From a virus: 64,000 bases of DNA. The stretch is from IMG/VR virus record IMGVR_UViG_3300021964_000014, one strand, 5' to 3'. Below the pieces are notes generated by a model. The model was not told the origin of the DNA and did no database searches. It saw only the letters and a list, made by a program, of their open reading frames with translations. A program made the translations under genes and the position numbers. The first letter of the stretch is position 1; each line of letters begins with the position of its first letter. Positions 1 through 64,000 of this stretch are shown here, one piece after another.

Positions 1-3000
1 ATATATCTAATGCTACAGAACTTGATAAAGAAGCAGAAGTTGAATTAATTAATGCTGCTTGATCATATGTACCGTCAGAAGAAGCTGTAAAGCTAGAACC
101 ATTCCAGATGTACATTTTATTTTGCTCACCTGTATGAATCCAAACATCACCTACTGTTCTACCAGAAGTAGAAGGAGAAGTTCCTTGTCTAAATATAGAT
201 GCTTTACCTGCTGCTACTGCATCTAAATCTGATAAATTAGATGCTAATGAGCTAGAAGTACTTGCTAAACTATCTGATAGAGAAGCATTAGAAGAAGATA
301 AACTAGTTGCTAAAGAGCCTGATAGAGTATCTACGCTACCTGTTACATAATCTTGAGTAGCTGCATTACCGCCTGTGATTGTTATAGCACCTTTTATTTC
401 TAAGGTACCAGTTCCTGCATCCCAAGCTAATTTATTTCCTGCTGACCCTGTTAAGAAAAAGTCACCAGTGTTATCCATATAAGTCTTCCAGGTACCTGAT
501 TCGTAGAATCCTAGGTTAGTAGAAGTTAAATATAAACCTGTAGCAGAAGCGGTTGGTGGTCTAACTGCTCTACCTGAGCTGTCAGTAAATATTTTTGCAT
601 CTAAAGTATTAGTTGTTGTAGCTATAGAGCCAGACAAAGCTGCGTCTGAAGCTGATATTTCTGTTGCTAATGATCCTGATAAAGAGCTGGTAGCAGCATT
701 TAGTTCTGCTGTATTAACTCCAGTTCCTCCTGTTATGTCAACAGCTCCTTTGATATTAAGTGTTGAACCATCCCAGTATATATAATTGTTTCCAGATGTT
801 GCAGTACCTACTCTAAACTTACCGGTACCGTCCATATAAATTCCATCACCTGCTGTGTTTGTTATTACACTAGCACTAACTCCTGCTTTTAAAGCTCCGT
901 TGTTAAGTGAACTTGAAATTATAAATGTTGGAGTATCTAAACTAAATGTTTGAGTCTTTATGTTTAAATTACCGTCTGTAAAGTTATCTAAAGATATAAA
1001 GTTGTTAGCTCCTCCTACTTTCCATGCACCATCTGTATACCAGTAGTTATTGTTGTTTACATAGATACCATCATTAGTACCTTGAACATCTCTACCGATA
1101 GAAATCTTTTGACCAGTTTCTAACCCTCCTTGAACAGTTGCTACATGAAGTATACCTGCAATAGAACCAGTTTGTGCTGTTATAGCTCCTTTGAAGTATC
1201 CATTTTCAGTATAAATACCAAAACCTGGTTCATCATCTCCGTATAAGTATGCAGAAGATAATCCTGATAGATCTCCTAATCTAGTTCTTAATTCTAAATC
1301 ATAAACCCCTGATCCTGTTCTTTCTACTATATCCATATAGGGTGTAGAAATATCTCTAGGATTAGCATTCATGAGCATATAACCAGAAGTAATATCTTTT
1401 TCTGGGTTATAAACACCAGTTGAAACTAATACCTGACCTTCATTATAAGGTTGAGCAGTTGATACTAAACCGGCTAAAAATTCTTTATCAGAATCAATCA
1501 AGTAAACAGTGTCACCATTAGTATGTGAATCTGCAACTGTGTCGTGGTAATCTCTAATTACTGTTAATACATTACCTGAAGTGGATATAGATGTGATTTT
1601 AAATCTTTCATCATCTATTTTAATAATATTTTGAACTGCTAAACTTGCAGTACTTGCTACAGTGATATCTGTTTCTATATCATCTAAGTCTTCTACTATA
1701 GTAGTAACTGAAGAAGATACAGCAGGTACACCTCCAAATGCTCTTTGAACATATATTTCACCTGCTAGTCCATCAGGGTCTATTGAACCTGTGTTGTAAG
1801 ATATACTACTATCTTGTGAATATCTTTTAGAACCCGATACATACATATACTCAACTGAGAATCCTGTATTATCGACTGATTTAGCTTTTAATATTTCACC
1901 TGTTTCAAATCCAGAAACGTTTGCTACTGAGAATGTAACAGCTGTGTCAGCATATGAAGAAGAGCCGGCTATAATAGCTCCTGCTTCACTTCTTAAAGGT
2001 TGTATGGTTGTAGCATTCGCTACCATCAACTGACCTCCAACTACGTTAACACTCTCTTTTTCAAATACAGTAGTTTTTAAAGTACCACGTATTCTCATAT
2101 TTTCAAACTCAGCAGAACCGTTTCCTAATGTATCTATTCTCCAACCTTTTACGTTGGTAGCAAAGTTAGAAGATTCTAACCTACCATCTGAATGTATTAT
2201 GAGTCCTGTTTCACCTTCTGCATATGCTCCTCCAAAACCAGAAGCAGGTATAGATCTAATCTGAGAGTCAGTTACTTCCCATCCTCCGATCTTATTACCT
2301 TCCTGACCAAACATTGCAATTGTATCAGCACTACCTGTCCCAGAACCATCATATATTTTAATACCGTATAAATCGGAAGCATCGTCTGATATTTCTCCTA
2401 ATCTTATAATTTCTTTTGAACCGGTATCAAAAATATTAAGTCTTTGAGTTGTGGTATCTATATCGAAATAAGTCGTGTCTAACTTAAAAGTTTCTGTCCT
2501 AATATCAACACCAGTGGTTGTATTGAACCTAAAGTAGTTACTAGCATTCTTAGTTAGATCTAATGTTGCTACAGTAGAGTCCATACCAAGTATAACACCG
2601 GCATCATTATTACCAAAAGTTGTTTTGGCTCCTGCTACTAAAAACGCATCATCAGTATTTCCTTCTAGTCTTACCTTATTTGTACTACCGGCTGTTATTT
2701 TTCCTTGTGCTCCTAAAAGTTCAACTTTACCGTCACCAAGTGACATAGAAGCTTCAGTAGAAGATATTTCTATATTAGAAGCTGATATTTCTAAAAGTCT
2801 TGTTGAGATTGATACGTCTGTACCGTCAAATTTAACAAAGCTATCTGAACCGTCACCTACATGGAATCTTGGAGTTCCGCCGTTGTATTGTAACTGTATA
2901 CCTTCATTACCATAAGTTGCGCTATTAATAGAAAAACTATTATCACTTGCATCTAATACTATATTAGTTGACTTTCTTATTTGAGTATTGGTAATATCCC

Positions 3001-3646
3001 ATCCTGCTATATTACCGCCGGTAAATAAAACATCTGAACCTGTTATCTCTCCGTTACCTTTTATGTTAAAAGCAGAAGATGATATGAAATATCCTGAGGT
3101 AGAGGCTGAACCTGACATATAAAATGAAGGTACACCTAAAGTTGATGGTCCTACTATAGCATCTGGTGTTATATTAAATCCACCAATTAAACCGGCAGAA
3201 GCAGTGATCTCACCTTCAATTACAGCACCAGAGGCATGCATATACCCACTTGAAGATATAGCAAAGTTAGAACCAAAATGTACGTAGTAGTTAGCTGATG
3301 GTTGGGGATTGAAAGTAATGTACCATTCATCGGAAGAAAGACCTCCGCTATCGCTTCCGGGTCCTTTTATTTTATCGTAGAATGAACCTGAGAATAGGTC
3401 TATAATCATCCTACTACCTGTTACTTGACTATTAGCTATATAAACATCACCAATAGATCCACCGTTTGTTTGAAAGTTTGCGAATGCTTCACCTCCAATA
3501 GGTACAGTTAGAGACGTTCCGTCTTTTCTTTGTAACAATAGTTGGTTTGCACCGAACGAAGCTGTGAAGAAAAACGATCTAAAATTTGCATCTAGTTCCT
3601 CATGAGTAAGAGGAGCGCCTTTTTCGTCTCTGAAAGTTATAGCCAT
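1..3646 (-). CDS. Very large tail fibre / host-recognition virion protein (runs off the left edge; absent from the ORF track)
   Basis: ATG at 3646 reads MAITFRDEKGAPLTHEELDANFRSFFFTASF; frame checked open at both ends (..LSSSVALDI at base 2); S/T/G-rich; contains GWRIDTLGNGSAEFENMRIRG and GDVWIHT..YIWNGS fibre-type motifs; late motif at 3663-3670. Confidence 0.8.
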   Translation of the reverse strand, partial: MAITFRDEKGAPLTHEELDANFRSFFFTASFGANQLLLQRKDGTSLTVPIGGEAFANFQTNGGSIGDVYIANSQVTGSRMIIDLFSGSFYDKIKGPGSDSGGLSSDEWYITFNPQPSANYYVHFGSNFAISSSGYMHASGAVIEGEITASAGLIGGFNITPDAIVGPSTLGVPSFYMSGSASTSGYFISSSAFNIKGNGEITGSDVLFTGGNIAGWDITNTQIRKSTNIVLDASDNSFSINSATYGNEGIQLQYNGGTPRFHVGDGSDSFVKFDGTDVSISTRLLEISASNIEISSTEASMSLGDGKVELLGAQGKITAGSTNKVRLEGNTDDAFLVAGAKTTFGNNDAGVILGMDSTVATLDLTKNASNYFRFNTTTGVDIRTETFKLDTTYFDIDTTTQRLNIFDTGSKEIIRLGEISDDASDLYGIKIYDGSGTGSADTIAMFGQEGNKIGGWEVTDSQIRSIPASGFGGAYAEGETGLIIHSDGRLESSNFATNVKGWRIDTLGNGSAEFENMRIRGTLKTTVFEKESVNVVGGQLMVANATTIQPLRSEAGAIIAGSSSYADTAVTFSVANVSGFETGEILKAKSVDNTGFSVEYMYVSGSKRYSQDSSISYNTGSIDPDGLAGEIYVQRAFGGVPAVSSSVTTIVEDLDDIETDITVASTASLAVQNIIKIDDERFKITSISTSGNVLTVIRDYHDTVADSHTNGDTVYLIDSDKEFLAGLVSTAQPYNEGQVLVSTGVYNPEKDITSGYMLMNANPRDISTPYMDIVERTGSGVYDLELRTRLGDLSGLSSAYLYGDDEPGFGIYTENGYFKGAITAQTGSIAGILHVATVQGGLETGQKISIGRDVQGTNDGIYVNNNNYWYTDGAWKVGGANNFISLDNFTDGNLNIKTQTFSLDTPTFIISSSLNNGALKAGVSASVITNTAGDGIYMDGTGKFRVGTATSGNNYIYWDGSTLNIKGAVDITGGTGVNTAELNAATSSLSGSLATEISASDAALSGSIATTTNTLDAKIFTDSSGRAVRPPTASATGLYLTSTNLGFYESGTWKTYMDNTGDFFLTGSAGNKLAWDAGTGTLEIKGAITITGGNAATQDYVTGSVDTLSGSLATSLSSSNASLSDSLASTSSSLASNLSDLDAVAAGKASIFRQGTSPSTSGRTVGDVWIHTGEQNKMYIWNGSSFTASSDGTYDQAALINSTSASLSSSVALDI

Positions 3647-3662
3647 TCTGTCTGTCCTTTAT

Positions 3663-3670
3663 TATAAATA
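3663..3670 (-). promoter_or_regulatory. Putative late promoter TATTTATA
   Basis: Same octamer recurs shortly upstream of about 15 late/structural genes. Confidence 0.6.
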
Positions 3671-3686
3671 CGCTCTAATTTGCTTA

Positions 3687-4583
3687 TTAGCCCGTATACA
3701 TAATATAAGCTAGAGCAAAATAAGGAGGTATATGATTGTCTGTTGGTACAGGGTGGCTATGACCACCTCCAGTACCTGTTGAGTTAGTAGTTCCACTTCT
3801 CCAATAAACATATTTGTTATCGTTATCACTGTCTCCACTACCTTTATATTTAGTAGGTCCTACGTAATCAGCTCCACCAAGAGTACCACTTGCTCCGGTA
3901 CCTGGGTTGTTAATTTCAATGTAGTAACTGTCTTTATATGTATGGGTATGTGAAGGTATTTGTCCTGCTGTTAATGTGTGAGCAGTTGTGTTACCTCCAT
4001 GATCGTGAGAAATATCACCGCCTGTCTGAGTAAAGTTGGAAATACCTTCGATGTAAGTTTTAGCAGTACCGCTTAAGTCTGAATGAGCACCTACGATAAA
4101 TTTATTTCTTAAATCAGGAGTACCGTTTGATCCATTACATAGTTTCCAACCTGAAGGTATAGTTGCTATAGTACCAGACCACATTATAATACCTCCTACC
4201 GGAATAGGAGCTGCATTAACCTGTCTAACTACTTGATTAGATTGTTGTACTAAGAAGTCATAATTAGTAGCTGATGATGCGGTTGGTATACTGTTTAGAG
4301 TAACTGAACCAGATAAGGTTGAGTTACCGTTTACAATTAGGTTAGCATTAGATGTTATAGAGCCTGTTATTACTGTATTACCAGCTACATTTAATCCTGC
4401 AGAACCTGATATACTTCCTTGTACTACTAATTGATAACCAGATACTTTAGTGGAGGTACCAATACCGACATCTCCATCTGAATGGAATGATGCTACTACC
4501 CTGTTATAAGAAGCAGAAACTGAAGATGTTACTGGTCCGGATAGTATATGGAAACCTTCGTTCCCACCTGACTGTACGCCCAT
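3687..4583 (-). CDS. Tail fibre protein, C-terminal part with tail-collar domain (probably continuous with 4586-5320)
   Basis: PVGGIIMWSG..IPSGWKLCNGSNGTPDLRNKFIVGA collar motif, HxH metal motifs, PPYFALAYIM end. Confidence 0.85.
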   Translation of the reverse strand: MGVQSGGNEGFHILSGPVTSSVSASYNRVVASFHSDGDVGIGTSTKVSGYQLVVQGSISGSAGLNVAGNTVITGSITSNANLIVNGNSTLSGSVTLNSIPTASSATNYDFLVQQSNQVVRQVNAAPIPVGGIIMWSGTIATIPSGWKLCNGSNGTPDLRNKFIVGAHSDLSGTAKTYIEGISNFTQTGGDISHDHGGNTTAHTLTAGQIPSHTHTYKDSYYIEINNPGTGASGTLGGADYVGPTKYKGSGDSDNDNKYVYWRSGTTNSTGTGGGHSHPVPTDNHIPPYFALAYIMYTG

Positions 4584-4585
4584 AA

Positions 4586-5320
4586 CTACATGACTGAATG
4601 TGGTCCTTCTAAAATTACACCTCTAGTGTTACCTCCTAGTAAGTTATTACCTAAGTTATTTTCAATACGAGCATCTGCGGAATCCCATGTGAATAGTTTT
4701 GTTCTATAAGAATCTTCTAATGTCTTACCAAATACTATACTACCGCTAATAACGTTATCACCTAATGGATAGTTTGCCCCTGCACCTCTAGTTTGGAAAG
4801 AACCGTCTCCTTTAATTACAAAAGAAGGTCCGCCACCAGTCCAGAAATTAATATTAGAGTCCGCACTTTCATATAAATTCTTAATTACTAAATCTGTACC
4901 TACTCCATCGTATGCTATACTTGCCGAATTAACTGCTACTGCTATATGTAATTCTCCGCCGTTTACAACAACGTTTCCACTATTTACTTTTAATTTTTCG
5001 TTAGTGCTTAAAGAAGTTGTACCTATACCTATACCGCCCTTTGCACTATCATATACTATATTAGTTGTTCCACCGAACGCTGTTGGAGAACTTTTATATT
5101 GTAATTCATTAACACTACCGGCTACTTGAACCGATCCTGTAAATGTGTTTAAGGGTATGTTTACAACTCCTGCTCCTTGCAGACCACTACCTGTGTAGTG
5201 TAGGTGTAAAGAAGAAGAGTCTGCCGGTATAGAAGCAGAATAGAAAAAACTTTGAAAGTTTATGTCTAACTCTTGGTAGGAAAGTGCAGTTCCTTTATTT
5301 GTTCTTAACGTTATTGCCAT
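4586..5320 (-). CDS. Tail fibre protein, N-terminal part
   Basis: MAITLRTNKGTALSYQELDINF start shared with the 1-3646 protein; GIGIGT repeat; apparent 1-nt frameshift into the next ORF. Confidence 0.75.
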   Translation of the reverse strand: MAITLRTNKGTALSYQELDINFQSFFYSASIPADSSSLHLHYTGSGLQGAGVVNIPLNTFTGSVQVAGSVNELQYKSSPTAFGGTTNIVYDSAKGGIGIGTTSLSTNEKLKVNSGNVVVNGGELHIAVAVNSASIAYDGVGTDLVIKNLYESADSNINFWTGGGPSFVIKGDGSFQTRGAGANYPLGDNVISGSIVFGKTLEDSYRTKLFTWDSADARIENNLGNNLLGGNTRGVILEGPHSVM

Positions 5321-5322
5321 GG

Positions 5323-6372
5323 TTACATATCTAATTTAACTAGTACTGTTGTTTCATTGTTGTCTGATACAGGAATAGGTTGAGCCATTTTTGCTACAGC
5401 TATTAATTCGCTTGCATCATTATATAAACCTACCGTTGTAAAATATGGTTTGAAAAAGCTTCCGGTTACATTATCTATAAGTGAACCAGATGTTCCATTA
5501 GCGATTGCAGATGGATGTTGAGTAAAATTAAACTCGTCTTCTTTTACCTCACAATGGTAGTTATATGTATAAATAGGATGAGATGATTGCCAAGCTACAC
5601 TACCACTAAAATAGTTCTGATAGTATCCTCCTACTGCAGGGTTGGTTAAAACAATCAACCCGTGAGAGTAGATTACATTTCCTACAATTCTTTGAGGAGA
5701 AGATGCTGATAGTATTAAGTTTCCGTTACCGTCATCTAGTAGTGTTGTTTTCCATTCATCAGCAGCAGCGATAACGAATTCAGATTCAGTTTCGTTTATA
5801 TATTGTTCTTCATTTTCTACATAGTCTCCATCTGCTAACTGTTCAGATGCTCCATACATAGTATCTACTTCTTCTGCAAAACTTTCACTAACGTAATTGC
5901 CACTAGCATCACTCCCGGTATAGACATAGTTAGAACCAGAACCTTCTAGGTCTGGTGTTATCACTACGCTACCTGGTCTAATATAGCATCCGTAAAGATT
6001 TTGAGGGATAGAGATTACTGTAAATTCTGATTGAGCTCTTCTTTGGTTTGAAGTGTAGGAACTTTGTAAGTAGTTATCATACGCAGAGCCAGACATTTCA
6101 TTTGAGCTAGTTGTAGGTAAACCTAAACTATCATAACCGGAATAATAAAGGTGGTGTATACTGTTGTAGACTAACCTTGTATGGTGTTCGTAATCAGTAC
6201 CAGCTAGGTTGACATCGCTACCACTTGGTAGCCAGGCTCCAGAACCAGAAACACCGTGATATGTTTCTATACCAAAACTATCGTGTTGACTTCCACTAGC
6301 TGTGAAAGCTTTATGCGCTACATACTCTGTAGTGTAGTAATCTTCTTGTTTGAATTTTTTGAAGGCAGCCAT
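5323..6372 (-). CDS. Baseplate/tail-collar-associated structural protein
   Basis: C-terminal YFTTVGLYND..LIAVAKM..P motif, paralogous to 6376-7395; structural context. Confidence 0.65.
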   Translation of the reverse strand: MAAFKKFKQEDYYTTEYVAHKAFTASGSQHDSFGIETYHGVSGSGAWLPSGSDVNLAGTDYEHHTRLVYNSIHHLYYSGYDSLGLPTTSSNEMSGSAYDNYLQSSYTSNQRRAQSEFTVISIPQNLYGCYIRPGSVVITPDLEGSGSNYVYTGSDASGNYVSESFAEEVDTMYGASEQLADGDYVENEEQYINETESEFVIAAADEWKTTLLDDGNGNLILSASSPQRIVGNVIYSHGLIVLTNPAVGGYYQNYFSGSVAWQSSHPIYTYNYHCEVKEDEFNFTQHPSAIANGTSGSLIDNVTGSFFKPYFTTVGLYNDASELIAVAKMAQPIPVSDNNETTVLVKLDM

Positions 6373-6375
6373 TCA

Positions 6376-7395
6376 TTAATAATCAAGTTTAATTCTTATT
6401 AACGCTTCCTTTGTAAAGTCTTTTAATAGTGGTCTTGATAATTTTGCTACTCCTAATAAATCATTATTATCGTTATATAAACCAACTGAGGTAATATATG
6501 ATTGAGGATTGTTAACCATAGCACTATGTCTTAGCTCTCCTGATCCTGTTATATTAGAAGGGTTGTTAGAATAGTTAAATTCACTATTACGAACTCTTAC
6601 AAATACGTAATTAGATGAAATAGTTTCTTCTCCGTTTAATTTAAACGATTGACCGTTTTTGATTAAGTTATGAAGAACTGTGTTGTTTGTTCCGTTATTA
6701 ACTGCTGAACCTGTTGATGGATTAGCTACTGTTGAATTATCTCCAAATACGTGTGTAATTGCTTTTGCATTAAGTAAAACTAAACCTACATCAGGTAAAA
6801 ACTTACCAAAAGAAGCAATATACGAACCTGTTGTGTATCCTGTAGCACTCCAACTTACTGGTGAGCCATTTGATCCTTGAATTATATCGTAGACTCTTCC
6901 CGAATCATTATATGTTACTGTGGTTACATTTTGACTATTCTCGGTTAAAGATAAAGAAGCAGTACTATCGTTTAACGTAAGGTTAAATGTTCCAGGTAGT
7001 AATTTTTCTTTATACCTAGCTCTATCTACTGAGATAGCCCAAATACCTTTATCTCCAGACGATTGACCGCCAAAGTTAAAATCTGTTTCTTCATCTCCTA
7101 ATACTAGAGATCTATATTGACCGTAGATAGTACCTGAAGGAGATTTACCGGATACAGCAGAGTTATAAACTGTGGAACCTAATCCGTTCTTTTCTCCATA
7201 TGCTATAGAGTATTGAACTGAAGAGGTTGTTGCTGTGGCAAATACGTCTAAGTAATAGTCTCCGCTAGTTGCAGCTTCTTGTGTTGATGAAGTAAAAAAC
7301 GTAGTTAATTCATATGCTCCAGTACTCCAAACGGTAGAGGATATAGAGTCTGCACTTACAATTACGTCTTGATTATCGAATTTTTTAAATGACAT
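6376..7395 (-). CDS. Baseplate/tail-collar-associated structural protein
   Basis: C-terminal YITSVGLYND..LLGVAKLSRP motif. Confidence 0.65.
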   Translation of the reverse strand: MSFKKFDNQDVIVSADSISSTVWSTGAYELTTFFTSSTQEAATSGDYYLDVFATATTSSVQYSIAYGEKNGLGSTVYNSAVSGKSPSGTIYGQYRSLVLGDEETDFNFGGQSSGDKGIWAISVDRARYKEKLLPGTFNLTLNDSTASLSLTENSQNVTTVTYNDSGRVYDIIQGSNGSPVSWSATGYTTGSYIASFGKFLPDVGLVLLNAKAITHVFGDNSTVANPSTGSAVNNGTNNTVLHNLIKNGQSFKLNGEETISSNYVFVRVRNSEFNYSNNPSNITGSGELRHSAMVNNPQSYITSVGLYNDNNDLLGVAKLSRPLLKDFTKEALIRIKLDY

Positions 7396-7401
7396 ATCTT
7401 A

Positions 7402-8058
7402 TTATACTTTAGTTACGTTAATTGGAATAGTTATTCTAGCTCCACTATCTCTACCTATGATAGTAATTGTACTGTTGATACTAGTACTAGATGTTCCGTA
7501 TAACGTGTTAATTGTTGTACCTGTAATATTTACAGAAGTACCTATTACTGTTTTAGATACATTAGTACCTAAAGTTGTTACAGTATTTAATCTTTCTGCT
7601 TCTGCAGTATTAATCCCTACACCTGTAAAGTTAGAAAGTAGTCTCACATCGGCAATAGATACTGTGTATCCACTTGATTCATAAGCTTGTGAAGCTCCTA
7701 AGTAGTTGAGTGTTTGAGGAGTAATAGTTAATGAAGCTCCTTGCTTTAAAGTAATAGATGCATACCCTGCTTCTAGAATTGGTAGCTTTGCAGTACCTCT
7801 AGGAAGAGTTGCTAATTTATACTTCATTACTTGATTTTCATCAGGAAATGCTTCTAATAAAGGCATATTTTCGATAGCCTCACCATAATATGCAGAACCG
7901 GATGGGTGTAATGTATTATACAGAGTATAATCAATCTCATCATCGGCTAGTGCAAACTGGGTGATTCGGAAAGAGCCATCTCCCCTTGCTAAAAGCTCTC
8001 TTCCCTTTTTGGTTAAGATTGCGTCGACTGTTACGACTGAGTTGTTTAAGTATCCCAT
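7402..8058 (-). CDS. Conserved virion structural protein (baseplate/fibre attachment)
   Basis: DAILTKKGRELLA..ITQFALADDEIDY resembles N-termini of tail-fibre attachment proteins; late motif at 8081. Confidence 0.55.
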   Translation of the reverse strand: MGYLNNSVVTVDAILTKKGRELLARGDGSFRITQFALADDEIDYTLYNTLHPSGSAYYGEAIENMPLLEAFPDENQVMKYKLATLPRGTAKLPILEAGYASITLKQGASLTITPQTLNYLGASQAYESSGYTVSIADVRLLSNFTGVGINTAEAERLNTVTTLGTNVSKTVIGTSVNITGTTINTLYGTSSTSINSTITIIGRDSGARITIPINVTKV

Positions 8059-8080
8059 TTTTCTAACTTTGTTTATATAT

Positions 8081-8088
8081 TATAAATA
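8081..8088 (-). promoter_or_regulatory. Putative late promoter TATTTATA
   Basis: Intergenic octamer 22 nt upstream of the ATG at 8058. Confidence 0.6.
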
Positions 8089-8105
8089 TGTGTTGTTATT
8101 CTTTT

Positions 8106-9851
8106 TTATACTGTACATACCGGGCTAATTGCTGTAATGAACCCTCTATCGTTAGTATTTACTATTTTTCTAGTTTCTTTTACCCATATTTTCTGTTTTC
8201 CTACCGGAACTAACCTGTTACCTCTAGGTTTAAAAATTCTCGTACCGTGAAGTAAAGTAACTGATGAACCAGCTGCAAATCCGGCTTGTAGTCCGGCACC
8301 GTCGTAGTTTCTACTTACTTCTAATGTATAAAGTACAACTCCTCCAAACGGAGATGAGCTTTCTTGGGCAGAAAGTACTTGCATTATTTCTGTGTTTGCT
8401 CCTTGATCAGTAAACTTTACTACATCTCCAACTGCTATAGTTTGTCCTTTTGCTGCTGATATTATCACTGATGTGTCGTTTGCAGCGGATATAGGATTTG
8501 AAACATTTACGAACCCTAGTTCAACTGATGCAGTTGTTGGCATTTCTTCAGTACCTTCAAATAAAAAGTCTTCTATATTTCTATCTGAAAGAGATTGAGA
8601 GCAAATAAAGCCATTGTCTTCAGTAACTAAGTATGCTGCACCTTCAAATTGTGTAGCAGATACAGCTGAGCCTACACCTGAAAAGTCTGATTCAGATGTT
8701 TTAGTTCCATTGTACCTAGCATTAGAGTGACCGGTATGGGTGTAGTTTGAATCTTGGACTAGTGCTTGTGGGGCATAAGGTTGTTGAGTATCATAGTAAA
8801 ACCTAATAGGTAAACTTTCAGGTAAATCTTCAGATGTATGTAAAAATGATTTTATAGTCGATGTAGTCCCGTATGTACCTCCGTAGGAAATATAATTTGT
8901 CTGTTTTAGTCTTGCGTGTATAGTTGCAATCGCAGTACTACCTGTCATAGAATTTGCAATTATAGATAATTCAAAAGGGGTTACTGTGCTGTCTATAGTC
9001 CCGTCTATATTGGTTTGAACAGCTAAACTTTGAGTAACAAGATTAGAGCTATCGAATGAACCTGTGTCATCTATTTCTAAACTTAATGTATGTTGTATGC
9101 TGTACGAACCTGTGTTGGGGACTGATCCAAGTATTGGAAGTTTACCTTGTCCAATAGCAGAGCTTAAAGGACCTCGTTCAACTTTTATAGTAACAGCACG
9201 GTCATTAGGCACACTAATGGAATCAGAAATACTTTCTGACATAAAGTAGTTTGAAGCCGGTGCCCATGGTAGAGTGGTTTCTTTTAGAATTTTAGATCCA
9301 TTAGAATCTTCAAATTTCAAACCGCTTACGTTTATTTCTCCGATACCTGCGATTGCTGGGTAGTTAGTAGGAGCTACAAATCCACCGCCTCTATCTACAT
9401 CAAATCTCTTATTAGAAGAACGAATAGTGTCAGCATTACTAATTAAAGCGTTATAGTCGTTATTGAAAAAAGGTTCAGGTAAATAGGGTGTCAGAGTAAC
9501 GCTTCGTGGTTCTTGAGAAGGTAAAATATCTTGAAGATTAGTTAAAAACAAATCGTTTACGTCTATGTAGTAGTAAGAGGTATTTCCGGACTTGGGTTTG
9601 GATGTTTTGGTTATTACATTGAGCTGCTCCTGTGTTAAAGGGGCTTCTACAGTCGAGGTATCGTTTAGGGCTGCTCTTATCTGTTCTACTGCATCAAGAG
9701 ATAGTTTAACGTTGTTACCGTTTATATCTACATTAGATATGGTAATAGCTCTAACTTGGTCAGAGCCGTTAGTTGGTTTATATAGTACTCTCATCTGCCC
9801 TGCGGCTGGAGCAGTTTCTATAAATAAACCTATAGTAGTTTGTACTGACAT
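8106..9851 (-). CDS. Putative virion structural protein
   Basis: S/T-rich 581 aa protein in the tail module; late motif at 9865-9872. Confidence 0.55.
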   Translation of the reverse strand: MSVQTTIGLFIETAPAAGQMRVLYKPTNGSDQVRAITISNVDINGNNVKLSLDAVEQIRAALNDTSTVEAPLTQEQLNVITKTSKPKSGNTSYYYIDVNDLFLTNLQDILPSQEPRSVTLTPYLPEPFFNNDYNALISNADTIRSSNKRFDVDRGGGFVAPTNYPAIAGIGEINVSGLKFEDSNGSKILKETTLPWAPASNYFMSESISDSISVPNDRAVTIKVERGPLSSAIGQGKLPILGSVPNTGSYSIQHTLSLEIDDTGSFDSSNLVTQSLAVQTNIDGTIDSTVTPFELSIIANSMTGSTAIATIHARLKQTNYISYGGTYGTTSTIKSFLHTSEDLPESLPIRFYYDTQQPYAPQALVQDSNYTHTGHSNARYNGTKTSESDFSGVGSAVSATQFEGAAYLVTEDNGFICSQSLSDRNIEDFLFEGTEEMPTTASVELGFVNVSNPISAANDTSVIISAAKGQTIAVGDVVKFTDQGANTEIMQVLSAQESSSPFGGVVLYTLEVSRNYDGAGLQAGFAAGSSVTLLHGTRIFKPRGNRLVPVGKQKIWVKETRKIVNTNDRGFITAISPVCTV

Positions 9852-9880
9852 TAATTCTCTTTTATATAAATATTACAGTT

Positions 9881-10408
9881 CTAATTTAATACGTCTTTTA
9901 AAGTTCTTCTTGAATTAGGGTAAATACCTTTATCGTACATTTCCTTCCAATAGAAAAAAGACCTAGGAGGTTCATCGTGTTGTATCTTAAATAGACCTTC
10001 TACAATCTCTTCTGTGTATCGATACTCTTTATCAATTTCAATTTCTCCATCTCTTATTTTAGTATAACCTTTCCAGGGTCTTATTTTATAAAAAGGTTTA
10101 AAACCTTCTTCGTATGTAAACACATAAGAACAGTAGAAAATATCTACTAACTGAAGGTGTTTAAATCCTAACTTTATACCTTCTACTAATATATTTTTAA
10201 GCTCTAAATAATCTTCTATTTCTCCTACTACCATTATATCAGCATCCCAAGTCTCTGTCGTTAGTAAACTATCGCCTGCTAGATAAGTATACTTTTCAGT
10301 ACCGGGAATCTTAGAAAAGTCTGTATACCATTTTTTTAATCTCTCTTTATCGGGACGAAACCATGGAGTGTTAGTTTTTACTTCTCCTATTTTATATTCA
10401 AATTGCAT
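9881..10408 (-). CDS. Hypothetical protein, possible pol-beta-type nucleotidyltransferase fold
   Basis: G-S..TWDADIMV and later VDIFY acidic motif spacing; aromatic/charged composition unlike its neighbours. Confidence 0.35.
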   Translation of the reverse strand: MQFEYKIGEVKTNTPWFRPDKERLKKWYTDFSKIPGTEKYTYLAGDSLLTTETWDADIMVVGEIEDYLELKNILVEGIKLGFKHLQLVDIFYCSYVFTYEEGFKPFYKIRPWKGYTKIRDGEIEIDKEYRYTEEIVEGLFKIQHDEPPRSFFYWKEMYDKGIYPNSRRTLKDVLN

Positions 10409-10419
10409 CTGTTTATGTA

Positions 10420-13400
10420 TTATGGACTTGAGAAGCCTCCTCCGCCAGAAGCAGAACTAGGGCCTTGGAATACCGGAAATGAATCTAGTGTTATACTTTG
10501 GTACACTAGGGCTACTGTACCGGTTCTGTTTTGTGTTGTACTTGGATTAGTATCAACTAATGCATTTATTGAGGTATCGTCTCCTGTGCCGGATGCTCCA
10601 CTTATACCTATCCAGGTTGGTTTAGTAATTTGCCAGCCTAAGTTATTTGGAGTAACATTAACTGACATAATAAATCCTTGTCCATTGCCGCTCAAGCTCA
10701 GGGTAGGATTAGGTGTTGTGGTGACCGAAATATCACCGCTCAATGCAGTGTATGAGTTAGTATCGGTAACGTTACTACTTTGATTATTAACATTATCTTT
10801 TGCGTAAACTGTAGCTGTTACAGTCCCTGAGTTCATGCTGTGTTGATTAGCTATTATAGCTATATTCTTAAAAGTTACACCGCTATAGGATACGGTTCCA
10901 TTTACAGAACCTCCTCCAGTAGATGCTAGATTCCAATAGATTATCCCTGAGCTGCTTAGCCCTTCTACTTTTAGGTAAAAGTTACCTGTGTTATTAGTGG
11001 TTTCGTCTAAAGAGTAACCTGAGTTTTTAAACTTCACAGAGGTTAGTGTAGGTGCTGTAGTATCTTTCACTAGGTTGAGAGAGGAACCAAAAATACTTGC
11101 AGCAGTTGCTAGTGAGCCTGTTTGGGCGCCATCTGCTAGTCTTACGTTGAGTAGTAGGGTACCATCAGAGTTAATGTCTGATGCATCAATTGAAATAGAT
11201 TGAGTGGCTGAATTAGTAATAGTTCCTGTGGATGTGTTACTGCTAAATGTTCCACTTAATGATGCTGAAGCAAAATAAGTTGTACCTATTTCTCCTCCGT
11301 AAATGTTAGCACTTAAAGTTGTATCATTTGTTGATGCGTTTACATAAGCAGGGAATTGGGTCCATGAAGTTGTATAGCCAGAAGGTGCTACATTATCAAA
11401 AGTACTACAGTCAGTTTGGGCTAATACCTGCCCTTTAGTCACACCTGGGCTGTCAATCTGTATAACCCTGTTAAATCCTGATATATGCCACCAATTGTCT
11501 CCTCCGTCTAGGGTATTAGCACCTGCAGAGTCTGTGTATATCATATCCCCAATAGTAGGTATCGTGCCTGTACCACTGTGGTAAAAAGTTGTTGTTGCCC
11601 CACTTACTTGACAAGCTAATGAATCTGTGCTTCCCGTGGTTTGGTACATACTAAAGTTCTTTAGTGAAGCTACATCTAAAGGAACACCTACTACGTTATA
11701 AGTAAGGACAGGGGGTTTTTGTTTTTTAAATATATTTTCTATATTCAGTTCCCCATTAGTAATAGTAAGAGTACTACCTCCTAGTTCTCCGTTATATTGA
11801 GGAGATTCATCATCTACCGATCTTACTAAAGAGCCTGATTTTGTTTCTACAGTTATGTTGTGTATTGTAGAGCTTTCTAAAGATGCACTTCTATAAACTT
11901 GAGCTCCTTGTTTCTCAAGTTGGGTGGTATAGTAGGCTCCTCCATGTGAGCCGGTAAAGAATGCTGTGTCTATGCTAGCAGAATAGTTAGGTTCAGTAGC
12001 TGTTACTATTGGTGATTTTACTTTAGACCTGTCTAAGATATGAGGTTTAATTATTATACCTGTATCAACTGATGCTCTAGCAGGTACAAAATCTCTAACC
12101 ATTTTAAAGAGAACATTATCAAAAAATTTGAATATTCTAACAAAATCATTTAATTCAAACCTTTGTACAGAACTCAATAATACTCGTTCAGCTTCTTTAT
12201 TAAGAGAAATATAAGAACTACTATTTAATTCTCTTGGGTCTCCAATATAATCGTCTATATTAAAGTTAGTAGGTAGTTGAGAAAGAATGTAGGTATTAAT
12301 ACTATCTGAAGGTGAAAAACCTACCTCCAGTCTATGGAAGTCTTTTGTCCTTTCAACTTCTTTTTTCTGAATTGATACATCCTTACTTAGCACTTTTCCT
12401 ACAGAACCGCTTGCTCTAGTTTCTATACGTACTTTAGAAACCGAGGTAGTGTGTTCTTTTTCTTCTGCTACAAATTTACTTTCCCCTACTGTTTGACCTC
12501 CGTATTGCTTAATTTTAAGAAAGTCTGATGGGATACCAAAGCAATTAACAAGTGCTCTTAATCCTCTTTCTGTTCCTTTAGTTTTAGATAAAAAAGGTAA
12601 ATTATGGTATATTCTTTTATAGACTTCTCCTTCGTAGTCTTTTGTGGATAACGGCTGTGCGTCTGCAGGTAAATCGCTGACAGTAACGAAGTTATTTACG
12701 ACCTCATTAAAACTTCCGCTATCGTAACTTTCACCTATGAGGTACTTAAAGAGGTTATTTGAACTCTCTGCTGAGTTATGTAGCTTTACTCCGAAACTTT
12801 TTAACACTTCTTGTACTAGGTCTTTAGAAATCCCAACATCTACCCTATTGTCGTTATTATATTTATCAGTTATAGCTTTACTATAAATCCATAAATTGTC
12901 AAAGTGGTGACCAATCATATGTGCAAATAAGACACCGTTAGTGTTGTTACTATCTTCTGAGATAAAACTAGGTAAGGTTGCGCTTAAAAGATCATAGTTA
13001 GAGGTGTCGTAGTTTGATGCACTAGTTAGTTGGTTAGCGTACCAGCTTACTGCTTCTGATGATGTAGAGTGTAGGTTTATATGTGGCTTAGTTGTTGTAC
13101 TTTTAGGCCAGGAGTAGGAACCGCTAGAGTAGTATAAATGTCTTTCATAGTGATCAAAATTACTAACTACTCCTCGTATAAGGCTGTTGTAGTTGCTAGC
13201 GCTACCAGAAGAGTTATTGCTAACTGTATTAACTGAATCTAAACTTGCTTGGTACGTTTCTAACAATCGTAATTTGTATCGAAAGTTTTTCAACCTTTCC
13301 TCAGCAGAAGAGAAGTTGATAAAGTTACTATAGTTAGTGTAGTCTACGTTTATCTGTACACTGTTGTCCTGTATTAAGGATAGTATTTCTCTATTACTGT

Positions 13401-14208
13401 TTTCTGAGTTATAACTAAATAATTCATTGTAGTTGAAGTATTCAGTAGGAGTTGATGATTTAGTATCGGTATCAATATTAAAATTAGCTTGTCTAAGTTT
13501 AGAAAATACTTCTACATCATCATACTCTACTTCTGTGTCAATAATAACAGCAATAGAATCACTAACTTTCTCTACTACCTGTACAACTGCTTTTTTATTG
13601 TGCTTTGATGGAAGGGGTTCGTATAACTTTACAGCTATACCAAACTTACCGTTTATTTCTATACTGTTTATATTGGTAATAATATAAAGGTCGTTGTCTC
13701 CAAAGTTTAACCAAAGCTCTTCAAAATACCCTTCTACAGTTAAATCATCTTTTAATGCTTCTGTGATATTAACTATGTCGTTTTTATCTAAGTTATTAGA
13801 GTATAAAAACAGCTCTGTTCTATCGGCAGCTATATCTTGAACGAAAAAGTTTTCTTTTTGTTTACCCTCACTATATACATCATCTAAGAAATGGAATACC
13901 ATTTTTAGATCTACATTAGAAAATCCTTCTTTAACAGCTATTTCATCAGGTTTGATATATATTTGACCTGCTGAACCGTCTTCTAAATCTACATTGTCTG
14001 CATCTAAAGATAAAGGGTAGTCGTATAGAGAGTAGAGTTTTTCATTGTTGATACTATAGAAATGAGACTCTATGAAGTTAGTTTCAAAATCGAATGTTCT
14101 ATTTACTTCAAAATTATCAATAAGCTTCATATCAGAAGATGAGTACGTTTCATTCTCTGGTATAGTGTTTAGCTTTGTGTCTAATATTTGATATGTAACT
14201 TTAGCCAT
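10420..14208 (-). CDS. Large baseplate wedge-type protein with C-terminal Ig-like and BACON-like domains
   Basis: KTKGTERGLRAL..FG and VRDFVPAR..TGIII motifs of baseplate wedge proteins; C-terminal W..T.PTW....SGTG....V..N....RTGTV BACON signature. Confidence 0.7.
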   Translation of the reverse strand: MAKVTYQILDTKLNTIPENETYSSSDMKLIDNFEVNRTFDFETNFIESHFYSINNEKLYSLYDYPLSLDADNVDLEDGSAGQIYIKPDEIAVKEGFSNVDLKMVFHFLDDVYSEGKQKENFFVQDIAADRTELFLYSNNLDKNDIVNITEALKDDLTVEGYFEELWLNFGDNDLYIITNINSIEINGKFGIAVKLYEPLPSKHNKKAVVQVVEKVSDSIAVIIDTEVEYDDVEVFSKLRQANFNIDTDTKSSTPTEYFNYNELFSYNSENSNREILSLIQDNSVQINVDYTNYSNFINFSSAEERLKNFRYKLRLLETYQASLDSVNTVSNNSSGSASNYNSLIRGVVSNFDHYERHLYYSSGSYSWPKSTTTKPHINLHSTSSEAVSWYANQLTSASNYDTSNYDLLSATLPSFISEDSNNTNGVLFAHMIGHHFDNLWIYSKAITDKYNNDNRVDVGISKDLVQEVLKSFGVKLHNSAESSNNLFKYLIGESYDSGSFNEVVNNFVTVSDLPADAQPLSTKDYEGEVYKRIYHNLPFLSKTKGTERGLRALVNCFGIPSDFLKIKQYGGQTVGESKFVAEEKEHTTSVSKVRIETRASGSVGKVLSKDVSIQKKEVERTKDFHRLEVGFSPSDSINTYILSQLPTNFNIDDYIGDPRELNSSSYISLNKEAERVLLSSVQRFELNDFVRIFKFFDNVLFKMVRDFVPARASVDTGIIIKPHILDRSKVKSPIVTATEPNYSASIDTAFFTGSHGGAYYTTQLEKQGAQVYRSASLESSTIHNITVETKSGSLVRSVDDESPQYNGELGGSTLTITNGELNIENIFKKQKPPVLTYNVVGVPLDVASLKNFSMYQTTGSTDSLACQVSGATTTFYHSGTGTIPTIGDMIYTDSAGANTLDGGDNWWHISGFNRVIQIDSPGVTKGQVLAQTDCSTFDNVAPSGYTTSWTQFPAYVNASTNDTTLSANIYGGEIGTTYFASASLSGTFSSNTSTGTITNSATQSISIDASDINSDGTLLLNVRLADGAQTGSLATAASIFGSSLNLVKDTTAPTLTSVKFKNSGYSLDETTNNTGNFYLKVEGLSSSGIIYWNLASTGGGSVNGTVSYSGVTFKNIAIIANQHSMNSGTVTATVYAKDNVNNQSSNVTDTNSYTALSGDISVTTTPNPTLSLSGNGQGFIMSVNVTPNNLGWQITKPTWIGISGASGTGDDTSINALVDTNPSTTQNRTGTVALVYQSITLDSFPVFQGPSSASGGGGFSSP

Positions 14209-14217
14209 ATTGTTTTA

Positions 14218-15039
14218 TTACATTTTTATTAACCTATATTGAAGTCTCTTTGCGGAGTCTAAACTAAAGTTAACTCTTTGTTTGATGGGAGTGCTATTAA
14301 GACCTTCTAATTTTATACTGCCATCGTATTCAGTATCTGGGAATAGTTGATATAGGTCTTGTATTAGTGCTTTTACCTTCTTATTATCCCTCTTATTATC
14401 TAATCTTCTTTTCTTCTTTTTTCTTCTAGCTCTAGAGCTCCAATTAATTATGGAATTCATTCTCTTTTGATCATCAACAGATACGTAAGTAGCTACTTCT
14501 TGTACTTTCCTATCTCTTTTAGCTTTTTCTTCTGCATCTGCAGCTGCTTCAGATGCCTGTGCTGCTGCATCGTTTGATGCGGATAGTGCGTCGTTAACCG
14601 ATTGTTGTGCTTCTAGGGCAGCATTTTGAGCATTTGCTGCTGCTAATTGAGCTCTTAAAGCTGCTAATTGTTCTGCACTTGAGAAGTCTAATTCTTCTCC
14701 TCCTGCTAATTGAAGTTCGAGTTCTAGGATTTGTCTGTTAGAATCTAGTAGTTGAGTTCTCAAAGAGGATATTTCGTCTAGTAAAGGCTGTATTGCATCT
14801 AGTTGGTTATCTACTGCGTATAGTTCTGAGCTTCTTTCTACTAGGTATTGGTGAGTCTGGTTAGGACCTTCTATAGCAATCTGTGCATAAAATTTTTCAT
14901 ATAGTCTAAATAACTCTTCAATAGTATCGGTATCTACCACAGGTTCAGGTTGCTTAAATACCTTAAACTGCCTGTCTATGACATCTGAATATGCTTCAGA
15001 ATTAAATACTGTCTTTACTATTTTTACTGTCTTACCCAT
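14218..15039 (-). CDS. Hypothetical coiled-coil protein in the baseplate module
   Basis: ORF with Ala/Gln-rich helical core and a basic C-terminal patch. Confidence 0.5.
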   Translation of the reverse strand: MGKTVKIVKTVFNSEAYSDVIDRQFKVFKQPEPVVDTDTIEELFRLYEKFYAQIAIEGPNQTHQYLVERSSELYAVDNQLDAIQPLLDEISSLRTQLLDSNRQILELELQLAGGEELDFSSAEQLAALRAQLAAANAQNAALEAQQSVNDALSASNDAAAQASEAAADAEEKAKRDRKVQEVATYVSVDDQKRMNSIINWSSRARRKKKKRRLDNKRDNKKVKALIQDLYQLFPDTEYDGSIKLEGLNSTPIKQRVNFSLDSAKRLQYRLIKM

Positions 15040-16135
15040 TTCTTACTACCTTGAAAGTTTGATCTGTATCTACTATAGAAGTAGAACCGTCAATCTCAGT
15101 CTTAATTAATAATCTATAATATCTTTCTGGCTGCAATCCATCCATGTAAATGTCAAAGTAGTTAGATGTATTATCAGCACTAATTTTTGTATACGTAGTA
15201 TCAAAATCAAATACCATTTCTTCAGTATTCTCATCCTTCAGTCCCCAATAGGAGGCGGTAGGTAAGGTATAGTTAACAGTGTATGCTGAAGATGTTGTGA
15301 AAGTTCTTGTTGGATATTTAGGTCTAGAATGTATTCTAAATCTTTGTTTACCTTCGTCAGTATAGTTTCCTTTATTATTCTTTATACTCACTACTACTTC
15401 TGGGTCTGTTATTTCAGTTAAACTACTTGAATGAGTGTAGTCATCCCATTTTATATCTAAACTAGGAGGGTAAATAGTGTTGGTATCGTTACCGTAATAC
15501 TTTAATCTAACAGAAGCTGATAAATTATTTTCAAGATTGTTAGGAAGTTTTAGTATAAATCCATTATTTGGTAAACTACCACTGTAGTGTTTAAGTACTG
15601 CATCAGAGATGTTAATATTTAAATCATAGTCTGAGTTCTTATTAAAGGCTTGAGAGGCTTCTAGTGTACCGTCTGCAGAAGCTGTGTACCATGTTCCTCC
15701 TCCCATAGTATCTGATTCAAAAGAAGCAGTTACGTATGTTGTAAAACTACCAGTCTTCCAGTGATCTGCAGCACCTGCATTCCTATAGTTCCAGCTACAT
15801 CCTGTTTTATTTGTAGGAGTATCTCCGAACTTGCCAGTTCCTTCATCCCATGATTCAGCTAAAGGGTAGCAGTTAATATTAAACTCAATAGGTAGTTCGT
15901 TAGCATAGTTAAGGTACATATGTAAGTCAGTTCTTACAGTACCGCCGCCAGCTTTATTATTGATTATATCTTGTATTTCAGTTGTGTCAAACTGTATTAA
16001 TGTTCTTAATGTTTGACCACCAGCTGATGTGTGATAGCCTCCAACCTCTAATAGTTCATCTCTACCGTTATTAGCTAGTTGCTTTTCAGTATAGATAAAT
16101 GAATCTTTTGAACTAAATAATTTATATATTGCCAT
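15032..16135 (-). CDS. Virion structural protein (DNRLRE/CBM-like beta domain)
   Basis: KDSFIY..NNGRDELLE..RTLIQFD..ESWDEGTG..W..NNGFILK..YPPSL motif series. Confidence 0.55.
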   Translation of the reverse strand: MAIYKLFSSKDSFIYTEKQLANNGRDELLEVGGYHTSAGGQTLRTLIQFDTTEIQDIINNKAGGGTVRTDLHMYLNYANELPIEFNINCYPLAESWDEGTGKFGDTPTNKTGCSWNYRNAGAADHWKTGSFTTYVTASFESDTMGGGTWYTASADGTLEASQAFNKNSDYDLNINISDAVLKHYSGSLPNNGFILKLPNNLENNLSASVRLKYYGNDTNTIYPPSLDIKWDDYTHSSSLTEITDPEVVVSIKNNKGNYTDEGKQRFRIHSRPKYPTRTFTTSSAYTVNYTLPTASYWGLKDENTEEMVFDFDTTYTKISADNTSNYFDIYMDGLQPERYYRLLIKTEIDGSTSIVDTDQTFKVVRNG

Positions 16136-16136
16136 C

Positions 16137-17936
16137 TTATAATGTTGTTACTCTTCCTTGTATATCACTGTTAGGGTATTTTACTTCAAATATCATAGGA
16201 TCTAAAGAAGGGTAAACAATGTTACTTTTAGTTGCTCCTTCTATATCATAATCAAACTCAGAGTAGTTTCCTCCTACTTTAGTATTTAATTTTATATTTT
16301 GTACAGTTTGTACCCCTTTTACTCTATCTAATAGTGTATAAAGAGAAGAAAGGTTTATTGGTTGATTTATACTTCTTTTATCTATATTGAAAAAAGATTT
16401 TAATTCATTATTACACCTTAGTAGTACATCTCTAGAATTAAAATTAGGTAATGTAATAATATCAAACTTAACTCCTATATTAATAACAAATGCATCTTTT
16501 ATAGTTATACTATCAGTAAGCATCATAAACTGTGATATATGTGTTTTAAGGTTGTTTTTAAGTTCGGTTGAGCTTTGTATTAGGTGTTTATTATTATCGT
16601 ATGATAGTACGTACATGCTTACCCCTAGAGGGTTACTTTCTTTATAGTCTGCCGGTTTTACTGTGTCGTCTGTGGTTACGAATGTTTTTGCAATTGAACC
16701 CATTGTAGGAGGTAGAGTCATTGCTCTAAATGCGTAATCTTGCTTTGTAACAACTCTTCCCTGTTCAGCGAATGCTCTTAAAGAGTTCTGTCTTAGCTCT
16801 TCCACTGTGTCTCCGTCTTTTCCTCCCGTGGCTCCTTTATTATTGTTTACTGTTAAGGTAGATTGATACGTTGTATCTGTAGCTGTTGAAGAGACGTTTT
16901 TTAATCCAACTATAGTGTTCGCTTCTACGTTTGATGCAATTCCTCCTCCTTTTAAGTAACGTATAGTTAGTGTTGTGTTAGAGGGAGCGTTACCGTAAGA
17001 TTCTGAGAATAAAAAATTAGATGGATCATATGCGTGATCTGTTCTACGTATTCCTGCGTTAGTGCCGGATCCTACATTGGTTGGGTTAGGTAGAAAGGTG
17101 TCGTCATTTGTGCTTGACATCCCTGCCCCGAACTGTATCTGTAATTTTCCTGTGGAGGTAAATCTACTTACAAACCTGTTGGGTACGTTTTGAAGAGAAA
17201 GTAAGTAGGGTACTTTGTCTGCATTAGAGCCTCCGTTTATACTTTCAACGTATACGGTGTCTTGTCCTAAGAAAGGAACCTCGTACCAGGTGTTACCGCT
17301 ACTGTCTACTATGTCTAGAATTCCAATTATATCAGTATCGTCTATATCTAGGGTAAGAAATTTAGAAGAAGCTCCTATAGTTTCTAGTTTTGTGACTACT
17401 GATCCTGCTTTAGCTTTAGCTCTTTTAGTAAGTAAGTATTCTGCCGGTTGGTTGTTATTAATGCTGTAGATAGTTATGTCGGTAGGGTCATAGGAGCTCG
17501 AAAAGCTAAAGTCTACCCTATCATCAATAATAAACTCATAGTCACCTGCGGCTACTGTAGCTCCGCTGCTTATATTAAGTGCTTGATCCCAGTTAGGTAG
17601 AAACTCAGAACCGGTTGCAGCAACTCTTTGAGTAAACTGCACTTCAACTGTTGATGCTGTTGTTACCTTGGGAGTGTATCCCATCATGTACGCTAACGAA
17701 TATAGGTTCCCGGGATCTTGTGCGTACTGTAGTAGAGTTTCTTGGAGTTGACTATCTTGATAAAATGATAGTATATCTCCTACATATGCAGCCATTTCTA
17801 CAAACATCATTCCCGGTGATGTAGGGGAGAAATCGTTATAAGTATCAGGGTAGTAGTTTTTAGCGAATTCTACTAGTTGACTTCTCAAGTTTGAAAAGTT
17901 TTTATCTGTATACTTTATTGTTACGTTTTGAGCCAT
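16137..17936 (-). CDS. Baseplate wedge subunit (T4 gp6 / baseplate J-like)
   Basis: EMAAYVGDILSFYQD, IQFG.G, GGKDGDTVEELR, QGRVVTKQDY motifs. Confidence 0.9.
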   Translation of the reverse strand: MAQNVTIKYTDKNFSNLRSQLVEFAKNYYPDTYNDFSPTSPGMMFVEMAAYVGDILSFYQDSQLQETLLQYAQDPGNLYSLAYMMGYTPKVTTASTVEVQFTQRVAATGSEFLPNWDQALNISSGATVAAGDYEFIIDDRVDFSFSSSYDPTDITIYSINNNQPAEYLLTKRAKAKAGSVVTKLETIGASSKFLTLDIDDTDIIGILDIVDSSGNTWYEVPFLGQDTVYVESINGGSNADKVPYLLSLQNVPNRFVSRFTSTGKLQIQFGAGMSSTNDDTFLPNPTNVGSGTNAGIRRTDHAYDPSNFLFSESYGNAPSNTTLTIRYLKGGGIASNVEANTIVGLKNVSSTATDTTYQSTLTVNNNKGATGGKDGDTVEELRQNSLRAFAEQGRVVTKQDYAFRAMTLPPTMGSIAKTFVTTDDTVKPADYKESNPLGVSMYVLSYDNNKHLIQSSTELKNNLKTHISQFMMLTDSITIKDAFVINIGVKFDIITLPNFNSRDVLLRCNNELKSFFNIDKRSINQPINLSSLYTLLDRVKGVQTVQNIKLNTKVGGNYSEFDYDIEGATKSNIVYPSLDPMIFEVKYPNSDIQGRVTTL

Positions 17937-18343
17937 TATTCAAAATTAATAGTTAGTTCGTCCTCAGTTTGAGTATTTTTTATTTGGTAACGTAAGGAGA
18001 AAGTAACGAGATTACTATCTTCTTTTCTATCAATATTAATTTCACTTATACTTAAAGATGGAAAATAGCTTCTCAAAGCATCTCTTAATATAAACTCTAC
18101 TGTATCAGTAGTGCTTCGGTTAATATTCTCAAAAATAAGATTCCTAATCCCGGAGCCAAATGTTGGGTTCATGTACCTCTCTCCTTTACCGGTTAGTATA
18201 AAGTTAATTAAGTTTGACTTTATAGCTTCCTTAGTTTCATAGGTAGAATTAAATACAGCTTTACCAGAAAAAGGTAGAGCTACCCCTACCGCTTTTCTTG
18301 GCTCTAAGTCAATTGGTTCTATTCTTTTAGCTTCAAATGCCAT
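17936..18343 (-). CDS. Baseplate wedge / sheath initiator (T4 gp25, GPW/gp25 family)
   Basis: AIKSNLINFILTGKGERYMNPTFGSGIRNLIFE motif next to the gp6-like gene. Confidence 0.9.
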   Translation of the reverse strand: MAFEAKRIEPIDLEPRKAVGVALPFSGKAVFNSTYETKEAIKSNLINFILTGKGERYMNPTFGSGIRNLIFENINRSTTDTVEFILRDALRSYFPSLSISEINIDRKEDSNLVTFSLRYQIKNTQTEDELTINFE

Positions 18344-18344
18344 A

Positions 18345-18785
18345 CTATATTAAACCTGCTTTTTGTTTATCTTTTTCTTCAGAAGCTTTCAATACAGCTC
18401 CTGCTTTTTTTACAAAATCTAAATTAGAGATGTCTAAACCTGGTTGTTGTCCTGCTCCTCTACCCATTTGAGTAGCCATAGTAGATGCCATATTAGGCAT
18501 TCCTGTTACCATGTCAGAAGTACCAGAGAATACATTTTTGTATTCTTCGTTAGTCATATTACTTTTTGTCATCTCTAACATCTGTTCAATTGATGTTTTA
18601 CCCATTTGTGGGTTCATCTTTGTTGGAGTTGCTGGTTTAGCAACTACTTGTTTGTATTCGGTAGCTACCTTTACATTAGGGGTGCTAGCGGCTCTAACTG
18701 CTTCGTTCATTACATCTTGTAACTCTTCCTTCACAGCTGATCTGACTTCTTCACGAATAATTTTACGTAATTGATCTAGTTTCAT
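18345..18785 (-). CDS. Late protein, probable internal head protein
   Basis: MKLDQLRKIIREEV..VKEE..VMNE leader with repeated [ILV]xE sites; TATTTATT at 18789-18796. Confidence 0.45.
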   Translation of the reverse strand: MKLDQLRKIIREEVRSAVKEELQDVMNEAVRAASTPNVKVATEYKQVVAKPATPTKMNPQMGKTSIEQMLEMTKSNMTNEEYKNVFSGTSDMVTGMPNMASTMATQMGRGAGQQPGLDISNLDFVKKAGAVLKASEEKDKQKAGLI

Positions 18786-18802
18786 ATTAATAAATAGTTA
18801 AG

Positions 18803-19618
18803 TTATGGAAGTTGATTGTTAATTCTAAATTTTATTTCATCTATTAGTATTCTAGTAGATGAGCTGAATGATGAAGGTCCTTTCATAAGTACAACTCCGC
18901 TTTCATTTTCAACTTGTGCAAACCTTCTTTTAGCAAAGGTTGGTGAATTAGGATCTTCAACAATTGTTATTGTATAATTCTTATAAGAAAATACATTATC
19001 TTCTGAATCGCCACCTTTAGCTAATGCAAGATTAGAGGGTAGATTATCTATAGAGGATAAGATTCTGTTTCTATCTTCCTCATTCATTTGTTCTACACAG
19101 GAGGCTAGTTTTATATCTATACTCTGTAGTTTGGCTAATAGAGGGTCTATCTTACTAAATGTAAGATTGGCTAGTGATCTAATAGCTTCTACGTCGCTAG
19201 ATAAGTTTTCTACTATCATACATGATATTCTCAATAAATCAGCATATCTATTCTGTACACCTATCGGTATAGAAAATATAACACCAATTGGACCAGGTCC
19301 ACCTATGGTGGTTGGAATTGGGATAGTCTGTAGGATAGTCACTACAACTCTAGCAGATTCTATTGGAGGTTCCATTTGATCTGCTATTCTTTTTACTGGT
19401 TCTACCTTCTTTTTAAGTCCTAGTATCATATTAACCAGATTGTCTCTTATCTGTAGTATTCTTTCTATTTCTTCTACAGGAGGGCATACTTGACCAAGTA
19501 GCTTTTCTACGATTTTATTTACTTCTTCATTAACCTTGTTTATCACATACGCTTCTGCTTTCGCAAGAAGTTTTGCAATAAAGGCGGATAGTTCGGAAGG
19601 TGGGATTCTACAAGGCAT
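18803..19618 (-). CDS. Hypothetical baseplate-hub-associated helical protein
   Basis: Coupled to the gp5-like gene; central hydrophobic PIP..GGPG hairpin. Confidence 0.5.
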   Translation of the reverse strand: MPCRIPPSELSAFIAKLLAKAEAYVINKVNEEVNKIVEKLLGQVCPPVEEIERILQIRDNLVNMILGLKKKVEPVKRIADQMEPPIESARVVVTILQTIPIPTTIGGPGPIGVIFSIPIGVQNRYADLLRISCMIVENLSSDVEAIRSLANLTFSKIDPLLAKLQSIDIKLASCVEQMNEEDRNRILSSIDNLPSNLALAKGGDSEDNVFSYKNYTITIVEDPNSPTFAKRRFAQVENESGVVLMKGPSSFSSSTRILIDEIKFRINNQLP

Positions 19619-20799
19619 TATTCAACAAATATTTTTTTAGATTTTAAAGCACTAGTTCCTTTTGGATTCAAATCACTTCTTTTTTGCTTCAATACGTCGG
19701 CTACTACATACCCTTCTTTATTGGCCAATGGTATTTTATCTCCTTTTATAGTCGTTGCTTTACCTATAGCTGTTGCTAGTGATATCATTTGGTCTAAAAC
19801 ATCTACTAAAAACTGTTCCATTCTATGTCCCAATACCATTGGTTGTTTTGCTGCACCTTCGTTTATTCTTGCTTTGCTTCCTAAATACATTTTATCAGCA
19901 TCTAGGCATAAGTAATCTGTACTATCTATGTTTACAGAAGTTCCATTTATACCTACTGATTCAGCACTTGAAATTAACACGTCGCTTAGTTTAGAGTTTA
20001 TAGTTACCCTGTTACTGTTGAAGAGTAATTGCGCTCCTTTATAGCTAGACGGTAAATCTGGTATAGAGTTGTATGAATCTCTTTTATCGTTAGATAGGGT
20101 TAATGGTATTATATGATCTGTGGTCATGTATATAGAGCTCATATCATTATCTACATCTTCAAATATAGGTAGAAATCCTCTCTCTACTTCTTTTTGACCA
20201 GCTCTTAATATTAATAGGGGTTTATTAATGTTACTATCGTCAGACCAGGGACTGTCTTTAACAACACCTCCACCTAATCTGATAGACTGACCTAGTCTAC
20301 CTTGAATTAAGGTATCGCCGGGTGTGATTTGAAGAGGTGCAAGTGTACTGGCTTCTGTTATACCCTCTCCTAGAGCTACATCGGGCGATTTTGCAGCAGG
20401 TGGGAATGCTCCATGATGTGGATTATTCCATATAGAGTAGACTGTTGTATAATATTTTCTATTAGTCCCGAAATTCTTAGTAATGTTTTGATCAGGGCCG
20501 TCTACTAATATTACGATTTCGTTTTTTAACGGAATTGTGCAATTACCTATATTAGAAGGGTATGCTATACCGGTGGATGTTTCTTCTTGTGTGTCTGAGT
20601 CTGCTGCATTAGAGTTAAACTCTATATACTTTATCACGCCCATAGCACTAGGTCCACCGTAAGTGTTCCAGTCAGGGTGGTGCTTGTCTAGTATTACATC
20701 TATAACACGAACAGGTTCTTGAAGTTTACTATTAGTGAAGTCCTCTCTTCTAATACCCGGTGTTGACTCTGTTCTAAAATTATAGTCTAAAAAACTCAT
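19618..20799 (-). CDS. Baseplate hub/central spike protein (gp5/VgrG-like)
   Basis: N-terminal OB-fold (PLKNEIV), GDTLIQGRLGQSIRLG, beta-helix-like repeats, QPMVLG near the C-terminus. Confidence 0.7.
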   Translation of the reverse strand: MSFLDYNFRTESTPGIRREDFTNSKLQEPVRVIDVILDKHHPDWNTYGGPSAMGVIKYIEFNSNAADSDTQEETSTGIAYPSNIGNCTIPLKNEIVILVDGPDQNITKNFGTNRKYYTTVYSIWNNPHHGAFPPAAKSPDVALGEGITEASTLAPLQITPGDTLIQGRLGQSIRLGGGVVKDSPWSDDSNINKPLLILRAGQKEVERGFLPIFEDVDNDMSSIYMTTDHIIPLTLSNDKRDSYNSIPDLPSSYKGAQLLFNSNRVTINSKLSDVLISSAESVGINGTSVNIDSTDYLCLDADKMYLGSKARINEGAAKQPMVLGHRMEQFLVDVLDQMISLATAIGKATTIKGDKIPLANKEGYVVADVLKQKRSDLNPKGTSALKSKKIFVE

Positions 20800-21164
20800 T
20801 CTCTGTCTTCTATTTCGTCGGATTTATTACTAACCTCTTCTTTTACTTCTTCTGATTCTTCTAATAAATCAGCTAATTCTGAAAGGTCGAACATTTCTCC
20901 ATCTCCACCTTTAGCAGAAATGGCTTCTAATCTCTGTATTACTTGAGCTAGTTTAATAAGGTGTTCATCATTTTTAACACCGATTTCCATATATTCTTTA
21001 ATCATAGGTACTATCAAAGTAGCATCACCTATGTTTTCAATAAGAGGTTTTAGTTCACCGATTAAAGCTTTTACTTGAGACTTAGTCTCCTTAGAGTTGT
21101 CGTAAATTTCCCCGAATAGATCAGATAGAGATTTTCCTTTAAATATTTCTTTACTACTATCCAT
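20796..21164 (-). CDS. Conserved small helical late protein (terminase small subunit is a weak possibility)
   Basis: 122 aa helical protein with acidic tail; late motif at 21180-21187. Confidence 0.35.
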   Translation of the reverse strand: MDSSKEIFKGKSLSDLFGEIYDNSKETKSQVKALIGELKPLIENIGDATLIVPMIKEYMEIGVKNDEHLIKLAQVIQRLEAISAKGGDGEMFDLSELADLLEESEEVKEEVSNKSDEIEDRE

Positions 21165-21190
21165 AATAGGTCTTTTACTTATAAATAGAT

Positions 21191-21895
21191 TTAAAGTGCC
21201 TTTGTGCGAATAAGACCTTGTTTATAGTATTCGTTGTATATTAAATAGTACTCTTCTTTAAGTCTATTCACCACTTTAGTGAGGTGAGGGGTTTCGCAAT
21301 CAGTCATTTCTCTGATGTATATGTAGAGTGCTTTCTTTTTAAAGATATCTAAGTCCTGTCTTGTCTTAAATATAGTTAGTATAGCGTCAGCTATCTTTCT
21401 CTCACTGTCTTTTGGGAATACCTCTTCTAATACCTCGTACATCTCTCCAACATACAGGTCTAAAAATTGACCTAGTGTTATAGACCCGTGTTCATCTATA
21501 TCATACTTAGTCTCATACCCATCGTACATTTCATCAAACGTACCAATCTTTTTGAGATTCTTATAATTTTTGTTATTATAGTTTATTAACCACCTTTTAA
21601 CTATAGTCCCAAAATAAGAATAGGCTTTAGCTCCATTATTAGCATCAAACTTCATAATCTTCTCTTCTAATAACATGGATACTATTTCATGCTTTAGATC
21701 TTCTATTTTATCTACATCTGTGTAGTAAAACTTAAAGGTATGTATAATATTTTCTGCTAATTTATAGAAAGGGTAGTAAATGTGCTCTGTAAAGATGCTG
21801 TTTCTATAAGTGTTGTCTGTTGATGTGTTATATTTGACTATATACTCTTCTGTTTCCTTAGTAAAGTAATTAGCTTTGCTTTTCTTTCTTGCCAT
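21191..21895 (-). CDS. Phage late-transcription sigma factor (T4 gp55-like)
   Basis: NYFT N-terminal motif, KLAENII, KFD..KAYSYFGTIVKRWLI sigma region-2 signature. Confidence 0.8.
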   Translation of the reverse strand: MARKKSKANYFTKETEEYIVKYNTSTDNTYRNSIFTEHIYYPFYKLAENIIHTFKFYYTDVDKIEDLKHEIVSMLLEEKIMKFDANNGAKAYSYFGTIVKRWLINYNNKNYKNLKKIGTFDEMYDGYETKYDIDEHGSITLGQFLDLYVGEMYEVLEEVFPKDSERKIADAILTIFKTRQDLDIFKKKALYIYIREMTDCETPHLTKVVNRLKEEYYLIYNEYYKQGLIRTKAL

Positions 21896-22190
21896 AATTT
21901 TCGGGGAGCATATATCGGTCTAGCTCTTTTTGTACTAGTTGTAATTGTTGAAAAAAGTAACCGACCTCGTCGTCCGATTGAAAGACCCCTCTTTCATCAA
22001 GCTTATTAAGGTGCTTTTTAGAATCTCCTATTAAATTAGAGATATTCTGAAGGTATTGTGCTTGATCAGCAGTAACGTCTTCATATTTCTCTACTTTCAA
22101 CAGTAGGTTTCTTATAATATAAGATAAAATAATTGTAATTCCAACTAATATTCCGGAAATTATGTAAAAGGTTGTAGGGTTAATGTCCAT
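21870..22190 (-). CDS. Hypothetical membrane-anchored coiled-coil protein
   Basis: N-terminal TM helix; FQSDDEVGYFF motif. Confidence 0.6.
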   Translation of the reverse strand: MDINPTTFYIISGILVGITIILSYIIRNLLLKVEKYEDVTADQAQYLQNISNLIGDSKKHLNKLDERGVFQSDDEVGYFFQQLQLVQKELDRYMLPENYGKKEKQS

Positions 22191-22924
22191 TATAGGTTTT
22201 TTAACATGTTTGTAAGTCCTTCCGAGGAGTTAACACGCTTTCCTGTAGAAGATTTCGTCTTTTGTGCTTTAGGGGCGGTAGAGCCGCCGTTTACTAGCCA
22301 TTTATCGTACTCCACCTTAGAGGCTAAGAAGTCTGCTGAGTGTAGTATATTAACTATAGATGTTTTCATTCTAGCATTAGGCTGATTACTAAAGAAGTAA
22401 GGTTTATTAGCGTCGGAAAACACTCCATCGTGTAATTTTATAGCTAAGTACTCGTTTTTGGTAGTTTTTATACCATATTCCTGTAGAGTAAATAGGGATC
22501 TGTCTGGAACTAGCATGAAATCAAGCTCTCCATTAGGTGTATACATTTCATGTAGCTTATCCTGTCTCCATTTATCAGTCTGAGGTATATATGAAGCATT
22601 ATCTTTATCACCAATCTTACCTAAATCGTGGAAAATAGCAGAGAAGACTAACTCCTCTTCGGTAAAATCAACAGTACCTCCCATTTCCTTGTATAGCTTC
22701 ATCTGTTTAATAGAATATTCTACTACTCTATTAACATGATCTACATATCCACCGGCAAAAGCATTATGATACCAAGATTTACCACTAGCAGGTGCCATAA
22801 CATAGGTACCCTCTAGATCTTTTAACATAGCTTTAATAGATTCACCTCGATCACCAATGTAGTGATCAATAATCTTTAAATGTTTTTCATAGTTCTTGGC
22901 AATTTGTTCTGCTGTCAATGACAT
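22190..22924 (-). CDS. HD-domain phosphohydrolase (YhaM-like HD domain)
   Basis: APAS..YHNAFAGGYVDH, FHDLGK, IKLHDG, LHSAD. Confidence 0.85.
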   Translation of the reverse strand: MSLTAEQIAKNYEKHLKIIDHYIGDRGESIKAMLKDLEGTYVMAPASGKSWYHNAFAGGYVDHVNRVVEYSIKQMKLYKEMGGTVDFTEEELVFSAIFHDLGKIGDKDNASYIPQTDKWRQDKLHEMYTPNGELDFMLVPDRSLFTLQEYGIKTTKNEYLAIKLHDGVFSDANKPYFFSNQPNARMKTSIVNILHSADFLASKVEYDKWLVNGGSTAPKAQKTKSSTGKRVNSSEGLTNMLKNL

Positions 22925-23034
22925 ATAGTATAACTTTTTAATAATTAATTAATATTATCATATATAATTATATATCTATATATAAAAATATTATAAAATA
23001 TAAATAAATAATAATTTATCTATTATATATTATT
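22925..23034. other. Extremely AT-rich non-coding tract
   Basis: About 110 bp with only a handful of G/C; perfect palindrome ATATATAATTATATAT at 22960-22975. Confidence 0.7.
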
Positions 23035-23066
23035 GAAGATAATAAAAATATGGCAGAAAGGCAACT
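23034..23066 (-). promoter_or_regulatory. Bacteroidota sigma70-type early promoter
   Basis: AGTTG-N20-TATCTTCA. Confidence 0.6.
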
Positions 23067-23400
23067 ATTTTCTAAAATATTTCTTTTTTTCTTCATTTAC
23101 CCACTTAGCCTGACTAAGATATCTTACAAAATACACTTTTACATCGGCTTGGTAACGGTATTTAGTGAAAAATACTGTCTTTTCTGACATAAACCTGAAT
23201 TCTGTAAAGTACCAACTACCTCTATTACCTTTTGCTCGGTGAGGATAGGGTGCAATGTATACCAAAACGTCGGCTTGGTTGGGGTAATTTACTTCACAAA
23301 CCTTAACATCGGCTTGAAAAGCATGATTTACAACATATAACCTTTGTCCGTATGCATTAAATGCAAAAAGAAAGCAAAGGAGGGTGATAATTCGTTTCAT
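23065..23400 (-). CDS. Secreted DUF6150-like protein
   Basis: Signal peptide AYG|Q; repeated QADVKV/QADVLVY motifs and G.WYFT. Confidence 0.65.
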   Translation of the reverse strand: MKRIITLLCFLFAFNAYGQRLYVVNHAFQADVKVCEVNYPNQADVLVYIAPYPHRAKGNRGSWYFTEFRFMSEKTVFFTKYRYQADVKVYFVRYLSQAKWVNEEKKKYFRK

Positions 23401-23411
23401 ATATTTGATTT

Positions 23412-23452
23412 AGCGAAGCCGCCGCGCGAAACGCGCGCAAGTTGCCCCGCGG
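23412..23452. other. GC-rich hairpin island
   Basis: GCGAAGC followed by GCGCG-AAA-CGCGC and CCGCGG in an AT-rich intergenic gap. Confidence 0.6.
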
Positions 23453-23453
23453 T

Positions 23454-23948
23454 TTATTCTTCTTTAGGGTTATAACGTTTACCAAGTCTCCCTATAACAG
23501 CTTTAGCCTCTTCAACACCTATTCGGAAGAACTCTCTACTCTTATTCACTCTATATGAGTCAAGGTACCCGTGTACTTCTTGCTCTAAGTCGTGACCATT
23601 GTAGCAAGGGTAGGCGTATTCTACTATAAAGTCTTGAGCGACACCGGTAGCAGCATTGATTTGTTTAGCTCTCTTATCAGGTAAGTTCTTTGTGAAACCT
23701 ATCTTACATAATCCAGGCATTGACTCATTAGTAAGTACATATACGTATTGTTTATCAGAATTAGGTGTATATTGTAATGTTCTGGACCTATTCGTATAAT
23801 ACGTTACTGATTCCCAACCATCTTCTGCTGTGTACTGAGTACCAGTACTGGGAGTTAAAGTAAAGTAAGAGGGATCGGCTCCGGTGAAATCATCAGAGAC
23901 TTTGATAAACTGTTGAGCTTCTTCTATTGATATTCTTTTTAAACCCAT
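23454..23948 (-). CDS. T5orf172 / GIY-YIG-like domain protein
   Basis: YVYVLTNESMPGLCKIGFT..RAKQI..TGV..LEQEVH..REFF. Confidence 0.85.
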   Translation of the reverse strand: MGLKRISIEEAQQFIKVSDDFTGADPSYFTLTPSTGTQYTAEDGWESVTYYTNRSRTLQYTPNSDKQYVYVLTNESMPGLCKIGFTKNLPDKRAKQINAATGVAQDFIVEYAYPCYNGHDLEQEVHGYLDSYRVNKSREFFRIGVEEAKAVIGRLGKRYNPKEE

Positions 23949-23965
23949 ATAACCTTTATTTACTA

Positions 23966-23998
23966 TAAAGATAAGAAAAATAAGTCAGGGGACCAACT
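23966..23998 (-). promoter_or_regulatory. Early promoter followed by AAAGGTT leader
   Basis: AGTTG-N20-TATCTTTA then TAAAGGTTATATG. Confidence 0.7.
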
Positions 23999-24431
23999 AT
24001 TTTATAAGGTTTTTAGCCTCTTCTAAGACTAGCATTTGTATATACTCTACTATCTTACTACATTTCTCATACTGTTCTATAGACTCAAAGTAATATAACA
24101 ACTGGTTTAACGCCTCTCCTACCCCTTTTTTCTCAAAAGAGTCTCCTATAGTGTATATAGACTCTATTGATTTAAGGTTTATACGTAGTAAATACCTGTA
24201 AAGCTTAGTGTAATACTTATATTTAATACTAGGCTCTACCTTCTTAAACTCTTTAGGGTAGTTCTTAAGATACATAAGACACATTAACTGATAATTCTCA
24301 AGACCTCTCATAACCATATTCATAAGAACGAACGGATTTTTGAGAACTTCTGCTTCTCCGTGTTCTTTATATACCTCTTCATCTCCTTGTTCAAAGATTG
24401 AAAATAATGTATGTGGGTCTAGTTTATTCAT
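23997..24431 (-). CDS. Hypothetical protein
   Basis: ORF; C-terminal YFESIEQYEKC helix. Confidence 0.6.
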   Translation of the reverse strand: MNKLDPHTLFSIFEQGDEEVYKEHGEAEVLKNPFVLMNMVMRGLENYQLMCLMYLKNYPKEFKKVEPSIKYKYYTKLYRYLLRINLKSIESIYTIGDSFEKKGVGEALNQLLYYFESIEQYEKCSKIVEYIQMLVLEEAKNLIK

Positions 24432-24511
24432 CTATTATAAATAGTATACCATAAGATAGTAAGAAAAAACCCTATAGGCAAAAAAATTTGCCGAAAAATT
24501 TCCCCAAGTAT

Positions 24512-24544
24512 AGTTGGATTTTACCCAAAAAGTTCTTATATTAA
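24512..24544 (+). promoter_or_regulatory. Plus-strand early promoter, divergent from the minus-strand genes
   Basis: AGTTG-N20-TATATTAA upstream of the ATG at 24566. Confidence 0.7.
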
Positions 24545-24565
24545 AGTATAATAAGAGTTCAATAT

Positions 24566-24718
24566 ATGTCTAGACTGGAAGAAATACTATATTCTGCCGA
24601 AGAGCACGGTAAGAGAACAGATTTACTCCAAAGAGTGGGAGAGATAAGAGATGCTAATCCCAGAATGAAGTTAGACGACATATATGATATGGCTTATAAT
24701 GAGGTAATGCGTACATAG
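24566..24718 (+). CDS. Small hypothetical protein (50 aa)
   Basis: MSRLEEILYSAEEHGKR..; directly behind a consensus promoter; below the ORF-track cutoff. Confidence 0.7.
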   Translation: MSRLEEILYSAEEHGKRTDLLQRVGEIRDANPRMKLDDIYDMAYNEVMRT

Positions 24719-24722
24719 AGAG

Positions 24723-24881
24723 ATGGAATGTGTTATATGTAATATTAATATAGAGGATTTCGGCCATAACCCAGATCCTATTAATGAAGGAAAAGGAAGA
24801 TGTTGTGAGAAATGTAATATAGCCTACGTTATACCGGCTAGAATGCTTATGATACGTAGGACTACTACTATTAATATATAA
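24723..24881 (+). CDS. Small Cys4 zinc-finger protein (52 aa)
   Basis: MECVIC..FGHNPDP..GRCCEKCN..VIPAR. Confidence 0.7.
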   Translation: MECVICNINIEDFGHNPDPINEGKGRCCEKCNIAYVIPARMLMIRRTTTINI

Positions 24882-25028
24882 ATATATATTACTATATAGC
24901 TAAAATCATAGGAATTATGCGTATAGGTATGGCAGAATCAGGCAGATTACCAACCCTTTAGGGAACTTTACTGTCAGTGTTATATCACCATGCTATCTAG
25001 CTTCCGGAAGACTGCCCACCCGGTTGAC

Positions 25029-25235
25029 TTACTTATCACTCACCCTATCGACAATGAATAGGAATGTAGTGAATAAGACTATAAAGCATAGAGCCTCTAT
25101 AGGATGGTTCATCATAGCTAATAGACCTCTAAAGAAGAACTTGATAGCAGGTCCTACCATAAGGGCCAGTAGTATGAAGGCTATAATGCCTCCAGACCAC
25201 ATACCTATGTTAATAAGTCTATCCCTATTAAGCAT
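25029..25235 (-). CDS. Small two-TM membrane protein
   Basis: Likely start MLNRDRL at 25235, overlapping the upstream stop. Confidence 0.55.
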   Translation of the reverse strand: MLNRDRLINIGMWSGGIIAFILLALMVGPAIKFFFRGLLAMMNHPIEALCFIVLFTTFLFIVDRVSDK

Positions 25236-25389
25236 ATACTTCTTTTTGACGTTGAACAAAATAGATTAACTTATCCAGACAATACTCCATTGTACTGAGA
25301 TCGTTATCACTCTTAGCCATATCATATCTCTCTTGCCAGAAATTGATCTTAGGTTGATAACCATTTGGGTACTTGTTTAACTTACTCAT
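25228..25389 (-). CDS. Small early protein (53 aa)
   Basis: MSKLNKYPNGYQPKINFWQ..; AAAGGTT leader; promoter at 25436-25468. Confidence 0.65.
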   Translation of the reverse strand: MSKLNKYPNGYQPKINFWQERYDMAKSDNDLSTMEYCLDKLIYFVQRQKEVYA

Positions 25390-25455
25390 AAAACCTTTAT
25401 TTAAATTTAACTTAGTTACTCTCTCATTTACTATGTAAATATACGAACTATAATG

Positions 25456-25773
25456 TTAAGAAGCAACTTCTTCTTTAACTATTTCCATCTTATATAATGG
25501 GAAGTTGTATGTAGTTCTCTGGGACATCATATCGTAAGTGTAAGCCTTAGCCATAGTAGGACCCAAAGAGTCTATATTCATACCACTAAAACTACTCCAG
25601 ATACTATATGAGAACTCTTTACTATATTTAGACCAATAGGCCTTTATATAATATACATTAGGTTCACCTTTATAGCCTGTGCCATAGATAACCTTAATTG
25701 TCTCATTGTTCTTTAGTCCATAGATGGCCTCCAATATGTTTTTACTTGCTTGTTTCTTCTCTGAATATGTCAT
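25456..25773 (-). CDS. Early hypothetical protein
   Basis: ORF with AAAGGTT leader and promoter 25792-25824. Confidence 0.7.
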   Translation of the reverse strand: MTYSEKKQASKNILEAIYGLKNNETIKVIYGTGYKGEPNVYYIKAYWSKYSKEFSYSIWSSFSGMNIDSLGPTMAKAYTYDMMSQRTTYNFPLYKMEIVKEEVAS

Positions 25774-25824
25774 AACCTTTATTAATATACCTTAATATAA
25801 GAAAAAAAACGGTAAGAAACAACT
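25771..25824 (-). promoter_or_regulatory. Early promoter/leader cassette
   Basis: AGTTG-N20-TATATTAAGGTATATTAATAAAGGTTATG. Confidence 0.75.
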
Positions 25825-26119
25825 ATTCTGTAAGTTATTTTCCGCTATAGAGAGAATTTTTTTTAAGGGGGTGGGGCAGGCCTGATGTTCTACCTTGTTA
25901 TTCCACACACCTATCTATGTTTATTCTAGACAATCTATATATCTTTATATGAATCTATAAGTATATTTTTATATCTATATATACACTAGCTATTATTAAT
26001 ATGCTTTAGGTTAGATATAGTCTTCTATCCCTTTATCTGCCTTTGTATAGATGGTTCTCCTCTACTATCTAGTATGGATGGTATCTATGTATAGCCTCAG
26101 CCGTACACTACCTTAGACA

Positions 26120-26317
26120 CTATCTCTCCATATACGATGATGTACTCCTAAGACCGGAATACTCACATCTATTTACATAAGTCGGATGAACGTTAGTGAT
26201 ATCCGCGCGTGGCGACCTTCGGTCGAGAGAGGAAAACGCCCCCTCACTCTCCCTCAACGCTGCTACATCAAACTCCCACCCTTTCAAAGCCTTCAATAGT
26301 TTATTTGTTCTTCTCAT
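26120..26317 (-). CDS. Small hypothetical protein
   Basis: ORF ending CEYSGLRSTSSY; contains GC-rich hairpin CGACC-GAA-GGTCG. Confidence 0.45.
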   Translation of the reverse strand: MRRTNKLLKALKGWEFDVAALRESEGAFSSLDRRSPRADITNVHPTYVNRCEYSGLRSTSSYMER

Positions 26318-26333
26318 ATTTGTTATTATTAAT

Positions 26334-26438
26334 TTAATCTTCTATAGTAGTACTACCTGTCGGTACTGAGATATAATCATCTATACCATCTTCTACTATA
26401 TCATCCATCCAATCCCATTCTCTACCGCTATTGATCAT
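26334..26438 (-). CDS. Acidic micro-protein (34 aa)
   Basis: MINSGREWDWMDD.. Confidence 0.45.
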   Translation of the reverse strand: MINSGREWDWMDDIVEDGIDDYISVPTGSTTIED

Positions 26439-26458
26439 ATCTACTCTCTTTGGTGTTT

Positions 26459-26575
26459 TTATTTCTCGTGCTTATGCTCTCTAATATATTCTAATAATGC
26501 CATAGCAACTCTATAGTCTGAGTCAAACATTTGTGTTAGTTTTGTCTCAAGTTCTATAATATCTTTTAGTGTCAT
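26459..26575 (-). CDS. Micro-protein (38 aa)
   Basis: MTLKDIIELETK..; ATGA overlap with the upstream ORF. Confidence 0.5.
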   Translation of the reverse strand: MTLKDIIELETKLTQMFDSDYRVAMALLEYIREHKHEK

Positions 26576-26727
26576 TGTTTTCTTGATTCAAATATTTCTT
26601 TAATCTTTAACATTATATTGTAAGATTCCTGCTTGCTTAAGAAGTATCCACTTTGAGAATGAAATGCATTACGAATCAAGTCGTAGATTTCATACTCTTG
26701 TTCATTCATCCGTTTTATTGGTTTCAT
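26572..26727 (-). CDS. Micro-protein (51 aa)
   Basis: MKPIKRMNEQEY..; start immediately follows the AACACCAAAGAGA repeat. Confidence 0.5.
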   Translation of the reverse strand: MKPIKRMNEQEYEIYDLIRNAFHSQSGYFLSKQESYNIMLKIKEIFESRKQ

Positions 26728-26848
26728 TTCTCTTTGGTGTTAAAGGTTATTTAGAATTTACCTTGATTGGTTTTACCTTTAAGATAGTTCTCATTTGCTA
26801 TCTTTATACCCATCCACATCTCTCTTAATACTCTTTTAATTGCCTTTA

Positions 26849-27352
26849 TCATATCTTATTGTTTAAATATTGCCATTGCATATAATCTTCTTTGTTGACC
26901 ATATAACCCCAATGCAATAATGATTGTTGAATGCGCGGGCTTACTTGCCAATCATTCGTTTCATATATTCTACTATATATTCTTTTCCTCCATCTACCGT
27001 TTACACCACAAAAGTCTTGCCATCTTTTTATTTGTCTTTCATCATCTGGATGCCTTCTACCATTGTAGTATTTCAAATACCATTCAAACCAACCATATGG
27101 ATCATCTCTATGCATCCAATTCATCTCTGTCCAATAGTCGTAATTCATACCGCTTCTTATCTTGAACATATTCATCTTAGGCTTATATTTGTTTCCTAAG
27201 TAGAGATGAGGAGACACATCAGCTAACGTTTCTTGAAATAAAGATTGATAATCGTAATCACCTTCTAACTCTTCTACTCCAAAGTACGATCCTCCGAATG
27301 CTCCATTCTTTAGAATATCTGTTGGTGTTAAATAAGGATAAAATTCTAACAT
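26849..27352 (-). CDS. Conserved Trp-rich hypothetical protein
   Basis: LTP..GAFGGSYF..DPYGWFEWY..GRR..DDERQIKRW..RIQQSLLHW motif series; function unknown. Confidence 0.7.
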   Translation of the reverse strand: MLEFYPYLTPTDILKNGAFGGSYFGVEELEGDYDYQSLFQETLADVSPHLYLGNKYKPKMNMFKIRSGMNYDYWTEMNWMHRDDPYGWFEWYLKYYNGRRHPDDERQIKRWQDFCGVNGRWRKRIYSRIYETNDWQVSPRIQQSLLHWGYMVNKEDYMQWQYLNNKI

Positions 27353-27955
27353 TTATATTTGTTTATATCTATTTTTAATATCATAGTAGTTATAGAAGTG
27401 GTCCATATCTTGAACTTCTATTTTTAGTTTGTTTACAAACTCTTCTACATCTAATCTATTGTCCTTATGAAATAAGTCTTCATAACAAGTTAAAGGAATA
27501 TTAAATTCATTAGATAAATCAACTATAGTTTTATTCCACTTCGAATACATTTTAAATGTTTGTAATGATGGATCTACACTATGGGAATACTTTGTATGCC
27601 AATCTTGAATATGTAAAGCATTTTCATAACTTGTAGCTGCGTCTGAAACCTCTCTTCTAAGCATTAGAATTACTTTATCAAATTTAGGTATTAACTCTTT
27701 ATAGAAATCAAACGTCTCATAAAGTCTATAATCTAATAACGGTCCTCTCTCTATCCCAGGTCTTTGGTGCACTAATGATTTAACAACAGATACTCTATCA
27801 GTAAATGTCTCGATAGGGAGATGTGGTAGTCTTTTATGATGCCAAGGTTCGTAAAAGCTATCATGAAACATTAGTTCATTAGCTATTGACCTATATACAG
27901 CACTAGTACCGCTTCTAGCAGTACCTACTATGATGACTTTGCCAATTCTTTGCAT
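27353..27955 (-). CDS. PAPS-dependent sulfotransferase
   Basis: IVGTARSGTS 5'-PSB loop, FYEP, LRR....A.S 3'-PB motif, YEDL. Confidence 0.75.
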   Translation of the reverse strand: MQRIGKVIIVGTARSGTSAVYRSIANELMFHDSFYEPWHHKRLPHLPIETFTDRVSVVKSLVHQRPGIERGPLLDYRLYETFDFYKELIPKFDKVILMLRREVSDAATSYENALHIQDWHTKYSHSVDPSLQTFKMYSKWNKTIVDLSNEFNIPLTCYEDLFHKDNRLDVEEFVNKLKIEVQDMDHFYNYYDIKNRYKQI

Positions 27956-28338
27956 ATCATTTGTTTAAGTTTACTAGCAGACCATCCATGTTCTCTACTT
28001 AAGTAATGAGTTCTTATATTGAGATCATCTCCGGTAAATGGTTTATCTTTATAATCATCTCCTAAAAACCTAACATCGAACTCTCCTTCTTTAAGTAAAT
28101 TGTAGAGTTGTTCTTCGTAAGTATACCTAATAACATCATCTACGTACCTGATACTACTTAACATATCTTTTCTATACTTTGATGATAAAATTGGTCTCAT
28201 CTTATAAGGTCTCTCAATTGATGGATCTGTATGAAGTAGCACTACTAACACAGTACAGTGTTTACTTGCCTCTTTAAATGCTTCATAATACCCAGGATGG
28301 TATATATCAAATGCTCCTGCTATAACTCCTTTTATCAT
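27928..28338 (-). CDS. Cytidylyltransferase (TagD / glycerol-3-phosphate CTase-like)
   Basis: GAFDIYHPG, YVDDV, LGDDY, R.HGWSAS. Confidence 0.8.
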   Translation of the reverse strand: MIKGVIAGAFDIYHPGYYEAFKEASKHCTVLVVLLHTDPSIERPYKMRPILSSKYRKDMLSSIRYVDDVIRYTYEEQLYNLLKEGEFDVRFLGDDYKDKPFTGDDLNIRTHYLSREHGWSASKLKQMICKELAKSS

Positions 28339-28496
28339 TTAAACGTTCCGCTTTTTAATTCGTTTTTAAACTTAACAATCACTTCATAATACTCACCCCA
28401 CTTATCTCTATCCTCTTCAAAATATGATTGTTCACAACCCCTCTTGCACTCGTCCTCAACTACCTGTAATAATTTAATTAATTGATCTTTTATCAT
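28335..28496 (-). CDS. Small hypothetical protein (53 aa)
   Basis: Open frame with ATGA overlaps on both sides. Confidence 0.55.
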   Translation of the reverse strand: MIKDQLIKLLQVVEDECKRGCEQSYFEEDRDKWGEYYEVIVKFKNELKSGTFK

Positions 28497-28645
28497 AACC
28501 AGTTTATTAATATGTTAATTGATATAAGTACATTAGTTATAATCGCCTGAAGAATAATCATAGTTCTAATAAATGCTACTCTATCAGCTCTTTTATTATC
28601 TTCACCTATCTTCTCTCCTAAAGCTCTAGCCCAAAGACGCCACAT
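28493..28645 (-). CDS. Small membrane protein (50 aa)
   Basis: MWRLWARALGEK..ADRVAFIRT.. followed by a TM helix. Confidence 0.65.
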   Translation of the reverse strand: MWRLWARALGEKIGEDNKRADRVAFIRTMIILQAIITNVLISINILINWL

Positions 28646-28773
28646 ACCCACCAAATTAATATTGTTACTATTAATAGTTTAAACGACCAACCTATCATCT
28701 TGTAAGTCTTCTCCATACGTTCAGGACTTCTTCCTTGATTTGATCTATACTGTCTATACTTCTTTTCTTTCAT
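28618..28773 (-). CDS. Small membrane protein (51 aa)
   Basis: RQYRSNQGRSP followed by a TM helix. Confidence 0.6.
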   Translation of the reverse strand: MKEKKYRQYRSNQGRSPERMEKTYKMIGWSFKLLIVTILIWWVCGVFGLEL

Positions 28774-28973
28774 AACTTATACTTTTTCTTATACTTAGCT
28801 TCGAAGCCACTCCCAACTCCTAAGTCTAAAATCTCAGCCCCTACTGGAAGTAATTTACTTTTAGGGCTGATAATTTTATCAGGGCAAGGTAGATCAGTAA
28901 AGATCTTTATCCATACCTTACTCCCGAATTTCTTTTTATAGGCTACTACTATCGTTGGTCTGTATAACGCCAT
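28770..28973 (-). CDS. Hypothetical protein
   Basis: ORF track; coupled overlaps. Confidence 0.55.
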   Translation of the reverse strand: MALYRPTIVVAYKKKFGSKVWIKIFTDLPCPDKIISPKSKLLPVGAEILDLGVGSGFEAKYKKKYKL

Positions 28974-29136
28974 CTATTTCTAATATTTTATAACCTACTA
29001 CTCTTCTATGCCTACCGTATTGCTCCATTGACCATTCTATTCTATCAGTTTCTAATTCTAATTCATAGACTTCAACGGAGTTACCGGAGCTTTCGCTTAC
29101 TTTGATTTTATATTTCTTAGTACTCTCCATTTTCAA
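28936..29136 (-). CDS. Hypothetical protein
   Basis: ORF track; LETDRIEWSMEQY motif. Confidence 0.55.
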   Translation of the reverse strand: MKMESTKKYKIKVSESSGNSVEVYELELETDRIEWSMEQYGRHRRVVGYKILEIDGVIQTNDSSSL

Positions 29137-29314
29137 GTCTCCAATTATTAACTCTGATTGCTTTCTTCTTCTGCTTTCTCTTAACTACAGAAGGTTTTTC
29201 AAAGAATTTTCTATCTCTAATTTCTTTGATTAATTTAGTACTACGTACTTTCTGCTTAAACCTTTTAAGCGCTTTGGCGATGTTGTCTCCTTTTTTTAAT
29301 TTTACTATAAGCAT
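29117..29314 (-). CDS. rpsU: Phage-encoded 30S ribosomal protein bS21
   Basis: MLIV..GDNIAKALKRFKQKV..EIRDRKFFEKPSVVKR signature; Bacteroidota-type MLI N-terminus. Confidence 0.92.
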   Translation of the reverse strand: MLIVKLKKGDNIAKALKRFKQKVRSTKLIKEIRDRKFFEKPSVVKRKQKKKAIRVNNWRLENGEY

Positions 29315-29318
29315 ATAT

Positions 29319-29564
29319 TTAATTTAGTTTTTTAACTTGCTCCCTTAGAGCTATCTGTAATGTATCGTATTGATGAGCTATACTAGAAGTCGCTAAAAGA
29401 GTACCTTTATTATTCAAACAAAATAACTCTATAAAACGATCTGAGTACCTCCGGGCTACTTCGATATGTTCTTCGTTTTCACAACTTTGAATTACTCGGA
29501 GGCCCTTCCAGAAGGCCTCGTTCTGTAATTCTTTCATATCAAATACTTTCTTTTCTTTACTCAT
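29319..29564 (-). CDS. Hypothetical protein
   Basis: ORF track. Confidence 0.55.
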   Translation of the reverse strand: MSKEKKVFDMKELQNEAFWKGLRVIQSCENEEHIEVARRYSDRFIELFCLNNKGTLLATSSIAHQYDTLQIALREQVKKLN

Positions 29565-30082
29565 TAGAATAAACTAAGTTGTACATTTTCTACTTCAGGA
29601 GTAATCTTGAATACAGATTCTACTTTTCTAGTAGGTCGGAATTCTTCACCAACATTATCAATCAACTTACCATCTTTGATGGTAAAAGCATGCTGGCTTA
29701 CTCCAACGATATACGTTCCTTTAGGATTATCCTTAATGAACGATTTAACCGTTTTCTTTCTCTTTACGATTTCACCGTAAAGTTTATAACTATTAGTAAT
29801 CTTTTCAGTAGGTAATACTTTTACTTTAAAGTCTTTACCGTTGATATTCATACCTTTTTCTTCAAGTTCCATCATATGTAAAGCTACTAGTTCAGTACCC
29901 TTACCTGTTTCTCTTCCAAACTTTTCTTTAACATAACTATGAGCAGCGTCATAATGAGAACCAGTAGCAGCAGCTACCGCTCTTACAAAGCAGTCATTCT
30001 TTTCGTTCTTCGCTACCTCAGAAGTTTGGTAGCCTTTAATTTCATTACTTGCGTAACTGTAAGATAAAATTGAATTGTTCAT
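29564..30082 (-). CDS. Early protein with possible papain-like Cys-His-Asp triad
   Basis: NDCFVRAVA..; HAFTIKDGKLID; promoter 30111-30143 and AAAGGTT leader. Confidence 0.5.
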   Translation of the reverse strand: MNNSILSYSYASNEIKGYQTSEVAKNEKNDCFVRAVAAATGSHYDAAHSYVKEKFGRETGKGTELVALHMMELEEKGMNINGKDFKVKVLPTEKITNSYKLYGEIVKRKKTVKSFIKDNPKGTYIVGVSQHAFTIKDGKLIDNVGEEFRPTRKVESVFKITPEVENVQLSLF

Positions 30083-30145
30083 AACCTTTATTGTTTTTAT
30101 TATTATAATATAAATATAAGAAAAATATTGCAGAATTCCAACTGA

Positions 30146-30535
30146 CTAACTAAATATTTTCCAATTCTTTTCTTCATCGTAAGCAGCAACCTCATAAGGA
30201 TGATTATCATATCTATACCCCATATCATAATATCTCTTCATCCAACTAGGAGATTGTAAGTAGTGCTGATATTCATGAACTAATGTTTCAATGATATGTT
30301 TTCTACTTTCCATATTAGGCCAGTAAACTACAATGCTATTATCTAATCTATCATACTCAGCATGACAACCATCTTCTTCACCTTGAGCTTCCGGCTCACC
30401 GCTATGACGAGCATAAATATTATAATGAGTTTCTACATATGGAGTACATTCAGGGGTAAATTTAGAATACCCGTAATGAGCTTCTATCTTAGGATAAACC
30501 TCTTCGATAACTTTTTTAACTTCTTGTAATGTCAT
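30146..30535 (-). CDS. HExxH zinc metallopeptidase-like protein
   Basis: LVHEYQHYLQ..HPYEVAA; promoter 30554-30586. Confidence 0.65.
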   Translation of the reverse strand: MTLQEVKKVIEEVYPKIEAHYGYSKFTPECTPYVETHYNIYARHSGEPEAQGEEDGCHAEYDRLDNSIVVYWPNMESRKHIIETLVHEYQHYLQSPSWMKRYYDMGYRYDNHPYEVAAYDEEKNWKIFS

Positions 30536-30591
30536 AACCTTTATTAATATACTACAATATAAGAAAAATATTCCGGAAAAGCAACTTTTTC

Positions 30592-30717
30592 TTAAAGTAT
30601 TTTATTTATTCTCTCAGTAAGTTTATTTAACCTTTTATGAATCAGATCTGCTTCTTTATAATTCTCTTCTTCAAGAGCTTCGCAAAACTTCTCAGTCCAG
30701 TGTTCGTACTCACTCAT
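30592..30717 (-). CDS. Micro-protein (41 aa)
   Basis: MSEYEHW..EALEEENYKEADLI. Confidence 0.45.
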   Translation of the reverse strand: MSEYEHWTEKFCEALEEENYKEADLIHKRLNKLTERINKIL

Positions 30718-31111
30718 TAATTTCTCTAGCAACATCTTTTATATGTTTACATTTCTTATGGGCAATATACCCCCAACAGTCACAGCTTAAATTGCCATGT
30801 TTATTATACTTTACAGTATATGTTTTATTTGAAGAAGCACTTTCGTAAGTCCAAGTCTTTGGCTCTACAAATAACTCTTCAAAAGGTTTCTTCTCTACTT
30901 CTATATCATCAAAAGTAGTTTCTGGATGAACCTCGATCCAGGAAGGAGTGTGAATCTTTTTTCCATCTTTCATAATAAAACCTCCTTTACCAACATTACT
31001 ATATGGTACTTTATATGTATGTCTTGTAACCCAAAGGTTACTAGGAGGGTTAGCTATGCTCAATGACCCCTCAGCATAAACTAACTCTCCGTTCACATTC
31101 CACAGTGCCAT
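30710..31111 (-). CDS. SWIM zinc-finger protein
   Basis: YTV..SCDCWG....KCKH; likely start MALWNV at 31111 (TAATG overlap). Confidence 0.75.
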   Translation of the reverse strand: MALWNVNGELVYAEGSLSIANPPSNLWVTRHTYKVPYSNVGKGGFIMKDGKKIHTPSWIEVHPETTFDDIEVEKKPFEELFVEPKTWTYESASSNKTYTVKYNKHGNLSCDCWGYIAHKKCKHIKDVAREINE

Positions 31112-31851
31112 TATTCTTGACCTACTGCTAAAGTACCCATCCAACCAACTCGATTAGGAGTACTAAGGTTAAACATTCTAACAGACATATCTCCACCTCT
31201 TCGGTTCTTTGAGAAGAAGAAAGTTCTATCACCTTCTTTAGTCCATTTCATATGAGCCATACCAGTCATCATATGCTTAAATCTATTACTACCAGCAAAC
31301 TCTCCACCTTTAGTAACTTGTTGAATAACTAAGAATGAAGTATTAGTTTCAGAATCATTCTGACCTAAGTTATGCTTTTCGAATAACGATAATAATTCAG
31401 TTTCAGCTTTTTTAGATGACATCCAACCTTTAGTAGTATCAACTACAGCATTCTGAATCTCAGCCATACTATCGATAAGTACTACATCCCAACCTTGAGA
31501 TAAAATACCCTCACATACTTCAAGAGCATTATCGTCACAATGATCGCCCATAAACAAAATAGGAATCTGACCAAACTTAGGAAAACGTTTTACGTATCCA
31601 AACATATCAATACTATTCATCTCACCAGAAATAAACAATACCTTTTGACCTTTATCTTGCAAATCAGCAAGCATATCCATCATAACGGTAGTTTTACCAA
31701 TCCCTGGATCTCCTACAATAGCGTAGTTAGTACCTTTCATTAAACCTCCTTCAGAAGAGAAGTGAGTATCAATAACACGTCCAGATTTCATTGGACGGAA
31801 TAGAGAAGAATCAAATTTGATATCTTCCATTTTTACTGTTGTAATGTTCAT
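31111..31851 (-). CDS. RadA/Sms-like RecA-family ATPase
   Basis: GDPGIGKTT Walker A, FISGEM, VLIDS, QVTKGGEFAGSNRFKH, KNRRG; true start at 31851 behind AAAGGTT and promoter 31878-31910. Confidence 0.85.
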   Translation of the reverse strand: MNITTVKMEDIKFDSSLFRPMKSGRVIDTHFSSEGGLMKGTNYAIVGDPGIGKTTVMMDMLADLQDKGQKVLFISGEMNSIDMFGYVKRFPKFGQIPILFMGDHCDDNALEVCEGILSQGWDVVLIDSMAEIQNAVVDTTKGWMSSKKAETELLSLFEKHNLGQNDSETNTSFLVIQQVTKGGEFAGSNRFKHMMTGMAHMKWTKEGDRTFFFSKNRRGGDMSVRMFNLSTPNRVGWMGTLAVGQE

Positions 31852-31920
31852 AACCTTTATTGCTTTATTAATATACCTTAATATAAGAAAAAACCCAATA
31901 GGATCCAACTATTTCACTAG

Positions 31921-32088
31921 TTATTTCCGGAATTTTTTTCTTTTTTCTTGGCATTTACAAGAAGAGCAGATACTATTTTCACGCTTTAACTCTTCTTCCA
32001 TTTCTCGACGTTTGAATTCTAATCTTTCGAATTCCATTCTGTCTCGTTGACGGGATTGCATATCCCAGGGTCTGTGTTCCCATGACAT
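31921..32088 (-). CDS. Small basic helical protein with C-terminal CxxCxC (55 aa)
   Basis: MSWEHRPWDMQSRQRDR..CSSCKC; preceded by a strong SD; not in the ORF track. Confidence 0.65.
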   Translation of the reverse strand: MSWEHRPWDMQSRQRDRMEFERLEFKRREMEEELKRENSICSSCKCQEKRKKFRK

Positions 32089-32091
32089 AGG

Positions 32092-32100
32092 ACACCTCCT
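32092..32100 (-). promoter_or_regulatory. Strong extended Shine-Dalgarno AGGAGGTGT
   Basis: GGAGG lies 6 nt before the ATG at 32088. Confidence 0.7.
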
Positions 32101-32115
32101 GTATTTTATTTAATG

Positions 32116-32331
32116 TTAAAATGGTAATGGTTCGTCTTTTGATCTATCACTAGGTTTACTGTGATCATCAAACTTTCTGTAATTCATAGAGGCAAAAGGT
32201 TGCTCACCTATTTCAGTTACATTAGCATCGATTTTCTCAGCTAACTTATGAGCTCTTTTACGAGCCATATAATCATTCTCTGCATAGACGTAAACGTCCA
32301 TTGTTACTACGTATCTATTATCTTTAGCCAT
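32116..32331 (-). CDS. Hypothetical protein
   Basis: ORF track. Confidence 0.55.
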   Translation of the reverse strand: MAKDNRYVVTMDVYVYAENDYMARKRAHKLAEKIDANVTEIGEQPFASMNYRKFDDHSKPSDRSKDEPLPF

Positions 32332-32563
32332 TAAATGTATAATTTATTTTATTATAAATAAACTCATTTCTAAGAAACTCAAGAAGAGTTCTACCAAAGT
32401 CAGCTTCGAAATCGCCAACCTCATTCCAATCAAATATAAACCTTTCAGCTATATCCTCAATTTGAATAGTTTGCAGATTAGGAACAGACTCCTTATTGAG
32501 TTGCATAAGCGAAATCGTATCTAGGATCTCGCCAGTAACATAATCTTTAGTTAAATACCTCAT
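32324..32563 (-). CDS. Hypothetical protein
   Basis: ORF track. Confidence 0.55.
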   Translation of the reverse strand: MRYLTKDYVTGEILDTISLMQLNKESVPNLQTIQIEDIAERFIFDWNEVGDFEADFGRTLLEFLRNEFIYNKINYTFNG

Positions 32564-32742
32564 AATGAATAAACTTTATCGCTACCATTAGCTAAAACCA
32601 AACAGTTCTCCGAATCGATAACGTATTGATTCATACCTCTATATTCAATAAGAGTACATTTAGTTTTTACAGGATTATTATCTGGGAAGCTGAGCCCATC
32701 CATGTAAAATTCTTCTCCAACTTTCATATCACTTAATACCAT
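32560..32742 (-). CDS. Early hypothetical protein
   Basis: ORF behind a promoter cassette. Confidence 0.6.
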   Translation of the reverse strand: MVLSDMKVGEEFYMDGLSFPDNNPVKTKCTLIEYRGMNQYVIDSENCLVLANGSDKVYSL

Positions 32743-32804
32743 AACCTTTATTTTAACTTTTTAATTATACCTTAATATAAGAAGAATAATGCAGAAAAGC
32801 AACT
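32740..32804 (-). repeat. 65-bp promoter/leader cassette, copy 1
   Basis: 64/65 identical to 35038-35102; spans AGTTG, TATATTAA, AAAGGTT and the ATG. Confidence 0.9.
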
Positions 32805-32814
32805 ACTTACTAAG

Positions 32815-33339
32815 TTATTTTGTATTAGGTTTCCCCATCATAACCTTAGTGTGTATTTTTGCTCCTAACTTTCTATCATAAGTACCATCTCCATTCCATT
32901 TGATATCCTTACCTTTGAGAGCTTTCCTAACTGTCTCTTCATCATCAACGATTGCTACTCCTTTTGCTTTTAGAATATCTAATATCTTTCCGGAAACTTC
33001 TATGTAGTATCCTTTTTTACTTAAGTCGTCAACTGTTTTAGCGACTGCAGCTGATCTTGCAGGTTTAGTACCATCATGGCCCATAGCAACTAACTTCTTT
33101 CCTCCTGCTCTATTCTTATATGTTACTGTAGCATCGTCTTCTGGATCATCATCAAGATCGATAACTGAATAATTATCTCCTGCAGATTTTATATCATCAG
33201 GACTAGTCACATTAGGATGGCCGCCAAGAGGAGCATAAGCATTATCGATAAGTTTAAATAGTTCTTCTTTATCGTCTGCTATCTCTGCTGATGATAATGG
33301 TCTCCAGCTCTGCTCTAATAGTATCTTAGTTAACTTCAT
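32815..33339 (-). CDS. Late gene embedded in the early region, probable internal virion protein
   Basis: MKLTKILLE leader; TATTTATA at 33355-33362. Confidence 0.5.
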   Translation of the reverse strand: MKLTKILLEQSWRPLSSAEIADDKEELFKLIDNAYAPLGGHPNVTSPDDIKSAGDNYSVIDLDDDPEDDATVTYKNRAGGKKLVAMGHDGTKPARSAAVAKTVDDLSKKGYYIEVSGKILDILKAKGVAIVDDEETVRKALKGKDIKWNGDGTYDRKLGAKIHTKVMMGKPNTK

Positions 33340-33799
33340 TAGTTGTTATTTTCTTATAAATATCTTTAAATACCTTTAGATCTGTTCTGTGCCCCATTCC
33401 TTCTACTTCAGTCCAGCTTTTAGCTAAGTCCTTATAAACTTTAGTAGCCTTAGGATCTATTACCTTATCTTCGGTACCAACAACAAAGTTTCTCTCCCAG
33501 TTAGTTTCTCCATAAGTTACTCCTTCTGGTTCCATTGATCTACTATGAAGTGCTGGGTTAAATAAAAGAACCTCTACATCTAAATGACTACCTAATGCAT
33601 CAGCAAAGTAACCACCCATAGAAGAACCTATAATCAAGTCTGGTTTATTGTGCTTAGCTAACTTTAATAACCCTTCAAACATTCCATGGAAGTTATAGTC
33701 CATATAAGGAGCAAATACTTTATCAGCATTTTCATACAAGAAATCTACCTTCGGACCTCCGACAGCAGACTCTAAACCATGTAAATACCAAACATTCAT
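33326..33799 (-). CDS. YqiA/YcfP-like alpha/beta hydrolase (esterase)
   Basis: YLHG..S, IIGSSMGG, NPAL, D..I, GH. Confidence 0.85.
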   Translation of the reverse strand: MNVWYLHGLESAVGGPKVDFLYENADKVFAPYMDYNFHGMFEGLLKLAKHNKPDLIIGSSMGGYFADALGSHLDVEVLLFNPALHSRSMEPEGVTYGETNWERNFVVGTEDKVIDPKATKVYKDLAKSWTEVEGMGHRTDLKVFKDIYKKITTNEVN

Positions 33800-33859
33800 A
33801 TCGTAACCTTTTATACCTAAATATATGAAAAAAAACGCAGACTAGCAACTTTATCTTTG

Positions 33860-33933
33860 TGAATCAGGTAGGATTCGAACCTACGACCGTCGCCTTAGAA
33901 GGGCGATGCTCTATCCAGCTGAGCTACTGATCC
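33860..33933 (-). tRNA. tRNA-Arg (anticodon UCU)
   Basis: GGATCAG acceptor stem, D-arm AGCTCAGCTGGATAGAGC, anticodon loop CTTCTAA, GGTTCGAATCC T-arm; CCA not encoded. Confidence 0.95.
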
Positions 33934-33939
33934 ATGTTG

Positions 33940-34212
33940 TTAGAAGTTCTCTGCCAAGATCTTATTAATATCTTCTCTTGACTGCCATCCTCTCACATCA
34001 TCTTCTCCTTCAACAAGGACCTCAAAGCTTGAAGCGTCTTCTACGCTTGTACACTTTGCTTTATTCCCAGCTCTAGAAGTACTGTACAAACCTTCACCAC
34101 ATACTATCGATATAATTTTTCCACCTTTACTTTTTAACCCTCTAATTTGAGTCATAATAGCACCAGGTATATTAGGGTGATCTAGAAATAATAAATTATC
34201 AAATGTTATCAT
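33940..34212 (-). CDS. Hypothetical protein
   Basis: ORF track; DVRGW motif. Confidence 0.6.
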   Translation of the reverse strand: MITFDNLLFLDHPNIPGAIMTQIRGLKSKGGKIISIVCGEGLYSTSRAGNKAKCTSVEDASSFEVLVEGEDDVRGWQSREDINKILAENF

Positions 34213-34236
34213 TTTTAATTTTTTAAATTAGGATCA

Positions 34237-34253
34237 GGGGGCAGAGAGCCCCC
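34237..34253. other. GC-rich stem-loop GGGGGC-AGAGA-GCCCCC
   Basis: Perfect 6-bp stem in an intergenic gap; no clear U-tract. Confidence 0.5.
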
Positions 34254-34272
34254 ATCTCCAGGTTATGAATCT

Positions 34273-35040
34273 TTATGCGTTAATAACGTAATCTCTGTAC
34301 TGCCATAGAAGACAATCAATATTACTCATTCTTACTTTTTCAAATACTCTAGGAGTCTCGTTATAAGTAGTAATTTCAATATCAGCAGATTTTCCAGAAG
34401 AAGTTTTTGAAACAATCTTAGCAGAAGTAATACCTCTCAAAGTCCAATCCCATCTAAGATCGATAGAACCTTTCTGTTTTTTATCGAATACTAAACCTTC
34501 ACCTTCTAATAAACTTTTAGCAAGATCTAAAAAAGTTTGATTCTTTTCATCTTTAAGTTTATGAATATCACCTTCACAGGCCCATTTAGCTTTTTGAGCA
34601 ATACTATATTCTTCACTAAATGAATCTTTATAGCTATTAAATTTAGCTATAATATCATCTCCATGGTCTAATAATACTTTAGCAACTTCACCAGCAGTAA
34701 ATAATCTTTCTAGTTCCCACTGAGAGTTATCATTAGTAGAGTACATACTAGTTTCGATATCGGTAAACTCATTGGTTTTCCAATCTTCTCTAAATCTAAG
34801 AGTAATTAACTCTTTATCATAATCATACTGGTCATGAGGTCTTTTTAACTCAAAACTAGTACCGTAATCATGTTTAAAGTAAACATCATCAAGAGTAAAC
34901 TCTCCTCCGAAATATTCTTGAATAATTTCGAAGTACATTTGATCTCTTTTCTTTTCAACTTCTTTATAAGTCTCAGTAAGTTGAGCAAGCTCTTCTTGCT
35001 TCTTTTCGATGATTTCATCAATAATTTGTGCTTTTGTCAT
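34273..35040 (-). CDS. Early hypothetical protein
   Basis: 255 aa ORF behind cassette copy 2. Confidence 0.7.
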   Translation of the reverse strand: MTKAQIIDEIIEKKQEELAQLTETYKEVEKKRDQMYFEIIQEYFGGEFTLDDVYFKHDYGTSFELKRPHDQYDYDKELITLRFREDWKTNEFTDIETSMYSTNDNSQWELERLFTAGEVAKVLLDHGDDIIAKFNSYKDSFSEEYSIAQKAKWACEGDIHKLKDEKNQTFLDLAKSLLEGEGLVFDKKQKGSIDLRWDWTLRGITSAKIVSKTSSGKSADIEITTYNETPRVFEKVRMSNIDCLLWQYRDYVINA

Positions 35041-35102
35041 AACCTTTATTTTAACTTTTTAATTATACCTTAATATAAGAAGAATAATGCAGAAAAACAA
35101 CT
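35038..35102 (-). repeat. 65-bp promoter/leader cassette, copy 2
   Basis: 64/65 identical to 32740-32804. Confidence 0.9.
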
Positions 35103-35318
35103 TTAATCAAAGAAATTTCCAAAGAAATCTTTAATAAATGTATAAATGAATAATCCAAAACTATAAGGCCATACACCTGTATGGAATACTCTTTCAGCGA
35201 ACGTCCAAGGCATATTATAGGGGGGTTCTAATTCACTTACTGTATACCATTCTAACCATAGAGTCCATAAGCTCCCTAGTGCAATGTATAAACTTAATAT
35301 TTGTATAATTTCCATCAT
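35103..35318 (-). CDS. Small membrane protein
   Basis: Two hydrophobic segments, WP motif. Confidence 0.55.
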   Translation of the reverse strand: MMEIIQILSLYIALGSLWTLWLEWYTVSELEPPYNMPWTFAERVFHTGVWPYSFGLFIYTFIKDFFGNFFD

Positions 35319-35528
35319 AGTTTTAATCTATTTTCTATATCAATCATCTCCTGTTGGAGTTTTTGAATTTTCAATTTAGTCTCTTGAGTTTTAGGTCCGT
35401 TTAACTTTAAATCTAGAATATCATTAATAATGTCTCCGTGTCGTTTTTCGTCTAGATAATTTCCTAAATTTTGCATAGTTGTTAAATCTTAAAAATTGTT
35501 TTAAAGGGTTTAAATTTATTATAGTTAA

Positions 35529-35882
35529 CTACTTCCATAGTACTTGTATACAGATTAAAATAAGTGATAATATTAAACTTACAAAAGTTTTAGATGTGAT
35601 ACCTTCATTAAAGAAATAATTTACCATAACCGCATATAATATCATTCCAACACCGAAACCTATAAATCTAGCTGGCCATAGTAAGCCTTCTGTTCCGGAA
35701 ACTGTATACTTTGTACCATACATATAAAAGTAAGAAAGTATGATGCCAGCTGCTGCTACCCAAAACGTATTATTTCTAAACCAATCGGTTTTCAAAAACT
35801 GTCCGTTCAATTGAAAGAATGTTAAAACGTGTGCTATTATAAATAGGAAAACACCAACAAATAAATCTGAGAATTTCATCAT
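35529..35882 (-). CDS. Four-TM membrane protein (SMR/DMT-like size)
   Basis: Four hydrophobic helices in 117 aa. Confidence 0.55.
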   Translation of the reverse strand: MMKFSDLFVGVFLFIIAHVLTFFQLNGQFLKTDWFRNNTFWVAAAGIILSYFYMYGTKYTVSGTEGLLWPARFIGFGVGMILYAVMVNYFFNEGITSKTFVSLILSLILICIQVLWK

Positions 35883-36070
35883 TATGCGTATATAATTATT
35901 CTTGTTTGCTCATCTGTGCTGAGTAACCTTCTTGCAATACTTCTACCTTTAGGTTTTCTCACTAAATTTTCGTAAATATAGCTATCGATTTCGATATGCT
36001 TACCTGGGTTTATTATCTCTGTTATCTTAGCATTTGCTTTTACTTTTGGAAAGTAGTATAATTCATTCAT
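35882..36070 (-). CDS. Hypothetical protein
   Basis: ORF track. Confidence 0.5.
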   Translation of the reverse strand: MNELYYFPKVKANAKITEIINPGKHIEIDSYIYENLVRKPKGRSIARRLLSTDEQTRIIIYA

Positions 36071-36456
36071 AACTTATTGTTTTTTTTAGATTTAAAATAT
36101 TTAATTAAGTAACTAGCTGTTCTGTAATTAGTAGCAAGTGGAATATTATGTACATCGCATATTCTCATTAACATTGATATATCTACATCGTGTGGATGTT
36201 TGTCAAGAGGATCCCGCATAAAAATAACGAGACCAATTTCACCACGAGTAACCATCGCTGCGATTTCGGCGTCACCTCCCATCGGACCACTAGCAACACA
36301 TTCCACATTATGAATGCCAGCATGCCTAACATGCTTCCCAGTAGTACCGGTAGTGACGATAGTAACCTCATCGTTATTAAAAAAATTGAGGCGCTTAGAA
36401 ACGAAAGCAACCATATCTGCTTTTTTGTTATCATGTGCTATAAGTGCTATTTTCAT
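36067..36456 (-). CDS. mgsA: Methylglyoxal synthase
   Basis: IALIAHD.KK, TGTTG, SGP.GGD..I, RDPL..HPHDVDI..L.R.CDVHNIPLATN. Confidence 0.92.
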   Translation of the reverse strand: MKIALIAHDNKKADMVAFVSKRLNFFNNDEVTIVTTGTTGKHVRHAGIHNVECVASGPMGGDAEIAAMVTRGEIGLVIFMRDPLDKHPHDVDISMLMRICDVHNIPLATNYRTASYLIKYFKSKKNNKL

Positions 36457-36515
36457 TGTAAAGTTTTAATAAAATGTAACGTCCAAGCAACTAATCCATT
36501 GAGTTGTAATGCTAG
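36453..36515 (-). pseudogene. Orphan 3' fragment of a membrane-protein gene
   Basis: LALQLNGLVAWTLHFIKTLQ* has no start codon yet its stop overlaps the mgsA ATG (ATGA). Confidence 0.5.
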
Positions 36516-36700
36516 TCATTTGCTAATCTTTTAACACCTTTACTTGTCAATGGTATATAACCGCTTCTATCAGTCCAATCATCATTGTAGTACATTAGTC
36601 CTTGTTCCGTTTTTACAATTCGTCCTATTTTCCAATTGTCGTTTCCTTCTTTGTCAAGCCAGTTGTATGCAGCCCAATCACCTTCTTTAAATTTATCCAT
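36512..36700 (-). CDS. Small hypothetical protein carried on a putative insertion
   Basis: ORF track; lies just downstream of the attC-like site. Confidence 0.55.
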   Translation of the reverse strand: MDKFKEGDWAAYNWLDKEGNDNWKIGRIVKTEQGLMYYNDDWTDRSGYIPLTSKGVKRLAND

Positions 36701-36734
36701 TTTTATAATTTTTAGTTCTTAAATTCCGCACTAC

Positions 36735-36796
36735 ACACAACAATATGTATAGTGCATTTTCGTGCCTCAAACGACACCATACACAAACCGTTAGGC
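36735..36796 (+). mobile_element. attC-like (integron cassette) recombination site
   Basis: ACACAAC-5nt-GTATAGTG..inner TCGT/ACGA stem..CACCATAC-7nt-GTTAGGC; 62 bp imperfect palindrome with GTTRRRY end. Confidence 0.6.
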
Positions 36797-36806
36797 ACAA
36801 TAAAAA

Positions 36807-36986
36807 TTATTCCACAAAAGGGAGTAATTCCATTTCTACTGTCCATTGACCAGCCATTAAGAATCCTGCACCCATATAACCTATTCTACTAGACATTCTC
36901 TCAGCTGGTGATAACTTCCTGTCTCTAACCATTGCTCTTAGTACGTTACGCCACCAACTACGGTAAACTTTTAACTTTTTTGTCAT
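36807..36986 (-). pseudogene. 5' part of a membrane-protein gene, apparently truncated by the insertion
   Basis: MTKKLKVYRSWW..RIGYMGAGFLMAGQWTVE then an abrupt MELLPFVE* just before the attC-like site. Confidence 0.5.
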
Positions 36987-37219
36987 ACTCTTACCTTATG
37001 AAGGTTACTACCCCATCCAGCTCTTTTATCCATTGCAGCCATAGTTCTAGCAGTTTCAGGATTCTTTATTACTTCCGTTTCACAGTAAGTAGTCTTTCCG
37101 GAAATAACATTCCTTACATACCATCTAGAAGTATTAGAACAACTCACACAGGTTTTAGTATCTGGAAGTATCTCTAATCTTTTAGGAGGAATTTTTTCAC
37201 AACATTTAATGCAATTCAT
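36983..37219 (-). CDS. DksA/TraR-type C4 zinc-finger protein
   Basis: CIKCCEKIPPKRLEILPDTKTCVSC; likely start at 37219. Confidence 0.75.
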   Translation of the reverse strand: MNCIKCCEKIPPKRLEILPDTKTCVSCSNTSRWYVRNVISGKTTYCETEVIKNPETARTMAAMDKRAGWGSNLHKVRV

Positions 37220-37379
37220 TATCACAACCTTTATTATGTTTATTAAACCATCCACCACACTTACATTTAATATAATAAGCAGTAGTAGCTATTAATGGAG
37301 AGGATGCAAAGGCAGCCCAAATATTAGGGTGCCAATGCTCTCCACAAAAACCAAATACATGTTTTACTACTTCTATCAT
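37206..37379 (-). CDS. Small His/Cys-rich protein (57 aa)
   Basis: MIEVVKHVFGFCGEHWHPNI..KCKCGGW; ATGA overlap; not in the ORF track. Confidence 0.6.
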   Translation of the reverse strand: MIEVVKHVFGFCGEHWHPNIWAAFASSPLIATTAYYIKCKCGGWFNKHNKGCDNELH

Positions 37380-37573
37380 TCTACTATTTCTACTTCAGTC
37401 CAGGCAGCTAAGTGAACTACTTCACCATTATCTCTAGTACAGTAACTATACATTCCATCTATGTGTTTGAAGTTAAGAACCTCTTCTCCTTCTACCATAG
37501 GTGAAGCAGGAGGGACTTTTATATCCCCCACTACTTTAATCCTACTATTTCTAGGTACGTTATATAATTCCAT
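37376..37573 (-). CDS. Hypothetical protein
   Basis: MELYNVPRNS..HIDGMYSYC..HLAAW. Confidence 0.65.
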   Translation of the reverse strand: MELYNVPRNSRIKVVGDIKVPPASPMVEGEEVLNFKHIDGMYSYCTRDNGEVVHLAAWTEVEIVE

Positions 37574-38415
37574 TATACTAAAGCTGTTGCTAGTTTAAAC
37601 AATTCTTTATTGACCTTAAGATCTTTCTCGAAAGATTTAATCTTTCTAACCTTTCTAACTTTAGCTCCAGTTAAAGCAGCATGAAAGTCTCCTTGAGTAA
37701 TCTTCTCTTGAACTACGTTGAATACTCTCCATAAATCATCTCCTTTATCCTCATCTCTTTTAGGATCAAGAATATCAATGATAGTTTCATCATCGTAATT
37801 GAACTTCTTAGCCTTTTCAGAACCAGGCTCTATTCCTGCTCTTACTAACATAGCATCTAAAGCTAACTTATTCTTCTCTTCTTGAGTAAGAACTCTTTGC
37901 TTCATCTGATTAAGAACTTCAACCTTATTAGGAAGATCAGCGACAGCTTGATTAACTACACCTCTCAATTCACTAAAAGTATATCCTTTATGCTTTATTT
38001 TGAAGTCACTAAACTGCTCGTCAGCAACGACTAAACCATTAGAACAAACTAATCTAAATATACCAACGCTAAATTTAAACGCTTGCATACCATCGTGAGA
38101 GTTAGTCATTATAATTCTAGGAAAAGAATCATCACCATCTTTACCTTTAATCTTTAAGTCAGGGTTCTGGAAAGCAATCATATGCTTACTAAAGATAGTA
38201 GATTGACCTCTACTTTTTCTTTGAGCAGCTTGAACAGGTTTCCAACCTAGCTTATCTAAATCATCTATAATCGTTTCAGTATTAACGAATAGATACTTAC
38301 CACTAACTTTAGGATTAGTAGCTTGAGTTGCGAATGCCAGAGGACATTCTTCTTGAAGTTGCTCCTTCGTCATATAAGTTTGAGGAGCATTGAAATTTAA
38401 CATTACGTCAGACAT
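37573..38415 (-). CDS. DUF932 family protein
   Basis: NSHDG..F..GIFRLVCSNGLV, R.ED...DLWRVFNVVQEKI; promoter 38447-38479. Confidence 0.85.
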   Translation of the reverse strand: MSDVMLNFNAPQTYMTKEQLQEECPLAFATQATNPKVSGKYLFVNTETIIDDLDKLGWKPVQAAQRKSRGQSTIFSKHMIAFQNPDLKIKGKDGDDSFPRIIMTNSHDGMQAFKFSVGIFRLVCSNGLVVADEQFSDFKIKHKGYTFSELRGVVNQAVADLPNKVEVLNQMKQRVLTQEEKNKLALDAMLVRAGIEPGSEKAKKFNYDDETIIDILDPKRDEDKGDDLWRVFNVVQEKITQGDFHAALTGAKVRKVRKIKSFEKDLKVNKELFKLATALV

Positions 38416-38495
38416 ATTATAACCTTTTTTAAATTATTATTATACTTAAATATAAGAAAAAAAACAATGTGAGGCAACTAATTCACTAAGTTTTT

Positions 38496-38696
38496 TTAAT
38501 TTATTTCCTCCCATTCAATATCATCTACATACCTAACCATAAGGAAATGATCATTATGTCTCAACACATGATCACAGTGCAGATAATCTCTCCAGGCTTT
38601 TAATCCTTCCATGTTAGTTCCTACCTGTTCTTGTTTGATAGTTCTAACTAACTGGTACATTTTACCGTTGAACTCTATTATTTCGTTCCTTCCCAT
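38496..38696 (-). CDS. Hypothetical protein
   Basis: ORF track. Confidence 0.55.
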   Translation of the reverse strand: MGRNEIIEFNGKMYQLVRTIKQEQVGTNMEGLKAWRDYLHCDHVLRHNDHFLMVRYVDDIEWEEIN

Positions 38697-38986
38697 TCCT
38701 TTATATTTTTTAAGAGAAGATAAGTATCTATTGCTTCATCTGTACACCCCCAGTCGTGGTAGTTATCCAAACATTTTTGTACAGCCTGCTTCCATTGTGA
38801 TTTAGGAAGAGTAATTTCATACGCTAAGTCATCTTCACCGAAAGTAATAGAAAACATATCAGCAGAATCTTTCTGGAATTGAAGAGCATCGTGTATAGAT
38901 TCAACTATGGCATCTGTAATTTCTCTGCTTTCTCCTCGAAATACTTTTTCGAATTGTTCTGGGTGTTCAAAATTAAAATGTTTCAT
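38678..38986 (-). CDS. Hypothetical protein
   Basis: ORF track. Confidence 0.6.
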   Translation of the reverse strand: MKHFNFEHPEQFEKVFRGESREITDAIVESIHDALQFQKDSADMFSITFGEDDLAYEITLPKSQWKQAVQKCLDNYHDWGCTDEAIDTYLLLKNIKEWEGTK

Positions 38987-39312
38987 TATTTTCTACTTCC
39001 TGATATTTTATTTGCTTCATCGTAATAAGGTGTTGCTACTACCTTCTCATTCCATTCATGGTAAACCTCTGTATTAGATCCAAACATATACAGCGGTCCG
39101 TCGTAGTCTACAGTAATAAATTTAATATCTTTTAAATCTTTCATTCCTTGACTAGGTTGTCTTTCTGGTTTGGTATAACGTCTTTTACCGTCAAAAGATC
39201 TAAATTCTCTTGAAGTAACTCTATACCAGTTACCTTTTATACAAACTTCTAATACTGCCTCAGTAGGAAAATCATACATCATCTTTTCTAGATGACCTCT
39301 TTTTTCTGCCAT
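38986..39312 (-). CDS. Early hypothetical protein
   Basis: WYRVTSREFRSFDG; AAAGGTT leader; promoter 39329-39361. Confidence 0.65.
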   Translation of the reverse strand: MAEKRGHLEKMMYDFPTEAVLEVCIKGNWYRVTSREFRSFDGKRRYTKPERQPSQGMKDLKDIKFITVDYDGPLYMFGSNTEVYHEWNEKVVATPYYDEANKISGSRK

Positions 39313-39344
39313 AACCTTTATTTATACCTTAATATAAGAATAAT

Positions 39345-39935
39345 TTAGTTAAGATCCAACTGATACCCACTGAATTTTTCCATGTAGGAAGTCATAGAAG
39401 TACCGTAACCATCTTTAAACTCATATCCTTTTCTAAAGAATTTTTTTACATTACCTTGTCCTGCTAAATGAGCAGCAGCTAATATACCAGATTCAGTAAT
39501 GTATACTCCATGGATAGTCTCTCCACAGTACTTTTCTATCTGTCTCTTAAGCTTTTTTCTATTATGCTCTAATAAAGCTTGCATAGCTTCTTCTTGTAAA
39601 GCAGGATTATTTAAAAACTCTTCTTTTTTTACTTTGAATCCTAAACCTTTCAAAGTAGAAGAACCAAATTGATACTTGCCCATATACCCAAAAGTATTCA
39701 CCACATTATAGTTATTACCAGATTCTTTTTGACCTATAGCTTGAAGAAAGTCTACATGTCTATTAGCTGGTATTTCTAACTCTATAATTTCCAATTCAGG
39801 AGTTAAAGTCACTATTTCTGCTGGTTTAATGCTTAATTTTATAGGGTCTGTATATCTTATAGCATTTATAGATGTAAAAGCCATAACAAGGAACATAGCA
39901 ATAACTGCTAAACTCAATCTCGATATATTTTTCAT
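39345..39935 (-). CDS. Lysozyme/transglycosylase-like peptidoglycan hydrolase with N-terminal signal/anchor
   Basis: KESGNNY..N..GY.GKYQFG and LAAAHLAG motifs. Confidence 0.7.
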   Translation of the reverse strand: MKNISRLSLAVIAMFLVMAFTSINAIRYTDPIKLSIKPAEIVTLTPELEIIELEIPANRHVDFLQAIGQKESGNNYNVVNTFGYMGKYQFGSSTLKGLGFKVKKEEFLNNPALQEEAMQALLEHNRKKLKRQIEKYCGETIHGVYITESGILAAAHLAGQGNVKKFFRKGYEFKDGYGTSMTSYMEKFSGYQLDLN

Positions 39936-39949
39936 ATGATTTATTTTAG

Positions 39950-40099
39950 TTAGAAAAGATCTAAGAACGAAGTATTGATCTTCTTATCACGTAATTTTTC
40001 ATTACGCTCATGTGTCTTGACTAAATCGTCAGCCACTTTCCTCTCAAGAGGTTTTTTCTTTTTAAAAGTTGAAAATTTATTTGTTTTCTTCTTTTTCAT
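39950..40099 (-). CDS. Small basic protein
   Basis: Likely start MKKKKT behind TATTTATT at 40103-40110. Confidence 0.45.
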   Translation of the reverse strand: MKKKKTNKFSTFKKKKPLERKVADDLVKTHERNEKLRDKKINTSFLDLF

Positions 40100-40112
40100 A
40101 ATAATAAATAGT

Positions 40113-40742
40113 TTAGTCCCTAGAGATAAACTCTTCTCCGGGCTTTTTATCATCATATAATCCTAATTCTTTAAGATGTTCTATATGATGCTCATCCAAC
40201 TCCCAATCAGGCTCTTCTTCTTTAGTTTTCACGTAATCTTCCATTGCCTCTGCACGTTTCTCATCTATAGGAGATGCTGCATAAAGAAAAGAATGATTAT
40301 AGCAGAGAAACTCTAAATTACCTAGATGCCAATTTTTCTTATTACCATCTTTAAAATTAAGTATCACTGGTATCTTTTGATCAGTTACTCTTCTTTCGGC
40401 AAAACCACATTTGGCACATACCTCTACTAATTTACCTTCACTGAGTAGTCTGGCTTTGATCTTTCTAGGATCAAAATGTTCTATAGGAACTTTACCTTCT
40501 AATAAATCCATAAGAGGAATTTCCTTATTTCCGGAAACAGCAAATTTAGGAATTCCTTCACCTGCTTGATTCTTATGAACTTCTAAAAGAGTTACACCGT
40601 CTTCATCTTTATACATTTTAGCATACTTCTTATAGTGATTATAAGATACATGCAAGTATCTGGCTGCTGCCATATTAGACCTGGTAACCTTTTGAGCTCT
40701 AAGGATATCCTCTTTAGTAATTATTTTAGAAGGACGAGCCAT
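40113..40742 (-). CDS. HTH plus degenerate HNH-like zinc-binding protein
   Basis: SNMAAARYLHVSY HTH; CAKCG..LNFKDGNKKN..NLEFLCYNH lacking the first catalytic His. Confidence 0.6.
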   Translation of the reverse strand: MARPSKIITKEDILRAQKVTRSNMAAARYLHVSYNHYKKYAKMYKDEDGVTLLEVHKNQAGEGIPKFAVSGNKEIPLMDLLEGKVPIEHFDPRKIKARLLSEGKLVEVCAKCGFAERRVTDQKIPVILNFKDGNKKNWHLGNLEFLCYNHSFLYAASPIDEKRAEAMEDYVKTKEEEPDWELDEHHIEHLKELGLYDDKKPGEEFISRD

Positions 40743-41146
40743 TAATAATCTATACCTTTAATCCTCATACTATCATCTTCATCGTGGTCTTCTCTCTGCT
40801 GAGTTGTTACGTTAAAGATATCTTCCTCTAAAGTATTATTAACTTTTTCCTTAACAGATTGAGAAACTTCTGCTTCATCTTTATCCATATCTAGAATTTC
40901 AATAGCATCTGGCATTTTACGACCCATAACTTCTGCTTCATGTTTAGCTATATTATGAGCTGTTTGCCTATCCATAATAATAATATCATTATAGGTATGG
41001 TCACCAGAACCTTCTACTGTAGTAATACCTACTACTTTATCTATAGATGAACAATCTACACAAAAGTTGTAGCCATAATTAGTTTTTCTAAGTTCAGGAA
41101 AAGGGTTGCCACATTTAGGGCAAGGAATCATTTTAATTTTTTGCAT
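40742..41146 (-). CDS. TraR/DksA-like C4 zinc-finger protein
   Basis: CPKCG.P.PELR...GY..CVDCS; promoter 41175-41207. Confidence 0.55.
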   Translation of the reverse strand: MQKIKMIPCPKCGNPFPELRKTNYGYNFCVDCSSIDKVVGITTVEGSGDHTYNDIIIMDRQTAHNIAKHEAEVMGRKMPDAIEILDMDKDEAEVSQSVKEKVNNTLEEDIFNVTTQQREDHDEDDSMRIKGIDY

Positions 41147-41205
41147 ATATAACCGTTTAGTGTTTATTTAAGCTTAAATATACGAAATTTTAGGGGGAAT
41201 TCCAA

Positions 41206-41667
41206 CTAATCTTTAAAAAGATTTATTACTTCCCATACATCTTTAGGGTCTTTGAATTCATGGACGGATGGATCTTTTTCTGTTTCAAGATCTAGCTCTA
41301 TTTTACCATCCCAAGTCTTATCAGGTCTAAGTTGGTATAAGTACATCTGTATTAAGGAAAGTTGTTGAGGGTTAAAGCATATCTTAAATAAATTCTCTAT
41401 TACTCTAAAGTACTTATCTTCATAACCTACTACATCTATACCAATTTCTGATATAAGAAACTCTGTCCTATCTTGAATCTCTATTAATGCTGATAATGCA
41501 TCAATGAACAAACTCTTGTGAACCTGCTCAGGTGATGGACTAAGTGCTTTAATATTGAATGTAAGATTGAGAGAGTTTTTTAATACTTTTCGTATTTCTC
41601 TTTTATTCCTCATCCGCTGGTAAGCCTGGGTTTTGTCCAGATAATGCCTTTCTGATAATCTTATCAA
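41206..41667 (-). CDS. Hypothetical protein (start probably internal, MRNKRE)
   Basis: ORF track. Confidence 0.55.
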   Translation of the reverse strand: MIRLSERHYLDKTQAYQRMRNKREIRKVLKNSLNLTFNIKALSPSPEQVHKSLFIDALSALIEIQDRTEFLISEIGIDVVGYEDKYFRVIENLFKICFNPQQLSLIQMYLYQLRPDKTWDGKIELDLETEKDPSVHEFKDPKDVWEVINLFKD

Positions 41668-41965
41668 AGTACTCTATGTAGATAAAGAAGCCGATGACAG
41701 TTTTATCTTTAAGATTTCTATCTCGTTCTACTCTAAGTTCATACTCTGCAAGACCTTGCTCTAATCTCTTTTCTAACTCAATGGCAATATCATTTTGTTC
41801 TGTAGAAGTAATACCTCCAAATTCAGTAGGAAGGAATTGTACCTTTACGCCTTTCTTTTGAGGATCTTCGTTGACGTCTACTTTTAAAAGAAATTTATGG
41901 CCAACAAAATTTATCTTTGCAGCTTCTGTGATTAACTCTTTTACTAATGATTTTAATTTGCTCAT
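41603..41965 (-). CDS. Late protein, probable internal head protein
   Basis: MSKLKSLVKELITE leader; TATTTATA at 41987-41994. Confidence 0.45.
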   Translation of the reverse strand: MSKLKSLVKELITEAAKINFVGHKFLLKVDVNEDPQKKGVKVQFLPTEFGGITSTEQNDIAIELEKRLEQGLAEYELRVERDRNLKDKTVIGFFIYIEYFDKIIRKALSGQNPGLPADEE

Positions 41966-42004
41966 AATGACTTATGCTTTTACTATTATAAATATGGAGC
42001 TTTG

Positions 42005-42880
42005 TTAAAAGACTTCGAATTCAATTTCAGTATCTGAGAATCCCCAGGTAGATTGATTTTGAGTAAGTTCTTGCTCTATGATTGCTCTTTGTTGATCATT
42101 AGCTTTTCTATTCTTACCATCGAATAAACCTCCTCCACCTTTACCGTGGTTAATATGATAGAATGGTGGATCAAATAATGCTCTCAATTGAAAGCCATGC
42201 ATTACAGATTTCTTTTGTACATTCGTATCAGCGAATAAAGGGTAAATTAACTCTTCTTCAAACCCTCTTATCTCTTCCCAAATGTGTTTAGGAGCTATTT
42301 GGAAATCTCCACAGCAGTTAATCATACTATAATCATCTCCCTCTTGTAACTTTTTAGCTGGATTAGGAATATAGTTTTGATCTATTAGATGTTGTCTAAG
42401 TTTATCATACTCTTGATAGTTAACACCACCACCATGAAACTCTTTTATAACAGGTAAGTCTACATCTCTTCTACTAACAGTATAAAAGCTTTCTTTTTCC
42501 ATAGAGTTAATAGCTGCTTCTAAGTCTTCTCTTTTTGGAGCTATAATATCAATATTAGTTGATACTATATAATCTCCTGAAGATCTCCTGATACCAATGT
42601 TTCTACCTAGTACTTCACAGCATACTTGTGCATGTGGATCGTAGTTAGTAAGCATCTTTGCAGCTTCTGGAGGTATTACTAAGTGTCTAAAGTTACCTTT
42701 AAACTTTAAGTTATCTTTAACTGCATAGAATAAACTTCCGTCTTCTTCAGGTGAGTTCCAATCAATGTAGGTTACTTCATCGTATGTATCAATAGAAGAT
42801 TGAAAACAATATGATGATCTTTCTACTAAATTTCCACCGTAGTCATCATTACGGGATACTATAACTGCTGATATTTTCAT
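42005..42880 (-). CDS. GT-A fold (GT2-like) glycosyltransferase
   Basis: ISAVIVSRNDDYGG, IDWNS, RNIGIRRSSGDYIVSTNIDI, CGDFQ, GFEE. Confidence 0.75.
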   Translation of the reverse strand: MKISAVIVSRNDDYGGNLVERSSYCFQSSIDTYDEVTYIDWNSPEEDGSLFYAVKDNLKFKGNFRHLVIPPEAAKMLTNYDPHAQVCCEVLGRNIGIRRSSGDYIVSTNIDIIAPKREDLEAAINSMEKESFYTVSRRDVDLPVIKEFHGGGVNYQEYDKLRQHLIDQNYIPNPAKKLQEGDDYSMINCCGDFQIAPKHIWEEIRGFEEELIYPLFADTNVQKKSVMHGFQLRALFDPPFYHINHGKGGGGLFDGKNRKANDQQRAIIEQELTQNQSTWGFSDTEIEFEVF

Positions 42881-43827
42881 AATTCTGTGTCTTGTTCAAA
42901 TTGACCTCTCCAACAAGCCCAATATTTTTGAGTCTTTTCAGGTAGGTGATCATAATAATTATCTAAATCGTTTATAAGATTTAATGTACCTCTATAACCT
43001 ATAACTTCGTTTTCTAAGTTAGTGACTAAATCTTGTTCATTTCTATCTTGATAAACAGTAGCTTTATTATAAACTACTGAACCTGGGAAGTACTTTTGTA
43101 CTATATATGCTCCCCATATATCATCCATTCTTCCTGCATGAGGTAAAACAGAGTAGTAAGGAATAACATCTCTATGTAAAAAAGTATTTTGAGAGTTAAA
43201 AGGAGCTATCTGATTAGAAGCAAAAGGTTCAAAGTCTTCAAACTTACAAACAGGCATCTTACTTAATCTACATATAGCATCTATATCAGGATCACCATCC
43301 CAGAAGTCTGCCTGTATCATTACCTTTCTCATATGCTTACCTTTATATTCGATTTCGTTCTTATTAGGAACTAATTCAATAGGGTAACCTCTATGCCAAA
43401 GATCATCATAGTAAGTAGGAGATAAAGGATCAAAAACACTATAAATTTTATGATCAAATATATCAACTTCTTTCCACTGACCTACCATAACATTATCTCC
43501 CCAGTTATCATAAGGTATATTATCATCATCAATCGTAGCGATTACTTCAGCTCCTTGATCGTATGCATATATTAATGCTACGTTTCTTCTTTGAATAGAT
43601 TTCCAACCAATAGTATCACTCAAAGCAGGGTAAAGGTTTTCTTGATCTTGAGGATGTAAGTATTTAAAATTAGAATAATCTTCTTCTAACTTATAATAAA
43701 GTTCATGAGGTGTTTTTGTATCACCAGCAATCACAAATGTCCAATCTTTTTCTTGAGCTATCTTACAAAACTTTTTAGTAGCTATTGTTGGTTCATTAAT
43801 CGTAGTTGTAACTATAAATTTTTTCAT
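42877..43827 (-). CDS. STELLO/DUF288 - RGP (GT75-related) glycosyltransferase-like protein
   Basis: IVTTTINEPT, GDTKTP, RRN..IYA, IDDDN, WHRGYP, GDPDIDAI.R, PFNSQNT, RMDDIW. Confidence 0.75.
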   Translation of the reverse strand: MKKFIVTTTINEPTIATKKFCKIAQEKDWTFVIAGDTKTPHELYYKLEEDYSNFKYLHPQDQENLYPALSDTIGWKSIQRRNVALIYAYDQGAEVIATIDDDNIPYDNWGDNVMVGQWKEVDIFDHKIYSVFDPLSPTYYDDLWHRGYPIELVPNKNEIEYKGKHMRKVMIQADFWDGDPDIDAICRLSKMPVCKFEDFEPFASNQIAPFNSQNTFLHRDVIPYYSVLPHAGRMDDIWGAYIVQKYFPGSVVYNKATVYQDRNEQDLVTNLENEVIGYRGTLNLINDLDNYYDHLPEKTQKYWACWRGQFEQDTEL

Positions 43828-44900
43828 CCGTTTACTTGTTTATTAATCCATTCAAATGTTTTAGCCATTCCTTCTCTAAGGGTAGCTTTTGATTCCCATC
43901 CTACTTTTTCTCTAAAAAGTTTATTATGAGAGTTTCTTCCTTTTACTCCTAGTGGGCAAGGAAAGCCATATTTGTCAATAAAGTCTTGACCATCAATATT
44001 ACCTATCTTTATATCCTTTCCGGAAAGATCAATTGCAATTTGAGCTAGTTGGTTTATAGTAACCATCTCTTCTGAGCCAATATTAACCGGGCCAATAAAT
44101 TTATCTTGTCTCATCAATCTTAAACAAGCTTCAACACATTCATCAACATACATAAAAGATCTAGTTTGTAATCCATTACCCCATACTTCAATTTCATCTT
44201 TATTTTCTGCAGCTTTTCTACACATTGCAGCAGGTGCTTTTTCTTTACCTCCTGTCCAAGTTCCTTGTGGTCCAAATATATTATGAAATCTTGCTACTCT
44301 ACAATCTAACCCGTAATTACGATTAAAAGCTAAAAACAATCTTTCACTAAATAATTTTTCCCATCCGTACTCTGAATCTGGATTAGCTGGGTAAGCAGAA
44401 GATTCTTCACAATTAGGGTTATCTGGGTCTAATTGATTATGCTCAGGATACATACAAGCTGAGGAAGAATAGAATACTTTTTTAGCTTTTGATTGAGTCG
44501 CATAATGAACAACATTAAGGTTAACTAATGCTGAGTTATGCATTACATTAGCATCATTATCACCGGTAAATATGTAACCAGCACCTCCCATATCAGCTGC
44601 TAGTTGGTAGACTTCATCAAAAGAATCTACTTTAGTAAAGGGTTGTTTATGTAGTGTATGTCTATAGATTACACCTTTATCTTCAGAATCTTTTTCTAAC
44701 CTAAATACGGCAGATACAATTGAAGGGTCCCTTAAGTCACCAGAAACATAATCATCACATATATCATCATGGTTCCAAAATTCATGTTCTTTTTTAATGT
44801 CTACGACTCTTACCCAAAAGCCTTCTTCTTTGAGTCTTTTAGCTAAATGGCCTCCAATAAAACCACCGCCTCCTAATACTAATGCTGTTTTCTTATTCAT
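43824..44900 (-). CDS. GDP-mannose 3,5-epimerase-like SDR enzyme
   Basis: GGGGFIG, QLAADMGGAGYI, YSSSACMYPE.NQ, YGWEKL, RFHNIFGP.GTW.GGKEKAPAAMCRK, GVKGRNS. Confidence 0.8.
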   Translation of the reverse strand: MNKKTALVLGGGGFIGGHLAKRLKEEGFWVRVVDIKKEHEFWNHDDICDDYVSGDLRDPSIVSAVFRLEKDSEDKGVIYRHTLHKQPFTKVDSFDEVYQLAADMGGAGYIFTGDNDANVMHNSALVNLNVVHYATQSKAKKVFYSSSACMYPEHNQLDPDNPNCEESSAYPANPDSEYGWEKLFSERLFLAFNRNYGLDCRVARFHNIFGPQGTWTGGKEKAPAAMCRKAAENKDEIEVWGNGLQTRSFMYVDECVEACLRLMRQDKFIGPVNIGSEEMVTINQLAQIAIDLSGKDIKIGNIDGQDFIDKYGFPCPLGVKGRNSHNKLFREKVGWESKATLREGMAKTFEWINKQVNG

Positions 44901-44901
44901 A

Positions 44902-45657
44902 TTACAAAAATTTACGAGCTAATTTATTATACGTTGTGTCTTCAGTTTTAATTATTTCCTTAGTAAGTTTAGACATATATTCCCAAGCATTGCTTTCCCA
45001 TAAATGATGAGCATAAGCATTTGGAAACTCTAAGTCTCTAACAAACATATCTTTTATTCCTTGTTCAGTATGTAAAGGATAATGAAAATTATCATAGTTA
45101 AGGACTGTTAAAGGGAGTACCAGCTCATTATGTATCTTCCAAGGTAGCTGTACTGAATGTGTATCCCATAACTTACTATCAAAGTTTTCATACTGACTAA
45201 ACCAGTAACCAATAAACTCATTCTCTGGTTCTGCTAATATAATAGCGTTACAGAGACCGTATGGCATTTCTGGTTGGTGAGTTTGACCCTGTATTCCCAT
45301 TACACTACTATTACTAAGTAAATCAGTAAATGGTTTAACACAGATAGTATCTATGTCCATATAAATTCCACCTTGCTCATATAATGCTTGTAATCTAATT
45401 ATATCAGCTTTATGAGCCATATGTTCTATCTTATTACCGTATATTTCTTCTGGAGGTTCTACTTTAATTAAGTTAAGTAATGGTTTTACTTCTTCCCAAA
45501 GTTCACCTGAAGGTTCGTACTTGTAATAAAAGTTAATTTCATCTGGGTTATTCAGATCATTAGCAGATTTAATTGAAAGGTAATGTATCAAGTTGAATGG
45601 TTTACCTCCAAAGTCTTCTGTTAATCCGAATATAAAATGAAATTTATTTGGTATCAT
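44902..45657 (-). CDS. GT32 / OCH1-like DXD glycosyltransferase
   Basis: MIPNKFHFIF, HKADIIRL..LYEQGGIYMDID, HLW. Confidence 0.85.
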   Translation of the reverse strand: MIPNKFHFIFGLTEDFGGKPFNLIHYLSIKSANDLNNPDEINFYYKYEPSGELWEEVKPLLNLIKVEPPEEIYGNKIEHMAHKADIIRLQALYEQGGIYMDIDTICVKPFTDLLSNSSVMGIQGQTHQPEMPYGLCNAIILAEPENEFIGYWFSQYENFDSKLWDTHSVQLPWKIHNELVLPLTVLNYDNFHYPLHTEQGIKDMFVRDLEFPNAYAHHLWESNAWEYMSKLTKEIIKTEDTTYNKLARKFL

Positions 45658-46298
45658 TATACTTTATATTTTTTTCTTCCAGTAGCTTCTATTTTATCAT
45701 ATAAGTTATTCTGCTCTTCTTGTCTATCTATCTCTTTAGGATGCAACATACAGAACATTTCATCAGTAGGAAGATATACGAACGTTTTAAATCCTACTAT
45801 TTTACTATGCAATAATCCATCCCATTTTACCCAGTCGCAGTTTCTATATAATCTCATTTGCCAGTCAGGAAAATTTACCCAACCTTTCTCATTAACATTC
45901 CATCTCCATTTTTTAATATGCTCATCAGTTAAACCTTCTACTGTATTAATTCTAGGAACATAGAAAATATCAACTGTATCATTAGATTCTAATATTTGAG
46001 GAAGCATTTTAATAAACTCACTAGTCATTAATTCATCTGCATCTAACTGAAGTATATAATCTCCAGTACAGTGAGAGTTTAAGAAGTTCTTTTGCGTAGC
46101 ATCTCCATCGAAAACTCTAGACTTTAATACTATATTAGATTTAAATTTAACTAATATATCTATAGTCTTTTCATCAGTAGAGTTATCATCCACAATTACT
46201 ATTTCATCTTCTTCTCTTTTATTTTCAACTAAAAACGTTAAGAGTTTATCTATATACTCTCCTTCGTTATGTGTTAATATTGCGTAACTTATTTTCAT
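45657..46298 (-). CDS. GT2 glycosyltransferase
   Basis: THNE, EIVIVDDNSTD, QKN, QLDADE, PDWQMRLY, LHSKI. Confidence 0.85.
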   Translation of the reverse strand: MKISYAILTHNEGEYIDKLLTFLVENKREEDEIVIVDDNSTDEKTIDILVKFKSNIVLKSRVFDGDATQKNFLNSHCTGDYILQLDADELMTSEFIKMLPQILESNDTVDIFYVPRINTVEGLTDEHIKKWRWNVNEKGWVNFPDWQMRLYRNCDWVKWDGLLHSKIVGFKTFVYLPTDEMFCMLHPKEIDRQEEQNNLYDKIEATGRKKYKV

Positions 46299-47146
46299 AG
46301 TGTTGATATGTATTTTTTTAATCTATCTTTAGGTTTCCATCCTAGTCTATCTTGAGCATCGTTATTTTCTCTTAACGTACATCTGTAGTTACCTGGTTGG
46401 TCTGAAATGTAAGAAGAGTCACAATTGAATCTATCTTTAAACATTCGGTATACTTCATTAATAGAGTAGTTTAAACCAGTCCCTAATTCCCAAGCATCTT
46501 CATGCACTTCAGTCTTAAACCCTATTTTATATAACCCGTCTACTATATCATCTACATGAGTAAAGTCTCTTAACTGTTCTCCATCTCCTACTATCGTAAG
46601 AGGTTTTCCTTTACTAATCTGATCTCTCCATATACCAATCAATGCAGCCATTTCTCCATCAACGATTTCTTTTGGACCATATACATTATAAAAACGTGCT
46701 ATTTCTACATCCATGCCGTAAGTAACCTTATACATCTTACAGACTTCTTCACCTAGATATTTGTAAGCTGCATATGGAGACTGATAAGGATTGTGCCACT
46801 TAGATGATGACCCAGCATAAATTACTTTAGCACCAGATTTCCTAGCAAATTCTAATACTGCTTCAGTACCTTTTACATTAGAGTTAAAAGTCAAACTAGG
46901 GTAATTAAAAGAAGGTTGAATTCTACTTAACGCAGCTAGATGATATACTTTTTCAAAATTCATTCCATACTCATACTGTAGTGACTCAACAGGTTGATGT
47001 CTGTACAAAGCATGTGGATTGTGATTATAAGGCGTACCTGTAGAATAATCATCTATAGATATTACATCATGACCTTCTTTAACTAATCTACTTATTAAAT
47101 TAGTTCCTATAAAACCTGCTCCTCCTGTTACTAATACTTTACTCAT
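46295..47146 (-). CDS. NAD-dependent nucleotide-sugar epimerase/dehydratase
   Basis: VTGGAGFIG, HLAA, SSS, YAAYK, RFYNVYGP, GDGEQLRDFTHVDD. Confidence 0.9.
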   Translation of the reverse strand: MSKVLVTGGAGFIGTNLISRLVKEGHDVISIDDYSTGTPYNHNPHALYRHQPVESLQYEYGMNFEKVYHLAALSRIQPSFNYPSLTFNSNVKGTEAVLEFARKSGAKVIYAGSSSKWHNPYQSPYAAYKYLGEEVCKMYKVTYGMDVEIARFYNVYGPKEIVDGEMAALIGIWRDQISKGKPLTIVGDGEQLRDFTHVDDIVDGLYKIGFKTEVHEDAWELGTGLNYSINEVYRMFKDRFNCDSSYISDQPGNYRCTLRENNDAQDRLGWKPKDRLKKYISTL

Positions 47147-47585
47147 CTACTTTATAAAATCCTATATATTCTAAAGCATCCATAAAATCTTTCTTCTCAA
47201 ATTTCTTACCATTTGGCATATCCATTTTATGAGTTTGATCTTTTGGATACTTTTCTAAATCTTCTTTTGGAATCTCCACAGCTTTTACTGCTGACCATTT
47301 CCAATCTTCTTTACTTGTACCGTCTAAAAACACCATACCTTTAGCAGGTAAAGTAATCGTAGCAGGTAACCATACTCTACCTTCTTTATCTTTATGTAAT
47401 AAATCTTTATGTAGTTCTGGTGCTGTTTCCATTAAGTCTGTAAGAGTTTTAGATCCTTCAGTCATTAATGTAGAGGTAGTAAAACCACTTCCAAAGCATA
47501 GCCAAGTTTTTACTTCTTGTCCATTATCTTCAAATGATTGTTCGTAACAAGCATTACTACCAAAAGGTCCTTCTACTAAATTCAT
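47139..47585 (-). CDS. Hypothetical protein within the glycosylation cluster
   Basis: ORF track. Confidence 0.6.
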   Translation of the reverse strand: MNLVEGPFGSNACYEQSFEDNGQEVKTWLCFGSGFTTSTLMTEGSKTLTDLMETAPELHKDLLHKDKEGRVWLPATITLPAKGMVFLDGTSKEDWKWSAVKAVEIPKEDLEKYPKDQTHKMDMPNGKKFEKKDFMDALEYIGFYKVDE

Positions 47586-47587
47586 AA

Positions 47588-48886
47588 TTATAACTTTTGC
47601 ATTTTAGGTAATGAAATCTTTTTGATGCCTGGCATCTTAAACTTTTCTTCTCTAGCAAATTCAGGAACATTTCTCTGAATTATATCTGCTAATACTTCTT
47701 GCATCTTGTCAAAAGTAAACTGCCTTTTAATTATACCAGCTTGCTTTTGAGCATTCTTTAAAGACTGTTTATAGTTCTTGAATACTATTTTATAAGCTTT
47801 TAAAGCAGTCTGATGATCAAATGTAAACCATTTACTTTCTGGTAGTATCATATTTTTAATTACTGCTGATGGATGTACATCTTCTAATTTACCACCGACT
47901 AGTAAAGTTAAATCTTTATGTAAGAAGTCTGTATGTCCAGACCATGCTGAGGTAATTATAGGTTTCCCTATAGAAGCAAATTCTAAGAAAGGTCTACCGA
48001 ATCCTTCTCCTCTAGTTAAACATACCATTGCTTTCACTTTAGGATGATTATAAACCATATTTACCTCTTCGTCTTTTAATTCACCATGAAGTAAGTATAT
48101 ATTAGGTAAGTTAGCTCCTCCTACTTTCTTTTTAATCTCATCTATTTTACCTATTAAATGAGATTGATCTGTTACAGAGCTACTTGCTTGTTGAGTTTTA
48201 AGTATTAATGCAGGTTTATTTAACTTACTTTTAAATGATTCTAAAAAAGTAGCTATAGTACCACCTACATTTTTTCTATCTTGACCAAAATCACCTTGTA
48301 GCCAATGCCCAACCATTAGAAAACAAAAGCTTTCTTTAATCTCATTAAGAGATTTTACAATTTGAACATCTGATGAAGTATTAACTTTTTTATATTTAGT
48401 TACATCTACTCCTTCAAATAATACCTCTACAGGTGCTGTAAGTTCAACAGTCTCTAAAACATTACCCTGTTGGTCTTTTTTATCAAACTTACTACTATTA
48501 AATACTAATTTACCATGCTCTGATGATGTTAATATTAAGTCCATTCTATTACAACCTTCAACCCAACTTACATCACACAAAGTTGTTTCTATTCCTGCAG
48601 TTACTCCTATATTATAATCTCCTACACGTTGGAATTCATTAGGAACGGTTATTTGAATCCATACATTTGGTTTTTTAGTTAAGTTAGGAACTAACCTTTT
48701 AGCTAAATCTACCTCGTTGTGATCTGCTAAATAACCAAATCTAGTATTTCCCCATCTTTGAGATAATATCTTAATATCCCATTCAGGTTTACTTTTAATT
48801 AATGCTTTTACAAAATCTCTAGATCTAGCTCCATAACCTGAATAGGTATCTACTGGAGCTGAAACACAAACTGGAATTTTTTTCAT
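47588..48886 (-). CDS. GT4-family (GT-B) glycosyltransferase
   Basis: SGYGARSR, DRKN, TRGEGFGRPFLE, SGHTDFL. Confidence 0.85.
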   Translation of the reverse strand: MKKIPVCVSAPVDTYSGYGARSRDFVKALIKSKPEWDIKILSQRWGNTRFGYLADHNEVDLAKRLVPNLTKKPNVWIQITVPNEFQRVGDYNIGVTAGIETTLCDVSWVEGCNRMDLILTSSEHGKLVFNSSKFDKKDQQGNVLETVELTAPVEVLFEGVDVTKYKKVNTSSDVQIVKSLNEIKESFCFLMVGHWLQGDFGQDRKNVGGTIATFLESFKSKLNKPALILKTQQASSSVTDQSHLIGKIDEIKKKVGGANLPNIYLLHGELKDEEVNMVYNHPKVKAMVCLTRGEGFGRPFLEFASIGKPIITSAWSGHTDFLHKDLTLLVGGKLEDVHPSAVIKNMILPESKWFTFDHQTALKAYKIVFKNYKQSLKNAQKQAGIIKRQFTFDKMQEVLADIIQRNVPEFAREEKFKMPGIKKISLPKMQKL

Positions 48887-48921
48887 TTAGTAACCGTTTA
48901 ATATAATATAACAATTTATTT

Positions 48922-50369
48922 TCAATAAACCAACTTATGTTCAATATAATCTGGTTTTTTATCTTCAACTTTAATAAGTTCAAATCTAGGTCTAGGAGTA
49001 AACTTCTCTAAAGTTTCATCAATAGCATTAATGATATTTTCACTCATCTTATTTGCTGACATTTTAGCTTCATCTGAACAAACCCAATCTCTACCTGCTT
49101 TACCTCTTTTTGCTCTTTCTTCAGGTGACATATTGTAAGATATTTCAATAACTTTAGCTATATCATCAAAGCTACATCTATCATCAAATATGTAAGGAGT
49201 TGGTACAGAACCTACTACAGAAATGTTAGTCGGGAATAAAGGTAGAGCCCATTCACCACATTCTTTATACGTTCCTCTGTGATTAGAAGGAAACTCAGAA
49301 TTAAAGTCTATCCATTTACCTTTATTATCTACAAATCTCATTTGATCTTGCATACCTCCCGTAACGTTTGCTGCTATCATAGTTTCAGCCATCATTGATT
49401 CAGTAAGAGATAATCCCCAACCCTCATTAGAGGAAGGAAGAACAGTTAAATCAGCTAAGTTATAAAACCAATTCAATTGAGCAGTAGGTAATTTCTGTGT
49501 AGAGAAGAAGACATTAACGTACTCTGGATCGCATAAAGCTTCTTTTACTTTATTTAAATCAGTGCCGTTTTGGTCTAATGGAGCTGTATGTAGTACTAAA
49601 GCACATTTTTTAGCTTTTTCTTTTCCTATCTTATCACAAAATACTCTATACCCAGCTATTAAATCACTTGGAGATTTTCTTCTAATATTTCTTGAGTTAA
49701 AGAATACAACATACTCTATATCTGTTTTGCCGTTAAACACAGTTTTTCTAAAGTCTAAGTACTGTTCGTAATTAGGATCTTGATCTCCTATCTTATAAAA
49801 GTAATCCTTATTAATACCGTGTGGTATATATTTAATAAGTTTATCTTTTGCTAAATCACCTAATACTAACTTATTAATGTTAACAGTTTGTTTAGATATA
49901 CCCATCAACAAATCACATGAATTATAAAAATCTCTATTGTATAATGGAGCAGGATAATCATCCCAAATGTTTAAATACACTATAGGCATTGTTTGTCTAA
50001 TCTCTCTTTCCATATCAAATAACCAAGTCCAGTATCTGGGGTCAGTAAATATAAAAATAGCATCAGGACGATGTTTATTAATTAACTGTCTAACTACATT
50101 TGCTTCTCCGTATCCATTATGGGGGTATAGCAAAACACTAGCATCTTCAACGTTTGTGTGTTTGCGACATCTTGAGAGAGGTCTAATGATTTACCAGCAT
50201 CAGGGTGTTTAATAGCTGCACCTAATTGGACCCAATTAAAATGTTGCACGCTACCAAATACAAACTCTTTTGCCATAGTAGCAATACCTGAGTGCATTCT
50301 TAAATCATCACATAACAAGAGTATAGTTTTTCTATCCTCTTTTTTTAAATAACCAAATTTGTTTTCCAT
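48922..50369 (-). CDS. GT4-family glycosyltransferase, split by a 1-nt frameshift near 50162
   Basis: N-part DDLRMHSGIA; C-part NSRNIRRK and SSNEGWGLSLTE; restoring one A gives ..QDVAKHTNVEDASVLLYP.. Confidence 0.8.
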
Positions 50370-50560
50370 TACTTTTTAAGATTTATATCTGTGACTGTAT
50401 GTAAATTGTCTCTAAACTTCTTATCTGTAAGATAAAGAAAAATGCTTCGGGAAGCAAGTTTTTGAAAAGAAAATTTATCCTTGATACATTGGAATTTAAA
50501 CTCTTGGAATAGTTCATCGTCTATACGAACGGTTGTTAACCTTTTATCAGAACTTTTCAT
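50369..50560 (-). CDS. Ribbon-helix-helix-like small DNA-binding protein
   Basis: LTTVRIDDELFQEFK pattern; heads the GT operon; TATTTATA at 50585-50592. Confidence 0.55.
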   Translation of the reverse strand: MKSSDKRLTTVRIDDELFQEFKFQCIKDKFSFQKLASRSIFLYLTDKKFRDNLHTVTDINLKK

Positions 50561-50596
50561 AACTTATATAATTATATATTTATATATAAATAGGCT

Positions 50597-51511
50597 TTAT
50601 TTTACAAAATCGCAACAATCTTTGCATTTACCTAAGGGGGAAGTACATTTATATTCCTTATCTATATACTTACCATTTTCATCTAATACATCTTCTATAA
50701 AGTTATTCATAGAAGTTAAAACTTGTTTAGTTTTTCTTGGACCTGCATTAGGTCTAAACTCTTGTACTCTTCTTTGCATTATAGCAAAATCAGCTTCAAC
50801 AGGGACTCTTCTCTTGACTATAAAATACTCTACGTTTATTTTTTCTTTAGGTACGTTAAACTGTCTAGAAAAGAACTCTTTGTATAGTACTACTTGAGCT
50901 GTTAGGTTAGGATTTTTCTTTTGATTATCTCTCCACCCTGATGTAGAGGTTTTTATATCCATAATAGTCCATTCATCTACGGCTTTGTTGTAGAATACTA
51001 AATCAACTAAACCTTTAAATTTTACTCCAGGTTTAATATCTTGATATAGTAGAGTCTCTACTCCAGCTAACATATTATTTTTTGTGCTGAAGTATCCTGC
51101 TCTCTTCTTTTTTAGAAAATCTAATATATGTTTTCCGTCTAACCAAAATTGAGTTAATTCATCTGCGTTAGAAAAGTGTTGTCCTTCCATTTGAGCTCTA
51201 CCTCTCTTATAAGCTTGTACTATATTAGCATAGAGTAATTCATCTAAGTTAATATTGTTAGCTGCTTTAACAGAATCATGGTACATTACAGTTAACCATT
51301 CTTGCATAGTTTCATGCATAGCGGTACCAAAGCAAGTATAAATGTTCTGAGTGAATGGAACTTCGTTTCTTAAGTACATAAGTTCCCATAGCTTAGGACA
51401 TTTATTATAAGTACTTAATGAACTATAAGAGATGTGAGTATTTTTAGAAGGTGATTGTTTGATTTTACTCTCCCATACCTTCTTTACAGGTCCTTTTAGT
51501 TTTTTTGACAT
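50597..51511 (-). CDS. PD-(D/E)XK nuclease (Cas4/RecB-like exonuclease)
   Basis: SYS....KCP, FGTAMHE, E, GLVD, DIKT, QVVLY, C-terminal Cys cluster. Confidence 0.85.
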   Translation of the reverse strand: MSKKLKGPVKKVWESKIKQSPSKNTHISYSSLSTYNKCPKLWELMYLRNEVPFTQNIYTCFGTAMHETMQEWLTVMYHDSVKAANNINLDELLYANIVQAYKRGRAQMEGQHFSNADELTQFWLDGKHILDFLKKKRAGYFSTKNNMLAGVETLLYQDIKPGVKFKGLVDLVFYNKAVDEWTIMDIKTSTSGWRDNQKKNPNLTAQVVLYKEFFSRQFNVPKEKINVEYFIVKRRVPVEADFAIMQRRVQEFRPNAGPRKTKQVLTSMNNFIEDVLDENGKYIDKEYKCTSPLGKCKDCCDFVK

Positions 51512-51883
51512 CTAATCGTTTTTCCAGAGACCTCTCTTTACTAACTGAGCAATAATACCATAGTTAGTAACGTCTTGAAAAGTATCTATTAGTGTTTCGT
51601 TTTGAGCTTTACGACCTGATATGATCATATTCTTCCATCTGTTAATCTTATCTGAAAGTCTATACCATAAACCGGTCATAGCAAACTCTATTTCGTCTTG
51701 AGTATCTAAATTAGTACCTGCACTAACGTTATGCATTCCGTAATCTAAATGTTTCTTACAAAATAATTCGAATTGCTCATCAACTATATCTTGATACGCA
51801 TTATAAATTGTAGGGTATTCTTTTTGCATTACCTCTCTAGCAGACGGAGGTCGCTTGGCATTCATGATTTCTCTATCACTCAT
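51512..51883 (-). CDS. DUF1599 / nucleotide-modification-associated domain protein
   Basis: KKHLDYG..N, RLSDKINR, DTFQD..NYGII. Confidence 0.75.
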   Translation of the reverse strand: MSDREIMNAKRPPSAREVMQKEYPTIYNAYQDIVDEQFELFCKKHLDYGMHNVSAGTNLDTQDEIEFAMTGLWYRLSDKINRWKNMIISGRKAQNETLIDTFQDVTNYGIIAQLVKRGLWKND

Positions 51884-51908
51884 ATAACTTATTTATTTTA
51901 AAATGTAA

Positions 51909-52148
51909 CTAATCGTTAAGTATCTTTCCAGGATTATCTTCTGGAAAGTATCTATTCAATATCTCTATTTGCTCTTCAGCTTTTGCAAGTTGATCTAATG
52001 CTTCTTCAGCATTCTTATAGTAATCACCAGTTGAGTGATCTCCAATACCAACTGCTTTGTCTGTTAATAATTCAAAAGATGTTAATGCTTTTTCTTTATT
52101 AGCTTTTGCTTGAGCTAGTAAAGCTTTTATAATTCTATACTGTGCCAT
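51909..52148 (-). CDS. Small conserved helical protein
   Basis: VGIGDHS motif; promoter 52152-52184 ends 3 nt before the ATG. Confidence 0.65.
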   Translation of the reverse strand: MAQYRIIKALLAQAKANKEKALTSFELLTDKAVGIGDHSTGDYYKNAEEALDQLAKAEEQIEILNRYFPEDNPGKILND

Positions 52149-52184
52149 ATTATAATATAGTAAATTTAATGTTAAAATGCAACT

Positions 52185-53375
52185 TTAATATGTTTTTCTT
52201 TTAAAGTTAATAGGATTATCTGGATCGTTGTTTATTGCTGATTGTACTTCTTCTTTAGGAGCCCATATGACTTCTCCTGTTTTGAGTTCAACTTGCCATT
52301 GAGAAGGTGATTCAAATACTATTCTCTTTATGTTTTTTTCTAATTGATGTCCTTTTTTATCAGGAGGAGTTGTACCTCTCGCTTCATCATAATGTTCTCC
52401 ATCATTTCCATTTTGACCTATAATATCCATCCTTCTCTCATCCCACTCATCGTAATCCTCAGGAACACCCTCTGCCTTTTCGTCTTCTAATCCATCATTA
52501 GTAGTTATTTCAAAATCTTCGAAATCATCTTCATCCCAAACTTTTTCTCCATATAAATTTTTCTTAGGTCTTGCTTTATCGAATGCAAAGTTGGCTGCTA
52601 CTACTAACGATATTGCTAGTGGATCAAATACAAAAATAATAATAAGGAGTAGTATATTAATAATCTTATCCATAGGAGTACCTGTTAAACCAGATAGATA
52701 CTGTAACGGACCTAATTCTCCTACGGTATCCGCATTGTTCTGTAGTGCTAGTATATCTAACTTATATTTTTGTAAACTGTCTGCAGCGACGTTTCTTTTC
52801 AAATAGACGTCTTTCCTATTATTTTCTTCAATTGCGAGTCTATTTTGTGCAAGACGTAACTCAGCTGTTGATACGGTTGTTCTAATGCCCCCAACCACCG
52901 AGGTGTCTCGTACTTGGATCGACGTAGCTTTGGCGCTAGAAAGAGCAGAAATATTATCAGATATTTGCGTAAGTTCTTGATCATACCTTTGTATATCGTC
53001 TTCATAAAATTTAGATTTATTTTCTAAGAACTCTATTTGGTTCTGTTGTACTGTAAGTTTTTGATATGTTTCTTGATAAGCCGCACTCAAAAATCCATAT
53101 ATACCCATACTAGTAATAAGTACTAATATTATAGCAGCTACAGTAAGATACACTCTGAGAAGCTTATTTATGGTATCCCAATATTGATATAGAAGTGATG
53201 CTATAACTAATTTAGCTACCTCTAAGGAACCAGCCATTATTATTACTTCAAATGTAGCACCAGCAAATAATTTACTTAGTCCACTCACTGAATAGAATGC
53301 TGCTGATGCAGATACAGAAAGAGCAGATAACGCAATTATACTTGGAAAAGTGTACTTTTTTATAGTTTTTATCAT
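52185..53375 (-). CDS. Multi-TM coiled-coil membrane protein
   Basis: AFYSVSGL, LEVAKL, ITSMGIYGFLS, VGELGPL.Y, IFVFDPLA. Confidence 0.65.
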   Translation of the reverse strand: MIKTIKKYTFPSIIALSALSVSASAAFYSVSGLSKLFAGATFEVIIMAGSLEVAKLVIASLLYQYWDTINKLLRVYLTVAAIILVLITSMGIYGFLSAAYQETYQKLTVQQNQIEFLENKSKFYEDDIQRYDQELTQISDNISALSSAKATSIQVRDTSVVGGIRTTVSTAELRLAQNRLAIEENNRKDVYLKRNVAADSLQKYKLDILALQNNADTVGELGPLQYLSGLTGTPMDKIINILLLIIIFVFDPLAISLVVAANFAFDKARPKKNLYGEKVWDEDDFEDFEITTNDGLEDEKAEGVPEDYDEWDERRMDIIGQNGNDGEHYDEARGTTPPDKKGHQLEKNIKRIVFESPSQWQVELKTGEVIWAPKEEVQSAINNDPDNPINFKRKTY

Positions 53376-53803
53376 TTTACAATTAATATGCCAACAGCTG
53401 CTATTCCAATATAGGAACCTATTTTGTATAGCTTAGCCTGGCGTTTAGATCTTTTTAAAGCAATTTCTAAGTCCTCTGATAACCTAGCTTGAGTATCGAA
53501 CTGCTTTCTCATACTAATGATAGTAGAATCATAATTATTAATTTGTAACTGTAAATTTGTGACCAGATCATTCTGGACAAGTAACTTACTATTAGTTTCA
53601 GTAAGTAGAAATTGCATTGATTGCATTTCTTTGCTCAACCCATCGCCTTTGATTAAATCTTTTATTACTAATCTAGCAATAGGTTTAGTTATTTGTATCT
53701 GTGTTGTGTCCTTCGATGATTTCTTTGTAACGTTCTGCGAAAAAGCGTTCAAGCTCATCATCACCAAAGAAGTCAACAGAATCAATTTTTTGTTGAGTCT
53801 CAT
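53372..53803 (-). CDS. Spanin-like periplasmic coiled-coil protein
   Basis: Signal peptide AFS|Q, coiled coil, C-terminal TM; overlaps the next gene; near the endolysin. Confidence 0.5.
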   Translation of the reverse strand: MRLNKKLILLTSLVMMSLNAFSQNVTKKSSKDTTQIQITKPIARLVIKDLIKGDGLSKEMQSMQFLLTETNSKLLVQNDLVTNLQLQINNYDSTIISMRKQFDTQARLSEDLEIALKRSKRQAKLYKIGSYIGIAAVGILIVK

Positions 53804-54062
53804 TTTTTATAACTATTATAGTTCTGTTAAGTTTATTAATTCTGGAATCATATTCCACAATTTTATTAGATAGTGAATCAGCTTCTAACTTTAACTCACC
53901 ATTATATACATTGATTGAATCTATTTTTTGCTGTAAAAAATTAATTTCAGTTTGATAAGATTCTATATCTACGTCTATATCTGCTTTTCCAAATATGACA
54001 TACCCTACTCCGATTCCTAATATTCCCCAGAAGAGGTAAGTCTGTAATTTCCTAGTCCACAT
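53685..54062 (-). CDS. Spanin-like inner-membrane coiled-coil protein
   Basis: N-terminal TM followed by coiled coil; lysis context. Confidence 0.5.
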   Translation of the reverse strand: MWTRKLQTYLFWGILGIGVGYVIFGKADIDVDIESYQTEINFLQQKIDSINVYNGELKLEADSLSNKIVEYDSRINKLNRTIIVIKNETQQKIDSVDFFGDDELERFFAERYKEIIEGHNTDTNN

Positions 54063-54089
54063 ATATACAATATAGTAAAAAAAATTTTA

Positions 54090-54698
54090 TTAGCCAACTA
54101 TATCTTTACTTTCTATTAAAGTATAGGTAAAAGAGTTACCATATAGGTCTTTTGCTTTATATGCTGCCTCCATAAGAATATTAAAGTCTGATTCTTTTGA
54201 GAATACTTGACAACCTGCAGACCATTTATCGATTTGAGTTGATCCATTAACTCTTGATCCAGCCTTATGTATGTTTATTCCGTATATACCTTCTTGTATA
54301 TTTTCTTCTAACATATCATAAACTCCATCTTTGTTATTATCTCTATATACTTTAAGGTTCTTTTGTTGACATAGAGCTTCATATTTACCTTGATGCTTTC
54401 TAATCTTATGAGAACCTCTATACTGTCCTGGTACTAAGATTGCTACTCCGTCTTTATTTAAAAGATTCTTTTCCCAATGTGTACCGGGATCAGTTGTAGC
54501 TGCAAAGCAGTAAAATTTCTCTTCTCCATCTACGTTAAAAGATAATGTCAAACAGTCATCAAACTTATTTGTTACTTTTCCTTCAGTAGCTGAATTTCTA
54601 ACTCCTACAATGTTTAGATTGTAATTACCATTTTCGAACCATTTATATCCTTTGGATATTAATGTATCTTTGATTTGTTGTCTAGTATAGCAAGCCAT
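54090..54698 (-). CDS. Putative endolysin with L,D-transpeptidase-like His/Cys catalytic motif
   Basis: LNIVGVR, FDD, TTDPG, GINIH..WSAGCQV. Confidence 0.65.
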   Translation of the reverse strand: MACYTRQQIKDTLISKGYKWFENGNYNLNIVGVRNSATEGKVTNKFDDCLTLSFNVDGEEKFYCFAATTDPGTHWEKNLLNKDGVAILVPGQYRGSHKIRKHQGKYEALCQQKNLKVYRDNNKDGVYDMLEENIQEGIYGINIHKAGSRVNGSTQIDKWSAGCQVFSKESDFNILMEAAYKAKDLYGNSFTYTLIESKDIVG

Positions 54699-54709
54699 AT
54701 TTTAAATTA

Positions 54710-54961
54710 TTATTTTCCTTTTCCTTCTAAAAATCCTTTTTCGTATTGAAGTTCTTTTTCAATATCCACTATTCGATCTTCTAATTCGTTAATTACTTTA
54801 ATTTTTTTATCTAACCTCTCATGTACAGTATTTAATTCTGACTGTAATGCGGTAAACTGAGCGAATATAGTACCGGCTGTGAAAATAAAAGCTAACAATC
54901 CAACTACTATTGACCAGTTATTCGCTAAAAACTTGTTTAAATTCACTTCTTCTTCTTTCAC
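54710..54961 (-). CDS. Holin-like / single-TM coiled-coil protein
   Basis: One TM, adjacent to the endolysin; late motif 54980-54987. Confidence 0.4.
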   Translation of the reverse strand: MKEEEVNLNKFLANNWSIVVGLLAFIFTAGTIFAQFTALQSELNTVHERLDKKIKVINELEDRIVDIEKELQYEKGFLEGKGK

Positions 54962-54991
54962 GGTTAAATTTGCTTTTAATATAAATAGCTA

Positions 54992-55522
54992 CTAATTTTT
55001 ATCTTTGTCTAATCTGAAATATATTGAAGCTCCAACGTATGGTCTTAATTTACTGACTCCTGTTTCCTTGTCTAATAAGTCATTTCTAAAGCCAACATCT
55101 AAACTAAACATTTTATCTCCAGGAGCTTTATATAAGAATCTTATATCAGAACCACTAAAATAGTTATTTAAATCATATTGGTATCCAAATCCTAAGAAAA
55201 ACTTCTTTTGAGGAGGTCTCATGACTTCTACTATTCGATCTACAGGTCTGTCTCTATATATAGTTTTAATTATCTCTACTGGTTTTTCTACTATCAACTC
55301 TTTAATAAGTGTATCTGTCTTTATTTCAGTAATATATTTAGGTATGTATATTTTTTTTTCTACTATACTATCTACATATATAGTATCAGTTACTGTAACT
55401 ATTTTTTCTATTTCTACCTCAACTATTTTCACTTCCGGAATCCTATAGTACTGGTTAAAGTACCCTACCGCCCAAGCTGCTATTATTAATAAGCTAATTA
55501 ATGTTATATGTTTTCTTTTCAT
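54992..55522 (-). CDS. Membrane-anchored protein with Val/Ile/Glu repeats and C-terminal beta strands
   Basis: IVEVEIEKIV..DTIYVD repeats; GFGYQY..YVGASIYF end; late motif 55526-55533. Confidence 0.55.
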   Translation of the reverse strand: MKRKHITLISLLIIAAWAVGYFNQYYRIPEVKIVEVEIEKIVTVTDTIYVDSIVEKKIYIPKYITEIKTDTLIKELIVEKPVEIIKTIYRDRPVDRIVEVMRPPQKKFFLGFGYQYDLNNYFSGSDIRFLYKAPGDKMFSLDVGFRNDLLDKETGVSKLRPYVGASIYFRLDKDKN

Positions 55523-55533
55523 GTATATAAATA

Positions 55534-57009
55534 TTAAAGTGGAATCTTAGAACCTATCATAAATGAATTCATTATAGGAACAAACTCATTACTACTATAA
55601 ATTAACGTCCATCCTACGTTAAATGAGAATGTCTTTGTTACGTTAACTGTAAATGAATTAGCTAATATACCTATAAGGTCTTTACTCACAGTACCAAATG
55701 CTGGAGATTCTTCTGTTTCTTGCATATACGATAAAGGAGATTGAGCTACTATTAAAGCTGGTGAGTACATAACTCTTCTATGAACCTGAACTGAGTTAGT
55801 ATATAAGAAGTTGTACCCTAATGAGGCCATATTAGGTAGACGTTCTCCTAAGTTATCTTTACCGAACATATAAGAGTAATTCAACCCTATTCCAACTGTT
55901 CCGTATTTACCCATAGGTTTCATTCTACTTAATGAAATAGATGTTGCATTCATATTATAATTCCTCATAAAGGAAAGATTAATACCATCCACCCAAGTAA
56001 CAGCATAATTTTCATTTAATGTTACTTTTGACCTACCTAACGTTACCCCAACTTGTTTTAAGTTATCGTATATCTGTAAAGTAGCTGTATTAGTTATATC
56101 TCCATATATAGAAGCTTGAGAAGCTCCTACGCTTAATACTGTATTATAATCTAAAGTTAATGCTTGTTGTTGTAAAAGATCTGCTTTTAACTGAATAGGC
56201 ATAAACCTTTTTTCTTTTTTCTTTTTTTCTTCTTCTTCCTCTTCTTCGGATTTTTCTTCTTCTTTTTCCTCCTCTTCTTCTTTCTCTTCTTCTTTTTCCT
56301 CCTCTTCTTTTTCTTCCTTCTCTTCTTCTTTTTCTTCTTCCTTACTTTCTTCTTCTTTTTCTTCTGATGATTCTTCTTCACTAGTTTCCTCTTCTGAGCT
56401 TTCTTCGGTCTCTTCTCCTCCTTCACCCTCACCTTCACCAGAACCTTCACCCTCGCCTTCTCCTTCTCCACTACCTTCACCAGATCCTTCTCCTTCTCCA
56501 CTACCTTCTCCACTACCTTCTCCAGATCCTTCTCCTTCTCCACTACCTTCTCCAGATCCTTCTCCACTACCTGAACTACCAGATGATCCGCTATTGTCGG
56601 AACCTTCTGATGAGCTACCTCCACTATCTCCTCCACTAGAAGAACTACTAGAGGATGATGAACTTGATGATGAACTACTAGAAGAAGTATTGGTACTAGT
56701 AGAACTAGTAGCGTTATTGGCTGCGTTTTGAGCGTTTGTAGCTTGTGTTTGAGCTGAAGAACAAGGTGATAGTGCTTGCCACCAAGCATATTTTTGAGCT
56801 AACCATTGTTGTAACTCACCGTTGAGGTATTGTTGATAAGTAAATATTTTAGCTTCATTATAAAAAGCTACGACTGCTGAACCAGTTGTGAAGTTAGCAG
56901 ACACTACCTGTACCTCTCCGGTACATCTATCAACAAATGTTTGAGTGAAAGTTTGCCCTACTGCTTCAGTAGAGAAGAAAAGAATAAAAATAAATAAAAG
57001 TTGTCGCAC
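55534..57009 (-). CDS. Secreted protein with long low-complexity linker and predicted C-terminal outer-membrane beta-barrel
   Basis: Signal AVG|Q, two-Cys N-domain, poly-S, GSGE repeats, E/K tract, then amphipathic strands ending FMIGSKIPL. Confidence 0.7.
   Translation of the reverse strand: MRQLLFIFILFFSTEAVGQTFTQTFVDRCTGEVQVVSANFTTGSAVVAFYNEAKIFTYQQYLNGELQQWLAQKYAWWQALSPCSSAQTQATNAQNAANNATSSTSTNTSSSSSSSSSSSSSSSSSGGDSGGSSSEGSDNSGSSGSSGSGEGSGEGSGEGEGSGEGSGEGSGEGEGSGEGSGEGEGEGEGSGEGEGEGGEETEESSEEETSEEESSEEKEEESKEEEKEEEKEEKEEEEKEEEKEEEEEKEEEKSEEEEEEEKKKKEKRFMPIQLKADLLQQQALTLDYNTVLSVGASQASIYGDITNTATLQIYDNLKQVGVTLGRSKVTLNENYAVTWVDGINLSFMRNYNMNATSISLSRMKPMGKYGTVGIGLNYSYMFGKDNLGERLPNMASLGYNFLYTNSVQVHRRVMYSPALIVAQSPLSYMQETEESPAFGTVSKDLIGILANSFTVNVTKTFSFNVGWTLIYSSNEFVPIMNSFMIGSKIPL
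56205..56710 (-). repeat. Coding low-complexity tandem repeats (poly-Ser, GEGS(GE)n, E/K-rich)
   Basis: CTACCTTCTCCA-like 12/18-bp units and TCT/TTC runs on the plus strand. Confidence 0.85.
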
Positions 57010-57011
57010 AT

Positions 57012-57740
57012 TTAGTTTTCAAATATACCTTTCCTTATCATTCTAGATACAATTCTAGCTGATGCTGTTTCTAGAGCTTTTCTTGTAGTAACACCTATAG
57101 CAGATTGTCTAAAGTCTATCTCTTCTAAGTCTGAAAATAGACCTTGAGATTTTTTAACTGTGTTTGCTTCTCCTAATCCACTACCTACAAAATAAGTTCC
57201 ATTTTCAGCGTTTGTAAATCTAACTTGTAAACCTAATCTAGTGGTTTGAGTTTGAGTTACTCCGTCTTTTAAAGCTATTACTTCATCTTCTGATACTGAA
57301 AAGTCATAAATTTCTATAGTCACAAAATAATTTGCTAGCATAATTTTACCTACGCCATATACTTCGTTTTGAGATACTCCTTTACGAGATGCTACCCATT
57401 GAGTTTTCATCCTATCTTTTATAGCATCTTTCTCTTCTACAAATTCAAAACGATTAGTCCAATCTAAATATTCAATTACCATATTAGTAACCCCTAAACC
57501 TATTCTAGCATCTTTTAATTCTGGCCACATTTCGTAAACCACATCAGATGCAGATATGTTTATTAGAGCTATAGGTATCATTGGTCCCCAGTAATCAGAA
57601 ACATCATCGATAGATTTTCTCTTTTCAAATTCAGCTTGATAAGTTTCAGCTTTAATTTCTGCTACTTGTGCGGATGTACTTTGCACAAATAGTATACTGA
57701 GTAATAATAATAACCCAATTATTATAAATCGTTTTTTCAT
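57012..57740 (-). CDS. CsgG/HfaB-family protein
   Basis: Signal TSA|Q; GVTNMV...L..TNRFEFVE, ANYFV..IYDF, LQVRF.NAENG..V.S.G, ALETA. Confidence 0.7.
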   Translation of the reverse strand: MKKRFIIIGLLLLLSILFVQSTSAQVAEIKAETYQAEFEKRKSIDDVSDYWGPMIPIALINISASDVVYEMWPELKDARIGLGVTNMVIEYLDWTNRFEFVEEKDAIKDRMKTQWVASRKGVSQNEVYGVGKIMLANYFVTIEIYDFSVSEDEVIALKDGVTQTQTTRLGLQVRFTNAENGTYFVGSGLGEANTVKKSQGLFSDLEEIDFRQSAIGVTTRKALETASARIVSRMIRKGIFEN

Positions 57741-57741
57741 A

Positions 57742-57930
57742 TTAAGATCCTAGTGTATCAAATACACCAAATGTTAAGTTAGTAGTATCTACTTCTCCTG
57801 ATGCTAATCCATATATCATATAGATTATTCCAGTTGTAGCCATTGCTCCTAAAAACCAAGCATAGGCTAATAAAATAAAGTGCACCACTTTGTGTAAAGT
57901 TAATTCTCTCATTTTAGTATTATATTTCAT
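57742..57930 (-). CDS. Small membrane protein
   Basis: Hydrophobic ORF. Confidence 0.5.
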   Translation of the reverse strand: MKYNTKMRELTLHKVVHFILLAYAWFLGAMATTGIIYMIYGLASGEVDTTNLTFGVFDTLGS

Positions 57931-57931
57931 G

Positions 57932-58174
57932 TTAATGTGTGTCTCTTATACTCTTCGACATCTTCCATCCATGTTTTCTCATTTGCCAGGAATACCATAT
58001 TGCAAGTCCAAAAAATGAAACCAACCAACCTACAGTTAAAGCTATTGCTGTTGTATCGTTTTCTTGCATTCTATCTCCTAAGCCAATAAAATAAACATTA
58101 AGGTAGACTATCATGCCGACAAACCCATAAAGCTGTCCCCATACTTTCCACCATTCGTTAAATCGTTTTATCAT
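57932..58174 (-). CDS. Small two-TM membrane protein
   Basis: Hydrophobic ORF. Confidence 0.5.
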   Translation of the reverse strand: MIKRFNEWWKVWGQLYGFVGMIVYLNVYFIGLGDRMQENDTTAIALTVGWLVSFFGLAIWYSWQMRKHGWKMSKSIRDTH

Positions 58175-58189
58175 AATTTTAAATTTATT

Positions 58190-58480
58190 TTACCAATCAA
58201 TTTTTTCTTCTTTTTCTTTTTTCTCTTCAACTGGTACTTCCTTAACTATGATTCTTTCTTTCACTACCGGTTGATTAGACGGTACGTTTATTATTATATT
58301 AGGTTGTTTATTAGCTGTAGAATCAACTACTACTTCTTGAACAACATCTTCTTGTGCAGGAGAAAATATAGATTCCATATTAGTGACTAATATCCCTCCA
58401 GCAGCTGTAATAACAACTCCAACAGTTGCTATGACTTGATTTTTAATTTGACTAAAAAAGCCTTCTTTCTCTTCTGCCAT
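58190..58480 (-). CDS. Single-TM protein
   Basis: TM followed by PNIIINVP and a charged tail. Confidence 0.6.
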   Translation of the reverse strand: MAEEKEGFFSQIKNQVIATVGVVITAAGGILVTNMESIFSPAQEDVVQEVVVDSTANKQPNIIINVPSNQPVVKERIIVKEVPVEEKKEKEEKIDW

Positions 58481-58485
58481 TGTAT

Positions 58486-58866
58486 TTAATTTACTGAGAA
58501 TCCTGTTCTACCTATTACAACGTGATTCTCTGTTGTTAGTTCTAGTTTATAAGCACTTTTGTCTAAAGCAGATACATATACTTTTAATATATTATCTCCT
58601 TCTTTACCTGTTACTTTTTCTTGAGAAATTAGATCGTTACTCATACCGTGTCTGATCTTAACTCTATAAGTACCTGCTTCAGGTAATTTAACATTCATTC
58701 CTACTCTTTCGGTAACAATATTGCTCTGTAATTTAATACCGACTAAGTCATCTATTACTAATGCTGATGGTACTTCATCGACAGGGTCAGGTCCTATTAT
58801 AAAATCGTCGTCTTTTACACATCCTGATAATGCTATTAAGCTAATTAAAATTAATATTTTTTTCAT
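58486..58866 (-). CDS. Lipoprotein with T9SS C-terminal-domain-like Ig fold
   Basis: Lipobox LSGC followed by KDDD; ..YRVKI..G.N...YVSAL..SAYKLEL pattern. Confidence 0.55.
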   Translation of the reverse strand: MKKILILISLIALSGCVKDDDFIIGPDPVDEVPSALVIDDLVGIKLQSNIVTERVGMNVKLPEAGTYRVKIRHGMSNDLISQEKVTGKEGDNILKVYVSALDKSAYKLELTTENHVVIGRTGFSVN

Positions 58867-58868
58867 TT

Positions 58869-60611
58869 TTACTGTATTATATAGTTTACTTTAGTTCCAT
58901 CAGCTTTAATCCCTTCTGTTAATTCAAAAGTTACTAAGCCTGAAGTGTTGTTTAATTGTTCATTAGCTGTAAAGATTAACTTATAAGCTATTCCAGTTTT
59001 GATAGATATCTCACCTTCTTGATCTAAGGATCCAACTCCTATTTTAGATAATTCAGGTCTATGGTTAGCGAAGTTTGTCATTTCATTTCCAGTATCAAAT
59101 ATAACGTTACTCAAAGTTAAAATAGTATTATCGTATTTTATATTAAATTGAGTACCGATAACATCTTCTTCTTGCAAATCTATAGAGAAATGTACTTCTC
59201 CATTTACTAACTCTGATGTTAGATCAACATTTGAATTGATTGGATCTCTTTGAGTAGCATTATATGTTATACTATATCTTGCTGAAGCTTGTGCTTGAGT
59301 AGAAGATTCGTATTGAGATCCTTCTGCTGTTGGAGTATACCCGTGAGAGAAATCTACATCACCAACAAACGAATGACCAAAGTTAAATGTTTTAGTATCA
59401 TCAGTAGGAGTAAATACATACTTCTGACCGAAGTAAAAATCATTAGTAGAAACACCTAACTGTTCTATTCTTCCCCAAACATCTTTAGACCCATTTGTAT
59501 TATTAGTAAACCATTCACTCAACCCATCTACTCCTTGTACATGACCTAACGCTTGATAAGAATCTTCAAAATCTATATTTCCTGAGTTAGTCAGTTCTCC
59601 AAGTAAGTATTGAATAGGGTAATCAAATGAATTAGTACTACCTCCTCCACCAGGACCATCACCGCCGGTTGTTGCTGCTATTGCTTGTTGGAATATTAAA
59701 TAAACGTCTGTAACAGTCAACACATCATCTAACCAATCAGCATTGTCATCTACATCTATTTCTAGATAATATTTTACTCCTATAGTTAAATCAGAAGCAT
59801 CTGTTATTATTTCTCCATTTGCATCAAAGTTTCCTGATTTGATAGCATCTCCAGTCTTACCATTCGTACCAGAAGCTAGATAAATATTATATTTAAAATC
59901 TGTTGCATTATCTGCTTTAGCTGCTGAGTTTAGTTTTAATGTCACAGCTCCTGCATCAACTCCGGTTACATCTCCTTGATTTTCTAAATCTACACTAATA
60001 CCACTAGGCCCGACTCCGACATCATATAAATTATCGTCTGCTGTAGAAGTATTATCTGTTGCTTTCATCCAACTTAATCTTGTAACTTCACTATAGTCAT
60101 CGTAGTTTGTTCCTTGTCTATCTTTAACTTTAAACCTAACCTCTAATAAAGTTTCACCATGAGAAATAGCTGTACCGCTTTCTTGTATGTATATTCTTTC
60201 TACTGACCAATCAGCAGATGTTGGGTAAGAATTTGTATTACCAGTCACATTAGTTCTATTTAACCAGCCTTGATAGTATTGAAAATCTAAATCTGAAGCA
60301 GATTGTGCTACTCCAGCATAAGAGGTTAAAGGAACAAATGAGTACCCATCCCAGTGAGTTAAAGTTTTAGAAGCTGATGAGTTATCAGGCAATTTCCATG
60401 TATGATCTATCTTCTCTAATAATTTATTATTATATTGATAGTCAAAAATTATAAAGTACACACCTTTATTATCATCACTTAAAGTATTAAACTTTATAGT
60501 AATTGTGTCTCCTACTGCAAAAGGAGCTGTTCCAGTGTAACTGTGGTCTAATGTTAAATCTTGACCTAATAAAGTTACAGGTAGTAATAAAAAAAATAGT
60601 AATTTTCTCAT
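58869..60611 (-). CDS. Secreted protein with cohesin-like terminal domains and a dockerin-like centre
   Basis: Signal LLG|Q; VGDTITIKF..FDYQYNNKLL; LTVTDVYL and GELTNSGNIDFEDSY; GTQFNIKYDNTIL. Confidence 0.55.
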   Translation of the reverse strand: MRKLLFFLLLPVTLLGQDLTLDHSYTGTAPFAVGDTITIKFNTLSDDNKGVYFIIFDYQYNNKLLEKIDHTWKLPDNSSASKTLTHWDGYSFVPLTSYAGVAQSASDLDFQYYQGWLNRTNVTGNTNSYPTSADWSVERIYIQESGTAISHGETLLEVRFKVKDRQGTNYDDYSEVTRLSWMKATDNTSTADDNLYDVGVGPSGISVDLENQGDVTGVDAGAVTLKLNSAAKADNATDFKYNIYLASGTNGKTGDAIKSGNFDANGEIITDASDLTIGVKYYLEIDVDDNADWLDDVLTVTDVYLIFQQAIAATTGGDGPGGGGSTNSFDYPIQYLLGELTNSGNIDFEDSYQALGHVQGVDGLSEWFTNNTNGSKDVWGRIEQLGVSTNDFYFGQKYVFTPTDDTKTFNFGHSFVGDVDFSHGYTPTAEGSQYESSTQAQASARYSITYNATQRDPINSNVDLTSELVNGEVHFSIDLQEEDVIGTQFNIKYDNTILTLSNVIFDTGNEMTNFANHRPELSKIGVGSLDQEGEISIKTGIAYKLIFTANEQLNNTSGLVTFELTEGIKADGTKVNYIIQ

Positions 60612-61120
60612 AGTAAATTCTTAATAATATTCTCGCATACTCTCTTCAGCGCTATGCTTGCTGTCTGTTGATTAAATGTTCCGTCATCTGCAACCACTAA
60701 TGTAGAGGTAGAAATAGTTTTACTAGTTCCTTTTTGAGTAGTTCTTTTCTTTACCTTTCCATTCTTTTCTAGTTCTCCAATTGCGATAATTTGTGTCAAA
60801 GCGACATCTTTATGTAAAATACCAAAATTGGTTCCTATATCTTTTATATCAAAAAAGACCAGACGTACATTTATCTGTGTGTTCGCCTGATCTGATAAAT
60901 CGTAATCTAAATCTAATAATAATTCTTCTAGAATATTTCGTACCCCGATTGTTAGGTTTCTGTTACCAGCGAATTTGCCCATACGGATCTCGTTGGTGAC
61001 CTGACCGACTTTTATAAGATTATCGTCGTCATTATGTAACTCGTTGTTAGAACCCGTTGGTATAAGTAACAATATACATAAAACGAATATCTTAAATACG
61101 TTTAGTGTAGCAATTTTCAA
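60608..61120 (-). CDS. Secreted CsgG/TolB-N-like alpha/beta protein
   Basis: Signal peptide; LTIGVRNILEELL..ALKRVCENII parallels the CsgG-like neighbour. Confidence 0.45.
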   Translation of the reverse strand: MKIATLNVFKIFVLCILLLIPTGSNNELHNDDDNLIKVGQVTNEIRMGKFAGNRNLTIGVRNILEELLLDLDYDLSDQANTQINVRLVFFDIKDIGTNFGILHKDVALTQIIAIGELEKNGKVKKRTTQKGTSKTISTSTLVVADDGTFNQQTASIALKRVCENIIKNLL

Positions 61121-61222
61121 GACTTTAGCTTTTTAAAAATTACCGAAACAATTAAGAGTAACGCTTACTAAGAAACTATTAAATAAAAACTATTAGAAAA
61201 AACAGTTATGAGACTGGAGTAT

Positions 61223-61480
61223 TTATTCTCCTTTTTTACCGCCAAAGATCTTCCCTGCTTCTGCGATACCGAAACAGCCTAGTGTAATGAATAAAAATGA
61301 GTCGTAGATAAACTCTTGGATTACTAAATCCTTTCCTACGAACCCTGTGATAATATCTGCTCCTGCAAATAGTACCATTACTGCGAATGCAGCAAACCCA
61401 ACGACAGACTTCTCGTTGATGTCATTATTGTCTTTAAAGATGTTACCAAATTTCATACAAATATGTTTTAATTTTTTCAT
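61223..61480 (-). CDS. Small two-TM protein (holin-like)
   Basis: Two TMs, basic C-terminus; TATTTATT at 61513-61520. Confidence 0.5.
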   Translation of the reverse strand: MKKLKHICMKFGNIFKDNNDINEKSVVGFAAFAVMVLFAGADIITGFVGKDLVIQEFIYDSFLFITLGCFGIAEAGKIFGGKKGE

Positions 61481-61534
61481 AATGCAAACTATTGAGGTGT
61501 AACCTTCTTTATAATAAATACAACCAGAAAACCA

Positions 61535-61564
61535 AAAGAAAAAGGGCCCCGCTAAAGGCCCCTT
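61535..61564 (-). terminator. Intrinsic terminator
   Basis: AAGGGGCC-loop-GGGCCCTT stem followed by TTCTTTT on the minus strand. Confidence 0.6.
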
Positions 61565-61590
61565 AACTTAATTAAAATATTAACTATATT

Positions 61591-61827
61591 TTACCCCTTC
61601 TTTTTGAGAATGTGGTAAAGTACGAATGCTCCTACTAATCCTAGTAGCCCTTCGTTGCTTAATCCACCTAAGATACCCATGATATTATCTACCACTGATA
61701 TTTCAGGCCAGAATGGAATTACTGCTCCTTTGAACAGTACTTCTAATACAACTCCGAGTGCAACAAGACTTACACCCACTTCTGTTAATTGATTGGCCCA
61801 AGAGCCGATCTTGTTTAAAAAATCCAT
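61591..61827 (-). CDS. Small two-TM membrane protein
   Basis: Own late motif (61895-61902) and terminator. Confidence 0.65.
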   Translation of the reverse strand: MDFLNKIGSWANQLTEVGVSLVALGVVLEVLFKGAVIPFWPEISVVDNIMGILGGLSNEGLLGLVGAFVLYHILKKKG

Positions 61828-61904
61828 AATTTAATTGATTTTAGTTAGACAATAGATAACAGTCTGACTTTATGTAAGAAAGGAATTCCATGTTAATAAA
61901 TAGG

Positions 61905-61932
61905 AAAAAAAAACGGAGTCACTAAGACTCCG
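61905..61932 (-). terminator. Intrinsic terminator
   Basis: CGGAGTC-TTAGT-GACTCCG followed by T9 on the minus strand. Confidence 0.85.
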
Positions 61933-61973
61933 CTCTTCAATCATATATCTCGTCTTGTAATCCGTAGTGGAAA

Positions 61974-62195
61974 CTAGTCCAATTTTTGAATTTCTTGGGG
62001 AAGGAATTCTTGATTAACGTGCCCACACTTTTTACAGTTGAAGACAGGGATTGGGATATAGGTTGGTTTTCCTGTTCCTGTAAGGAAGCCTGAGGCTTTT
62101 CTAATAATGATTCCTTCTTCGAAGTAGGTGTGTTCACATTCATCGCATGTAACTCCTTGTGTTTGGTTGAGATCGACATTAACGTTTTGTTGCAT
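61974..62195 (-). CDS. Zinc-ribbon protein
   Basis: CDEC..PIPVFNCKKCGH. Confidence 0.7.
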   Translation of the reverse strand: MQQNVNVDLNQTQGVTCDECEHTYFEEGIIIRKASGFLTGTGKPTYIPIPVFNCKKCGHVNQEFLPQEIQKLD

Positions 62196-62560
62196 TATTT
62201 GGACGATTTACCACCACCATTGGAGTTATTATTCCTGTTAGTTCTTCTAGGCTTTCTTGGGCCTTTAGAATTAGAAGGCTTTCTTCCTCTTCTTGGTTTT
62301 CCTTTTGCAGCAGCGACTACGTCATCAGCTTGTTCAAGTACTTCCTTTGCAGCAGTTGCTACATCTTTGAGCTCTTCTTTTACTCTTTTCGCTCTTTTTT
62401 TGGTCTCTTTGACGACTTCTTTTACGTCTTCAACCGCATCTTCTACAGCATCAGGAATGTAATCTCCATCACTGTCTTTAACTTTACCTTTTTTAATAAG
62501 GTAAATTACAACACCTACGCCAACGGCAGCAAGTGCTAAAATAACTAGAATTGTGTTCAT
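62195..62560 (-). CDS. Membrane-anchored late protein with DxDxD loop and basic tail
   Basis: N-terminal TM, DSDGDYIPD, K/R-rich end; late motif 62603-62610. Confidence 0.6.
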   Translation of the reverse strand: MNTILVILALAAVGVGVVIYLIKKGKVKDSDGDYIPDAVEDAVEDVKEVVKETKKRAKRVKEELKDVATAAKEVLEQADDVVAAAKGKPRRGRKPSNSKGPRKPRRTNRNNNSNGGGKSSK

Positions 62561-62612
62561 AAACTAATTTTAAAATTAATAATTGTTTGATATATATCTA
62601 TATATAAATAGG

Positions 62613-63137
62613 TCAAAATTTAGGAACACTCTTTAAGGGTCTAGCCCATTTCCCAAATTTTTCATCCATTTCAAAATAAAATTCTAAAGTAGTACCAGAA
62701 GTCTTTTCAACTTCTTCATTGTACTGGTCTTTAGTCATCTTGAATTCCATCAAGAATGCGTTTCGAAGATCGGTTAACTTTCTGAGTTCTTCCTTCTCAT
62801 GATCTTCTTCTAATCGTTTTTTCCTTGCTCTATCTATAGAACAATTCGAATGCCATACACTATGATCTAATTCTCCATTGGTAGTTCTAGCTTCAATATG
62901 CTTATCATTCATAGTATGAAGTACTAGTTCTATTTCCATAAGGTAAGGACCTTGCTCGAAGTCACCATTAGCGATTCTATCTCTCAAAGAATGACGATTC
63001 GTTAGAGGTTTATTTTTAGGAGTATAACTTCTCCACCACATAAATCTATCGTACGGCTTCTTGAAATAGTTTTCACTAAGTCTTTTTTCGATCCAATTTT
63101 TGGACCATTTAGGAGTAAACGGTAGCTGATTGTGCAT
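62613..63137 (-). CDS. Hypothetical protein
   Basis: ORF; promoter-like TTTG-N20-TATATTTA ends 3 nt before the ATG. Confidence 0.6.
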   Translation of the reverse strand: MHNQLPFTPKWSKNWIEKRLSENYFKKPYDRFMWWRSYTPKNKPLTNRHSLRDRIANGDFEQGPYLMEIELVLHTMNDKHIEARTTNGELDHSVWHSNCSIDRARKKRLEEDHEKEELRKLTDLRNAFLMEFKMTKDQYNEEVEKTSGTTLEFYFEMDEKFGKWARPLKSVPKF

Positions 63138-63163
63138 ATTTAAATATAAGAACTTTTTGGCAA

Positions 63164-63343
63164 TTATCCAAACATTATTTTATGATAAGCGTACTTAATT
63201 ACCTTTTCATCATATTCAACCAGAACCCTATACGCTAATGCTTTTTCATCTTCAGTCAAACTTAAAGGTGATTGCACTGGTTTGTTTGGATCGATTAATC
63301 CATCTTCTACCATCTCATGGTATTTTTTGATTGTATCACTCAT
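63164..63343 (-). CDS. Small hypothetical protein (59 aa)
   Basis: MSDTIKKYHEMVEDG..; not in the ORF track. Confidence 0.55.
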   Translation of the reverse strand: MSDTIKKYHEMVEDGLIDPNKPVQSPLSLTEDEKALAYRVLVEYDEKVIKYAYHKIMFG

Positions 63344-63683
63344 AACTTTTATTTAATTTAGCTCTAATTTTAGTTGCTGATATTTCTTTAATATTGGTAG
63401 GGGGTTTGTGCTCTATTATTTCATAACCTACTCCTCTTCCGAAATTAACAGATTCAATATCAGGTATGATAATAACTGTAACTCTGCCTTCCTGTATCAA
63501 ATCCTGTAATTCTTTTTCAACATTCTCTTTTACTTCTTGAGGAGTCCAGGGTTGCTTTTCACTTGTTTCTACATCTCTAATTGCAACACATACATTCTTA
63601 CCTTCATTTAATCTTTGATCGATTAACCATCTATGTCCTTGATGCCAAGGTTGCCATCTTCCTATAAATAAACTATATTTCAT
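63336..63683 (-). CDS. Minimal HIGH-superfamily nucleotidyltransferase
   Basis: FIGRWQPWHQGH, IRD, GRGVGY, ISATKIR. Confidence 0.75.
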   Translation of the reverse strand: MKYSLFIGRWQPWHQGHRWLIDQRLNEGKNVCVAIRDVETSEKQPWTPQEVKENVEKELQDLIQEGRVTVIIIPDIESVNFGRGVGYEIIEHKPPTNIKEISATKIRAKLNKSYE

Positions 63684-64000
63684 CTAATGTTTTTAGTATT
63701 GGTTTATTGGTTGTGTCTATATGAATATCCTCTTCTCCTATCTCCAGATCCTTAGCAAAGTAATTCTCTCTACCTCTAATTTCAGAAGTATGAAGATAAA
63801 TCATAGTAGGGTTTAAATCCTTTATTTCATCTCTTACGTCCTTATACGGAGCAACAACTGATATAATTACTGTAAACTTTTTTTGGTATAAAAAACGTGC
63901 TAGAGTATTTACCTTTCGAAGATTATTTCTTCTTCCTTGTTCTGAGTAATCTTTGTTTTGAAAGATATTTCTCATTTCATCACCATCTATTCTAATGATG
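63673..64000 (-). CDS. cysC: Adenylyl-sulfate (APS) kinase, 5' end outside the window
   Basis: IRIDGDEMR..DYS..GRRNNLR..VIISVVAPY...R. Confidence 0.75.
   Translation of the reverse strand, partial: IIRIDGDEMRNIFQNKDYSEQGRRNNLRKVNTLARFLYQKKFTVIISVVAPYKDVRDEIKDLNPTMIYLHTSEIRGRENYFAKDLEIGEEDIHIDTTNKPILKTLDEI

Follow-up and report, generated by a model that had tools for sequence, protein, structure and literature searches.

In a Flavobacterium-type phage and its relatives, the tripeptide [ST]-[GA]-S occurs in the fibre, baseplate and other outward-facing tail proteins at 3-7 times the frequency expected by chance. The phage is represented by the window, the whole 64,000-nucleotide stretch of viral DNA analysed (IMG/VR virus record IMGVR_UViG_3300021964_000014), and its clade is a very abundant group of aquatic myophages. 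The positional specificity of the tripeptide, the turnover of its sites between orthologues and its co-occurrence with a conserved pair of GT-B glycosyltransferases are consistent with a modification sequon, probably one for O-glycosylation by this enzyme pair, a reading that is offered tentatively and falls slightly short of an even chance.

Enrichment and Positional Specificity of the Tripeptide

A sequence-only reading of the window had proposed that [S/T]-[G/A/S]-S marks the virion proteins. In the 12 virion ORFs of the window (positions 1-17936), 102 tripeptides of this form were counted, compared with 36.2 expected from whole-protein shuffles (z 11.4) and 43.8 expected when residues were shuffled locally within 8-residue stretches (z 9.6), so composition is insufficient as a cause, as that reading had argued. 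Its individual counts were also exact: the 5323-6372 protein contains 7 SGS, 2 TGS, 1 TAS, 1 SAS, and 1 TSS, the approximately eight sites claimed for 15032-16135 number 8, and the 580-aa secreted protein at 58869-60611, which has a signal peptide and is 27% S+T+G, contains neither SGS nor TGS. When every tripeptide in the 12 virion ORFs was ranked without preselection, TGS came first (25 vs. 5.5) and SGS second (23 vs. 6.6), while permuted tripeptides were low (SGT 12, GST 7, GTS 6, GSS 4, SSG 9). The proposed motif stands in narrower form: SSS and TSS add little to the excess, and the true core is [ST]-[GA]-S. The 48 TGS/SGS sites represent 34 distinct 9-mers and use serine codons of both classes.

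Among 468 pooled clade proteins, position 1 of the motif favours S (4.3x) and T (4.1x), with D as runner-up (1.5x); position 2 favours G (4.2x) and A (2.0x); and position 3 favours S (4.2x), with no enrichment of T (1.05x) or N (0.99x). Proline immediately after the motif is reduced to 0.04x in the same set. These asymmetric preferences recur in 3 of 3 divergent genomes, in which [ST]GT occurs at ~1x. Alignment columns give the same picture, with T57/S50 at position 1, G56/A51 at position 2, and S in 118 of 119 at position 3, and Gly and Ala replace each other within single columns (G56/A51, A89/G11). Ile, Val or Tyr usually stands in front of the motif. The flanks favour hydrophobic residues, both at -1 (51-62%) and straight after the motif (50-72%), with I/V before and L/Y/A/I after, compatible with strand-adjacent positions. 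The asymmetry of the specificity looks like that expected of an enzyme-read sequon. Counting against a sequon, the motif is not depleted in non-virion phage proteins (0.95-0.99x in the clade, 1.13-1.17x in controls). The sole non-virion match, 55534-57009, owes its signal merely to a poly-Ser tract.

Virion Proteins Carrying the Motif

Enrichment is individually significant in 2-3646, 4586-5320, 5323-6372, 10420-14208, and 15032-16135 (Table 1). The motif marks a subset of virion proteins, the fibres and peripheral baseplate, and the broader claim that it marks virion proteins as such fails for five window ORFs in which shuffle tests of each ORF found no enrichment (7402-8058, 8106-9851, 9881-10408, 14218-15039, and 16137-17936). 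In the tail-collar-type protein, 6 of 6 sites lie N-terminal of the conserved collar domain. The 6376-7395 protein has a homologue in phage RM378 with 27% identity. The motif had been described as recurring in non-homologous proteins; independent gain at non-homologous positions bears this out, but two protein pairs share short modules, of 34 aa at the N-termini of 2-3646 and 4586-5320 and of 75 aa at the C-termini of 5323-6372 and 6376-7395. Because only these modules are shared, paralogy is far too small to account for the enrichment. Motif spacing has no period in 2-3646 and 10420-14208, where gaps range from 2 to 222 residues; the tail spike of the relative immuto was the only protein in the spacing check with short internal repeats.

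Table 1. Features of the window discussed in the text; site counts refer to [ST][GAS]S, observed vs. expected.
Feature	Position	Strand	Remarks
Long tail fibre	2-3646	-	1215 aa visible, ORF extends beyond window; 35 vs. 10.8; spacing irregular
Tail-collar-type fibre protein	3687-4583	-	298 aa; 6 vs. 2.8, borderline
Fibre-associated protein	4586-5320	-	244 aa; 6 vs. 1.6
Baseplate/fibre protein	5323-6372	-	349 aa; 12 vs. 2.2; 7.1x across 121 homologues
Baseplate protein	6376-7395	-	339 aa; 6 vs. 3.0, borderline
Large baseplate (wedge-like) protein	10420-14208	-	1262 aa; 18 vs. 8.0
Peripheral baseplate protein, CBM-like beta-sandwich fold	15032-16135	-	367 aa; 8 vs. 1.1; 5.6x across 121 homologues
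Baseplate-J-like protein	16137-17936	-	3 vs. 2.2, not enriched; internal-component contrast
Variable sugar-cluster part	42005-47585	-	two NAD-dependent epimerase/dehydratases (43824-44900, 46295-47146), glycosyltransferases, three further soluble ORFs
DXD glycosyltransferase	44902-45657	-	within variable sugar-cluster part
GT2-family GT-A	45657-46298	-	within variable sugar-cluster part
GT-B (GT4-like) glycosyltransferase	47588-48886	-	432 aa, predicted soluble; clade core gene; candidate writer
GT-B glycosyltransferase	48922-50369	-	~480 aa in relatives, 63-69% identity; candidate writer
PD-(D/E)XK nuclease + 123-aa protein	50597-51883	-	syntenic with GT pair in immuto and Mel-JY01

Distribution of the Bias Across Phages

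The observed/expected ratio of [ST]GS is 3.5 in the window, 3.0 in immuto, 2.8-4.2 in two IMG/VR genomes, 4.3-6.6 in Mel-JY01, and 3.3 in RM378, and 71 related IMG/VR loci have a median enrichment of 2.9x. The bias is absent from the control phages T4 (0.8), T5 (0.95), KVP40 (1.5), S-PM2 (1.6), HTVC008M (1.9), and lambda (2.0) and is therefore lineage-specific, not generic. Two members of the clade have been cultured, immuto on Flavobacterium sp. LMO8 and Mel-JY01 on the cyanobacterium Microcystis; RM378 is a Rhodothermus phage. The 484-kb relative LR756508 shows no enrichment (1.25x), and the baseplate homologue that it retains has 1 site vs. 6-8 in the orthologues. The sequence-only reading had envisaged a dense glycan coat on the virion, written by the 42-50 kb cluster; in immuto, however, enrichment does not extend to the capsid, portal, tape measure, or inner baseplate proteins, nor to any of the non-structural proteins. 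The major capsid protein has 3 sites vs. 1.2 expected, a difference that is not significant and is counted against the sequon.

Turnover and Structural Location of the Sites

Orthologous proteins of the window and immuto have few sites in common: 3 of 14 for 10420-14208, and 3 of 11 and 1 of 4 for two further pairs. In the two globular, repeat-free families with 121 members each, every member is enriched (121 of 121, 5.6-7.1x), and 20-29 alignment columns per family carry the motif in <20% of members; only 2-3 columns per family are >80% conserved for it. Lineage-specific insertions contain the motif at 4.8x. As judged from these alignments, orthologues keep their site density although the individual positions change.

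Mapping onto predicted structures, as had been suggested, placed the sites mostly in coil. In AlphaFold models of two proteins, 78-79% of motif residues are coil vs. 50-55% of residues overall, and the contexts are heterogeneous, ranging from helix caps to disordered loops, with several sites directly before or after a strand. The model of the 5323-6372 protein has its sites in coil, helix caps, and strand ends; that of 15032-16135 has a pLDDT of 86.8. None of 20 sites in the two models, those of 5323-6372 and 15032-16135, falls in a tight hairpin, defined as strands flanking a loop of 2-4 residues. In three orthologues of the tail sheath, the variable N-terminal/middle part holds all 21 sites and the conserved C-terminal 40% is free of them; sheath sites are confined to the variable, outward-facing part.

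Two structural motifs were considered and rejected. The tight beta-hairpin turn motif (type I'/II', G-[S/T/N]) is contradicted by the hairpin count (0 of 20), by the exchange of G with A, and by the lack of preference for T or N after G. The periodic shaft repeats of trimeric phage fibres do not match the irregular spacing in 2-3646 and 10420-14208.

A Conserved Glycosyltransferase Pair

Pfam GT1, GT2, and DXD matches at 42-50 kb indicate that the phage carries its own glycosyltransferases. Only the genes at 47588-48886 and 48922-50369 are conserved clade-wide, which makes them the candidate writers; the other sugar genes differ between relatives, whose cassettes include aminotransferases and methyltransferases and which also encode GroEL/GroES. 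The pair occurs in all complete relatives at 57-69% identity, compared with 52-54% for the baseplate protein, and its genes adjoin each other in Mel-JY01 and RM378. Its family is virus-only, soluble, and has at least 8000 members. The two enzymes are only marginally alike (E 0.012). The 432-aa enzyme, at 57-58% identity in complete relatives and 44% in Mel-JY01, contains E294-x7-E302, with E294, G295, G297, R298, P299, and E302 invariant in 36 homologues. Its Pfam Glycos_transf_1 score is just under the cut-off (24.9 vs. 26.4 bits), and PF00534 is assigned to it and most homologues in precomputed tables; 48922-50133 scores 35.6 bits, above the same cut-off. The gene at 48922-50369 is frameshifted in the window near 50164-50166, yielding ORFs 50369-50094 and 50133-48922, which counts against the sequon. 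The sugar cluster has no TM segments, Wzx, Wzy, or priming transferase. The 123-aa protein beyond the pair has a weak, sub-threshold match to nucleotide-modification-associated domain 1 (E 4e-5).

The expectation that the motif would travel with phage glycosyltransferases across relatives was supported. Every motif-biased phage checked for the GT-B pair carries it, and LR756508, the sole relative in which the 432-aa enzyme was not detected, also lacks the motif, a comparison of presence and absence only. The association rests on very few independent events, namely one super-group and one outgroup.

Comparison With Known Glycosylation Systems

In Che8-type virion glycosylation of mycobacteriophages, as reported in PMC12619734 (citing Freeman et al., 2023, Cell Host Microbe), capsid and tail-tube subunits bear the glycans at their C-termini. 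As far as that account describes it, the Che8 type also has phage-encoded glycosyltransferases, which are proposed to modify structural proteins of the same phage in the cytoplasm; the candidate sites of the window differ in being a tripeptide dispersed in fibre, baseplate, and outer-sheath loops, and the carriers here are phages of Gram-negatives and cyanobacteria rather than mycobacteriophages. The best and nearly only solved-structure match to both conserved enzymes is chlorovirus NY-2A B736L (PDB 3oy2), likewise a virus-encoded GT-B enzyme (E 1.7e-4 and 6e-3 with single sequences, 6e-5 with a profile), although the match spans ~65-140 residues of the nucleotide-sugar-binding core only. In chloroviruses, the capsid protein carries N-linked glycans at atypical sites.

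The GtfA/GtfB O-GlcNAc transferases, products of neighbouring GT-B genes, modify Ser-small-Ser targets (e.g., SAS) of streptococcal serine-rich-repeat adhesins within the cytoplasm. The phage has a comparable pair of adjacent GT-B genes and candidate sites of the Ser-small-Ser type, but the putative acceptors are isolated tripeptides in folded proteins instead of long repeats, and no sequence relationship was detected between the pairs. The TibC/AAH (BAHT) autotransporter heptosyltransferases O-glycosylate many serines in short inter-strand loops of AIDA-I and TibA in the cytoplasm, a layout on an exported or assembled surface structure that the putative phage system would share; the phage pair belongs to a different enzyme family. 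The general O-glycosylation of Bacteroidota (D-S/T-A/I/L/V/M/T), the host phylum's own system, also uses a three-residue sequon with a hydrophobic residue after the acceptor. It acts post-export, whereas virions assemble in the cytoplasm, and the bias is also found in a cyanophage. This system was rejected as the source: the sequence-only reading had distinguished the host motif from the phage one, and D-[ST]-[AILVMT] is indeed near expectation in the virion proteins tested (z 0.7-0.9).

Alternative Explanations

A statistical artefact was tested and can be dismissed with near certainty, whether it were to arise from S/T/G-rich composition, low-complexity tracts, internal repeats, paralogy, or a motif in the DNA. 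The virion proteins are S/T/G-rich, repeats do occur in the immuto spike, and poly-Ser does explain 55534-57009, but the excess persists under local shuffling, permuted tripeptides are not enriched, the 9-mers and codons are diverse, paralogy is confined to two short modules, and both repeat-free globular families are enriched in all members. The main rival, which we regard as unlikely but serious, is an unmodified lineage-specific loop or strand-cap motif, two exposed hydroxyls around a small residue, reused in beta-rich outer tail domains while the glycosyltransferase cluster serves another purpose. Hydrophobic flanks, sites abutting strands, the few highly conserved columns, and the lack of avoidance in non-virion proteins agree with this explanation, as does a mild excess (1.5-2x) in some GT-free marine myophages. 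Turn or strand propensity, however, should tolerate Thr/Asn at position 3 and demand Gly at position 2, where Ser only and a G/A swap are seen. Nor would it readily account for the absence of tight hairpins among such varied contexts, the aperiodic window fibres, the turnover of positions with fresh insertions equally enriched, the homologous LR756508 fold that manages without the motif, or the unbiased T4 and T5 fibres.

The pair might instead act on phage DNA, on an acceptor linked to lipid, or on one belonging to the host, and would then accompany the motif through shared ancestry only, a possibility that we consider distinctly unlikely. DNA hypermodification by phage glycosyltransferases is known, on the account given in PMC12619734, and counts in favour of a DNA acceptor. 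So do the neighbouring PD-(D/E)XK nuclease and 123-aa protein and the GT4-conflict domains in related Atlas clusters. GT4 enzymes, moreover, often use lipid-linked acceptors without having TM segments. Against DNA, the annotated ORFs of immuto before the last 5.5 kb of its genome include no hydroxymethylase and revealed no hydroxymethyl-pyrimidine pathway, the immuto ThyA is a true thymidylate synthase by score (326 bits), and 7-deazaguanine is the sole annotated DNA modification pathway there. The sugar cluster's lack of Wzx, Wzy, and a priming transferase also counts against this rival, and conservation over three host phyla argues against a host-specific acceptor: the acceptor has to be common to hosts among Bacteroidota, Cyanobacteria, and Rhodothermus, pointing to one made by the phage. 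It is less probable again, and on balance improbable, that the motif has a reader outside the pair, such as a kinase, an acyl- or methyl-transferase, an assembly factor or chaperone, or a host-surface binding partner. Specificity and turnover alone do not name the reader, and relatives encode GroEL/GroES and methyltransferases; yet a non-exhaustive search saw no kinase or alternative writer conserved with the motif and found the GT pair to be the only enzyme pair whose presence and absence match it.

A Candidate Phage-Encoded Sequon

Under the sequon reading, [ST]-[GA]-S would be a selected, lineage-specific tag on surface loops of fibres, peripheral baseplate, and outer sheath domains. Both soluble GT-B enzymes would recognise the tripeptide in the cytoplasm during virion protein folding and assembly, and one hydroxyl, that of the invariant Ser at position 3 or of the S/T at position 1, would be O-glycosylated. 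The variable neighbouring enzymes (epimerases/dehydratases and GT-A enzymes, with aminotransferases and methyltransferases in relatives) may build and extend a lineage-specific glycan. Three steps of this scheme are inferred: modification of the motif as such, a sugar as the modifying group, and the pair as its writer. The complete proposal is plausible yet still more tentative than the sequon itself: that [ST]-[GA]-S without a following Pro, read by a virus-only soluble GT-B pair, puts a phage-made glycan on fibres, baseplate periphery, and outer sheath, in a system conserved over three host phyla whose glycan is diversified by the variable cassette.

Implications

To our knowledge, virion glycosylation by phage enzymes has so far been demonstrated in mycobacteriophages, without a simple sequon. 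If unmodified, [ST]-[GA]-S would still be an unusually sharp, lineage-specific sequence "dialect" of surface loops in need of a structural explanation. If it is a true acceptor signal, it would be the first sequence rule predicting glycosites on phage particles and would give a role to a glycosyltransferase family represented thousands of times in aquatic metagenomes. Abundant phages of marine and fresh waters would then have a sugar-coated receptor-binding apparatus, with a bearing on host recognition, resistance to grazing and enzymes, aggregation, and recognition by antibodies and lectins.

Motif Excess in the Virion Proteins

A sequence-only reading of the window had proposed the tripeptide [ST]-[GAS]-S as a candidate sequon for phage-encoded glycosylation of the virion proteins, its frequency not being explained by composition alone. 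All of its motif counts were exact on recount, and the excess persisted against shuffled controls. The 12 virion ORFs in 1-17936 contain 102 [ST][GAS]S tripeptides; whole-protein shuffles predict 36 (z 11.4), and shuffles within 8-residue windows predict 44 (z 9.6). An unbiased scan of all tripeptides ranked TGS first (25 versus 5.5 expected) and SGS second (23 versus 6.6). Permuted tripeptides of the same residues were not enriched in these ORFs, which, together with the global and local shuffles, rules out a composition artefact. The effect is at the protein level, because the 48 TGS/SGS sites comprise 34 distinct 9-mers and use both serine codon families; a DNA-level motif or codon effect is thereby ruled out.

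Five virion proteins are significant individually and two are borderline, and the inner or less exposed virion proteins of the window show no enrichment. The sole non-virion signal in the window is a trivial poly-Ser tract, in a 491-aa protein. The motif-bearing proteins had been described as unrelated, but two pairs share a module at one terminus; the proteins of each pair are otherwise unrelated, and the modules probably serve them as common adaptors for attachment or assembly. Paralogy was rejected as a cause, since it is limited to these two short modules. The fibre and wedge proteins of the window contain no periodic cryptic repeats, the spacing of their sites being aperiodic. The motif is distinct, as had been proposed, from the host-type D-S/T-hydrophobic sequon, which is not enriched. 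Had non-virion proteins avoided the motif, a cytoplasmic writer would have gained support, but no such avoidance was found; an apparent 0.39x in the Flavobacterium phage vB_FspM_immuto (hereafter immuto) failed to replicate.

Immuto (160 kb) is the nearest cultured relative, with syntenic gene order and ~67% nucleotide identity to the window across half of an 8-kb probe. All long ORFs of the window are on the minus strand, and its 1-24 kb region is a myophage baseplate and fibre module.

Features of the window discussed in the text
Feature	Coordinates	Strand	Remarks
Fibre	2-3646	minus	N-terminal 34 aa shared with 4586-5320 (56% identity)
Tail-collar-type fibre	3687-4583	minus	
349-aa baseplate/fibre protein	5323-6372	minus	C-terminal 75 aa shared with 6376-7395 (36% identity)
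Wedge	10420-14208	minus	
CBM-like beta-sandwich protein (367-aa baseplate protein)	15032-16135	minus	model pLDDT 86.8; best matches chondroitin- and alginate-binding modules
Baseplate-J-like protein	16137-17936	minus	
Overlapping ORF pairs	30710-31908, 41206-41965, 53372-54062	minus	several TTG starts
Sugar cluster	42-50 kb	minus	two epimerase/dehydratases, GT2-family enzyme, DXD glycosyltransferase, two GT1-like enzymes
Second conserved GT (GT-B), 432 aa	47588-48886	minus	
First conserved GT (GT-B), ~480 aa	48922-50369	minus	
123-aa protein	51512-51883	minus	sub-threshold Pfam DUF1599 match (nucleotide modification associated domain 1)
491-aa protein	55534-57009	minus	~20-Ser run, then SG/GE-rich linker
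580-aa protein	58869-60611	minus	N-terminal signal peptide, cohesin-domain match; 27% S+T+G, SGS 0, TGS 0; host-type D-[ST]-hydrophobic sites 1 versus 3.6 expected

Specificity, Turnover, and Location of Sites

The specificity of the motif is sharp and asymmetric. In a pool of 468 S/T/G-rich proteins from the clade, position 1 favors Ser (4.3x) and Thr (4.1x), with Asp next at 1.5x; position 2 favors Gly (4.2x) and Ala (2.0x); and position 3 favors Ser (4.2x), with Thr at 1.05x and Asn at 0.99x. In the preceding residue Ile and Val are ~2x enriched and Lys and Arg stand at 0.28x, and Pro is depleted to 0.04x in the following residue. The same asymmetry is seen genome by genome, [ST]GT being ~1x in the window, immuto, and the Microcystis phage Mel-JY01. 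Alignment columns of 121 homologues show Ser and Thr interchanging at position 1 (T57/S50, T78/S37) and Gly and Ala at position 2 (G56/A51, A89/G11), with Ser near-invariant at position 3 (S118/119, S118/121, S116/118).

Individual sites turn over. Orthologues of the window and immuto with 40-61% identity have 3/14, 3/11, 1/4, and 3/6 sites in common, and both phages are motif-enriched although most site positions differ. With 121 homologues per family, the 367-aa family is enriched 5.6x and the 349-aa family 7.1x overall, and so is each member; two to three columns per family are filled in >80% of members and 20-29 in <20%. Lineage-specific insertions carry the motif at 4.8x over their own composition.

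Site location was read from the DSSP strings of two AlphaFold models, of the 367-aa and 349-aa proteins, the latter model being only moderate (pLDDT 66). Motif residues are 78-79% coil, versus 50-55% for the whole proteins. Their contexts are mixed (mid-loop, pre-strand, post-strand, helix N-cap, helix C-terminus, and low-confidence segments), and none of the 20 sites in these models is flanked on each side by a strand within two residues. The sheath proteins of immuto, Mel-JY01, and an IMG/VR relative carry 21 sites in total, every one within the variable N-terminal and middle part, and the conserved C-terminal 40% has none; the variable part presumably faces outward, by analogy with T4 gp18. 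The sheath is enriched in immuto, as are two proteins of a second structural module: a 373-aa protein (135075-136196) with 13 [ST][GA]S versus 1.8 expected and a 139-aa protein (131320-131739) with 4 versus 0.6. Genome-wide, no non-structural protein of immuto is enriched, and enrichment of its portal, tape measure, and capsid proteins is not significant.

Distribution of the Motif Among Phages

Observed/expected ratios of [ST]GS in long S/T/G-rich ORFs, except for the 71 loci
Phage	Ratio	Remarks
Window	3.5	
immuto	3.0	
Two near-complete IMG/VR relatives	4.2, 2.8	
Mel-JY01 (Microcystis)	4.3	whole genome; tail module 6.6
RM378 (Rhodothermus)	3.3	
71 related IMG/VR loci	median 2.9	range 1.2-5.7; [ST][GA]S form
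T4	0.8	control
T5	0.95	control
KVP40	1.5	control
S-PM2	1.6	control
HTVC008M	1.9	control
lambda	2.0	control

Comparison of the enriched relatives with the controls shows that the bias belongs to a single phage super-group, with hosts in three phyla, rather than of fibres generally or of Bacteroidota. SGS and TGS are again the top two tripeptides in the tail module of Mel-JY01, and come nowhere near the top in the control phages. A generic phage-fibre property is ruled out by T4, T5, lambda, KVP40, and S-PM2, HTVC008M showing only a mild excess, and a host-phylum effect is ruled out because the bias is strongest in the Microcystis phage. In the whole genome of the pelagimyophage HTVC008M (NC_020484), [ST]GS occurs 46 times versus 23.9 expected, SGS ranks 16 of 728, and neither conserved glycosyltransferase (GT) has a detectable homologue; its excess may be a weaker form of the bias, or an unrelated one.

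RM378 was rejected as an independent lineage, since it belongs, very distantly, to this super-group as well. At 64.8-78.5 kb of this genome (NC_004735), six neighboring ORFs (362-680 aa) have 3-6 sites apiece, versus 0.3-1.3 expected; homology of these ORFs to window proteins is not detectable. A diverged GT pair is encoded at 9165-10619 and in the next ORF.

The most informative contrast is LR756508, a 484-kb uncultured phage. It encodes homologues of the 367-aa baseplate protein (23% identity) and, distantly, of the first GT (28.5%); one of the 432-aa GT was not detected, profile search included. Its motif count is not enriched (33 versus 26.4 expected), with TGS ranking 751 and SGS 406. The baseplate orthologue has 1 site, where the window protein has 8 and that of Mel-JY01 has 6, and in the columns where the motif is near-invariant across the clade it shows TSG, EGS, or a gap; the motif is therefore not required by the fold. 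Motif loss coincides with absence of the second GT in this single outgroup and, as RM378 is not independent, the association of GT and motif is based on very few independent events.

A Conserved Glycosyltransferase Pair

The sugar cluster had been proposed as the writer. Of its genes, only those for the 432-aa and ~480-aa GTs are clade-wide, and the remaining cluster genes vary among relatives. The pair is present in all three relatives with a completeness of 90% or more, and its identity there (57-69%) is higher than that of the baseplate protein (52-54%). The two genes lie side by side, their order unchanged, in immuto and Mel-JY01 and also, with much divergence, in RM378. No homologue of the first GT was found in the five control phages searched, and a profile search found none of the second in two of five. 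The 432-aa family comprises at least 8000 members, its E-x7-E motif is invariant in 36 homologues, its ESM Atlas clusters are exclusively viral, and its sole solved relative, including by profile search against solved structures, is a weak match, chlorovirus B736L. The cluster contains no Wzx, Wzy, or priming transferase, and no TM-like segments occur among the proteins of 42005-50133.

Compared with the intact 480-aa gene of immuto, the first GT of the window falls into two frames, the shift lying near 50164-50166: immuto residues 1-68 align with 50369-50166 and residues 70-480 with 50163-48925. The junction shows no obvious slippery run. In Mel-JY01 the annotation divides this gene into two CDS, and in one IMG/VR relative it contains an in-frame TAA. 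A sequencing indel is plausible, since other overlapping ORF pairs of the window look similar; these three pairs are possible frameshifts or assembly indels.

Interpretation of the Motif

The motif may be a glycosylation sequon, a reading favored tentatively, at a little short of an even chance. An enzyme would read the tripeptide as a tag, which would explain the Ser-only third position, the Gly/Ala exchange, the mixed contexts, and the motif-free outgroup fold, as well as turnover at constant density and confinement to exposed parts. A purely structural, unmodified motif is rather unlikely. It accounts for the hydrophobic flanks and for the lack of avoidance among non-virion proteins, but leaves unexplained why position 3 rejects Thr and Asn when position 1 accepts Thr, why Ala can replace Gly, why site contexts are heterogeneous, and why the homologous fold of the outgroup lacks the motif. 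For the two modelled globular proteins (367 aa and 349 aa), the site contexts, the position specificity, and the LR756508 orthologue do not support a beta-turn corner. Another reader or another modification is improbable.

There is some support for the GT pair glycosylating DNA instead. A PD-(D/E)XK nuclease adjoins the pair, the neighboring 123-aa protein has its sub-threshold match to a nucleotide modification associated domain, and related clusters include GT4-conflict domains; no acceptor pathway was seen among the annotated immuto genes, however, the immuto ThyA being a true thymidylate synthase, and the annotated DNA modification of immuto is 7-deazaguanine. The 123-aa protein is kept in Mel-JY01 at 40% identity. 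The immuto thymidylate synthase (26884-28155, 423 aa) has two stretches of match to the ThyA model, which suggests an insertion: an intein, homing element, or extra domain.

For virion glycosylation, no candidate writer other than the conserved GT pair emerged from a non-exhaustive search. The retention of this pair beside an otherwise variable cluster fits a conserved acceptor step with a variable glycan.
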